From contig CM120646.1 in assembly GCA_051362555.1 (NCBI GenBank), positions 8,432,001 through 8,496,000 of the forward strand: a stretch of DNA of 64,000 nucleotides, written 5' to 3'. This document shows, in pieces, positions 1 to 64,000 of this stretch (the first letter of the stretch is position 1; the number at the start of each line of letters is the position of its first letter). Origin of the DNA: Lingula anatina (Eukaryota > Animalia > Brachiopoda). Under the pieces are notes generated by a model. The model was not told where the DNA came from. It did no database searches and was given only the letters and a program-made list of their open reading frames with translations. The translations under genes and the position numbers were made by a program.

Positions 1-1157
1 TTGGCGTCGACCCTGCATATTGCTGGTTATATATTATAAATTTTTCTAAATCGTAGTACTGTACTCTATCCGCTCATTTTCCGCGGTATTTTATTTATTG
101 TATATATTTATTATTGTGTCAGGAGGAGGAACCCATCAGTTCTCAAACAAAAATACGCCACTTTTTGAGGTTCACTCGTAACAAACTAATTTTAATGCAA
201 AAAGTATTTTGCTGAAGAGATGGATGAAAACAAAAATGATAGTTATCAATTATTATAATTATAAGGCGATTTTTAGGTAGAGTACTGTGCCAGCACTATT
301 GATTTTCTAGTTGTAGGTAATTTTTTCTGTGGGCAAATCTTCAGTTAGCCACTTAGCTGCGCATTTGAAGATATTTTAAATATTTGTTTTGAATTGAATT
401 GAATTCTGAGAAATTCCGAGAAGAAAAATATCTCAACTTTATTACATGAAACTTTTGAGAGACTAACGGTTACATATATTGACCGTTAAGTTTGAAAAAA
501 GAACAAGTTGTTAATTTAAAATAACTTACAAACTGTTCTTCAAGTTATAATGCTTTGGAAATCACAGCGTTAAGAAAATGATAAAATTTGTCCACGTGAT
601 TGCAGAATTGCCCATGTATAAGAAACGATCCTTTTTTAAAGTGTGGATATAGGTTTGTGACGCATGTTAAGAATGAACTTACTTTGGTTTTGGTGTTTTG
701 ATATTGTGTCTGGTCAGTGACAGATACACATTTACTGTGCTGGGAGGGTTTAAAACAATGTTAAGAAAATGAAACCAGGAGAGGAATAGATTTTCACGAA
801 ATTACTGCGCATTCGTTATTGCAGTAGGGGAATATATGTTACCCACGTGATACAAATTGTCCCTTCTTAGGGCCACCAAAATTTATCAGTGTTTTATTAA
901 TCAATATTTCTTTGGTTGTGATGAAGGGGTCATTGAGAGGAAAAGGTCTGATAAGATGCCAGTCCAGCACGTCCTGTTGGGGTATTTTTTGCTAAGTGTT
1001 TCTTGATCACTGAGCACCGGAGACCAGAGTAAGGGTATTAGCATTTACGAATTAATGAATCTTAAGTCACCGTTTTTTCGTAATCTTTTCAGTTTTGTTT
1101 GTATATTTTTCTTAAATTGTTATGACCAGAATAAGCTTGTAAATTAACCATGTTTTT

Positions 1158-1334
1158 TTATGCCGTTCCTGATTCGCATGTGTGCAAATTTTAGTTTTCG
1201 CTCAAAGTCGTGTCACAAATCTACCAATATTAGGATAAAATGAAATGAAAACAAAATGATGTAAAACACTCGATTCTTAAAAATGACTATTTTTGTCTAC
1301 CTTTTTCTGTGCGAGAATCAGCACGACGGCATAG
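1158..1334. mobile_element. Small MITE-like inverted-repeat element
   Basis: Left 'tatgccgttcctgattcgca' is an imperfect inverted repeat of right 'tgcgagaatcagcacgacggcata'. No coding capacity; TSD not resolved. Confidence 0.4.
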
Positions 1335-2007
1335 AACAAGGTGTGCGTGAGTGCGAGTGCACGTGAGGGGACGACGCCCATGTGAGATTACATTCGTTTT
1401 GGAATTTTGATTTCGTTCACAACACTGAAATTGGACACTGCTCCTCGATGGAATTAGTAATCAACTATTAAAGTCAACTTCGAACAAAAGTTGATAAGTA
1501 TGATATGGTTGTACTTTCAATTTATCTACCAGTTTTGGTCAATTTTTTTAATGAATTTTGTTTTGGTAAGCATTATGTCGAAATTCTCTCTTATATAAAT
1601 AAAAGAATTCGTTGTTTCAGCAGCAATTTCCAAAGTGCATAAAATACTTTTTATGTATGTAGTAGACTTCTTGTATTTTTTTTGTTAAAGCATAATTTAT
1701 AGATTTTTTTTTAGAAATTTGACGCTTTTATAAAGATTGCTATCAATGTAGAAAAATGTAATTTCATGTATTCTGTTTTGTATGAAACTATGTTGAAATT
1801 ACTTGGACTTTGTTGAAACAATAAATAATGAAAATAATTTACAGAAACTTGTATGTTGAATTCCATTTCATTATTCACCTGTTCCCTTTAGCTCGATTTG
1901 AACTACTACATGTAACTCCACTAGCTTCTTGTGAAATGTGGGATCCTCTTATATTGGTAGTTTACCTTGCTTATTTGAATTTTTTGCAAAAGGTAATTTG
2001 CTGGGAC

Positions 2008-2083
2008 CCAGGAGCACCAGGATTCGAACTTGGGACTTGTTGAGTCGGAGGCAAGCGCGTTACCTACTCCTCTAACTGTTCCC
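2008..2083 (-). mobile_element. tRNA-derived SINE head or tRNA pseudogene (anticodon loop reads CCG, Arg-like)
   Basis: Minus strand reads gggaacagttagaggagtaggtaacgcgcttgcctccgactcaacaagtcccaaGTTCGAATCCtggtgctcc. It has an A-box-like TAGAGGAGTAGG and a B-box GTTCGAATCC at tRNA spacing. Acceptor and anticodon stems are imperfect, so it is unlikely to be a functional tRNA. Confidence 0.6.
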
Positions 2084-3021
2084 ACCCACCCTGCTCGGGA
2101 AAACTTTCCTCTTATAGTAACCAAAGGGAAAATTCTGTAAAGCCCCTTGAAAAGTATTCAATGATTTCCAAGTACCCGAACCAGGAAACGACCCAAACCC
2201 GAGGGGTGCCACTGAATCAATGAAGTTCTTGTAGTTACCAAAGCAAAATTCTAAAAAAAAATCCCAATTTATTAAAAAAAAATTAGAAACGTAAGCCAAG
2301 GTCGAAGCCCAACCTCAGGTTGCCGCTGAGCAATGCAACCGTCAAAGAAACAACTAAGACATTTTGTATACTTGGAAAGTCTTTATTCACTGCCCAACAA
2401 CAACTTATTATATATATTTAAGCATTTTTATGTAAAACTACAAAGTTAAACACTTAAATCACTACTTAATCACTTTGAATATCCGTAAGACATGCATGTA
2501 ATAGACAAAGTTATATCTGTTGATTTAAAGGTGTAACATATACAACAAATGTATTACATTTCACCAATAAACGGTCAACTAAACTACTCGTTTATGGTTT
2601 GGTGTTATATATATATATCTACAAGCATTTCAAAAAAAAAAATTCAGAACAAATTTGAGAAACTGACACTAATTAAAGAGATATAAAGCAGTTCATCAAA
2701 TATCACACAGAATGTGTGCGTCACTGACTAATAAGATCAATAACTTGTGGCTATTTCTATAATTACATGATTTATTTGATTTATTACGACAGTATAAAAC
2801 GTGGAAAAAGAAACATATCATGAAAATCGCTGTCGGGAAAAAATATCTGTAAATTTTGTATCTTCCAAATGATCTTTCTAAACACACACCTTTGCCTTAT
2901 GAAAAAAACTGCAAAATTGAGCCAATTAAGCTTTTCTGGACGATCAAAAGTTTCCATATTTCTGCATATTTTATTCACACGACAGCGTAACGCCAAATCA
3001 CAACTCGTTACCATACTGCTA

Positions 3022-3232
3022 CTTTCGACCCAAAAAGTTCGGAAACATCGTTATTTTGAATAGTTATAAAATAATCATTATTAGTTACGGTAAATATTTT
3101 AACCAAATATTGATGGATAATAAACCCACCATTTGTTAATCTTTATTTACACAGAAGATTTTCCCAACACATTACATATCTTTTTGATTATTGAAAAACA
3201 ATTTCACGTTTCCGAACTTTCTTGTTCGCGTG
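3022..3232. mobile_element. Tc1/mariner-type MITE
   Basis: ta|ctttcgacccaaaaagttcggaaac ... gtttccgaactttcttgttcgcgtg|ta: ~25-bp imperfect TIRs flanked by TA on both sides. Confidence 0.65.
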
Positions 3233-3242
3233 TATCATAACC

Positions 3243-3365
3243 TACACTCTCCCAGGGCCGCTGGTTTCATGTGCACTTTTCTCTTTCATGTAAAAATTAA
3301 CTAGAGACATATCTGTGAAAATGTGTATCTAGTGAAAAATCAACCTGTGGCCCTGGCAGAGGGTA
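3243..3365. mobile_element. Short MITE
   Basis: tacactctcccagggccgctggtt versus aacctgtggccctggcagagggta (reverse complement taccctctgccagggccacaggtt). Confidence 0.5.
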
Positions 3366-5149
3366 ATCATTATTGTAATACCATTTAACAAAGGCCACGG
3401 CGGCAAACTTGAAGTCTTACGAGAATAGAGCACTTTAAAAGGCATAAGGGGAAGATATCTTTACTGAAATAAACCAAACCTGTATCTGATGACCACGCAG
3501 TCTTAAACATGCCATGTTTCTAGTAACCAATGCTTTATTTTAAAGGTATCGACAGAACGATTAACATATGTTTGAAACAGTATTTAGCCCTATCAGTTCG
3601 CCCCCTATGCCTTGAAGGGTTGACATCGTTGGCCAGTGAAGCCACAATTTTTAAAGCTCCCGTCATACAAAAATCTGTACAGTGTAGCTATAATTCAACT
3701 TATATATTCAACGGACTGAAATAGTACAACTGGACTAGTGAAATCGTGCCGAAATTAGAAATGGAAGTGTAATACTTATACTGTGCACCCACTGAGTGTT
3801 ATGCTCTTTATTTCGACCACCAACCGCTTACTACAAATATTTACATGTCAGTAAATAGTAATTTAAATGGAAGATTCCACAGCATTTCCCCCTTTTTTGT
3901 CTGCTTCTTGTAAAAATTCTCCTGGTACGTCTTCAACTGCTGATACTTTTTCTACCAACGAAGTTCGAAACAGTTTTCATTTCCATAGGACGTGATAAGG
4001 TGAAGTTATGGAGGAAGCAAAAAGCTATGGGGGAAACACTGGGGAATGGCCAAGCTATTTTTATGCATGCACGCGTCACAGTATTTCTTATAAAATTAAT
4101 AACAAATAAGTGAACATTAAATCCCTAATACTGATACATTGAAACATTATACTAAATAGGTCGCAACATAAATATTGGTATACTTAGTTTCCAGACCGCC
4201 TTGCGTCCACTCACTGATCACGGGGGGTGTAACAACTCTTCCCAGATGGTAGGTTCAATTTATGGGGGAGGGGCTAAAGCTTTTCTGTCCAACCCTCATC
4301 CTAATCTGACAAGCAAAACTTGATTAACAATTGACTAAAATCAAAATGCATGTACATATATATATATATAGTGCATTTTGTTGAATATATTTCAAAAACA
4401 AACCAGAAAAAAACACCCAAAATGAAAAAATATTATGTAGGTCACTGGCTATTCTAAAATGGTCCACTGCTTTTATCTGAACAGTTTTCGCCACGTTTGA
4501 CAAACTGGGCAGTACTATAACGCCACCTGGAGGAAAATATGATCGTCTCTGTTGCAATTATAAGTACCTATCACATTATGATATCAACATACTACATGTA
4601 TCCGTATATGACATCTACGTCTTTGTATGTCCACACATGAATCTACAGTGTATGTACAGGTGTATGTAACGTACTTTTCCCGTCACGCCGGTTAAATTGG
4701 AGTTCTTAAGGAGGATGATTTTTTCTGAGGACAAACTGTACACCAGTGACAAGGCAGAAAAGCTGTCATGTACTTTGGTATACAGACAGATATATAACAC
4801 ATGGTGGAAACAATGACATGAAAACAGTCTACTGTCGCTGTACTGGGGGTAAATTAAGGAAGCCATTTAAAAATGGAAGTGCAAAAATGTTTTATACAGT
4901 ATAATGTTTATGTTCTGTTACCCAATGCTTAACAGCAACATGATAACCTGTTTTCAATAAAGAAATACATGTGTTGTGGATATTAAAAATATAGTAAGCA
5001 CAGGATTTGAGGCCCATGTAAATACTTACTAAATCACAACTGAAATATGCCAAACTGTGAATAGTGAAAGTGAGCAAAAATCTAATAAGGTTGGTTTTTA
5101 AACGTTAGAACTACATCTGTGTTTCAGTCTAGAAAGAGCAACTTAATTA

Positions 5150-5470
5150 TGACTGAGGTAAGCTTATCTGTTGACTGTATGTAATTGAAGTGAATTTTTG
5201 AGAAAAGTGAAAACCGAACTTAAAATACTGGCAAAGTCCATGGATAAGTCAATGGAAGTCCAACGTTTGTGACACTTGTACAACTGAAATCCAATGTTTG
5301 TGACATTTGTACAACTGAAATCTAGTCCAAAGTTTGTGAAATGTATACCACTTAAGCTTAACAACAACAAAAAAAAAAAAGAAAAGAAAAGAAAGAAACA
5401 AGTTAATCTGGTATGTGTAATTGAAGTGTTTTCTTTCATAATTTATTTGAGAAAGATGAAAACTACAGTA
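5150..5470 (+). repeat. Highly diverged outlying monomer(s) of the 193-bp satellite
   Basis: Contains in monomer order: taagcttatctgttgactgt, tttttgagaaaagtgaaaa, actggcaaagtccatgg, aaatctagtccaaagtttgtgaaat, gcttaacaacaa. A second partial unit follows (atttgagaaagatgaaaactaca). Confidence 0.7.
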
Positions 5471-5723
5471 TCAGAGAATGGATACCGTCTCTGGGTATTG
5501 TATCACCGACTGGAGAAAGCGAATTCTTATAGAAACTAAAAAGGGAGACCACCTCCAGTGTTTTGCTTGACAAACTTTACAAAATGCAGTAAACAAGAGT
5601 TCTCAATTTTTTGAAGAATATTTTAACAAAATTGTGGGAAAAAGTAAAAGTTCAAATCCAAGGTTGCAGTTAGAATGAGAATATAAGACTTTTTTTCCCA
5701 TCCAAGTTCAATTGTATATATTA

Positions 5724-5946
5724 GAGTGCATTCCCAGAGATTTAGATCGATCCAGAGATTTAGATTGACCTAACTCTCTGGGTGTTCAAGCTAAATTGCA
5801 GTCAGCCGAGCATGCACCATAGTTAATTAACCCCTTACAGCTTTTAGTAGGCAGTTCAGACGCTTAATTAAGCCAGCTAAGCTGACAGTAATCTAGTGAG
5901 ACTCCCCACAGGGATAGATCGATCTAAAATCTATGGGAATGTGGTC
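5724..5946. mobile_element. MITE, possibly PIF/Harbinger-type
   Basis: gagtgcattcccagagatttagatcgatc ... gatcgatctaaaatctatgggaatgtggtc are inverted termini. Flanks tta/ttg resemble a degenerate 3-bp TSD. Confidence 0.55.
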
Positions 5947-5979
5947 TTGGAGCTTGGAAATTTAGAAAGTGCGGTTAAT

Positions 5980-6340
5980 GGCTAAAAGTAGGTCAAAGGT
6001 CAAATTCAAGGTCACAGGAATACTATCAAAATACGAGTTCCTATTCAAGTTTGGTAGTATCTTATGCGTGCCAATTTTGGAATTCAGTTCATGGTGAAAA
6101 GAAGGTCAAAGGCCAATTTCAAGGTCAAAGATTGCCAATGTATGACTTCCTATTCAAGTTCAATACCAACTATGGGCATATACACTGATAGTATCTGTTT
6201 TGAAGATATATTAGGGATGGAAATTTTTGCAAAGTTCAGTTCAAGGTAAAAAGTAGGTCAAATGTCAATTTCAAAGTGACAGATTGCCAGTATGACTTCC
6301 TATTGAAGTTCTATAGTAACTATGAGTGTATCTCCGCTAA
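5980..6340. repeat. Degenerate tandem core repeats of a Helentron/HINE-like element (fragment)
   Basis: About three units containing aaaagtaggtcaaa...ttcaaggtca...tatgacttcctatt. Similar aggtcaaggtca motifs occur in the HINE at 48187-49053. Confidence 0.5.
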
Positions 6341-6905
6341 TTTTGTTATTTCACATTTCATTTTTACCAATGAATATTGCGACTTTGTATTATTTGATAT
6401 GGTGCAATTCATATACCATATGGAAAACAAAAAAAAACAGACACCATCCCTAGTGTTGTGCTTGACAAGCTCTATAAAATGCACTAAACGAGGTCTGTAG
6501 CATGTATGGTTCCAGGATTACAGTTTTCAGTTTAGTAATCTCCACTTCTCCTATAAAAATGCACCAATTGACCCCAAACTCACAAAGATGAAAGATGACC
6601 CTAAGGGTAATACCTGCCCAAAATATTATAGGTTAGGTATGTGTAATTTCTGAAAACCAGCACAAATATATATATATATAATTTTTTTTTGCAAAAAATT
6701 CCCATTTTAAGAAAATTTTGAACTTAAAAAGGGCATATTTTAAATCTCTACATATCACTTCCAGCCATCTATAGAATGGCAGAGCTCCGCAATGGATGTA
6801 CCATAAGACTTAAAATGTACCAAATTACCATCATGAATATAATTAAATATTAATAATTTTGTCAATTATATATATATTTTTCAATTTTGAAAAAACAAAG
6901 CTTAC

Positions 6906-6999
6906 CAACTGCAGATATCTGTGATAAGCTTCTCAGTTGACTACTGTGTGTAACTGAAGTGTAGTTTATTGGCAATTGATATGACAAGAGGGAGAATTA
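6906..6999 (-). other. Putative 94-nt exon ('exon B'), no open frame across it
   Basis: Minus strand: atatttgttttcag|TAATTCTCC...CTGCAGTTG|gtaagc, a canonical acceptor and donor. Homologous to the satellite/cassette junction sequence (atctgtgataagctt...gactgtgtgtaa...gtttattggcaatt). All three frames contain a stop. Confidence 0.45.
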
Positions 7000-7030
7000 C
7001 TGAAAACAAATATTTTAATAATGCAATATA

Positions 7031-8667
7031 CAGGCATGAGATTTGGTTTTGATAAAAAAGTCTGAAAGATTTTTCGAAGAAAAATCTTAACGCACACGTA
7101 GTGTGCGTGGGGGGGTTGTTAAGGGGGGTGCGCCCCACTTAAGCCTTGGAAAATTTTTTGACTTTTGCATTATGAATGGTGCAATTTCCTTGCATTTAAG
7201 ATCCCCCAAAAGAACTTTTTATCAGGCAAAAATGTGTAAAAATACATGAAATTTCATACAAATTTACACAAGAACATTATTTAAATAGAATAAATAATAC
7301 AATCTATCTATGGAAATTTTTTTTTACTTTTGCATTATGATTGGTGCACTTTCCTTGCATTTAAGACCCACAAAATGAACTTTCTATCAGGCAAAAATGT
7401 GTAAAAAAATGTGTAAAAATACATGAAAATTTCATACAAATTTACAACAGCATCCATGGAAACGAGGTTAAATTTCATAAACGTCAGGGTCGGAAAACCC
7501 AGATATATCGCACCTAAGCCGCCCCCGGTAGCCATATGCTGTTAGGAGACGTTATTCAAAGTAAATTTGTTCTAAGATATAATTAAGGTTCATTTTGCAT
7601 GCCTGTAAACTCCTAGATCTAAGGGTTTATCTTACATAGAAGTGTGATTTAACATCGTGTAAATCATAAATCGGCATGAAATAATTGACTTTTGAAAACG
7701 TACACAACTTCTTTGCTGCACTTGAAATGACCTCGTTAGCTATAAATATGATCCTTTCACCTTGCCACGTGACATCATTTGATCCATATACATGAGTAGT
7801 TGTCACTGTTGAAGGGAAAGCACGTCTATTTATAGAAACTGAAATCAGATGACGCAATGTATTGTTGTGTTCAGAGAGCGACTTTCACTTGACCTACTTT
7901 CCAGTGCTGTATGTTGAACAGTACGTAGCTGCACCGGTATTTCTTCTCATTATACTTCAATTTTAGAAAATAAAAAACTTAATTGACTTGTATAATTTCC
8001 CACCGGTACGATAGGTATTTAATAAACATACCGGGTGGAAGAATTTTGAAAAATTAATAAGCGTACTGGGTATGTTTATTACAACAGCATCCATGGAAAC
8101 GAGGTCCCCTTTTAGGAGTGCGCCCGAGGGCGCATCTCTAGGAATTTTTTGGCGACATTTTCAATTTTTGGGCGACAATGTCGCAATGTCGCGCTCTGGG
8201 CAGAACCCTGCAACTCAAAACATGAAAATTTTCAAATGCAAGTTCAATGTCTTCATACGACATACACACAACCGATCTAGTAGCTTCATTTTCCAAAACG
8301 CAAAAGCGACACACGATACCACATGGAAAAAACCGCGCAGCGCTATATGAACAGGATACAGGCCGTTTTACGGTAATTGCATTCAATGACTGTATAAATG
8401 TCGTATAGATGTCGCAAAAGTTTCCCCTTTGATAACAGTGCGTCCCAGAATTGATATATATGTACGGTTGGTAACGTTTTTCGGCAAGGTAAAAATTGAA
8501 AACATGCGAGTGCCGATGAGTGAAGGGTCTCGCCGGGGAAGGGAAGGGTACCCCTACCCCCCCCCCCCCCCTGAAATTTTCTCAACGGATTTGCAATGAT
8601 ATAAAAAATGACATTTTTGAAGGAAAAAGTCGGAATTCCGCCAAAAGACGGAAAAATCTCATGCCTG
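7031..8667. mobile_element. Non-autonomous TIR DNA transposon (CAGG termini, hAT-like ends) splitting the diverged cassette
   Basis: 14-bp perfect TIR caggcatgagattt / aaatctcatgcctg, with aatata duplicated on both flanks (7025-7030, 8668-8673). Internal duplications: about 7150-7270 versus 7315-7445, and acaacagcatccatggaaacgagg at 7444 and 8081. The flanks rejoin into the cassette sequence. Confidence 0.75.
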
Positions 8668-8889
8668 AATATAGCATTCACTCTCCAATGAAACATGATG
8701 AAACCTAATGATTTCTTTCTTTGTGTTGAGGTGGCAAATTACCCAAAATTTTGATCTGGAAAATATATATATATGCCCATTCAAGACATCTCCTTACTAT
8801 CAAAACAAGATGCATACTGCTCCTTATAATGGGCCTCTGATATCAGGTTTAGCACACCATTTGACAATGCCCTAAATTTTGCCACATAC

Positions 8890-9028
8890 CATCTATTGTA
8901 CACATGGATGAGACATAACGTTGCTCATGCTGCTGTCTTTCACTGCTGCTTTTTCTATAGGAATTAGCCATGACCAGACAGGAAGTATCATTTCACCAAG
9001 AACCCACCTGCTGTACCGAAAGGGTCAC
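8890..9028 (-). other. Diverged copy of cassette exon A (139 nt)
   Basis: Minus strand: ttttcttctttttccag|GTGACCCTTTCGG...ATAGATG|gtatgt. Clearly homologous to the array cassettes but with many more substitutions than they show among themselves. Confidence 0.55.
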
Positions 9029-9157
9029 CTGGAAAAAGAAGAAAATATAATTTGAAAAAAAAAAAAAAAAAAAAAATGAAAATTAAATTTAAAAAAGTGA
9101 CAAATTTCCCAGACTAAAATAGATAAACATTAATAATTTTGATAAAGTTAAGATTAA

Positions 9158-9534
9158 AGGTACATACGAACCGAGCATCGGTGGAGTGTGGATTCCGAGT
9201 AACACATGTAAACCACTTCTACTATATTCTTATATAACTCAAATAAATTCGACATACCAAGGGATAAACTGAATAGATCCCTCGATCAGCCATAAAAGAC
9301 CTTTAGACTGCTCCTTTCTTTAAATTTATGGTTGTAAATTTAACCTACTTCCATGACCTACTTTCCTGCCCCATTGACATACAGCTTAGAATGCCAGCAG
9401 AAAAATCTGTTCAAACATCATTTTCGGGTAAAATTAAACAATGCCTTTTGGTAATTCCCTTAGTTATACTACTTGAAACTATATGCTGGCATTTGGTTGG
9501 TTTTTGTGACAAAAAATTGACTTTGTATGCATCT
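9158..9534. mobile_element. Kolobok-like non-autonomous element
   Basis: ttaa|aggtacatac ... gtatgcatct|ttaa: TTAA on both sides with short imperfect TIRs starting AG. It lies between degenerate satellite monomer segments. Confidence 0.5.
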
Positions 9535-10289
9535 TTAACCGTTGTGTATGTCTAATTAAAAAGATTTTTTAGGACAATATATTTTAGAAGACTGAAAATA
9601 GTTAAAGGTTAATAATTTTGACAAATCTATTCCAATATTTGTCAAATTTGGACAAATGGTGCCTAACATCAATGAAAATCTGTGATAAGCTCATCAGTTG
9701 ACTGAGTCCGATGAAAAAGAATTTATTGGACAATATATTTGAGAAAACTGAAAATCAAATTGAAATGTGAGGCCAATTCCATGGGATAAAATAGTTAAAC
9801 GTTAATAAATTTGATAAATCTGGTAATATATTTGTGAAATTTGCATATGATACTCAACAACAATGAAAATCTGTGATAAGCTCATCAGTTGACTGTATCC
9901 CATGAAAAAGAATTTATTGGACAATATATTTTAGAAAACTGAAATTTACATTGAAATGTCAGGCAAATTCCATGGCATGATATAGTTAAACGAAGATAAT
10001 TTTGACAAATCTAGTCCAATATTTGTGAAATTTGCACAAATGATGCCTAACAAGAATGAAAATCTGTGATAAGCTCATCAGTTGACTGCATCCTATGAAA
10101 AAGTTTTAATCGGACAATATATTTGAGAAAACTGAAAATTGCATTGAAAGGTGGGGCAAATTCCATGGCATAATATAGTTAAACGTCAATAATTTTGATA
10201 AATCTATTCCAATATATGTCAAATTTGGACAAATGATGCTTAACATCAATAAAAATCTGTGATAAGCTTACCAATTGACTGTGTGTAAT

Positions 10290-10790
10290 ATTAGTGTTGT
10301 TTATTGGCAATTTGTACGAGAAGAGTCAGAATGACCAAAAAAATTTTTTTCAATTTAACAACATATAATTTAGTCTCACATGAAACAGCAAATGTTATGA
10401 TTTGTGTTTGTTTGTGTTAGAGGTGGCAAATTACCCATAATTGTCATCTGGAAAACAACATATACCATTCAAGACTTCTCCTTACTACCAATACCACATG
10501 CAGATTCCTCCTTACAGTGGGTTTCTGGAATCAGGATTAGCGCACCATTTGACAATGTCCTAAATCTTCCCACGTACCAACTATTGTACACAAGGACGAG
10601 ACATAAAACTGCTCTTGCTGCTGCCTTTCACTGCCTGCTTTTTCTATAGGAATTAGCCATGACCAGACAGGAAGTATCAGTTCACCAAGGAGCCACCCTC
10701 TGTATGGAAAGGGTCACCTGGAAAAAGAACAATATATAATTTGAAAAAAGTGAAAATTAAATTTTAAAAAGTGACTCGGCTTAGAATAGT
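10290..10790. repeat. Full ~500-bp cassette (first of 14 copies)
   Basis: Near-identical copies are marked by the 81-aa pseudo-ORF at 10404, 11788, 18086, 22171, 25683, 28612, 30957, 34273, 35601, 44214, 53008, 58449, 60215 and 61982. Confidence 0.95.
10578..10717 (-). other. Putative 140-nt exon A (representative; lies at ORF start +174 to +313 in each full cassette)
   Basis: Minus strand: aaattatatattgttctttttccag|GTGACCCTTTCC...ACAATAGTTG|gtacgt. Polypyrimidine tract plus CAG|G acceptor and G|GTACGT donor. Stops in all three frames suggest a non-coding or UTR exon. Confidence 0.55.
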
Positions 10791-13700
10791 TTAACAATGA
10801 TAATTTTGACAAATCTGGTCCAATATTTGTGAAATTTGCACAAATGATGCTTAACAACAATAAAAATCTGTGATAAGCTTATCAGTTGACTGTGCCCCAT
10901 GAAAAAGATTTTTCGGAACAATATATTTGAGAAAACTGAAAATTACATTGAAAAGACTGGTAAATTCCATGGCATAATATAGTTAAACGTTAATAATTTT
11001 GACAAATCTGGTTGTATATTTGTGAAATTTGCACAAATGATACTTAACAACAATGAAAATTTGTGATAAGCTCATCAATTGACTGTGTAAAATGAAAAAG
11101 ATTTTTTCGGACAATATATTTTAGAAAACTGAAAATTGCATTGAAATGTCAGGCAAATTCCATGGCATAAAATAGTTAAACATTAATAATTTTTACAAAT
11201 CTGGTCCTATATTTGTGAAATTTGCACAAATGATACTTAACAACAATGAAAATCTGTGATAAGCTCATCAGTTGACTGTCTCCCATTAAAAAAGATTTTT
11301 CGGGACAATATATTTGAGAAAACTGAAAATTACATTGAAAAAACTGGCAAATTCCATGGGATAAAATAGTTAAACGTTAATAATTTTGACAAATCTAGTT
11401 CATTATTTGTCAAATTTGGACAAATGATGCCTAACATGAATGAAAATCTGTAATAAGCTCATCAGGTGACTGCATCCTATGAAAAAGATTTAATCGGACA
11501 ATATATTTGAGAAAACTGAAAATTACATTGAAAAGACGGGCAAATTTAATAGCATAAAAAAGTTAAACGTTAATAATTTTGACAAATCTAGTCCAATATT
11601 TGTCAAATTTGGACAAATGATGCTTAACATCAATAAAAATCTGTGATAAGCTTACCAATTGACTGTGTGTAATATTAGTGTTGTTTATTGGCAATTTGTA
11701 CGAGAAGAGTCAGAATGACCAAAAAATTTTTTTTCAATTTAACAACATATAATTTAGTCTCACATGAAACAGCAAATGTTATGATTTGTGTTTGTTTGTG
11801 TTAGAGGTGGCAAATTACCCATAACTGTCATCTGGAAAACAACATATACCATTCAAGACTTCTCCTTACTACCAATACCACATGCAGATTCCTCCTTACA
11901 GTGGGTTTCTGGAATCAGGATTAGCGCACCATTTGACAATGTCCTAAATCTTCCCACGTACCAACTATTGTACACAAGGACGAGACATAAAGTTGCTCTT
12001 GCTGCTGTCTTTCACTGCCTGCTTTTTCTATAGGAATTAGCCATGACCAGACAGGAAGTATCAGTTCACCAAAAAGCCACCCGCTGTATGGAAAGGGTCA
12101 CCTGGAAAAAGAACAATATATAATTTGAAAAAAGTGAAAATTAAATTTTCAAAAGTGACTCTGCTTAGAATAGTTAAACGATGATAATTTTGACAAATCT
12201 GGTCCAATATTTGTGAAATTTGCACAAATGATGCTTAACAACAATAAAAATCTGTGATAAGCTTATCAGTTGACTGTGCCCCATGAAAAAGATTTTTCAG
12301 AACAATATATTTGAGAAAACTGAAAATTACATTGAAAAGACTGGTAAATTCCATGGCATAATATAGTTAAACGTTAATAATTTTGACAAATCTAGTTCTA
12401 TATTTGTGAAATTTGCACAAATGATGCCTAACATGAATGAAAATCTGTGATAACCTCATCAGTTGACTGCAAACTATGAAAAAGATTTAATCGGACAATA
12501 TATTTGAGAAAACTGAAAACTGCATTGAAAGGTCGGGCAAATTCCATGGCATAAAATAGTTAAACGTTAATAATTTTTACAAATCTGGTCCTATATTTGA
12601 GAAATTTGCACAAATGATACTTAACAACAATGAAAATCTGTGATAAGCTCATCAATTGACTGTGTAAAATGAAAAAGATTTTTTTGGACAATATATTATA
12701 GAAAACTGAAAATTACATTCAAAAGGCGGGCAAATTCCATGGCATAAAAAAGTTAAACGTTAATAATTTTGACAAATCTATTCCAATATTTGTCAAATTT
12801 GGAAAAATGATGCTTACCAACAATAAAAATCTGTGATAAGCTCATCAGTTGACTGCATACTGTGAAAAAGATTTAATCAGACAATATATTTCAGAAAACT
12901 GAAAATTGCATTGAAATGTCAGGCAAATTCCATGGCATAAAATAGTTAAACGTTAATAATTTTTACAAATCTGGTCCTATATTTGAGAAATTTGCACAAA
13001 TGATACTTAACAACAATGAAAATCTGTGATAAGCTCATCAATTGACTGTGTAAAATGAAAAAGATTTTTTTGGACAATATATTATAGAAAACTGAAAATT
13101 ACATTCAAAAGGCGGGCAAATTCCATGGCATAAAAAAGTTAAACGTTAATAATTTTGACAAATCTATTCCAATATTTGTCAAATTTGGACAAATGATGCC
13201 TAACATGAATGAAAATCTGTGATAAGCTCATCAGTTGACTGCATCCTGTGAAAAAGATTTAATCAGACAATATATTTTAGAAAACTGAAAATTGCATTGA
13301 AATGTCAGGCAAATTCCATGGCATAAAATAGTTAAACGTTAAAGATTTTGACAAATCTATTCCAATATTTGTCAAATTTGCACAAATGATGCTTAACAAC
13401 AATAAAAATCTGAGATAAGCTCATCGGTTGACTGCATACTGTGAGAAAGATTAAATTAGACAATATATTTTAGAAAACTGAAAATTGCATTGAAATGTCA
13501 GGCAAATTCCATAGCATAAAATAGTTAAACGTTAAAGATTTTGACAAATCTATTCCAATATTTGTCAAATTTGGAAAAATGATGCTTAACAACAATAAAA
13601 ATCTGTGATAAGCTCATCAGTTGACTGCATCCTGTGAAAAAGATTTAATCAGACAATATATTTTAGAAAACTGAAAATTGCATTGAAATGTCAGGCAAAT

Positions 13701-15641
13701 TCCATGGCATAAAATAGTTAAACGTTAATAATTTTCACAAATCTGGTCCTATATTTGTGAAATTTGCACAAATGATGCCTAACATGAATGAAAATCTGTG
13801 ATAAGCTCATCAGTTGACTGCATCCTATGAAAAAGATTTAATCGGACAATATATTTGAGAAAACTGAAAATTACATTGAAAAGACTGGCAAATTCCATGG
13901 CATAATATAGTTAAACGTTAATAATTTTGACAAATCTAGTTCTATATTTGTGAAATTTGCACAAATGATGCCTAACATGAATGAAAATCAGTGATAAGCT
14001 CATCAGTTGACTGCAACCTATGAAAAAGATTTAAACGGACAATATATTTGAGAAAACTGAAAACTGCATTGAAAGGTCGGGCAAATTCCACGGCATAAAA
14101 TAGTTAAACGTTAATAATTTTGATAAATCTATTCCAATATTTGTCAAATTTGGACAAATGATACGTAACATGAATGAAAATCTGTGATAAGCTCATCAGT
14201 TGGCTGTCTGCCATGAAAAAGATTTTTCGGGACAATATATTTGAGAAAACTGAAAATTACATTGAAATGTCAGGCAAATTCCATGGGATAAAATAGTTAA
14301 ACATTAATAATTTTGACAAACCTAGTCCTATATTTGTGAAATTTGCACAAATGATGCTTAACAACAATAAAAATCTGTGATAAGCTCATCAGTTGACTGC
14401 AACCTATGAAAAAGATTTAAACTGACAATATATTTGAGAAAACTGAAAACTGCATTGAAAGGTCGGGCAAATTCCACGGCATAAAATAGTTAAACGTTAA
14501 TAATTTTGATAAATCTATTCCAATATTTGTCAAATTTGGACAAATGATGCCTAACATGAATGAAAATCTGTGATAAGCTCATCAGTTGACTGCATCCTAT
14601 GAAAAAGATTTAATCGGACAATATATTTGAGAAAACTGAAAATTACATTGAAAAGACTGGTAAATTCCATGGCATAATATAGTTAAACGTTAATAATTTT
14701 GACAAATCTGGTTACGTATTTGTGAAATTTGCACAAATGATACTTAACAACAATGAAAATCTGTGATAAGCTCATCAATTGACTGTGTAAAATGAAAAAG
14801 ATTTTTTTGGACAATATATTATAGAAAACTGAAAATTACATTCAAAAGGCGGGCAAATTCCATGGCATAAAATAGTTAAACGTTAATAATTTTGACAAAT
14901 CTATTCTAATATTTGTCAAATTTGGAAAAATGATGCTTAACAACAATAAAAATCTGTGATAAGCTCATCAGTTGACTGCATCCTGTGAAAAAGATTTAAT
15001 CAGACAATATATTTTAGAAAACTGAAAATTGCATTGAAATGTCAGGCAAATTCCATGGCATAAAATAGTTAAACGTTAATAATTTTTACAAATCTGGTCT
15101 TATATTTGTGAAATTTGCACAAATGATACTTAACAACAATGAAAATCTGTGATAAGCTCATCAGTTGACTGTCTCCCATGAAAAAGATTTTTCGGGACAA
15201 TATATTTGAGAAAACTAAAAATTACATTGAAATGTCAGGCAAATTCAATGGGATAAAATAGTTAAACATTAATAATTTTGACAAATCTGGTCCTATATTT
15301 GTAAAACTTTCACAAATGATGCTTAACAACAATAAAAATCTGTGATAAGCTTATCAGTTGACTGTGCCCCATGAAAAAGATTTTTCGGAACAATATATTT
15401 GAGAAAACTGAAAATTACATTGAAAAGACTGGTAAATTCCATGGCATAATATAGTTAAACGTTAATAATTTTGACAAATCTAGTTCTATATTTGTGAAAT
15501 TTGCACAAATGATGCCTAAAATGAATGAAAATCTGTGATAAGCTCATCAGTTGACTGCATCCTATGAAAAAGATTTAATCGGACAATATATTTGAGAAAA
15601 CTGAAAATTACATTGAAAAGATGGGCAAATTTAATAGCATA

Positions 15642-17856
15642 AACAAGGCAGCAAAGCTGTCAAATGTACAGACAAAAAGCAGACAATAACAATGCACAAA
15701 ACAGGCTACTGTCAATTCTGATGCAAAAGTACATTATGCTTAACTGCAAATTCAACATCAAAGTATAATTATGCTCAACAGGTAATACCAATGTAAGTGA
15801 AATGTGTAACAAGCGTAAGGCTTCGGGCCCATGGGAGTTTAAGTTCACACTTTGAATATGCCAGAATGAGAAAAATGAAAATTTCACATAAAACTGCTTA
15901 AATTCAATAATAAATGATAACCCATTTGAGCTGGCTTTCTTATTTGAACTGCATGCCAATCCTACAAATCATACTTGTAAGTTGAAAATACTAATAAGTA
16001 ACACAGTTTTCTTTTCATAATGTTTGTAGTAGCAGTGCAAAAAGATTTTTGTCAATTTTGATATAACATTACATAATAAATTACAGAATAATTATCACCA
16101 ATTTTTGATTATTGACTATAAATAGCATGGACAAGTAGAAAATTTGATTACCATTTGGCTTCATGTCCATGGGAGCTTCGAGTCCCACAATGAATATGCC
16201 AACATGATAAAAATGAATATTTCACTAAAATGTATAACTTCCAGAAAAAAAAGCCAATTAGACTGCTTTTCCAGCTCAGGCTGCATTTTAGTCCTTTGTT
16301 TCTTTTTTGAAAGTTTGACAATCATTAGTAACATGGTTTTCCCATAATGGTCATCATGGCAGCAGCACCCAAAATTGTGTTTTCTTCTATTTTAATGCAA
16401 TATTACATAATGCTTAACAGCATAATGACCATCAGTTTTTAATAATAAAAGATCCGTATCATGGATTTTCAGAAAATGTGATTAGCATGGGTCTTCAAGC
16501 TCGTGGAGGTTCTTAAGTCACACCTTGAAAATGCCAATATGTGAAAAATTAAATTTTCACCAAAAAAAAAAAAAAAAAAAAAGTTTAACTGGCAGAAAAA
16601 TTTACCAAACAAACTGCATTGCCCACTGAAGCTTTATTTAAGTCCCATGTTTCTTTCCTGTAAGTTTGAGAACAGTAAGTGACATGGTTTTCCTAAAATG
16701 GTCATCATGGGAGCAGTGTCCAAAATAGGGGTGTCTTCAAATTTTGATGCAATATTACATAATGTTTAACAGGATAATTACCATCAATATTTTTATAATA
16801 AAATATTAGTATCATGGATATTCAGAAAATGTTCCTAGCAAAGGTCTTCAGGCCCAAGGAACTTCAAAGTCACAACTTGAAAATGCCAAAATGTAGACAA
16901 GACAGCACTGTCCTGAAATGTGTTTTTTTTTCCATTTTTAACAATTTTTTAACATATAACAAAATTAACAATTTACTGCCATTTTTATATGATCAACTAA
17001 GAAAATTGATGAGATAGGAAAAATATCAATAGAACAGTGTTACATGTCCAATTTCCTCCATTCTGAGATTCTGAACATAGTGAATGAATGAATCTGACAA
17101 ACTGCAATGATATGAGTTTATTTCCATTTTTGAAACTCTATTATACAATACATGATAACAAGTTTACCATCATTTTTACATAATCAACTAACAATGTTGT
17201 AAAGATGCAGGAAATGTCAAACAAACACTTTTACGAATCTTATTAGTTAAATAATGAGACTGTTAACATGCCTAAGAATTGAATCTGAGGAAACGTGAAA
17301 AAAAGCATTACTTATAAAATAATGACCTCATTATGCTGATTTTCAAACTTGACCTGCGTTTTAGTAAGATTAATTACACCTGTGAGTTTCATGACAACAG
17401 GTCTATCGGTTTTCCTTGAAATGTGTTAACAGTGTTGCACATATGCTGAAAAGTGAAAAAAACAGCATAACTACTAAAATAGTGGCCCGATCATACTGAT
17501 TTTCGAACTTGATCTGCGTTTTAGTAAGATTGATTACTCCTGTGAATTTCATGACAATAAGCCTATCGGTTTTCCTTGAAATGTGTTAACAGTGTTGTAT
17601 ATATGCTAAAAAGTGAAAAAACAGCATAAATTCTACAATAATGGCCCGATCATGCTGATTTTCGAACTTGACCTGCGTTTTATAAATATTGGTCAGCTCT
17701 GTAAATATAAAGCCAAAAAGTAAAACTGTCTTCCACTTATGGTGTTAACGCTGAAAGTGCACAGCGACGGCGACGGCGACATGATCGGCGACGGCGATGG
17801 CGACGACAGACGCAGGTGATGGCAATATGTACAGACACATTTGTGTCTGTACATAA
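15642..17856 (-). mobile_element. Helentron-associated non-autonomous element (HINE/DINE-1-like), family A, copy 1
   Basis: One end is aacaag + hairpin ggcagc-aaa-gctgtc + subTIR atgtacagaca. The other end has ~160-bp core repeats, a (gacggc)n microsatellite and the palindrome atgtacagacac-attt-gtgtctgtacat. Inserted in the A-run of gcat^aaaaagtt with no TSD. Strand follows the DINE-1 convention. Confidence 0.85.
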
Positions 17857-20800
17857 AAAGTTAAACGTTAATAATTTTGACAAATCTAGTCCAATATTTG
17901 TCAAATTTGGACAAATGATGCTTAACATCAATAAAAATCTGTGATAAGCTTACCAATTGACTGTGTGTAACATTAGTGTTGTTTATTGGCAATTTGTACG
18001 AGAAGAGTCAGAATGACCAAAAAGATTTTTTTCAATTTAACAACATATAATTTAGTCTCACATGAAACAGCAAATGTTATGATTTGTGTTTGTTTGTGTT
18101 AGAGGTGGCAAATTACCAATAATTGTCATCTGGAAAACAACATATACCATTCAAGACTTCTCCTTACTACCAATACCACATGCAGATTCCTCCTTACAGT
18201 GGGTTTCTGGAATCAGGATTAGCGCACCATTTGACAATGTCCTAAATCTTCCCACGTACCAACTATTGTACACAAGGACGAGACATAAAGTTGCTCTTGC
18301 TGCTGTCTTTCACTGCCTGCTTTTTCTATAGGAATTAGCCATGACCAGACAGGAAGTATCAGTTCACCAAGAAGCCACCCGCTGTATGGAAAGGGTCACC
18401 TGGAAAAAGAACAATATATAATTTGAAAAAAGTGAAAATTAAATTTTCAAAGTTGACTCTGCTTAGAATAGTTAAACGATGATAATTTTGACAAATCTGG
18501 TCCAATATTTGTGAAATTTGCACAAATGATGCTTAACAACAATAAAAATCTGTGATAAGCTTATCAGTTGACTGTGCCCCATGAAAAAGATTTTTCAGAA
18601 CAATATATTTGAAAAAACTGAAAATTACATTGAAAAGACTGGTAAATTCCATGGCATAATATAGTTAAACGTTAATAATTTTGACAAATCTAGTTCTATA
18701 TTTGTGAAATTTGCACAAATGATGCCTAACATGAATGAAAATCTGTGATAAGCTCATCAGTTGACTGCATCCTGTGAAAAAGATTTAATCAGACAATATA
18801 TTTCAGAAAACTGAAAATGGCATTGAAATGTCAGGCAAATTCCATGGCATAAAATAGTTAAACGTTAATAATTTTTACAAATCTGGTCCTATATTTGAGA
18901 AATTTGCACAAATGATACTTAACAACAATGAAAATCTGTGATAAGCTCATCAATTGACTGTGTAAAATGAAAAAGATTTTTTTGGACAATATATTATAGA
19001 AAACTGAAAATTACATTCAAAAGGCGGGCAAATTCCATGGCATAAAAAAGTTAAACGTTAATAATTTTGACAAATCTATTCCAATATTTGTCAAATTTGG
19101 AAAAATGATGCTTACCAACAATAAAAATCTGTGATAAGCTCATCAGTTGACTGCATACTGTGAAAAAGATTTAATCAGACAATATATTTCAGAAAACTGA
19201 AAATTGCATTGAAATGTCAGGCAAATTCCATGGCATAAAATAGTTAAACGTTAATAATTTTTACAAATCTGGTCCTATATTTGAGAAATTTGCACAAATG
19301 ATACTTAACAACAATGAAAATCTGTGATAAGCTCATCAATTGACTGTGTAAAATGAAAAAGATTTTTTTGGACAATATATTATAGAAAACTGAAAATTAC
19401 ATTCAAAAGGCGGGCAAATTCCATGGCATAAAAAAGTTAAACGTTAATAATTTTGACAAATCTATTCCAATATTTGTCAAATTTGGACAAATGATGCCTA
19501 ACATGAATGAAAATCTGTGATAAGCTCATCAGTTGACTGCATCCTGTGAAAAAGATTTAATCAGACAATATATTTTAGAAAACTGAAAATTGCATTGAAA
19601 TGTCAGGCAAATTCCATGGCATAAAATAGTTAAACGTTAAAGATTTTGACAAATCTATTCCAATATTTGTCAAATTTGCACAAATGATGCTTAACAACAA
19701 TAAAAATCTGAGATAAGCTCATCGGTTGACTGCATACTGTGAGAAAGATTTAATCAGACAATATATTTTAGAAAACTGAAAATTGCATTGAAATGTCAGG
19801 CAAATTCCATGGCATAAAATAGTTAAACGTTAAAAATTTTGACAAATCTATTCCAATATTTGTCAAATTTGGAAAAATGATGCTTAACAACAATAAAAAT
19901 CTGTGATAAGCTCATCAGTTGACTGCATCCTGTGAAAAAGATTTAATCAGACAATATATTTTAGAAAACTGAAAATTGCATTGAAATGTCAGGCAAATTC
20001 CATGGCATAAAATAGTTAAACGTTAATAATTTTCACAAATCTGGTCCTATATTTGTGAAATTTGCACAAATAATGCCTAACATGAATGAAAATCTGTGAT
20101 AAGCTCATCAGTTGACTGCATCCTATGAAAAAGATTTAATCGGACAATATATTTGAGAAAACTGAAAATTACATTGAAAAGACTGGCAAATTCCACGGCA
20201 TAAAATAGTTAAACGTTAATAATTTTGATAAATCTATTCCAATATTTGTCAAATTTGGACAAATGATACATAACATGAATGAAAATCTGTGATAAGCTCA
20301 TCAGTTGGCTGTCTGCCATGAAAAAGATTTTTCGGGACAATATATTTGAGAAAACTGAAAATTACATTGAAATGTCAGGCAAATTCCATGGGATAAATTA
20401 GTTAAACATTAATAATTTTGACAAACCTAGTCCTATATTTGTGAAATTTGCACAAATGATGCTTAACAACAATAAAAATCTGTGATAAGCTCATCAGTTG
20501 ACTGCAACCTATGAAAAAGATTTAAACGGACAATATATTTGAGAAAACTGAAAACTGCATTGAAAGGTCGGGCAAATTCCACGGCATAAAATAGTTAAAC
20601 GTTAATAATTTTGATAAATCTATTCCAATATTTGTCAAATTTGGAAAAATGATGCCTAACATGAATGAAAATCTGTGATAAGCTCATCAGTTGACTGCAT
20701 CCTATGAAAAAGATTTAATCGGACAATATATTTGAGAAAACTGAAAATTACATTGAAAAGACTGGTAAATTCCATGGCATAATATAGTTAAACGTTAATA

Positions 20801-23081
20801 ATTTTGACAAATCTGGTTGCGTATTTGTGAAATTTGCACAAATGATACTTAACAACAATGAAAATCTGTGATAAGCTCATCAATTGACTGTGTAAAATGA
20901 AAAAGATTTTTTTGGACAATATATTATAGAAAACTGAAAATTACATTCAAAAGGCGGGCAAATTCCATGGCATAAAAAAGTTAAACGTTAATAATTTTGA
21001 CAAATCTATTCCAATATTTGTCAAATTTGGACAAATGATGCCTAACATGAATGAAAATCTGTGATAAGCTCATCAGTTGACTGCATCCTGTGAAAAAGAT
21101 TTAATCAGACAATATATTTTAGAAAACTGAAAATTGCATTGAAATGTCAGGCAAATTCCATGGCATAAAATAGTTAAACGTTAATAATTTTGACAAATCT
21201 GGTCCTATATTTGTAAAACTTTCACAAATGATGCTTAACAACAATAAAAATCTGTAATAAGCTCATCAGTTGACTGTCTCCCATGAAAAAGATTTTTCGG
21301 GATAATATATTTGAGAAAACTGAAAATTACATTGAAAAGACTGGCAAATTCAATGGCATAATATAGTTAAACGTTAATAATTTTGACAAATCTTGTTCTA
21401 TATTTGTGAAATTTGCACAAATGATGCCTAACATGAATGAAAATTTGTGATAAGCTCATCAGTTGACTGCAACCTATGAAAAAGATTTTATCGGACAATA
21501 TATTTGAGAAAACTGAAAACTGCATTGAAAGGTCGGGCAAATTCCACGGCATAAAAAAGTTAATCGTTAATAATTTTGATAAATCTATTCCAATATTTGT
21601 CAAATTTGGACAAATGATGCCTAACATGAATGAAAATCTGTGATAAGCTCATCAGTTGACTGCATCCTATGAAAAAGATTTAATCGGACAATATATTTGA
21701 GAAAACTGAAAACTGCATTGAAAGGTCGGGCAAATTCCACGGCATAAAATAGTTAAACGTTAATAATTTTGATAAATCTATTCCAATATTTGTCAAATTT
21801 GGACAAATGATGCCTAACATGAATGAAAATCTGTGATAAGCTCATCAGTTGACTGCATCCTATGAAAAAGATTTAATCGGACAATATATTTGAGAAAACT
21901 GAAAATTACATTGAAAAGATGGGCAAATATAATAGCATAAAAAAGTTAAATGTTAATTATTTTGACAAATCTAGTCCAATATTTGTCAAATTTGGACAAA
22001 TGATGCTTAACATCAATAAAAATCTGTGATAAGCTTACCAATTGACTGTGTATAATATTAGTGTTGTTTATTGGCAATTTGTACGAGAAGAGTCAGAATG
22101 ACCCAAAAAATTTTTTTCAATTTAACAACATATAATTTAGTCTCACATGAAACAGTAAATGTTATGATTTGTGTTTGTTTGTGTTAGAGGTGGCAAATTA
22201 CCCATAATTGTCATCTGGAAAACAATATATACCATTCAAGACTTCTCCTTACTACCAATACCACATGCAGATTCCTCCTTACAGTGGGTTTCTGGAATCA
22301 GGATTAGCGCACCATTTGACAATGTCCTAAATCTTCCCACGTACCAACTATTGTACACAAGGACGAGACATAAAGTTGCTCTTGCTGCTGTCTTTCACTG
22401 CCTGCTTTTTCTATAGGAATTAGCCATGACCAGACAGGAAGTATCAGTTCACCAAGAAGCCACTCGCTGTATGGAAAGGGTCACCTGGAAAAAGAACAAT
22501 ATATAATTTGAAAAATGTGAAAATTAAATTTTAAAAAGTGACTCTGCTTAGAATAGTTAAACGATGATAATTTTGACAAATCTGGTCCAATATTTGTGAA
22601 ATTTGCACAAATGATGCTTAACAACAATAAAAATCTGTGATAAGCTCTTCAGTTGACTGCATCCTGTGAAAAAGATTTAATCAGACAATATATTTTAGAA
22701 AACTGAAAATTGCATTGAAATGTCAGGGAAATTCCATGGCATAAAATAGTTAAACGTTAATAATTTTGACAAATCTGGTCCTATATTTGTAAAACTTTCA
22801 CAAATGATGCTCAACAACAATAAAAATCTGTAATAAGCTCATCAGTTGACTGTCTCCCATGAAAAAGATTTTTCGGTATAATATATTTGAGAAAACTGAA
22901 AATTACATTGAAAAGACTGGAAAATTCAATGGCATAAAATAGTTAAACGTTAATAATTTTGACAAATCTAGTTCTATATTTGTCAAATTTGGAAAAATGA
23001 TGCCTAACAACAATAAAAATCTGTGATAAGCTCATCAGTTAACTGCAACCTGTGAAAAAGATTTAATCGGACAATATATTT

Positions 23082-23325
23082 GCGCACCATTTGACAATGT
23101 CCTAAATCTTCCCACTTACCAACTATTGTACACAAGGACAAGACATAAAGTTGCTCTTGCTGCTGCCTTTCACTGCCTGCTTTTTCTATAGGAATTATCC
23201 ATGACCAGACAGGAAGTATCAGTTCACCAAAAAGCCACCCGCTGTATGGAAAGGGTCACCTGGAAAAAGAACAAAATATTATTTGAAAAAAGTGAAAATT
23301 AAATTTTAAAAAGTGACTAGGCTTA
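23082..23325. repeat. Truncated ~245-bp cassette (first of 9 copies), retaining complete exon A
   Basis: Identical junction acaatatattt|gcgcaccatttg at 23082, 24822, 26980, 27562, 32254, 41042, 43165, 54305 and 63279. Shared diagnostics: ggaattatcc, aaaaagcc, gactaggc. Confidence 0.92.
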
Positions 23326-26300
23326 GAATAGTTAAACGATGATAATTTTGACAAATCTGGTCCAATATTTGTGAAATTTGCACAAATGATGCTTAACAAC
23401 AATAAAAATCTGTGATAAGCTTATCAGTTGACTGTGCCCCATGAAATAGATTTTTCGGAACAATATATTTGAGAAAACTGAAAATTACATTGAAAAGACT
23501 GGTAAATTCCATGGCATAATATAGTTAAACGTTAACAATTTTGACAAATCTAGTTCTATATTTGTGAAATTTGCACAAATGATGCCTAACATGAATGAAA
23601 ATCTGTGATAACCTCATCAGTTGACTGCAACCTATGAAAAAGATTTAATCGGACAATATATTTGAGAAAACTGAAAACTGCATTGAAAGGTCGGGCAAAT
23701 TCCACGGCATGAAATAGTTAAACGTTAATAATTTTGATAAATCTATTCCAATATTTGTCAAATTTAGACAAATGATGCCTAACATGAATGAAAATCTGTG
23801 ATAAGCTCATCAGTTGACTGCATCCTGTGAAAAAGATTTAATCAGACAATATATTTCAGAAAACTGAAAATTACATTGAAATGTCAGGCAAATTCCATGG
23901 CATAAAATAGTTAAATGTTAATAATTTTTACAAATCTGGTCCTATATTTGAGAAATTTGCACAAATGATACTTAACAACAATGAAAATCTGTGATAAGCT
24001 CATCAATTGACTGTGTAAAATGAAAAAGATTTTTTTGGACAATATATTATAGAAAACTGAAAATTACATTCAAAAGGTGGGCAAATTCCCTGGCATAAAA
24101 AAGTTAAACGTTAATAATTTTGACAAATCTATTCCAATATTTGTCAAATTTGGAAAAATGATGCTTACCAACAATAAAAATCTGTGATAAGCTCATCAGT
24201 TGACTGCATCCTGTGAAAAAGATTTAATCAGACAATATATTTCAGAAAACTGAAAATTGCATTGAAATGTCAGGCAAATTCCATGGCATAAAATAGTTAA
24301 ACGTTAATAATTTTTACAAATCTGGTCCTATATTTGAGAAATTTGCATAAATGATACTTAACAACAATGAAAATCTGTGATAAGCTCATCAATTGACTGT
24401 GTAAAATGAAAAAGATTTTTTTGGACAATATATTATAGAAAACTGAAAATTACATTCAAAAGGCGGGCAAATTCCATGGCATAAAAAAGTTAAACGTTAA
24501 TAATTTTGACAAATCTATTCCAATATTTGTCAAATTTGGACAAATGATGCTTACCAACAATAAAAATCTGTGATAAGCTCATCAGTTGCCTGCATACTGT
24601 GAAAAAGATTTTTCGGAACAATATATTTGAGAAAACTGAAAATTACATTGAAAAGACTGGTAAATTCCATGGCATAATATAGTTAAACGTTAATAATTTT
24701 GACAAATCTAGTTCTATATTTGTGAAATTTGCACAAATGATGCCTAACATGAATAAAAATCTGTGATAAGCTCATCAGTTGACTGCAACCTATGAAAAAG
24801 ATTTAATCGGACAATATATTTGCGCACCATTTGACAATGTCCTAAATCTTCCCACTTACCAACTATTGTACACAAGGACGAGACATAAAGTTGCTCTTGC
24901 TGCTGCCTTTCACTGCCTGCTTTTTCTATAGGAATTATCCATGACCAGACAGGAAGTATCAGTTCACCAAAAAGCCACCCGCTGTATGGAAAGGGTCACC
25001 TGGAAAAAGAACAATATATAATTTGAAAAAAGTGAAAATTAAATTTTAAAAAGTGACTAGGCTTAGAATAGTTAAACGATGATAATTTTGACAAATCTGG
25101 TCCAATATTTGTGAAATTTGCACAAATGATGCTTAACAACAATAAAAATCTGTGATAAGCTTATCAGTTGACTGTGCCCCATGAAAAAGATTTTTCGGAA
25201 CAATATATTTGAGAAAACTGAAAATTACATTGAAAAGACTGGTAAATTCCATGGCATAATATAGTTAAACGTTAATAATTTTGACAAATCTAGTTCTATA
25301 TTTGTGAAATTTGCACAAATGATGCCTAACATGAATGAAAATCTGTGATAAGCTCATCAGTTGACTGCAACCTATGAAAAAGATTTTATCGGACAATATA
25401 TTTGAGAAAATTGAAAACTGCATTGAAAGGTCGGGCAAATTCCACGGCATAAAATAGTTAAACGTTAATTATTTTGACAAATCTAGTCCAATATTTGTCA
25501 AATTTGGACAAATGATGCTTAACATCAATAAAAATCTGTGATAAGCTTACCAATTGACTGTGTGTAATATTAGTGTTGTTTATTGGCAATTTGTACGAGA
25601 AGAGTCAGAATGACCAAAAAAATTTTTTTCAATTTAACAACATATAATTTAGTCTCACATGAAACAGTAAATGTTATGATTTGTGTTTGTTTGTGTTAGA
25701 GGTGGCAAATTACCCATAATTGTCATCTGTAAAACAACATATACCATTCAAGACTTCTCCTTACTACCAATACCACATGCAGATTCCTCCTTACAGTGGG
25801 TTTCTGGAATCAGGATTAGCGCACCATTTGACAATGTCCTAAATCTTCCCACGTACCAACTATTGTACACAAGGACGAGACATAAAGTTGCTCTTGCTGC
25901 TGTCTTTCACTGCCTGCTTTTTCTATAGGAATTAGCCATGACCAGACAGGAAGTATCAGTTCACCAAGAAGCCACTTGCTGTATGGAAAGGGTCACCTGG
26001 AAAAAGAACAATATATAATTTGAAAAATGTGAAAATTAAATTTTAAAAAGTGACTCTGCTTAGAATAGTTAAACGATGATAATTTTGACAAATCTGGTCC
26101 AATATTTGTGAAATTTGCACAAATGATGCTAAACAACAATAAAAATCTGTGATAAGCTCATCAGTTGACTGCATCCTGTGAAAAAGATTTAATCAGACAA
26201 TATATTTTAGAAAACTGAAAATTGCATTGAAATGTCAGGGAAATTCCATGGCATAAAATAGTTAAACGTTAATAATTTTTACAAATCTGGTCCTATATTT

Positions 26301-29300
26301 GAGAAATTTGCACAAATGATACTTAACAACAATGAAAATCTGTGATAAGCTCATCAATTGACTGTGTAAAATGAAAAAGATTTTTTTGGACAATATATTT
26401 TAGAAAACTGAAAATTACATTCAAAAGGTGGGCAAATTCAATGGCATAAAATAGTTAAACGTTAATAATTTTGACAAATCTATTCCAATATTTGTCAAAT
26501 TTGGAAAAATGATGCTTAACAACAATAAAAATCTGTGATAAGCTCATCAGTTGACTGCATCCTGTGAAAAAGATTTAATCAGACAATATATTTTAGAAAA
26601 CTGAAAATTGCATTGAAATGTCAGGCAAATTCCATGGCATAAAATAGTTAAACGTTAATAATTTTGACAAATCTGGTCCTATGTTTGAGAAATTTGCACA
26701 AATGATACTTAACAACAATGAAAATCTGTGATAAGCTCATCAATTGACTGTGTAAAATGAAAAAGATTTTTTTGGACAATATATTATAGAAAACTGAAAA
26801 TTACATTCAAAAGGTGGGCAAATTCAAAGGCATAAAATAGTTAAACGTTAATAATTTTGACAAATCTAGTTCTATATTTGTGAAATTTGCACAAATGATG
26901 CCTAACATGAATGAAAATCTGTGATAAGCTCATCAGTTGACTGCAACCTATGAAAAAGATTTAATCGGACAATATATTTGCGCACCATTTGACAATGTCC
27001 TAAATCTTCCCACGTACCAACTATTGTACACAAGGACGAGACATTAAGTTGCTCTTGCTGCTGCCTTTCACTGCCTGCTTTTTCTATAGGAATTATCCAT
27101 GACCAGACAGGAAGTATCAGTTCACTAAAAAGCCACCCGCTGTATGGAAAGGGTCACCTGGAAAAAGAGCAATATATAATTTGAAAAAAGTGAAAATTAA
27201 ATTTTAAAAAGTGACTAGGCTTAGAATAGTTAAACGATGATAATTTTGTCAAATCTGGTCCAATATTTGTGGAATTTGCACAAAGGATGCTTAACAACAA
27301 TAAAAATCTGTGATAAGTTTATCAGCTGACTGTGCCCCATGAAAAAGATTTTTCGGAACAATATATTTGAGAAAACTGAAAATTACATTGAAAAGACTGG
27401 TAAATTCCATGGCATAATATAGTTAAACGTTAATAATTTTGACAAATCTAGTTCTATATTTGTGAAATTTGCACAAATGATGCCTAACATGAATGAAAAT
27501 CTGTGATAAGCTCATCAGTTGACTGCAACCTATGAAAAAGATTTAATCGGACAATATATTTGCGCACCATTTGACAATGTCCTAAATCTTCCCACGTACC
27601 AACTATTGTACACAAGGACGAGACATTAAGTTGCTCTTGCTGCTGCCTTTCACTGCCTGCTTTTTCTATAGGAATTATCCATGACCAGACAGGAAGTATC
27701 AGTTCACCAAAAAGCCACCCGCTGTATGGAAAGGGTCACCTGGAAAAAGAACAATATATAATTTGAAAAAAGTGAAAATTAAATTTTAAAAAGTGACTAG
27801 GCTTAGAATAGTTAAACGATGATAATTTTGACAAATCTGGTCCAATATTTGTGGAATTTGCACAAAGGATGCTTAACAACAATAAAAATCTGTGATAAGC
27901 TTATCAGTTGACTGTGCCCCATGAAAAAGATTTTTCGGAACAATATATTTGAGAAAACTGAAAATTACATTGAAAAGACTGGTAAATTCCATGGCATAAT
28001 ATAGTTAAACGTTAATAATTTTGACAAATCTAGTTCTATATTTGTGAAATTTGCACAAATGATGCCTAACATGAATGAAAATCTGTGATAAGCTTATCAG
28101 TTGACTGCAACCTATGAAAAAGATTTAATCAGACAATATATTTGAGAAAACTGAAAACTGCATTGAAAGGTCGGGCAAATTCCACGGCATAAAATAGTTA
28201 AACATTAATAATTTTAATAAATCTATTCCAATATTTGTCAAATTTGGACAAATGATGCCTAACATGAATGAAAATCTGTGATAAGTTCATCAGTTGACTG
28301 CATCCTATGAAAAAGATTTAATCGGACAATATATTTGAGAAAACTGAAAATTACATTGAAAAGACGGGCAAATTTAATAGCATAAAAAAGTTAAACGTTA
28401 ATAATTTTGACAAATCTAGTCCAATATTTGTCAAATTTGGACAAATGATGCTTAACATCAATAAAAATCTGTGATAAGCTTACCAATTGACTGTGTGTAA
28501 TATTAGTGTTGTTTATTGGCAATTTGTACGAGAAGAGTCAGAATGACCAAAAATTTTTTTTCAATTTAACAACATATTTAGTCTCATATGAAACAGCAAA
28601 TGTTATGATTTGTGTTTGTTTGTGTTAGAGGTGGCAAATTACCCATAATTGTCATCTGGAAAACAACATATACCATTCAAGACTTCTCCTTACTACCAAT
28701 ACCACATGCAGATTCCTCCTTACAGTGGGTTTCTGGAATCAGGATTAGCGCACCATTTGACAATGTCCTAAATCTTCCCACGTACCAACTACTGTACACA
28801 AGGACGAGACATAAAGTTGCTCTTGCTGCTGTCTTTCACTGCCTGCTTTTTCTATAGGAATTAGTCATGACCAGACAGGAAGTATCAGTTCACCAAGAAG
28901 CCACCCGCTGTATGGAAAGGGTCACCTGGAAAAAGAACAATATATAATTTGAAAAAAGTGAAAATTAAATTTTAAAAAGTGACTCGGCTTAGAATAGTTA
29001 AACGATGATAATTTTGAGAAATCTGGTCCAATAATTGTGTAATTTGCACAAATGATGCTTAACAACAATAAAAATCTATGATAAGCTTATTAGTTGACTG
29101 TGCCCCATGAAAAAGATTTTTCGGAACAATATATTTGAGAAAATTGAAAATTACATTGAAAAGACTGGTAAATTCCATGGCATAATATAGTTAAACGTTA
29201 ATAATTTTGACAAATCTGGTTGTATATTTGTGAAATTTGCACAAATGTTACTTAACAACAATGAAAATCTGTGATAAGCTCATCAATTGACTGTGTAAAA

Positions 29301-32300
29301 TGAAAAAGATTTTTTCGGACAATATATTATAGAAAACTGAAAATTACATTCAAAAGGCGGGCAAATTCCATGGCATAAAATAGTTAAACGTTAATAATTT
29401 TGACAAATCTATTCAAATATTTGTCAAATTTGAAAAAATGATGCTAAACAACAATAAAAATCTGTGATAAGCTCATCAAGTGACTGCATCCTGTGAAAAA
29501 GATTTAATCAGACAATATATTTTAGAAAACTGAAAATTGCATTGAAATGTCAGGCAAATTCCATGGCATAAAATAGTTAAATGTTAATAATTTTTACAAA
29601 TCTGGTCCTATATTTGAGAAATTTGCACAAATGATACTTAACAACAATGAAAATCTGTGATAAGCTCATCAGTTGGCTGTCTCCCATGAAAAAGATTTTT
29701 CGGGACAATATATTTGAGAAAACTGAAAATTACATTAAAAAGACTGGTAAATTCCATGGCATAATATAGTTAAACGTTAATAATTTTGACAAATCTAGTT
29801 CTATATTTGTGAAATTTGCACAAATGATGCCTAACATGAATGAAAATCTGTGATAAGCTCATCAGTTGACTGAATCCTATGAAAAAGATTTAATCGGACA
29901 ATATATTTGAGAAAACTGAAAACTGCATTGAAAGGTCGGGCAAATTCCACGGCATAAAATAGTTAAACGTTAATAATTTTGATAAATCCATTCCAATATT
30001 TGTCAAATTTGGACAAATGATGCCTAACATGAATGAAAATCTGTGATAAACTCATCAGTTGACTGCATCCTGTGAAAAAGATTTAATCAGACAGTATATT
30101 TTAGAAAACTGAAAATTGCATTGAAATGTCAGGCAAATTCCATGGCATAAAATAGTTAAACGTTAATAATTTTTACAAATCTGGTCCTATATTTGAGAAA
30201 TTTGCACAAATGATACTTAACAACAATTAAAATCTGTGATAAGCTCATCAGTTGGCTGTCTGCCATGAAAAAGATTTGTCGGGACAATATATTTGAGAAA
30301 ACTGAAAATTACATTGAAAAGACTGGTAAATTCCATGGCATAATATAGTTAAACGTTAATAATTTTGACAAATCTAGTTCTATATTTGTGAAATTTGCAC
30401 AAATGATGCCTAACATGAATGAAAATCTGTGATAAGCTCATCAGTTGACTGCAACCTATGAAAAAGATTTAATCGGACAATATATTTGAGGAAACTGAAA
30501 ACTGCATTGAAAGGTCAGGCAAATTCCACGGCATAAAATAGTTAAACATTAATAATTTTGATAAATCTAGTCCAATATTTGTCAAATTTGGACAAATGAT
30601 GCCTAACATGAATGAAAATCTGTGATAAGCTCATCAGTTGACTGCATCCTATGAAAAAGATTTAATCAGACAATATATTTGAGAAAACTGAAAATTACAT
30701 TGAAAAGACGGGCAAATTTAATAGCATTAAAAAGTTAAACGTTAATTTTGACAAATCTAGTCCAATATTTGTCAAATTTGGACAAATGATGCTTAACATC
30801 AATAAAAATCTGTGATAAGCTTACCAATTGACTGTGTGTAATATTAGTGTTGTTTATTGGCAATTTGTACGAGAAGAGTCAGAATGACCCAAAAAATTTT
30901 TTTCAATTTAACAACATATAATTTAGTCTCACATGAAACAGTAAATGTTATGATTTGTGTTTGTTTGTGTTAGAGGTGGCAAATTACCCATAATTGTCAT
31001 CTGGAAAACAACATATACCATTCAAGACTTCTCCTTACTACCAATACCATATGCAGATTCCTCCTTACAGTGGGTTTCTAGAATCAGGATTAGCGCACCA
31101 TTTGACAATGTCCTAAATCTTCCCACGTACCAACTACTGTACACAAGGACGAGACATAAAGTTGCTCTTGCTGCTGTCTTTCTCTGCCTGCTTTTTCTAT
31201 AGGAATTAGCCATGACCAGACAGGAAGTATCAGTTCACCAAGAAGCCACTCGTTGTATGGAAAGGGTCACCTGGAAAAAGAACAAAATATAATTTGAAAA
31301 ATGTGAAAATTAAATTTTAAAAAGTGACTCTGCTTAGAATAGTTAAACGATGATAATTTTGACAAATCTGGTCCAATATTTGTGAAATTTGCACAAATGA
31401 TGCTGAACAACAATAAAAATCTGTGATAAGCTCATCAGTTGACTGCATCCTGTAAAAAAGATTTAATCAGACAATATATTTTAGAAAACTGAAAATTGCA
31501 TTGAAATGTCAGGGAAATTCCATGGCATAAAATAGTTAAACGTTAATAATTTTTACAAATCTGGTTCTATATTTGAGAAATTTGCACAAATGATACTTAA
31601 CAACAATGAAAATCTGTGATAAGCTCATCAATTGACTGTGTAAAATGAAAAAGATTTTTTTGGACAATATATTATAGAAAACTGAAAATTGCATTAAAAA
31701 GACTGGTAAATTCCATGGCATAAAATAGTTAAACGTTAATAATTTTGACAAATCTATTCCAATATTTGTCAAATTTGGAAAAATGATGCTTAACAACAAT
31801 AAAAATCTGTGATAAGCTCATCAGTTGACTGCATCCTGTGAAAAAGATTTAATCAGACAATATATTTTAGAAAACTGAAAATTACATTGAAATGTCAGGC
31901 AAATCCCATGGCATAAAATAGTTAAACGTTAATAATTTTGACAAATCTGGTCCTATATTTGTAAAACTTTCACAAATGATGCTCAACAACAATAAAAATC
32001 TGTAATAAGCTCATCAGTTGACTGTCTCCCATGAAAAAGATTTTTCGGTATAATATATTTGAGAAAACGGAAAATTACATTGAAAAGACTGGCAAATTCA
32101 ATGGCATAAAATAGTTAAACGTTAATAATTTTGACATATCTAGTTCTATATTTGTGAAATTTGCACAAATGATGCCTAACATGAATGAAAATCTGTGATA
32201 AGCTCATCAGTTGACTGCAACCAATGAAAAAGATTTAATCGGACAATATATTTGCGCACCATTTGACAATGTCCTAAATCTTCCCACGTACCAACTATTG

Positions 32301-35300
32301 TACACAAGGACGAGACATAAAGTTGCTCTTGCTGCTGCCTTTCACTGCCTGCTTTTTCTATAGGAATTATCCATGACCAGACAGGAAGTATCAGTTCACC
32401 AAAAAGCCACCCGCTGTATGGAAAGGGTCACCTGGAAAAAGAACAATATATAATTTGAAAAAAGTGAAAATTAAATTTTAAAAAGTGACTAGGCTTAGAA
32501 TAGTTAAACGATGATAATTTTGACAAATCTGGTCCAATATTTGTGGAATTTGCACAAAGGATGCTTAACAACAATAAAAATCTGTGATAAGCTTATCAGT
32601 TGACTGTGCCCCATGAAAAAGATTTTTCGGAACAATATATTTGAGAAAACTGAAAATTACATTGAAAAGACTGGTAAATTCCATGGCATAATATAGTTAA
32701 ACGTTAATAATTTTGACAAATCTAGTTCTATATTTGTGAAATTTGCACAAATGATGCCTAACATGAATGAAAATCTGTGATAAGCTCATCAGTTGACTGC
32801 AACCTATGAAAAAGATTTTATCGGACAATATATTTGAGAAACTGAAAACTGCACTGAAAGGTCGGGCAAATTCCACGGCATAAAATAGTTAAACGTTAAT
32901 AATTTTGATAAATCCATTCCAATATTTGTCAAATTTGGACAAATGATGCCTAACATGAATGAAAATCTGTGATAAACTCATCAGTTGACTGCATCCTGTG
33001 AAAAAGATTTAATCAGACAGTATATTTTAGAAAACTGAAAAATTGCATTGAAATGTCAGGCAAATTCCATGGCATAAAATAGTTAAACGTTAATAATTTT
33101 TACAAATCTGGTCCTATATTTGAGAAATTTGCACAAGTGATACTTAACAACAATGAAAATCTGTGATAAGCTCATCAGTTGGCTGTCTGCCATGAAAAAG
33201 ATTTTTCGGGACAATATATTTGAGAAAATTGAAAATTACATTGAAAAGACTGGTAAATTCCATGGCATAATATAGTTAAACGTTAATAATTTTGACAAAT
33301 CTGGTCCTATATTTGAGAAATTTGCACAAGTGATACTTAACAACAATGAAAATCTGTGATAAGCTCATCAGTTGGCTGTCTGCCATGAAAAAGATTTTTC
33401 GGGACAATATATTTGAGAAAATTGAAAATTACATTGAAAAGACTGGTAAATTCCATGGCATAATATAGTTAAACGTTAATAATTTTGACAAATCTGGTCC
33501 TATATTTGTGGAATTTGCACAAATGATACTTAACAACAATGAAAATCTGTGATAAGCTCATCAGTTGGCTGTCTGCCATGAAAAAGATTTTTCGGCACAA
33601 TATATTTGAGAAAACTGAAAATTACATTGAAAAGACTGGTAAATTCCATGGCATAATATAGTTAAACATTAATAATTTTGACAAATCTAGTTCTATATTT
33701 GTGAAATTTGCACAAATGATGCCTAACATGAATGAAAATCTGTGATAAGCTTATCAGTTGACTGCAACCTATGAAAAAGATTTAATCAGACAATATATTT
33801 GAGAAAACTGAAAACTGCATTGAAAGGTCGGGCAAATTCCACGGCATAAAATAGTTAAACATTAATAATTTTAATAAATCTATTCCAATATTTGTCAAAT
33901 TTGGACAAATGATGCCTAACATGAATGAAAATCTGTGATAAGCTCATCAGTTGACTGCATCCTATGAAAAAGATTTAATCGGACAATATATTTGAGAAAA
34001 CTGAAAATTACATTAAAAAGACGGGCAAATATAATAGCATAAAAAAGTTAAATGTTAATTATTTTGACAAATCTAGTCCAATATTTGTCAAATTTGGACA
34101 AATGATGCTTAACATCAATAAAAATCTGTGATAAGCTTACCAATTGACTGTGTGTAATATTAGTGTTGTTTATTGGCAATTTGTACGAGAAGAGTCAGAA
34201 TGATCAAAAAGTTTTTTTTAAATTTAACAACATATAATTCAGTCTCACATGAAACAGCAAATGTTATGATTTGTGTTTGTTTGTGTTAGAGGTGGCAAAT
34301 TACCCATAATTGTCATCTGGAAAACAACATATACCATTCAAGACTTCTCCTTACTACCAATACCACATGCAGATTCCTCCTTACAGTGGGTTTCTGGAAT
34401 CAGGATTAGCGCACCATTTGACAATGTCCTAAATCTTCCCACGTACCATCTATTGTACTCAAGGACGAGACATAACGCTGCTCTTGCTGCTGTCTTTCAC
34501 TGCCTGCTTTTTCTATAGGAATTAGCCATGACCAGACAGGAAGTATCAGTTCACCAAGAAGCCACTCGCTGTATGGAAAGGGTCACCTGGAAAAAGAACA
34601 ATATATAATTTGAAAAATGTGAAAATTAAATTTTAAAAAGTGACTCTGCTTAGAATAGTTAAACGATGATAATTTTGACAAATCTGGTCCAATATTTGTG
34701 AAATTTGCACAAATGATGCTTAACAACAATAAAATCTGTGATAAGCTCATCAGTTGACTGTGCCCCATGAAAAAGATTTTTTCGGAACAATATATTTGAG
34801 AAAACTGAAAATTACATTGAAAAGACTGGTAAATTCCATGGCATAATATAGTTAAACGTTAATAATTTTGACAAATCTAGTTCTATATTTGTGAAATTTG
34901 CACAAATGATGCCTAACATGAATGAAAATCTGTGATAAGCTTATCAGTTGACTGCATCCTGTAAAAAAGATTTAATCAGACAATATATTTTAGAAAACGT
35001 TAATAATTTTGACAAATCTATTCTAATTTTTGTCAAATTTGGACAAATGGTGCCTATCATCAATGAAAATCTGTGATAAGCTCATCATGTGACTGTGTCC
35101 CATGAAAAAGAATTTATTGGACAATATATTATAGAAAACTGAAAATTACATTCAAAAGGCGGGCAAATTCCATGGCATAAAATAGTTAAACGTTAATAAT
35201 TTTGACAAATCTATTCCAATATTTGTCAAATTTGGAAAAATGATGCTTAACAACAATAAAAATCTGTGATAAGCTCATCAGTTGACTGCATCCTATGAAA

Positions 35301-36532
35301 AAGATTTAATCAGACAATATATTTGAGAAAACTGAAAATTACATTGAAAAGACGGGCAAATTTAATAGCATAAAAAAGTTAAACGTTAATTTTGACAAAT
35401 CTAGTCCAATATTTGTCAAATTTGGACAAATGATGCTTAACATCAATAAAAATCTGTGATAAACTTACCAATTGACTGTGTGTAATATTAGTGTTGTTTA
35501 TTGGCAATTTGTATGAGAAGATTCAGAATGATCAAAAAGTTTTTTTTAAATTTAACAACATATAATTCAGTCTCACATGAAACAGCAAATGTTATGATTT
35601 GTGTTTGTTTGTGTTAGAGGTGGCAAATTACCCATAATTGTCATCTGGAAAACAACATATACCATTCAAGACTTCTCCTTACTACCAATACCACATGCAG
35701 ATTCCTCCTTACAGTGGGTTTCTGGAATCAGGATTAGCGCACCATTTGACAATGTCCTAAATCTTCCCACGTACCATCTATTGTACTCAAGGACGAGACA
35801 TAACGCTGCTCTTGCTGCTGTCTTTCACTGCCTGCTTTTTCTATAGGAATTAGCCATGACCAGACAGGAAGTATCAGTTCACCAAGAAGCCACCTGCTGT
35901 ATGGAAAGGGTCACCTGGAAAAAGAACAATATATAATTTGAAAAATGTGAAAATTAAATTTTAACAAGGCAGCAAAGCTGTCAAATGTACAGACAAAAAA
36001 CAGAAAATAAAGATGCAAAAAAGGTCATTTTGTCAATTTTGATGCAATAATAAATAATGCTTATAATAGCACTGTCAGTCAACACTGAATTTTAATCTTG
36101 CACAACAGGTAACATGGTCAATAACAGGAGCGGACCCAGAGATATTTTCTGACAGTATTACAAAGTATCTATGTTGATCCATCCTCCATTTTGATGGTCT
36201 TCCAACAGAAAAAAATAGATACCAGTCAATATAAACTTAATAACCTGACTGTCTTCCGGAAGACCCAGAAGATGGTCTCAATCCACCCCTTCAATAAGAT
36301 TACAGTTTCAGGACCATGAGAGTTCAAATTCACATTATGAAAGTCTCAATATTTGAAAAATGATGACAGTGCATAAAATAATATTACATAATGTTTAAAG
36401 ACATAAAAAACAATACAACTGCTTATGTAGAAATACAGAAAATGTGCAGAGCCCCAGGCAGATGAGAGCCTGCCTGGGGCTAAAAGTCACAAATGCAAGT
36501 GTTTGAGAAAAAATTATAAAGGAAAACAACAA

Positions 36533-36770
36533 AACTAGAAAAGCACTTTGAGAGTGCAGACCTCTGCCAAGGCAGCAATTGTTGATTATTATTGATAATT
36601 GATTGATTATTGATCCGGACCACCACCAAAAATTAATCATTGTCCTCTTTGGCCCACTTCCGACAGTTCCTGAAAATTTCTGCAAAATCAGTCCATAACT
36701 TTTTGTGTTATGTGGATGACAGACAAACAGGGGTGAAAATATAACCTCCTTGGCAGAGCTTGAGGTAAAT
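36533..36770 (-). mobile_element. Small nested HINE-type element of a different family
   Basis: aactagaaaagcactttgagagtgcagacctctgccaagg ... cagacaaaca ... ataacctccttggcagagcttgaggtaaat: hairpin plus subTIR at one end, microsatellite remnant plus palindrome at the other. Confidence 0.7.
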
Positions 36771-36814
36771 ATAATTCCAATGAAGCTGCTATTCAAACTT
36801 TTAATCTTCCAGTT

Positions 36815-36816
<2 letters not shown>

Positions 36817-36886
<70 letters not shown>
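36817..36886. repeat. (AT)n microsatellite
   Basis: About 70 bp of uninterrupted AT dinucleotide. Confidence 0.95.
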
Positions 36887-36889
<3 letters not shown>

Positions 36890-39049
36890 AAACTTATTTG
36901 CAATATTAAACAAAATTTACCTGCATAATTTTCACTGCTTCCTTATTATTAATCTAGCAAAGAGCTTTACCTTTGGGAGTTTACAGGGAAATATCAACAA
37001 GTGTGCTTTACGTAATCTCATTTAATGGCCTATTAAAGCAAATGACTTTATAACTCTGAAATTAATCTAGTGATACCCAAGGGTAATTTACAGACTGACC
37101 CACTCAAAGGTCTTCAGGCCCATAAGTCACACCTTAAGAAAAGCACAAAACCATAATGCCCAAAATAGGAGACTACCAATCCTGATGCAATAATACATTA
37201 TGTTTAACTGCACAGTCAACATCAACTTATGCACAACAGGTAACACAGACGAAAGTAAAAGCATAAGGCTTCAGGCCCATCAGAGTTCAAGTTTATACTA
37301 AGAAAGTGCCAGAATGAGAAAAATGAAAATTTCACAAAAAATGCATAAATACAATAAACATGATAATCCAATAGAGCTGGTTTTCTCATGAGCTGAAGGC
37401 CAATCCTAAAAATCGTACTTGTAAGTTTAAAAGTATAATAAGTAGCACAGTTTTCTTTTCATAATGTTTGCAGTAGCAGTGCAAAAAGATTGTCAATTTT
37501 GATGTAACATTACATAATAAATTAGAGAATAATTATCACCAATTTTTGTTTATTGACTATAAATAGGATGGACATGTAGAAAATATGATTACCATTTGGC
37601 TTCATGTCCATGGGAGCTCTGAGTCCCACAATGAATATGCCAAAAAAGATAATGAATATAACACTAAAATGTATAACTTCCAGAAAAAGAAGCCAATTAG
37701 ACTGCTTTTCTAACTCAGGCTGCATTTTAGTCCTGTGTTTCTTTTTTGAAAGTTTGACAGTCATAAGTAACACGGTTTTTCCATAATGGTCATCAAGGCA
37801 GCAGCACCAAAAATTGTGTTTTCTTCTATTTTGATGCAACATTACATAATGCTTAACAGCATAATGACCATCGATTTTTAATAATAAAATATAAGTGTCA
37901 TGGATTTTCACAAAATGTGACTAGCACGGGTCTTCAAGCCCGTGGAGGTTCTAAGTCGCACCTTGGAAATGCCAATATGTGAAAAATTAAATTTTCACAA
38001 AAAACTGTTTAATTGCCAGAAAAATTTACCAAACAGACTGCATTGCCTACTGAAGCTGTATTTTAGACCCATGTTTCTTTCCTGTAAGTATGAGAACAGT
38101 AATTGACATGATTTTTGTTAAATGGTCATCATGGGAGCAGTGCCCAAAATAGGGGTTTCTTCAAATTTTGATGCAACATTACATAATGTTTAACAGCATA
38201 ATGACCATCAATTTTTAATTATAAAATATTAGTATCACGGATATTCAGGAAATGTGACAAGCAAAGGTCTTCAGGATCATGGAACTTCAAAGTCACACCT
38301 TGAAAATGCCAATAAGTGAAAAATTAAATTTTCACAAAAAACTGTTTAATTGCCAGAAAAATTTACCATACAGACTGCATTGCCTACTGGAGCTGTATTT
38401 TAGTCCCATGTTTCTTTCCTGTAAGTTTGAGAACAGTAAGTGACATGATTTTCCTTAAATGGTCATCATGGGAGCAGTGCCCAAAATAGGGGTTTCTTCA
38501 AATTTTCATGCAATATTACATAATGTTTTACAGCATAATGACCATCAATTTTTAATTATAAAATATTAGTATCATGGTTATTCAGAAAATGTGACTAGCA
38601 AAAGCCTTCAGGCCCATGGAACTTCAAAGTCACATATTGAAAATGCCAAAATGTAAACAATACAGCACTGTTCTGAAATGGGTTTATTTCCATTTTTAAC
38701 ACTTTTTAAACATAAAACAAAATAAACAGTTTACTGCCATTTTTATATGACCAATGAAGAAAATTGATGAGATGGGAAAAGTATCAATAGAACAGTTTTA
38801 AATGCCCAACTTCCTCCATTCTGAGATTCTGAACATAGTGGATGAATGCATCTGACAAACTGCAATGATATGAGTTTATTTCCATTTTTGACACTTTATT
38901 ACACAATACATGATAACAAGTTTACCATCATTTTTACAAAATCAACTAACAATGTTGTAAAGATGCAGGAAATGCCAAACAAACACATTTACATATCTTA
39001 TTAGTTCAATAATGAGACTGTTAACATGCCTATGAATTGAATGTGAGGA

Positions 39050-40000
39050 AATGTGAAAAAACAGCATTACCTTTTAAAATAATGGACTGATTATGCTGAT
39101 TTTCAAACTCAACCTGCGTTTTAGTAAGATTGGCCCCTCCTGTGAGTATAATGACAATTGGCCAATCTGTTTTTCTTATATTGTGTTATCAGTGTTGCAT
39201 ATATACTGAAAAAAGTGAAAAAAAACAGCATAAATTCCCTATAAGTGACCCGATCGTGCTGATTTTCGAACTTGACCTGCGTATTATGAATATTTATCAG
39301 TTCTGTAAGTTTCAAGCCAAAGGGTAAAACAGCTCTTCATTTATTGTGTTATCAGTGTTGCAAAAATGCTGAAAAAAAGTGAAAAAATAGCCTAAATTCA
39401 CTAAAAATGACCCAATCATGCTGATTTTCGAACTTGACCTGCGTATTATGAATATTCATCAGTTCTGTAGGTTTCAAGCCAAAAGGTCAAATGGTTTTCC
39501 ATTTATCGTGTTATCGGTGCTGCATATATGCTGAAAAAAGAGAAAAAATAGCCTAAATTCACTAAAAATGACCCAATTACGCTGATTTTCGAACTTGACC
39601 TGCGTATTATGTATATTCATCAGTTCTGTAAGTTTCAAGCCAAAAGGTAAAATGGTTTTCCACTTATCGTGTTATCGGTGCTGCATATATGCTGAAAAAA
39701 GTGAAGAAACAGCATAAATTCCCTATAAGTGACCCGATCATGCTGATTTTCGAACTCGACCTGCGTATTATGAATATTCATCAGTACTGTAAGTTTCAAG
39801 CCAAAAGGTACAATGGTTTTCCACTTATCGTGTTATCGGTGCTGCATATATGTTGAAAAAAGTGAAAAAACAGCATAAATTCCCTAAGAGTGACCCGATC
39901 ATGCTGATTTTCGAACTTGACCTGCATATTATGAATATTCATCAGTTCTGCAAGTTTCAAATCAAAAGGCAAAATGGTTTTCCACTTATCGTGTTATCGG
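39050..40000. repeat. ~161-bp internal tandem core repeats of HINE-A
   Basis: gctgattttcgaacttgacctgcg recurs about every 161 bp. Two to three units also occur in the other HINE-A copies (17290-17750, 45810-46260, 51370-51830). Confidence 0.9.
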
Positions 40001-40009
40001 TAAAAGTGC

Positions 40010-40040
<31 letters not shown>

Positions 40041-43000
40041 CGGCGACGGCGACGACAGACGCAGATGATGGCTATATGTACAGACACATCTGTGTCTGTA
40101 CATAAAAAGTGACTCTGCTTAGAATAGTTAAACGATGATAATTTTGACAAATCTGGTCCAATATTTGTGAAATTTGCACAAATGATGCTAAACAACAATA
40201 AAAATCTGTGATAAGCTCATCAGTTGACTGCATCCTGTGAAAAAGATTTAATCAGACAATATATTTAGAAAACTGAAAATTGCATTGAAATGTCAGGGAA
40301 ATTCCATGGCATAAAATAGTTAAACGTTAATAATTTTTACGAATCTGGTCCTATATTTGAGAAATTTGCACAAATGATACTTAACAACAATGAAAATCTG
40401 TGATAAGCTCATCAATTGACTGTGTAAAATGAAAAAGATTTTTTTGGACAATATATTATAAAAAACTGAAAATTACATTAAAAAGACTGGTAAATTCCAT
40501 GGCATAAAATAGTTAAACGTTAATAATTTTGACAAATCTATTCCAATATTTGTCAAATTTGGAAAAATGATGCTTAACAACAATAAAAACCTGTGATAAG
40601 CTCATCAGTTGACTGCATCCTGTGAAAAAGATTTAATCAGACAATATATTTTAGAAAACTGAAAATTGCATTGAAATGTCAGGCAAATTCCATGGCATAA
40701 AATAGTTAAACGTTAATAATTTTGACAAATCTGGTCCTATATTTGTAAAACTTTCACAAATGATGCTCAACAACAATAAAAATCTGTAATAAGCTCATCA
40801 GTTGACTGTCTCCCATGAAAAAGATTTTTCGGTATAATATATTTGAGAAAACGGAAAATTACATTGAAAATTAAGACTGGCAAATTCAATGGCATAAAAT
40901 AGTTAAACGTTAATAATTTTGACAAATATAGTTCTATATTTGTGAAATTTGCACAAATGATGCCTAACATGAATGAAAATCTGTGATAAGCTCATCAGTT
41001 GACTGCAACCTATGAAAAAGATTTAATCGGACAATATATTTGCGCACCATTTGACAATGTCCTAAATCTTCCCACGTACCAACTATTGTACACAAGGACG
41101 AGACATTAAGTTGCTCTTGCTGCTGCCTTTCACTGCCTGCTTTTTCTATAGGAATTATCCATGACCAGACAGGAAGTATCAGTTCACCAAAAAGCCACCC
41201 GCTGTATGGAAAGGGTCACTTGGAAAAAGAACAATATATAATTTGAAAAAAGTGAAAATTAAATTTTAAAAAGTGACTAGGCTTAGAATAGTTAAACGAT
41301 GATAATTTTGACAAATCTGGTCCAATATTTGTGGAATTTGCACAAAGGATGCTTAACAACAATAAAAATCTTTGATAAGCTTATCAGTTGACTGTGCCCC
41401 ATGAAAAAGATTTTTCGGAACAATATATTTGAGAAAACTGAAAATTACATTGAAAAGACTGGTAAATTCCATGGCATAATATAGTTAAACGTTAATAATT
41501 TTGACAAATCTAGTTCTATATTTGTGAAATTTGCACAAATGATGCCTAACATGAATGAAAATCTGTGATAAGCTCATCAGTTGACTGCAACCTAAAAGAT
41601 TTTATCGGACAATATATTTGAGAAAACTGAAAACTGCACTGAAAGGTCGGGCAAATTCCACGGCATAAAATAGTTAAACGTTAATAATTTTGATAAATCC
41701 ATTCCAATATTTGTCAAATTTGGACAAATGATGCCTAACATGAATGAAAATCTGTGATAAACTCATCAGTTGACTGCATCCTGTGAAAAAGATTTAATCA
41801 GACAGTATATTTTAGAAAACTGAAAAATTGCATTGAAATGTCAGGCAAATTCCATGGCATAAAATAGTTAAACGTTAATAATTTTTACAAATCTGGTCCT
41901 ATATTTGAGAAATTTGCACAAGTGATACTTAACAACAATGAAAATCTGTGATAAGCTCATCAGTTGGCTGTCTGCCATGAAAAAGATTTTTCGGGACAAT
42001 ATATTTGAGAAAATTGAAAATTACATTGAAAAGACTGGTAAATTCCATGGCATAATATAGTTAAACGTTAATAATTTTGACAAATCTGGTCCTATATTTG
42101 AGAAATTTGCACAAATGATACTTAACAACAATGAAAATCTGTGATAAGCTCATCAGTTGGCTGTCTGCCATGAAAAAGATTTTTCGGCACAATATATTTG
42201 AGAAAACTGAAAATTACATTGAAAAGACTGGTAAATTCCATGGCATAATATAGTTAAACATTAATAATTTTGACAAATCTAGTTCTATATTTGTGAAATT
42301 TGCACAAATGATGCCTAACATGAATGAAAATCTGTGATAAGCTTATCAGTTGACTGGAACCTATGAAAAAGATTTAATCAGACAATATATTTGAGAAAAC
42401 TGAAAACTGCATTGAAAGGTCAGGCAAATTCCACGGCATAAAATAGTTAAACATTAATAATTTTGATAAATCTATTCCAATATTTGTCAAATTTGGACAA
42501 ATGATGCCTAACATGAATGAAAATCTGTGATAAGCTCATCAATTGACTGTGTAAAATGAAAAAGATTTTTTTGGGCAATATATTATAGAAAACTGAAAAT
42601 TACATTAAAAAGACTGGTAAATTCCATGGTATAAAATAGTTAAACGTTAATAATTTTGACAAATCTATTCAAATATTTGTCAAATTTGGAAAAATGATGC
42701 TTAACAACAATAAAAATCTGTGATAAGCTCATCAGTTGACTGCATCCTGTGAAAAAGATTTAATCAGACAATATATTTTAGAAAACTGAAAATTGCATTG
42801 AAATGTCAGGCAAATTCCATGGCATGAAATAGTTAAACGTTAATAATTTTGACAAATCTGGTCCTATATTTGTAAAACTTTCACAAATGATGCTCAACAA
42901 CAATAAAAATCTGTAATAAACTCATCAGTTGACTGTCTCCCATGAAAAAGATTTTTCGGTATAATATATTTGAGAAAACGGAAAATTACATTGAAAAGAC

Positions 43001-44553
43001 TGGCAAATTCAATGGCATAAAATAGTTAAACGTTAATAATTTTGACAAATCTAGTTCTATATTTGTGAAATTTGCACAAATGATGCCTAACATGAATGAA
43101 AATCTGTGATAAGCTCATCAGTTGACTGCAACCTATGAAAAAGATTTAATCGGACAATATATTTGCGCACCATTTGACAATGTCCTAAATCTTCCCACGT
43201 ACCAACTATTGTACACAAGGACGAGACATAAAGTTGCTCTTGCTGCTGCCTTTCACTGCCTGCTTTTTCTATAGGAATTATCCATGACCAGACAGGAAGT
43301 ATCAGTTCACCAAAAAGCCACCCGCTGTATGGAAAGGGTCACTTGGAAAAAGAACAATATATAATTTGAAAAAAGTGAAAATTAAATTTTAAAAAGTGAC
43401 TAGGCTTAGAATAGTTAAACGATGATAATTTTGACAAATCTGGTCCTATATTTGAGAAATTTTCACAAATGATACTTAACAACAATGAAAATCTGTGATA
43501 AGCTCATCAGTTGGCTGTCTGCCATGAAAAAGATTTTTCGGCACAATATATTTGAGAAAACTGAAAATTACATTGAAAAGACTGGTAAATTCCATAGCAT
43601 AATATAGTTAAACATTAATAATTTTGACAAATCTAGTTCTATATTTGTGAAATTTGCACAAATGATGCCTAACATGAATGAAAATCTGTGATAAGCTCAT
43701 CAGTTGACTGCAACCTATGAAAAAGATTTTATCGGACAATATATTTGAGAAAACTGAAAACTGCATTGAAAGGTCGGGCAAATTCCACGGCATAAAATAG
43801 TTAAACATTAATAATTTTAATAAATCTATTCCAATATTTGTCAAATTTGGACAAATGATGCCTAACATGAATGAAAATCTGTGATAAGTTCATCAGTTGA
43901 CTGCATCCTATGAAAAAGATTTAATCGGACAATATATTTGAGAAAACTGAAAATTACATTGAAAAGACGGGCAAATTCCATGGCATAAAAAAGTTAAACG
44001 TTAATAATTTTGACAAATCTAGTCCAATATTTGTCAAATTTGGACAAATGATGCTTAACATCAATAAAAATCTGTGATAAGCTTACCAATTGACTGTGTG
44101 ATATTAGTGTTGTTTATTGGCAATTTGTACGAGAAGAGTCAGAATGACCAAAAAAATTTTTTTCAATTTAACAACATATTTAGTCTCATATGAAACAGCA
44201 AATGTTATGATTTGTGTTTGTTTGTGTTAGAGGTGGCAAATTACCCATAATTGTCATCTGGAAAACAACATATACTATTCAAGACTTCTCCTTACTACCA
44301 ATACCACATGCAGATTCCTCCTTACAGTGGGTTTCTGGAATCAGGATTAGCGCACCATTTGACAATGTCCTAAATCTTCCCACGTACCAACTACTGTACA
44401 CAAGGACGAGACATAAAGTTGCTCTTGCTGCTGTCTTTCACTGCCTGCTTTTTCTATAGGAATTAGTCATGACCAGACAGGAAGTATCAGTTCACCGAGA
44501 AGCCACCCGCTGTATGGAAAGGGTCACCTGGAAAAAGAACAATATATAATTTG

Positions 44554-47259
44554 AAACAAGGCAGCAAAGCTGTCAAATGTACAGACAAAAAGCAGGAAAT
44601 AACTATGCACAAAATAGGCTACTGTTTATTCTGATGCAAAAGTACATTATGTTAAACTGTAAATTCAACATCAAATTTTAATTATGCTCAATAGGTAATA
44701 CCAATGAAAGTAAAATGTGTAACAAGCATAAGGCTTCAGGCCCATGAGAGTTCAAGTTCACACTTTGAAAATGTATAACTTCCAGAAAAAGAAGCCAATT
44801 AGACTGCTTTTCCAATTCAGGCTGCATGCCAATTTTCGAACTTGACCTCCGTTGTAGTAAGATCGATTACTCCTGAGAGTTTCACGACAACAGGCCTATC
44901 GGTTTTCCTTGAAATGTGTTTACAGTGTTGCATATATGTTGAAAAGTGAAAGAAAAAAGCATAACTTCTACAATAATGGCCCGATCATCCTGATTTTCGA
45001 ACTTGACCTGCGTTTTATGAATATTCATCAGCTCTTTAAATATAAAGCCCAAAAGTAAAACTGCCTTCCACTTATCGTGTTTACAATGAAAGTGCAAGGT
45101 GCCGGCAACAGCGATGACGGCGACGACAGACACAGGTGATGGCAATATGTACAGACACATCTGTACATATTTACTGTACTGTTTGAGAACAGTAAGTGAC
45201 ATGGTTTTTCTTAAATGGTCATCATGGGAGCAGTGCCCAAAATAGGTTTTTTTCAAATTTTGATGCAATATTACATAATGTTTAACAGCATAATGACCAT
45301 CAATTTTTAATAATAAAATATTAGTATCATGGATATTCAGAAAATGTGACTAGCAAAGGTCTTTAGGCCCATGGAACTTCAAAGCCACAACTTGAAAATG
45401 CCAAAATGTAAACAAGACAGCACTGTTCTGAAATGGGTTTATTTCCATTTTTAACAATTTTTAACATAAAACAAAATTAACAGTTAACTGCCATTTTTAT
45501 ATGATCAACTAAGAAAATTGATGAGATGGGAAAAATATCAATAGAATAGTGTCAAATGTCCAATTTCCTCCATTCTGAGATTCTGAACATAGTGAATGAT
45601 TCAATCTGACAAACTGCAATGATATGAGTTTATTTCCATTTTTGAAACTTTATTACACAATACACAATAACAAGTTTAACATCATTTTTACAAAATCAAC
45701 TAACAATGTAGTAAAGATGCAGGAAATGTCAAAAAAACACTTTTACATATCTTATTAATTAAATAATGAAACTGTAAACATGCCTAAGAATTGAATCTCA
45801 GGAAATGTAAAAAACAGCATAACTTCTAAAATAATGGCCTGATTATGCTGATTTTTGAACTTGACCTGTGTTTTAGCAGGATTGACCACTCCTGTGAGTT
45901 TAATGACAATTGGCCTATCTGTTTTTCTTATATTGTGTTTACAGTGTTGCATATATGCTGAAAAAAGAAAAAAAAAAGCATAACTACTAAAATAGTGGCC
46001 CAATCATGCCAATTTTCGAACTTGACCTGCGTTTTAGTAAGATCAATTTTTCCTGTGAGTTTCATGACAACAGGCCTATCGGTTTTCGTTGAAATGTGTT
46101 TACAGTGTTGCATATATGCTGAAAAGTGAAAAAACAGCATAACTTCTACAATAATGGCCCGATCATGCTGATTTTCGAACTTGACCTGCATTTTATGAAT
46201 ATTCATCAGCTCTGTAAATATAAAACCAAAAAGTAAAACTGCCTTCCACTTATCGTGTTTACAAGGAAAGTGCACGGCGCCGACGGCGACGGCGACGACA
46301 GACGCAGGTGATGGCAATATGTACAGACACATCTATATATATTTACTGTACTGTTTAAGAACAGTAAGTGACATGGTTTTTCTTAAATGGTCATCATGGG
46401 AGCAGTGCCCAAAATAGGTTTTTTTCAAATTTTGATGCAATATTACATAATGTTTAACAGCATGATGACCATCAATTTTTAACAATAAAATATTAGTATC
46501 ATGGATATTCAGAAAATGTGACTAGCAAAGGTCTTCAGGCCCATGGAACTTCAAAGTCACAACTTGAAAATGCCAAAATGTAAACAAGACAGCACTGTTC
46601 TGAAATGTTTTTTTTTCCATTTTTAACAATTTTTAACATAAAACAAAATTAACAGTTTACTGCCATTTTTATATTATCAACTAAGAAAATTGATGAGATG
46701 GGAAAAATATCAACAGAGCAGTGTTAAATGTCCAATTTCTTCCATTCTGAGATTCTGAACATAGTGAATAATTCAATCTGACAAACTGCAATGATATGAG
46801 TTTATTTCCATTTTTGAAACTTTATTACACAATACACGATAACAAGTTTACCATCATTTTTACAAAATCAACTAACAATGTTGTAAAGATGCAGGAAATG
46901 TCAAACAAACACTTTTACATATCTTATTAGTTTAATAATGAGACTGTTAACATGCCTAAGAATTGAATCTGAGGAAATGTGAAAAATATGCTGAAAAGTG
47001 AAAAAACAGCATAACTTCTACAATAATGGCCCGATCATGCTGATTTTCGAACTTGACCTGCGTTTTATGAATATTCATCAGCTCTGTAAATATAAAGCCA
47101 AAAAGTAAAACTGCCCTCCACTTATCGTGTTTACAAGGAAAGTGCACGGCGCCGGCATCGGCATCGGCATCGCCATCGCCATCGCCATCGCCATCGCCAT
47201 CGGCGACGACAGACGCAGGTGATGGCAATATGTACAGACACATCTGTGTCTGTACATAA
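44554..47259 (-). mobile_element. HINE family A, copy 3, multimeric with internal broken termini
   Basis: Same outer termini, inserted at atttg^aaaaagtg. The microsatellite/palindrome end also occurs internally at about 45100-45165 and 46270-46335 with only one palindrome arm. Confidence 0.85.
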
Positions 47260-48186
47260 AAAGTGAAAATTAAATTTTAAAAAGTGACTCGGCTTAGAAT
47301 AGTTAAACGATGATAATTTTGAGAAATCTGGTCCAATAATTGTGTAATTTGCACAAATGATGCTTAACAACAATAAAAATCTATGATAAGCTTATTAGTT
47401 GACTGTGCCCCATGAAAAAGATTTTTCGGAACAATATATTTGAGAAAATTGAAAATTACATTGAAAAGACTGGTAAATTCCATGGCATAATATAGTTAAA
47501 CGTTAATAATTTTGACAAATCTGGTTGTATATTTGTGAAATTTGCACAAATGATACTTAACAACAATGAAAATCTGTGATAAGCTCATCAATTGACTGTG
47601 TAAAATGAAAAAGATTTTTTCGGACAATATATTATAGAAAACTGAAAATTACATTCAAAAGGCGGGAAAATTCCATGGCATAAAATATTTAAACGTTAAT
47701 AATTTTGACAAATCTATTCCAATATTTGTCAAATTTGAAAAAATGATGCTAAACAACAATAAAAATCTGTGATAAGCTCATCAAGTGACTGCATCCTGTG
47801 AAAAAGATTTAATCAGACAATATATTTTAGAAAACTGAAAATTGCATTGAAATGTCAGGCAAATTCCATGGCATAAAATAGTTAAACGTTAATAATTTTG
47901 ACAAATCTGGTTGTATATTTGAGAAATTTGCACAAATGATACTTAACAACAATGAAAATCTGTGATAAGCTCATCAGTTAGCTGTTTACCATGAAAAAGA
48001 TTTTTCGGGACAATATATTTGAGAAAACTGAAAATTACATTGAAAAGACTGGTACATTCCATGGAATAATATAGTTAAACGTTAATAATTTTGACAAATC
48101 TGGTTCTATATTTGTGAAATTTGCACAAATGATGCCTAACATGAATGAAAATCTGTGATAAGCTCATCAGTTAACTGCAACCTATG

Positions 48187-48315
48187 TCTAGACTGCAACT
48201 GGCTAAAGCCAGTGGCGGAGGATTCCCCTGCAAAATAGGTGTAAAAATGCTCTTACAAGGTCATGTGAAGGTCATGGGTTAAATTTGACCCCATATTCTG
48301 AAAGAGCATGTGCGA

Positions 48316-48352
<37 letters not shown>

Positions 48353-48984
48353 ACAAAACATCACTTTTAGCCCACTTCAATATTTCTCCATGAAATAGCC
48401 AAATGACCTTGAAAATGAGGGTCAAGGTCAAATTTGACATTTGATTTGGGGGTTTTGGGTATATGTTTGGGGTAGTTTACTATAGCATGCTATGACCAAA
48501 AACCAGTGTTTCATGGAGAAACTGCCAAACTCAAGATTTCTGCAATGTCATAAATATTTAAAAATCTATATTAAAAAAAGTAATTAAGCAGTCGCTACCA
48601 AAGTAGGGCTAACCTTAGATAAATATATAGGGCACCATTTGCCACTATGATCGGGGCTCTGGGATATCCGGTTTCTGAGATCTCGGAAACAAACCTTTTT
48701 TGAGCCCGTTTGGCCATTAGCGACCTTGACCTTGACCTACTTGCAATGAAAGTAGGTCGTTATCTGTGGATTTGGCTCAGTATTATTGCCTATAAGGCCC
48801 TTAGCCATATGGCTTATACTTAAGGCCTAATGTCAATTTCAAATTTTACAAATTTTGCCTTTAAAAGCCCCTGTGACCTTGAAAAGTAGGTCAAGGTCAC
48901 TGAAACTGGGTCTGTGGCATATTCTGGCCATAGGCTACCTATGTAAATTATTTCAGATTTTTTGCGAAAAAAAACGCGCGGAAA

Positions 48985-49017
<33 letters not shown>

Positions 49018-49053
49018 CAAAAACAATAGTATTCCCCTATGGGGAATCCTAAT
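48187..49053 (-). mobile_element. HINE family B
   Basis: ctagactgcaactggctaaagccagtg hairpin plus subTIR aggattcccct; internal gaccttgacc motifs; (aat)n; terminal palindrome attcccctatggggaat. Contains a G29 run at 48319-48347. Confidence 0.8.
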
Positions 49054-51934
49054 TATGCTCAACAGGTAATACTGATGTAACTAAAATGTGTAACAAGCAT
49101 AAGGCTTCAGGCCCATGGGAGTTCAAGTTCACACTTTGAAAATGTATAACTTTCAGAAAAAGAAGCCAATTAGACTGCTTTTCCAACTCAGGCTGCATTT
49201 TAGTCTTGTATTTCTTTTTTGAAAGTTTGGCAATCTAAAGTAACATGGTTTTCCCATAATGGTCATCATGGCAGCAGCACTCAAAATTGTGTTTTCTTCT
49301 ATTCTGATGCAATATTACATAATGGTGAACAGCATAATGACAATCAATTTTTAATGATAAAATATACGTATCATGGATTTTCAGAAAATGTGACTAGCAT
49401 GGGTCTTCAAGCCTGTGGAACTTCAAAGTCACACCTTGAAAATGCCAATATGTGAAAAATTAAATTTTCACAAAAAAACTACAGACGCAGGTGATGGCAA
49501 TATGTACAGACACATCTATATATATTTACTGTACTGTTTGATAACAGTAATTGACATGGTTTTTCTTAAATGGTCATCATGGGAGCAGTGCCCAAAATAG
49601 TTTTTTTTTCAAATTTTGATGCAATATTACATAATGTTTAACAGCATAATGACCATCAAATTTTAATAATAAAATATTTGTATCATGGATATTCAGAAAA
49701 TGTGACTAGCAAAGGTCTTCAGGCCCATGGAACTTCAAAGTCACAACTTGAAAATGCCAAAATGTAAACAAGACAGCACTGTTCTAAAATGTTTTTTTTT
49801 TCATTTTTAACACTTTTTTAACATAAAACAAAATTAACATTTTACAGCCATTTTTATATGATCAACTAAGAAAATTGATGAGATGTGAAAAATATCAATA
49901 GAACAGTGTTAAATGTCCAATTTCTTCCATTCTGAGATTCTGAACATAGTGAATGATTGAATCTGACAAACTGCAATGATATGAGGTTATTTCCATTTTT
50001 GACACTTTATTACACAATACACGATGACAAGTTTACCATCATTTTTACATAATCAACTAACAATGTTGTAAAGATGCAGGAAATGTCAAACAAACACTTT
50101 TACGTATCCTATTAGTTCAATAATGAGACTGTTAACATGCCTAAGAATTGAATCTGAGGAAATGTGAAACAAGACAGCACTGTTCTGAAATGGGTTTATT
50201 TCCATTTTTAACAATTTTTTAACATAAAACAAAATTAACAGTTTACTGCCATTTTTATATGACCAACTAAGAAAATTGATCAGATGTGAAAAATATCAAT
50301 AGAACAGTGTTAAATATCCAATTTCTTCCATTCTGAGATTCTGAACATAGTGAATGATTGAATCTGACAAACTGCAATGATATGAGGTTATTTCCATTTT
50401 TGACACTTTATTACACAATACACAATGACAAGTTTACCATCATTTTTACATAATCAACTAACAATGTTGTAAAGATGCAGGAAATGTCAAACAAACACTT
50501 TTACGTATCCTATTAGTTCAATAATGAGACTGTTAACATGCCTAAGAATTGAATCTGAGGAAATGTGAAACAAGACAGCACTGTTCTGAAATGGGTTTAT
50601 TTCCATTTTTAACAATTTTTTAACATAAAACAAAATTAACAGTTTACTGCCATTTTTATATGACCAACTAAGAAAATTGATGAGATGTGAAAAATATCAA
50701 TAGAACAGTGTTAAATGTCCAATTTCTTCCATTCTGGGATTCTGAACATAGTGAATGATTGAATCTGACAAACTACAATGATATGAGGTTATTTCCATTT
50801 TTGACACTTTATTACACAATACACGATGACAAGTTTACCATCATTTTTACATAATCAACTAACAATGTTGTAAAGATGCAGGAAATGTCAAACAAACACT
50901 TTTACGTATCCTATTAGTTCAATAATGAGACTGTTAACATGCCTAAGAATTGAATCTGAGGAAATGTGAAACAAGACAGCACTGTTCTGAAATGGGTTTA
51001 TTTCCATTTTTAACAATTTTTTAACATAAAACAAAATTAACAGTTTACTGCCATTTTTATATGACCAACTAAGAAAATTGATGAGATGTGAAAAATATCA
51101 ATAGAACAGTGTTAAATGTCCAATTTCTTCCATTCTGAGATTCTGAACATACTGAATGATTGAATCTGACAAACTGCAATGATATGAGGTTATTTCCATT
51201 TTTGACACTTTATTACACAATACACGATAACAAGTTTACCATCATTTTTACATAATCAACTAACAATGTTGTAAAGATGCAGGAAATGTCAAACAAACAC
51301 TTTTATGTATCTTATTAGTTAAATAATAAGACTGTTAACATGCCTAAGAATTGAATTTGAGGAAATGTGAAAAAATAGCATAACTTCTAAAATAATGACC
51401 CGATTATGCTAATTTTCAAACTCAACCTGCATTTTAGTAAGATTGACCACTCCTGTGAGTTTAATGACAATTGGCCCATCTGTTTTTCTTATATTGTGTT
51501 CAGAATGTTGTATATATGCTGAAAAATGAAAAAAAAAAAACATAACTACTAAAATAGTGGCCCGATCATGCCGATTTTCGAACTTGACCTGTGTTTTAGT
51601 AGGATTGATTACTCCTGTGAGTTTCATGACAACAGGCCTATCAGTTTTTCTTGAAATGTGTTTACAGTGTTGTATATATGCTGAAAAGTGAAAAAACAGC
51701 ATAACTTCTACAATAATGGCTCGATCATGCTGATTTTCGAACTTGACCTGCGTTTTATGAATATTCATCAGCTCTGTAAATATAAAGCCAAAAAGTAAAA
51801 CTGTCTTCCACTTATCGTGTTAACGCTGAAAGTGCACGGCGACGGCATCGCCATCGGCATCGGCATCGGCGACGACGGCGACGACAGACGCAGGTGATGG
51901 CAATATGTACAGACACATCTGTGTCTGTACATAA
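49054..51934 (-). mobile_element. HINE family A, copy 4, lacking its hairpin (aacaag) end and fused to HINE-B
   Basis: Begins at tatgctcaacaggtaatac (about 130 bp into family A) and ends with the intact palindrome atgtacagacacatctgtgtctgtacat followed by aaaaagattttatcgg. Confidence 0.82.
49766..51370. repeat. Four tandem copies of a 401-bp HINE-A internal segment
   Basis: caagacagcactgttct starts at 49769, 50170, 50571 and 50972. The segment is not tandemly repeated in copies 1 and 2. Confidence 0.93.
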
Positions 51935-54769
51935 AAAGATTTTATCGGACAATATATTTGAGAAAACTGAAAACTGCATCGAAAGGTCGGGCAAATTCCA
52001 CGGCATAAAATAGTTAAACGTTAATAATTTTGATAAATCTATTCCAATATTTGTCAAATTTGGACAAATGATGCCTAACATGAATGAAAATCTGTGATAA
52101 GCTCATCAGGTGACTGCATCCTGTGAAAAAGATTTAATCAGACAATATATTTTAGAAAACTGAAAATTGCATTGAAATGTCAGGCAAATTCCATGGCATA
52201 AAATAGTTAAACGTTAATAATTTTTACAAATCTGGTCCTATATTTGAGAAATTTGCACAAATGATACTTAACAACAATGAAAATCTGTGATAAGCTCATC
52301 AGTTGGCTGTCTGCCATGAAAAAGATTTTTCGGGACAATATATTTGAGAAAACTGAAAATTACATTGAAAAGACTGGTAAATTCCATGGCATAATATAGT
52401 TAAACGTTAATAATTTTGACAAATCTAGTTCTATATTTGTGAAATTTGCACAAATGATGCCTAACATGAATGAAAATCTGTGATAAGCTCATCAGTTGAC
52501 TGCAACCTATGAAAAAGATTTAATAGGACAATATATTTGAGAAAACTGAAAACTGCATTGAAAGGTCAGGCAAATTCCACGGCATAAAATAGTTAAACAT
52601 TAATAATTTTGATAAATCTATTCCAATATTTGTCAAATTTGGACAAATGATGCCTAACATGAATGAAAATCTGTGATAAACTCATCAGTTGACTGCATCC
52701 TATGAAAAAGATTTAATCAGACAATATATTTGAGAAAACTGAAAATTACATTGAAAAGACGGGCAAATTTAATAGCATAAAAAAGTTAAACGTTAATTTT
52801 GACAAATCTAGTCCAATATTTGTCAAATTTGGACAAATGATGCTTAACATCAATAAAAATCTGTGATAAACTTACCAATTGACTGTGTGTAATATTAGTG
52901 TTGTTTATTGGCAATTTGTATGAGAAGATTCAGAATGATCAAAAAGTTTTTTTTAAATTTAACAACATATAATTCAGTCTCACATGAAACAGCAAATGTT
53001 ATGATTTGTGTTTGTTTGTGTTAGAGGTGGCAAATTACCCATAATTGTCATCTGGAAAACAACATATACCATTCAAGACTTCTCCTTACTACCAATACCA
53101 CATGCAGATTCCTCCTTACAGTGGGTTTCTGGAATCAGGATTAGCGCACCATTTGACAATGTCCTAAATCTTCCCACGTACCATCTATTGTACACAAGGA
53201 CGAGACATAACGCTGCTCTTGCTGCTGTCTTTCACTGCCTGCTTTTTCTATAGGAATTAGCCATGACCAGACAGGAAGTATCAGTTCACCAAGAAGCCAC
53301 TCGCTGTATGGAAAGGGTCACCTGGAAAAAGAACAATATATAATTTGAAAAATGTGAAAATTAAATTTTAAAAAGTGACTCTGCTTAGAATAGTTAAACG
53401 ATGATAATTTTGACAAATCTGGTCCAATATTTGTGAAATTTGCACAAATGATGCTAAACAACAATAAAAATCTGTGATAAGCTCATCAGTTGACTGCATC
53501 CTGTAAAAAAGATTTAATCAGACAATATATTTTAGAAAACTGAAAATTGCATTGAAATGTCAGGGAAATTCCATGGCATAAAATAGTTAAACGTTAATAA
53601 TTTTTACAAATCTGGTCCTATATTTGAGAAATTTGCACAAATGATACTTAACAACAATGAAAATCTGTGATAAGCTCATCAATTGACTGTGTAAAATGAA
53701 AAAGATTTTTTTGGACAATATATTATAGAAAACTGAAAATTACATTAAAAAGACTGGTAAATTCCATGGCATAAAATAGTTAAACGTTAATAATTTTGAC
53801 AAATCTATTCCAATATTTGTCAAATTTGGAAAAATGATGCTTAACAACAATAAAAATCTGTGATAAGCTCATCAGTTGACTGCATCCTGTGAAAAAGATT
53901 TAATCAGACAATATATTTTAGAAAACTGAAAATTGCATTGAAATGTCAGGCAAATTCCATGGCATAAAATAGTTAAACGTTAATAATTTTGACAAATCTG
54001 GTCCTATATTTGTAAAACTTTCACAAATGATGCTCAACAACAATAAAAATCTGTAATAAGCTCATCAGTTGACTGTCTCCCATGAAAAAGATTTTTCGGT
54101 ATAATATATTTGAGAAAACGGAAAATTACATTGAAAAGACTGGCAAATTCAATGGCATAAAATAGTTAAAAGTTAATAATTTTGACAAATCTAGTTCTAT
54201 ATTTGTGAAATTTGCACAAATGATGCCTAACATGAATGAAAATCTGTGATAAGCTCATCAGTTGACTGCAACCTATGAAAAAGATTGAATCGGACAATAT
54301 ATTTGCGCACCATTTGACAATGTCCTAAATCTTCCCACGTACCAACTAATGTACACAAGGACGAGACATAAAGTTGCTCTTGCTGCTGCCTTTCACTGCC
54401 TGCTTTTTCTATAGGAATTATCCATGACCAGACAGGAAGTATCAGTTCACCAAAAAGCCACCCGCTGTATGGAAAGGGTCACCTGGAAAAAGAACAATAT
54501 ATAATTTGAAAAAAGTGAAAATTAAATTTTAAAAAGTGACTAGGCTTAGAATAGTTAAACGATGATAATTTTGACAAATCTGGTCCAATATTTGTGGAAT
54601 TTGCACAAAGGATGCTTAACAACAATAAAAATCTGTGATAAGCTTATCAGTTGACTGTGCCCCATGAAAAAGATTTTTCGGAACAATATATTTGAGAAAA
54701 CTGAAAATTACATTGAAAAGACTGGTAAATTCCATGGCATAACCCAGCGGGCAAATCAACATTGAATCA

Positions 54770-55270
54770 ATGTTGAATCAACGTTGATGGTCAACGTTGA
54801 AACTATGTTGATATGACGTTGACTATGAAAGTTGACTCAACGTTGAACCATCAAGGTTGAATCAACCTTGAGGTATCAAGGTTGAATCAACGTTGACGGT
54901 CAACGTTGAAACTATGTTGATATGACGTTGACTATGAAAGTTGACTCAACGTTGAACCATCAAGGTTGAATCAACCTTGAGGTATCAATGTTGAATCAAC
55001 GTTGACGGTCAACGTTGAAACTATGTTGATATGACGTTGACTATGAAAGTTGACTCAACGTTGAACCATCAAGGTTGAATCAACCTTGAGGTATCAATGT
55101 TGAATCAACGTTGACGGTCAATGTTGAAACTATGTTGATATGACGTTGACTATGAAAGTTGACTCAACGTTGAACCATCAAGGTTGAATCAACCTTGAAC
55201 CATCAAGGTTGAAACAACCTTGAGGTATCAATGTTGAATCAACATTGATACCTCAATGTTGAATCAATGT
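54770..55270. repeat. 109-bp subterminal tandem repeat (about 4 copies)
   Basis: cgttgayggtcaa starts at 54782, 54891, 55000 and 55109. Confidence 0.92.
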
Positions 55271-55740
55271 TGAAATAAAGTTGAATTTGAAAATTGAATT
55301 AACGTTGATATATCAATTAGGCTATCAGGATATTTGATTGAAATTTGCCTGATGGCTGAAGGTGTTCTCCATGATCAAGCATTTCTTGAAATAAAAAGAC
55401 TCCGATCTGAAAAGGGGGGGGAATTAGGAAAATTACCTACAAAAAAAAGGTAATTTCGGAAGAAAGGGGGGGGGTCTAGACCCCGGGACCGGGACCAGTT
55501 TGATGCTCAGTGTAACGGACCAAAACAGCCCGAACATAAAAAAACACAAACAACAACTACTACTAACTTAACTATGAATATAATATATTACAAACAATGA
55601 ACATACACTACATACACTAACTACATGTAATACTATCATGTTGCATAAACTTTAACATTTGTCATGTAATACTATCATGTTGCATAAACTTTAACATTTG
55701 TCAAATACAGTTAAATTCTAACAGATTCGTAGACAGTTAA

Positions 55741-55945
55741 GTTTTGAAGACGCAATGTCACAGTTTTACAAGTCCTTTTCTGTTAAACGTTCCTCCTGAT
55801 AGTGTGGGGTTTTGAAGACGCAATGTCACCGTTTTCCATGTCCTTATCTGTTGAACGATCCTCCTGATAGTGTGGCGTTTTGAAGACGCAATGTCACCGT
55901 TTTCCATGTCCTTGTCTGTTGAACGATCCTCCTGATAGTGTGGCC
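55741..55945. repeat. ~69-bp tandem repeat, 3 copies, inside the EnSpm-like element
   Basis: gttttgaagacgcaatgtcac...cctcctgatagtgtgg occurs three times. Confidence 0.85.
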
Positions 55946-56594
55946 TCACAAAGTACTGTTAATAAAGTACAGTTTTTGTACTGTAAAAGTGTTACACACT
56001 GTCCACACTCACGTGTTGCATCAGTTCATGTTATCCGGAGTCTCGCACTTAATAACAGTCCCGCACTTCATTTACATTGTACAAGTATGCAGGCACATAC
56101 GGTAATTACTCATAAAAATTAAACAACAAATTAGCTTTACTAAAATAATTATAACGTCACGTCAGGTAGTTAAAGATAATTTAAAGAATACAAAAACAAA
56201 GGGTCACCAGTCTAATTTTTTTCTCACGGCTAACTTAAATTTCCAGAAAAACAGGCATTTTTGGCTTTTTCAAGCTTTTTCTTCAACCTTGAGTAAAATT
56301 TTGTCAATTTGCCATAAAGTAAGGCTGGTGACCCTATGTTTTTTTCTTTTTCTTAAAGATAACCTGTTGAAAGTTAAAAAAAAAACTGACGACCGCTTTT
56401 TTCACAAAATTTATTTTAATGAAAAAGGGGTAAAACAAGCGTTTCATGAGGGGTAATTACCCCTATGCATACCTCTCTAGTGAGATAATCATTTAAAACT
56501 ATTATCAAGGTTATGATTAAGGTTATAAAGTTAAGGTTGGCCCAATGTTGAGATATAGTTGATATGTCAACATTGACAAAGGGTTTACAAACAC

Positions 56595-57000
56595 AGGTTG
56601 ATTCAATGTTGAAATCCTGTTGATCTATCAACATTGAAAACTGATTGACAAAGAAAGGTAAAATCAATGTTGAGACCCTGTTGATCTATCAACATTGACA
56701 ATTGGTTGACAAGAAAAGGTTGATTCAATGTTGAAATCCTGTTGATCTATCAACATTGAAAACTGTTTGACAAAGAAAGGTAAAATCAATGTTGAGACCC
56801 TGTTGATCTATCAACATTGACAATTGGTTGACAAGAAAAGGTTGATTCAATGTTGAAATCCTGTTGATCTATCAACATTGAAAATTGATTGACAAAGAAA
56901 GGTTAAATCAATGTTGAGACCCTGTTGATCTATCAACATTGACAATTGGTTGACAAGAAAAGATTGATTCAATGTTGAAATCTTGTTGATTTATCAATAT
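56595..57000. repeat. 122-bp (2 x 61) subterminal tandem repeat
   Basis: attcaatgttgaaatc starts at 56601, 56723, 56845 and 56967. Confidence 0.92.
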
Positions 57001-60000
57001 TGATGGATCAATATCATCTCAACCTATCCTCAATGTTGAATCAACGTTGAGTGCCCGCTGGGAATATAGTTAAACGTTAATAATTTTGACAAATCTAGTT
57101 CTATATTTGTGAAATTTGCACAAATGATGCCTAACATGAATGAAAATCTGTGATAAGCTCATCAGTTGACTGCAACCTATGAAAAAGATTTTATCGGACA
57201 ATATATTTGAGAAACTGAAAACTGCACTGAAAGGTCGGGCAAATTCCACGGCATAAAATAGTTAAACGTTGATAATTTTGATAAATCCATTCCAATATTT
57301 GTCAAATTTGGACAAATGATGCCTAACATGAATGAAAATCTGTGTTAAACTCATCAGTTGACTGCATCCTGTGAAAAAGATTTAATCAGACAGTATATTT
57401 TAGAAAACTGAAAAATTGCATTGAAATGTCAGGCAAATTCCATGGCATAAAATAGTTAAACGTTAATAATTTTTACAAATCTGGTCCTATATTTGAGAAA
57501 TTTGCACAAGTGATACTTAACAACAATGAAAATCTGTGATAAGCTCATCAGTTGGCTGTCTGCCATGGAAAAGATTTTTCGGGACAATATATTTGAGAAA
57601 ATTGAAAATTACATTGAAAAGACTGGTAAATTCCATGGCATAATATAGTTAAACGTTAATAATTTTGACAAATCAGGTCCTATATTTGAGAAATTTGCAC
57701 AAATGATACTTAACAACAATGAAAATCTGTGATAAGCTCATCAGTTGGCTGTCTGCCATGAAAAAGATTTTTCGGCACAATGTATTTGAGAAAACTGAAA
57801 ATTACATTGAAAAGACTGGTAAATTCCATGGCATAATATAGTTAAACATTAATAATTTTGACAAATCTAGTTCTATATTTGTGAAATTTGCACAAATGAT
57901 GCCTAACATGAATGAAAATCTGTGATAAGCTTATCAGTTGACTGCAACCTATGAAAAAGATTTAATCAGACAATATATTTGAGAAAACTGAAAACTGCAT
58001 TGAAAGGTCGGGCAAATTCCACGGCATAAAATAGTTAAACATTAATAATTTTAATAAATCTATTCCAATATTTGTCAAATTTGGACAAATAATGCCTAAC
58101 ATGAATGAAAATCTGTGATAAGTTCATCAGTTGACTGCATCCTATGAAAAAGATTTAATCGGACAATATATTTGAGAAAACTGAAAATTACATTGAAAAG
58201 ACGGGCAAATTTAATAGCATAAAAAAGTTAAACGTTAATAATTTTGACAAATCTAGTCCAATATTTGTCAAATTTGGACAAATGATGCTTAACATCAATA
58301 AAAATCTGTGATAAGCTTACCAATTGACTGTGTGTAATATTAGTGTTGTTTATTGGCAATTTGTACGAGAAGAGTCAGAATGACCAAAAAATTTTTTTCA
58401 ATTTAACAACATATTTAGTCTCATATGAAACAGCAAATGTTATGATTTGTGTTTGTTTGTGTTAGAGGTGGCAAATTACCCATAATTGTCATCTGGAAAA
58501 CAACATATACCATTCAAGACTTCTCCTTACTACCAATACCACATGCAGATTCCTCCTTACAGTGGGTTTCTGGAATCAGGATTAGCGCACCATTTGACAA
58601 TGTCCTAAATCTTCCCACGTACCAACTACTGTACACAAGGACGAGACATAAAGTTGCTCTTGCTGCTGTCTTTCATTGCCTGCTTTTTCTATAGGAATTA
58701 GTCATGATCAGACAGGAAGTATCAGTTCACCAAGAAGCCACCCGCTGTATGGAAAGGGTCACCTGGAAAAAGAACAATATATAATTTGAAAAAAGTGAAA
58801 ATTAAATTTTAAAAAGTGACTCGGCTTAGAATAGTTAAACGATGATAATTTTGAGAAATCTGGTCCAATAATTGTGTAATTTGCACAAATGATGCTTAAC
58901 AACAATAAAAATCTATGATAAGCTTATTAGTTGACTGTGCCCCATGAAAAAGATTTTTCGGAACAATATATTTGAGAAAATTGAAAATTACATTGAAAAG
59001 ACTGGTAAATTCCATGGCATAATATAGTTAAACGTTAATAATTTTGACAAATCTGGTTGTATATTTGTGAAATTTGCACAAATGATACTTAACAACAATG
59101 AAAATCTGTGATAAGCTCATCAATTGACTGTGTAAAATGAAAAAGATTTTTTCGGACAATATATTATAGAAAACTGAAAATTACATTCAAAAGGCGGGCA
59201 AATTCCATGGCATAAAATAGTTAAACGTTAATAATTTTGACAAATCTATTCCAATATTTGTCAAATTTGAAAAAATGATGCTAAACAACAATAAAAATCT
59301 GTGATAAGCTCATCAAGTGACTGCATCCTGTGAAAAAGATTTAATCAGACAATATATTTTAGAAAACTGAAAATTGCATTGAAATGTCAGGCAAATTCCA
59401 TGACATAAAATAGTTAAACGTTAATAATTTTTACAAATCTGGTCCTATATTTGAGAAATTTGCACAAATGATACTTAACAACAATGAAAATCTGTGATAA
59501 GCTCATCAGTTGGCTGTCTCTCATGAAAAAGATTTTTCGGGACAATATATTTGAGAAAACTGTAAATTACATTGAAAAGACTGGTAAATTCCATGGCATT
59601 ATATAGTTAAACGTTAATAATTTTGACAAATCTAGTTCTATATTTGTGAAATTTGCACAAATGATGCCTAACATGAATGAAAATCTGTGATAAGCTCATC
59701 AGTTGACTGCAACCTATGAAAAAGATTTAATCGGACAATATATTTGAGAAAACTGAAAACTGCATTGAAAGGTCAGGCAAATTCCACGGCATAAAATAGT
59801 TAAACATCAATAATTTTGATAAATCTATTCCAATATTTGTCAAATTTGGACAAATGATGCCTAACATGAATGAAAATCTGTGATAAGCTCATCAGTTGAC
59901 TGCATCCTATGAAAAAGATTTAATCAGACAATATATTTGAGAAAACTGAAAATTACATTGAAAAGACGGGCAAATTTAATAGCATAAAAAAGTTAATCGT

Positions 60001-63000
60001 TAATTTTGACAAATCTAGTCCAATATTTGTTAAATTTGGACAAATGATGCTTAACATCAATAAAAATCTGTGATAAACTTACCAATTGACTGTGTGTAAT
60101 ATTAGTGTTGTTTATTGGCAATTTGTATGAGAAGATTCAGAATGATTAAAAAGTTTTTTTTAAATTTAACAACATAAAATTCAGTCTCACATGAAACAGC
60201 AAATGTTATGATTTGTGTTTGTTTGTGTTAGAGGTGGCAAATTACCCATAATTGTCATCTGGAAAACAACATATACCATTCAAGACTTCTCCTTACTACC
60301 AATACCACATGCAGATTCCTCCTTACAGTGGGTTTCTGGAATCAGGATTAGCGCACCATTTGACAATGTCCTAAATCTTCCCACGTACCAACTACTGTAC
60401 ACAAGGACGAGACATAAAGTTGCTCTTGCTGCTGTCTTTCATTGCCTGCTTTTTCTATAGGAATTAGTCATGACCAGACAGGAAGTATCAGTTCACCAAG
60501 AAGCCACCCGCTGTATGGAAAGGGTCACCTGGAAAAAGAACAATATATAATTTGAAAAAAGTGAAAATTAAATTTTAAAAAGTGACTCGGCTTAGAATAG
60601 TTAAACGATGATAATTTTGAGAAATCTGGTCCAATAATTGTGTAATTTGCACAAATGATGCTTAACAACAATAAAAATCTATGATAAGCTTATTAGTTGA
60701 CTGTGCCCCATGAAAAAGATTTTTCGGAACAATATATTTGAGAAAATTGAAAATTACATTGAAAAGACTGGTAAATTCCATGGCATAATATAGTTAAACG
60801 TTAATAATTTTGACAAATCTGGTTGTATATTTGTGAAATTTGCACAAATGATACTTAACAACAATGAAAATCTGTGATAAGCTCATCAATTGACTGTGTA
60901 AAATGAAAAAGATTTTTTCGGACAATATATTATAGAAAACTGAAAATTACATTCAAAAGGCGGGAAAATTCCATGGCATAAAATAGTTAAACGTTAATAA
61001 TTTTGACAAATCTATTCCAATATTTGTCAAATTTGAAAAAATGATGCTAAACAACAATAAAAATCTGTGATAAGCTCATCAAGTGACTGCATCCTGTGAA
61101 AAAGATTTAATCAGACAATATATTTTAGAAAACTGAAAATTGCATTGAAATGTCAGGCAAATTCCATGGCATAAAATAGTTAAACGTTAATAATTTTTAC
61201 AAATCTGGTCCTATATTTGAGAAATTTGCACAAATGATACTTAACAACAATGAAAATCTGTGATAAGCTCATCAATTGGCTGTCTCCCATGAAAAAGATT
61301 TTTCGGGACAATATATTTGAGAAAACTGTAAATTACATTGAAAAAGACTGGTAAATTCCATGGCATAATATAGTTAAACGTTAATAATTTTGACAAATCT
61401 AGTTTTATATTTGTGAAATTTGCACAAATGATGCCTAACATGAATGAAAATCTGTGATAAGCTCATCAGTTGACTGCAACCTATGAAAAAGATTTTATCA
61501 GACAATATATTTGAGAAAACTGAAAACTGCATTGAAAGGTCAGGCAAATTCCACGGCATAAAATAGTTAAACATTAATAATTTTGATAAATCTATTCCAA
61601 TATTTGTCAAATTTGGACAAATGATGCCTAACATGAATGAAAATCTGTGATAAGCTCATCAGTTGACTGCATCCTATGAAAAAGATTTAATCAGACAATA
61701 TATTTGAGAAAACTGAAAATTACATTGAAAAGACGGGCAAATTTAATAGCATAAAAAAGTTAAACGTTAATTTTGACAAATCTAGTCCAATATTTGTCAA
61801 ATTTGGACAAATGATGCTTAACATCAATAAAAATCTGTGATAAACTTACCAATTGACTGTGTGTAATATTAGTGTTGTTTATTGGCAATTTGTATGAGAA
61901 GATTCAGAATGATCAAAAAGTTTTTTTTAAATTTAACAACATATAATTCAGTCTCACATGAAACAGCAAATGTTATGATTTGTGTTTGTTTGTGTTAGAG
62001 GTGGCAAATTACCCATAATTGTCATCTGGAAAACAACATATACCATTCAAGACTTCTCCTTACTACCAATACCACATGCAGATTCCTCCTTACAGTGGGT
62101 TTCTGGAATCAGGATTAGCGCACCATTTGACAATGTCCTAAATCTTCCCACGTACCATCTATTGTACACAAGGACGAGACATAACGCTGCTCTTGCTGCT
62201 GTCTTTCACTGCCTGCTTTTTCTATAGGAATTAGCCATGACCAGACAGGAAGTATCAGTTCACCAAGAAGCCACTCGCTGTATGGAAAGGGTCACCTGGA
62301 AAAAGAACAATATATAATTTGAAAAATGTGAAAATTAAATTTTAAAAAGTGACTCTGCTTAGAATAGTTAAACGATGATAATTTTGACAAATCTAGTCCA
62401 ATATTTGTGAAATTTGCACAAATGATGCTAAACAACAATAAAAATCTGTGATAAGCTCATCAGTTGACTGCATCCTGTAAAAAAGATTTAATCAGACAAT
62501 ATATTTTAGAAAACTGAAAATTGCATTGAAATGTCAGGGAAATTCCATGGCATAAAATAGTTAAACGTTAATAATTTTTACAAATCTGGTCCTATATTTG
62601 AGAAATTTGCACAAATGATACTTAACAACAATGAAAATCTGTGATAAGCTCATCAATTGACTGTGTAAAATGAAAAAGATTTTTTTGGACAATATATTAT
62701 AGAAAACTGAAAATTACATTAAAAAGACTGGTAAATTCCATGGCATAAAATAGTTAAACGTTAATAATTTTGACAAATCTATTCCAATATTTGTCAAATT
62801 TGGAAAAATGATGCTTAACAACAATAAAAATCTGTGATAAGCTCATCAGTTGACTGCATCCTGTGAAAAAGATTTAATCAGACAATATATTTTAGAAAAC
62901 TGAAAATTTCATTGAAATGTCAGGCAAATTCCATGGCATAAAATAGTTAAACGTTAATAATTTTGACAAATCTGGTCCTATATTTGTAAAACTTTCACAA

Positions 63001-64000
63001 ATGATGCTCAACAACAATAAAAATCTGTAATAAGCTCATCAGTTGACTGTCTCCCATGAAAAAGATTTTTCGGTATAATATATTTGAGAAAACGGAAAAT
63101 TACATTGAAAAGACTGGCAAATTCAATGGCATAAAATAGTTAAAAGTTAATAATTTTGACAAATCTAGTTCTATATTTGTGAAATTTGCACAAATGATGC
63201 CTAACATGAATGAAAATCTGTGATAAGCTCATCAGTTGACTGCAACCTATGAAAAAGATTGAATCGGACAATATATTTGCGCACCATTTGACAATGTCCT
63301 AAATCTTCCCACGTACCAACTAATGTACACAAGGACGAGACATAAAGTTGCTCTTGCTGCTGCCTTTCACTGCCTGCTTTTTCTATAGGAATTATCCATG
63401 ACCAGACAGGAAGTATCAGTTCACCAAAAAGCCACCCGCTGTATGGAAAGGGTCACCTGGAAAAAGAACAATATATAATTTGAAAAAAGTGAAAATTAAA
63501 TTTTAAAAAGTGACTAGGCTTAGAATAGTTAAACGATGATAATTTTGACAAATCTGGTCCAATATTTGTGGAATTTGCACAAAGGATGCTTAACAACAAT
63601 AAAAATCTGTGATAAGCTTATCAGTTGACTGTGCCCCATGAAAAAGATTTTTCGGAACAATATATTTGAGAAAACTGAAAATTACATTGAAAAGACTGGT
63701 AAATTCCATGGCATAATATAGTTAAACGTTAATAATTTTGACAAATCTAGTTCTATATTTGTGAAATTTGCACAAATGATGCCTAACATGAATGAAAATC
63801 TGTGATAAGCTCATCAGTTGACTGCAACCTATGAAAAAGATTTTATCGGACAATATATTAGAGAAAACTGAAAACTGCACTGAAAGGTCGGGCAAATTCC
63901 ATGGCATAAAATAGTTAAACGTTATTAATTTTGATAAATCCATTCCAATATTTGTCAAATTTGGACAAATGATGCCTAACATGAATGAAAATCTGTGATA

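What the first reader, a model, noticed from the sequence alone, without database searches (positions are those of the whole stretch)
8890..63460. Satellite array carrying 24 copies of a splice-competent exon-like cassette
Seen: 14 full, 9 truncated and 1 diverged copy of a non-satellite cassette are embedded in a 193-bp satellite, all in the same orientation. On the minus strand nearly all have a strong acceptor (ttctttttccag|G; CAAG|G-like variants at about 41220 and 43343) and a donor 139-140 nt later. All three frames contain stops. Inference: this could be a long non-coding or UTR transcript whose exon was amplified together with satellite 'introns' of variable monomer number. The result would be either a repetitive spliced RNA or a bank of alternative exons, rather than an ordinary satellite.
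Basis: partly seen in the sequence, partly recalled or inferred. Interest (0 to 1): 0.8.

Follow-up and report, generated by a model that had tools for sequence, protein, structure and literature searches.

The report
Satellite DNA copying a real exon
A block of repetitive satellite DNA carries 24 copies of an exon-like piece; RNA from related copies, likely at other places in the genome, is joined exactly at its splice signals, but these copies gave almost no RNA in the samples tested and were likely swept along as the satellite expanded.

Summary
Observation confirmed: 14 full, 9 truncated and 1 diverged cassette, all on one strand, in a 193-bp satellite. In 4 RNA runs, 63 reads whose bridging letters were printed join the base after this AG to donors 147, 202, 232, 252 or 283 nt into another unit. 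None of the listed joints uses nt 140, and reads run through it. Those reads are not from the array: 240 of 244 carry an allele absent from all 23 array copies. A Lingula anatina gene model holds the same exon, starting at the same base. The array has higher-order blocks duplicated at 97-99%, and the 9 truncated copies lack the donors used. Best reading: an exon of a spliced, stop-rich repeat-RNA family, passively amplified inside a satellite homologous to its own intron, silent in the runs tested. It resembles amphioxus 'mirages', intron-born satellites and Firre's repeated exon without being a member. An earlier scan note found mirage-like repeats on other DNA. Interest moderate.

The parts
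9555..64000 (.). 193-bp satellite array (136 intact monomers, higher-order blocks), open at the right end of the window
8743..9028 (-). Diverged border copy D of the exon (acceptor 9028; donor equivalent to nt 283 at 8743; nt-252 donor altered; 1-nt deletion)
6843..7030 (-). Continuation of D's downstream intron, homologous to the satellite monomer and to the lower end of full cassettes
10435..10717 (-).
11819..12101 (-). Full copy, exon nt 1-283; the copy on which RNA was laid
18117..18399 (-). Full copy, exon nt 1-283
22202..22484 (-). Full copy, exon nt 1-283
23078..23259 (-). Truncated copy (ends near nt 180, fused to a monomer)
24818..24999 (-). Truncated copy
25714..25996 (-). Full copy, exon nt 1-283
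26976..27157 (-). Truncated copy
27558..27739 (-). Truncated copy
28643..28925 (-). Full copy, exon nt 1-283
30988..31270 (-). Full copy, exon nt 1-283
32250..32431 (-). Truncated copy
34304..34586 (-). Full copy, exon nt 1-283
35632..35914 (-). Full copy, exon nt 1-283; a HINE sits 50 bp upstream of its acceptor
41038..41219 (-). Truncated copy, acceptor AG lost
43161..43342 (-). Truncated copy, acceptor AG lost
44245..44527 (-). Full copy, exon nt 1-283; a HINE sits 28 bp upstream of its acceptor
53039..53321 (-). Full copy, exon nt 1-283
54301..54482 (-). Truncated copy
58480..58762 (-). Full copy, exon nt 1-283
60246..60528 (-). Full copy, exon nt 1-283
62013..62295 (-). Full copy, exon nt 1-283
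63275..63456 (-). Truncated copy
15643..17859 (-). HINE (non-autonomous Helentron) insertion G1
35964..40108 (-). HINE insertion G2
44556..47262 (-). HINE insertion G3
49050..51937 (-). HINE insertion G4, its 3' end missing and preceded by another repeat (about 48187-49050)
54743..57062 (.). Insertion with terminal inverted repeats and internal 109- and 61-bp tandem repeats
7031..8667 (.). Insertion with terminal inverted repeats in D's downstream intron
9158..9534 (.). Short TTAA-flanked inverted-repeat element between D and the array

Best explanation
The cassette is a copy of an exon whose relatives, likely at other loci, are joined in RNA at this same acceptor, and at this locus it was likely amplified passively inside a 193-bp satellite homologous to its own intron, leaving copies that gave almost no RNA in the runs tested. 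Steps: (1, shown) minus-strand RNA of the family joins the base after the AG to GT/GC donors of another unit; (2, shown) the family has stops in all frames and no protein family, so (inferred) the RNA is non-coding; (3, shown) both flanks of the cassette and of the old border copy D align to the monomer; (inferred) a 193-bp part of the intron was duplicated and spread by unequal crossing-over, carrying the exon along in higher-order blocks; (4, shown) one deletion class lacking all donors in use was amplified nine times, so (inferred) amplification was blind to splicing; (5, shown) HINE and other transposons later inserted.
For: Joints: of the reads laid, 63 have printed bridging or loose-end letters that put the exon start against position 11955 (2 reads), 11900 (5), 11870 (12), 11849/50 (29) or 11819 (15); 79 if joints with unprinted letters are added. 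Four of these sites are followed by GTA in the window (7 of 168 positions are; post hoc p about 3e-6); the fifth is GC in the reads' allele. Unspliced acceptors are also seen (X3 12 loose ends, X9 4 reads). First-mate direction 0.91, 0.83, 0.99 in three stranded runs. Independent: Lingula anatina RefSeq model LOC106159107 matches the exon at 78% over 37 aa, and its likeness begins at the exon's first codon. Not from the array: 240 of 244 and 250 of 253 reads carry alleles absent from 23 of 23 array copies; only 11 of 892 reads are 99% alike or more. Passive amplification: recurring monomer order around cassettes, four blocks of 1.7-2.8 kb duplicated at 97-99%; truncated copies share one breakpoint and lack donors 202-283. 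Monomer homology of the flanks: E 6.7e-9 and 5.3e-5; scores 121 and 50 against shuffle maxima 46 and 43.
Against: Only 4 runs were laid on an array copy, about 6% of each (30% for X9), tissues unknown; a germline- or stage-specific transcript would be missed. The RNA animals are linked only by a species label and may be a lineage with fewer array copies (X1 does have both-strand reads over the array-type flank). 14 of 14 full copies keep the acceptor and donors 202-283, and nt 141-283 varies least among them (pi 0.007 against 0.029-0.042), as constraint would predict. 67 of 892 reads are 95-99% alike. No genome was held, so the expressed loci were not seen, and the direction intron-to-satellite is not shown. 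The upper-flank alignment (50 against 43) is marginal.
Confidence: 0.6

Rival explanations
1. The array itself is an active multi-exon non-coding gene, transcribed in a tissue or stage not sampled, with satellite introns of 0.7-8.5 kb.
For: All 14 full copies keep the acceptor and the donors that the family uses; all copies face one way; spacings are plausible introns; low diversity over nt 141-283; a few reads at 95% or more.
Against: At most 4 of 244 reads carry the array allele at 11977; reads over the array-type acceptor run on unspliced and on both strands in X1; 9 truncated copies lack the donors and 2 lack the AG; HINEs inserted 28-50 bp from two acceptors; no promoter or first exon seen in the window.
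Confidence: 0.18
2. The joints are back-splices (circular RNA from one exon) or RNA from processed DNA copies, not linear unit-to-unit splicing; the array is passive either way.
For: Short reads laid on one unit cannot tell tandem exons from circles; the DNA check of joined forms was not given (table 5b); one run with 25 junction reads has an unspecified library.
Against: Three of the four runs are polyA or oligo-dT; five donors share one acceptor; unspliced forms coexist; the Lingula model joins the exon to unrelated upstream sequence.
Confidence: 0.1
3. The whole array is the over-expanded central repeat region of an old Helentron (HINE) that captured the exon, as Helitrons capture and splice gene fragments.
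For: An unpaired HINE-like 3' end at 4749 followed by a HINE-type 337-bp unit and old monomers; HINEs carry satellite-like arrays in oyster (PMC7492417, passages).
Against: Neither cassette nor monomer aligns with any internal repeat of G1-G4 above shuffles, bar one borderline score; no matching 5' end in the window; the 4749 end may be a truncated old insertion.
Confidence: 0.12
4. The cassette is a decayed protein-coding exon.
For: One frame is open for 58 codons and matches a RefSeq protein; array copies are one base out of frame against it.
Against: That protein stands alone (1 of 2 candidates, itself; none), the exon part ends a transposon-like fragment, no Pfam family reaches its cut-off, and the donors in use give window exon lengths of mixed frame.
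Confidence: 0.06
5. Ordinary composite satellite whose splice-like motifs are chance.
Against: RNA joints fall exactly on the acceptor and on GT/GC donors; the Lingula model starts at the same base.
Confidence: 0.04

Closest known systems
Amphioxus 'mirage' minisatellites (Adh3, BflGb6, BflGb9; PMC3087553, passages read)
   Same: Tandem copies of an exon-intron boundary with intact AG/GT signals, concerted evolution, diverged border unit, copies apparently not used in splicing.
   Different: Mirages are 10-160 bp head-to-tail units inside a coding gene; here a whole 283-nt exon recurs every 0.6-8.8 kb, separated by a separate 193-bp satellite over at least 54 kb, and no host gene is seen.
Intron-derived satellites such as CapA from NOS1AP (bioRxiv 10.1101/213868, abstract and opening text read)
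   Same: Satellite monomer homologous to intronic sequence.
   Different: Here the neighbouring exon is carried along in the array; ancestry in outgroups could not be tested.
Firre lncRNA and its repeated exon RRD (PMC4820808, passages; circular isoforms PMC5910558, abstract)
   Same: A non-coding RNA built from repeated exons spliced to each other, with repeats in the introns; circles are possible.
   Different: RRD is confined to one locus and has a shown function; this family has several allele types in RNA and at least one other locus, no function is known, and the array copies were not seen in spliced RNA.
HINE / non-autonomous Helentrons (Cg_HINE; PMC7492417, passages)
   Same: The insertions G1-G4 have the HINE anatomy.
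   Different: The cassette and the 193-bp monomer are not parts of G1-G4.

Membership tests
Amphioxus mirage repeats | Tandem duplication of an exon-intron boundary with splice signals kept | tested here: met
   22 of 24 AG, 14 of 14 full copies with donors
Amphioxus mirage repeats | Short (10-160 bp) head-to-tail units | tested here: not met
   acceptors 582-8794 bp apart, separated by satellite
Amphioxus mirage repeats | Lies in an expressed host gene whose authentic exon is spliced | tested here: inconclusive
   border copy D has depth 2.4 or less and 20 of 20 reads at 8991 carry a non-D allele; no gene found in 1-9560
Amphioxus mirage repeats | Concerted evolution with diverged border | tested here: met
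   array copies 0-13 differences, D 17-25, over about 200 bases
Firre-like local-repeat lncRNA | Repeated exon spliced unit to unit in RNA | tested here: met
   for the family, 63 decoded junction reads; linear or circular not told
Firre-like local-repeat lncRNA | Repeat confined to one locus | tested here: not met
   814 of 892 reads under 95% alike, several allele types, a Lingula gene model with another upstream part
Firre-like local-repeat lncRNA | This locus's copies are in the mature RNA | tested here: not met
   at most 4 of 244 reads with the array allele in 4 runs; other tissues untested
Firre-like local-repeat lncRNA | RNA function (nuclear retention, protein binding) | not testable with these tools
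   needs experiments
Alternative-exon bank (Dscam type; features recalled) | Frame-keeping, diversified coding exons | tested here: not met
   stops in all frames in 24 of 24; pi 0.007-0.042
snoRNA or miRNA host array (SNHG14, C19MC type; features recalled) | A known structured RNA in each intron | tested here: not met
   0 Rfam hits at gathering score; best E 0.63, far under cut-off; fold z-scores -0.64 to +1.42
Intron-derived satellite (CapA type) | Monomer homologous to intronic sequence | tested here: met
Intron-derived satellite (CapA type) | Low-copy intronic ancestor in outgroups | not testable with these tools
   no genome held; 9 metagenome matches were chance
HINE (for insertions G1-G3) | 5' subterminal repeat with inverted repeat, microsatellite, central tandem repeats, 3' subterminal repeat and palindrome, T-rich target without duplication | tested here: met
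   features from PMC7492417 passages; G4 lacks the 3' end
HINE (for the cassette or the whole array) | Cassette or monomer is an internal HINE repeat between paired ends | tested here: inconclusive
   no alignment to G1-G4 internal repeats; unpaired 3' end at 4749, other end would lie outside the window

The most novel reading that the evidence does not exclude
A family of spliced non-coding RNAs built from one repeated exon, in which the intron has turned into a satellite and drives exon copy number: this array is a live 14-exon-plus transcript (linear or circular) in germline or embryo, a satellite that is also a gene.
Probability: 0.18. Interest if true: 0.72.

Novelty: new variant of a known kind. 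Interest (0 to 1): 0.45.

Why it matters
It catches a satellite in the act of arising from, and multiplying, part of a spliced transcription unit, with the older border copy, the expressed relatives and the broken derivatives all in view. That makes two old questions testable at one locus: where satellite monomers come from, and whether exons copied by tandem turnover get recruited (the intron-gain model proposed for mirages). It also points to an undescribed repeated-exon RNA family with one acceptor and five donors. If the array is silent everywhere, it is a good case study and not a new system.

Tried and rejected
Own genome: none held. No RNA holder listed by the run index; runs came by species label. 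A 13-nt micro-exon reading (AG at nt 270, GT at nt 283) was dropped: junction reads run on through nt 253-270, so that AG is exonic in them. An ATG frame in copy D (27 codons) was dropped: it rests on a 1-nt deletion not listed in reads or found in array copies, no Pfam hit. A 270-bp internal duplication in the cassette and a paralogous exon at 4526 were not above shuffles. Rfam, folding: nothing. Metagenome scan: 9 matches, none extending beyond the pattern. P0001, P0003-P0005 are weak summed-repeat hits at 29% or less, or without a passing stretch, and were set aside. The DIRS-like label for the first 194 residues of P0002 is recalled; tools gave only Phage_int_SAM_1 at E 0.07 and an Atlas lead at 0.75. 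Literature searches found no paper on a satellite with embedded spliced exons; the library lacks most subscription journals, and no supplements were read. Earlier-findings look-ups by place and by sequence gave nothing relevant.
Full report
Observation. The window is AT-rich animal DNA without long ORFs. From 9555 to the right end it is a 193-bp satellite. One cassette used as query found 14 full, 9 truncated and 1 diverged copy (D, 8669-9101, 81%), all in one orientation. On the minus strand 22 of 24 have a pyrimidine tract and CAG|G; 41219 and 43342 have lost the AG; 24 of 24 have GT at nt 140 (139 in D); all have stops in three frames. The motif alone is weak: it arises at 0.084 per kb in shuffles, and the copies descend from one event.

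Array anatomy. 136 intact monomers differ by 11.6% on average and 3.9% within types; the order of types recurs around cassettes, and four blocks of 1.7-2.8 kb are duplicated at 97-99%. The nine truncated copies share one breakpoint near nt 180, fused to a monomer, and shared substitutions, so they arose once. Both ends of a full cassette align to overlapping parts of the monomer (scores 121 and 50 against shuffle maxima 46 and 43), and D has monomer-like sequence on both sides (E 5.3e-5 at 9076-9147; E 6.7e-9 at 6876-7000, beyond a 1.6-kb inverted-repeat insertion). So the monomer is homologous to the intron around the exon; which came first is inferred, not shown. The large gaps G1-G3 have the HINE anatomy given in PMC7492417 (passages): subterminal repeat with inverted repeat, microsatellite, 160-bp core repeats, 3' subterminal repeat and stem-loop, T-rich target; G4 lacks its 3' end.

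RNA. No genome was held. Nine RNA runs were offered by species label; I laid 4 on 1-9560 and 4 on one full cassette, 11680-12170, at 80% likeness; X1 was in both, 7 of 9 runs were used, about 6% of each was read (25-30% for X7, X9), tissues unknown. On the cassette 892 reads were laid: 11 at 99% or more, 67 at 95-99%, 266 at 90-95%, 548 below 90%. In three stranded runs 0.91, 0.83 and 0.99 of depth has the first mate on +, which in the usual library means minus-strand RNA (inference). None of the 9 listed joints, 12 of 15 shown bridging rows or 24 of 100 shown loose ends lies there.

The joints. Comparing the printed bridging letters with the window shows one pattern: the first base after the acceptor AG, in a long form like the window's or a short form lacking about 60 nt, is joined to position 11955 (2 reads), 11900 (5), 11870 (12), 11849/50 (29) or 11819 (15) of a unit; 63 reads in all, 79 with joints whose letters were not printed. 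On the minus strand these are donors at exon nt 147, 202, 232, 252 and 283. Four are followed by GTA in the window (GTAAGG twice, GTATAT, GTAATT); 7 of 168 positions are, giving about 3e-6 post hoc; the fifth is GC in the reads' allele. 25 reads in X6 abut exactly the base equivalent to 12101. Unspliced acceptors occur too (X3 12 loose ends, X9 4 reads). This is splicing from one unit into another unit or into itself; short reads cannot tell chains from circles, and the DNA check was not given.

Whose RNA. At 11977, 240 of 244 reads, and at 11926, 250 of 253, carry an allele found in none of the 23 array copies; at 11961 and 11965 most reads carry alleles found in none of the 24, D included. 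Over D, depth was 2.4 or less and 20 of 20 reads at 8991 had a non-D base. Reads that cross the array-type acceptor in X1 run on unspliced on both strands at depth 1-5. The expressed copies are therefore other loci or other lineages; the array is close to silent in these runs. Caveats: species label only, small share read, unknown tissues.

Outside support. The 58-codon frame 11924-12097 was scored against 1.84 billion proteins: 5 hits at E 0.001 or better. One is real: Lingula anatina LOC106159107 (XP_023932633.1, XP_013390745.1), 78% over 37 residues. Its likeness begins at the exon's first codon in phase 1 and the window copies are one base out of frame against it; upstream lies an unrelated part that looks like a DIRS transposon fragment (recalled motifs; Pfam only E 0.07; Atlas lead 0.75). 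I saw the protein, not the gene's exon map, so use of the acceptor there is inferred. No other protein holds the segment and no Pfam family passes, so it is most likely an incidental frame in a non-coding exon. The window is probably from Lingula or a relative (inference). The other four hits were weak repeat sums and were set aside.

Selection on the array. All 14 full copies keep the acceptor and donors 202-283, and nt 141-283 is the least variable part among them (pi 0.007 against 0.029-0.042), which fits constraint or recent homogenisation. Against function: 9 truncated copies have none of these donors, 2 lack the AG, and HINEs sit 28 and 50 bp from two acceptors. D differs from the array majority at 11 of 140 bases in nt 1-140 and 25 of 143 in nt 141-283 (p 0.02); unexplained.

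Mechanism. Shown: family RNA joined at this acceptor; array copies nearly absent from it; flanks homologous to the monomer; block duplications; broken derivatives amplified. Inferred: a unit of exon plus intron sat here (D is its relic), a 193-bp part of the intron was duplicated and spread by unequal exchange, and the exon rode along. Confidence 0.6; a live array in an unsampled tissue 0.18.

Known kinds. It fails a defining feature of mirages (short head-to-tail unit) and of Firre-type repeats (one locus, copies in the RNA). Helitron exon capture is known (PMC4528327, search listing only). No Rfam family or stable fold. Searches found no report of a satellite with embedded spliced-type exons; that library is incomplete and no supplements were read. 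Verdict: new variant of a known kind, interest 0.45.

Noticed in passing
window 1-1595: Plus-strand RNA (first mate on -) at depth up to 230 in X1 and X2 only, with many indels against the window; probably a related locus, condition-specific.
   Followed up: no
window 4749-5470: Unpaired old HINE-like 3' end, a 337-bp-type unit shared with G1-G4, and two decayed 193-bp monomers, well left of the array.
   Followed up: partly
window 4526: The only strong minus-strand acceptor motif outside the cassettes; no homology to the cassette above shuffles.
   Followed up: partly
window 5740-6500: Heavily covered dispersed repeats in all four runs; 6062-6380 is almost all one strand in stranded runs.
   Followed up: no
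window 54743-57062: Inverted-repeat element with near-palindromic 109-bp and 61-bp internal tandem repeats at its two ends.
   Followed up: no
window 49760-51372: Four 401-bp repeats at 97% inside HINE G4, each made of two related halves of about 192 and 209 bp, unrelated to the 193-bp satellite.
   Followed up: partly
window 34931-35072: A single 141-bp deleted monomer.
   Followed up: no
P0002 / P0006 (Lingula anatina LOC106159107): Gene model that looks chimeric: a transposon-like fragment joined to this exon; its two isoforms end in similar but different tails, which may be another repeated exon.
   Followed up: partly
window 8743-9028 against array copies: D is closer to the array in nt 1-140 (11 of 140) than in nt 141-283 (25 of 143), while the array copies among themselves show the reverse; gene conversion or constraint, unexplained.
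   Followed up: partly
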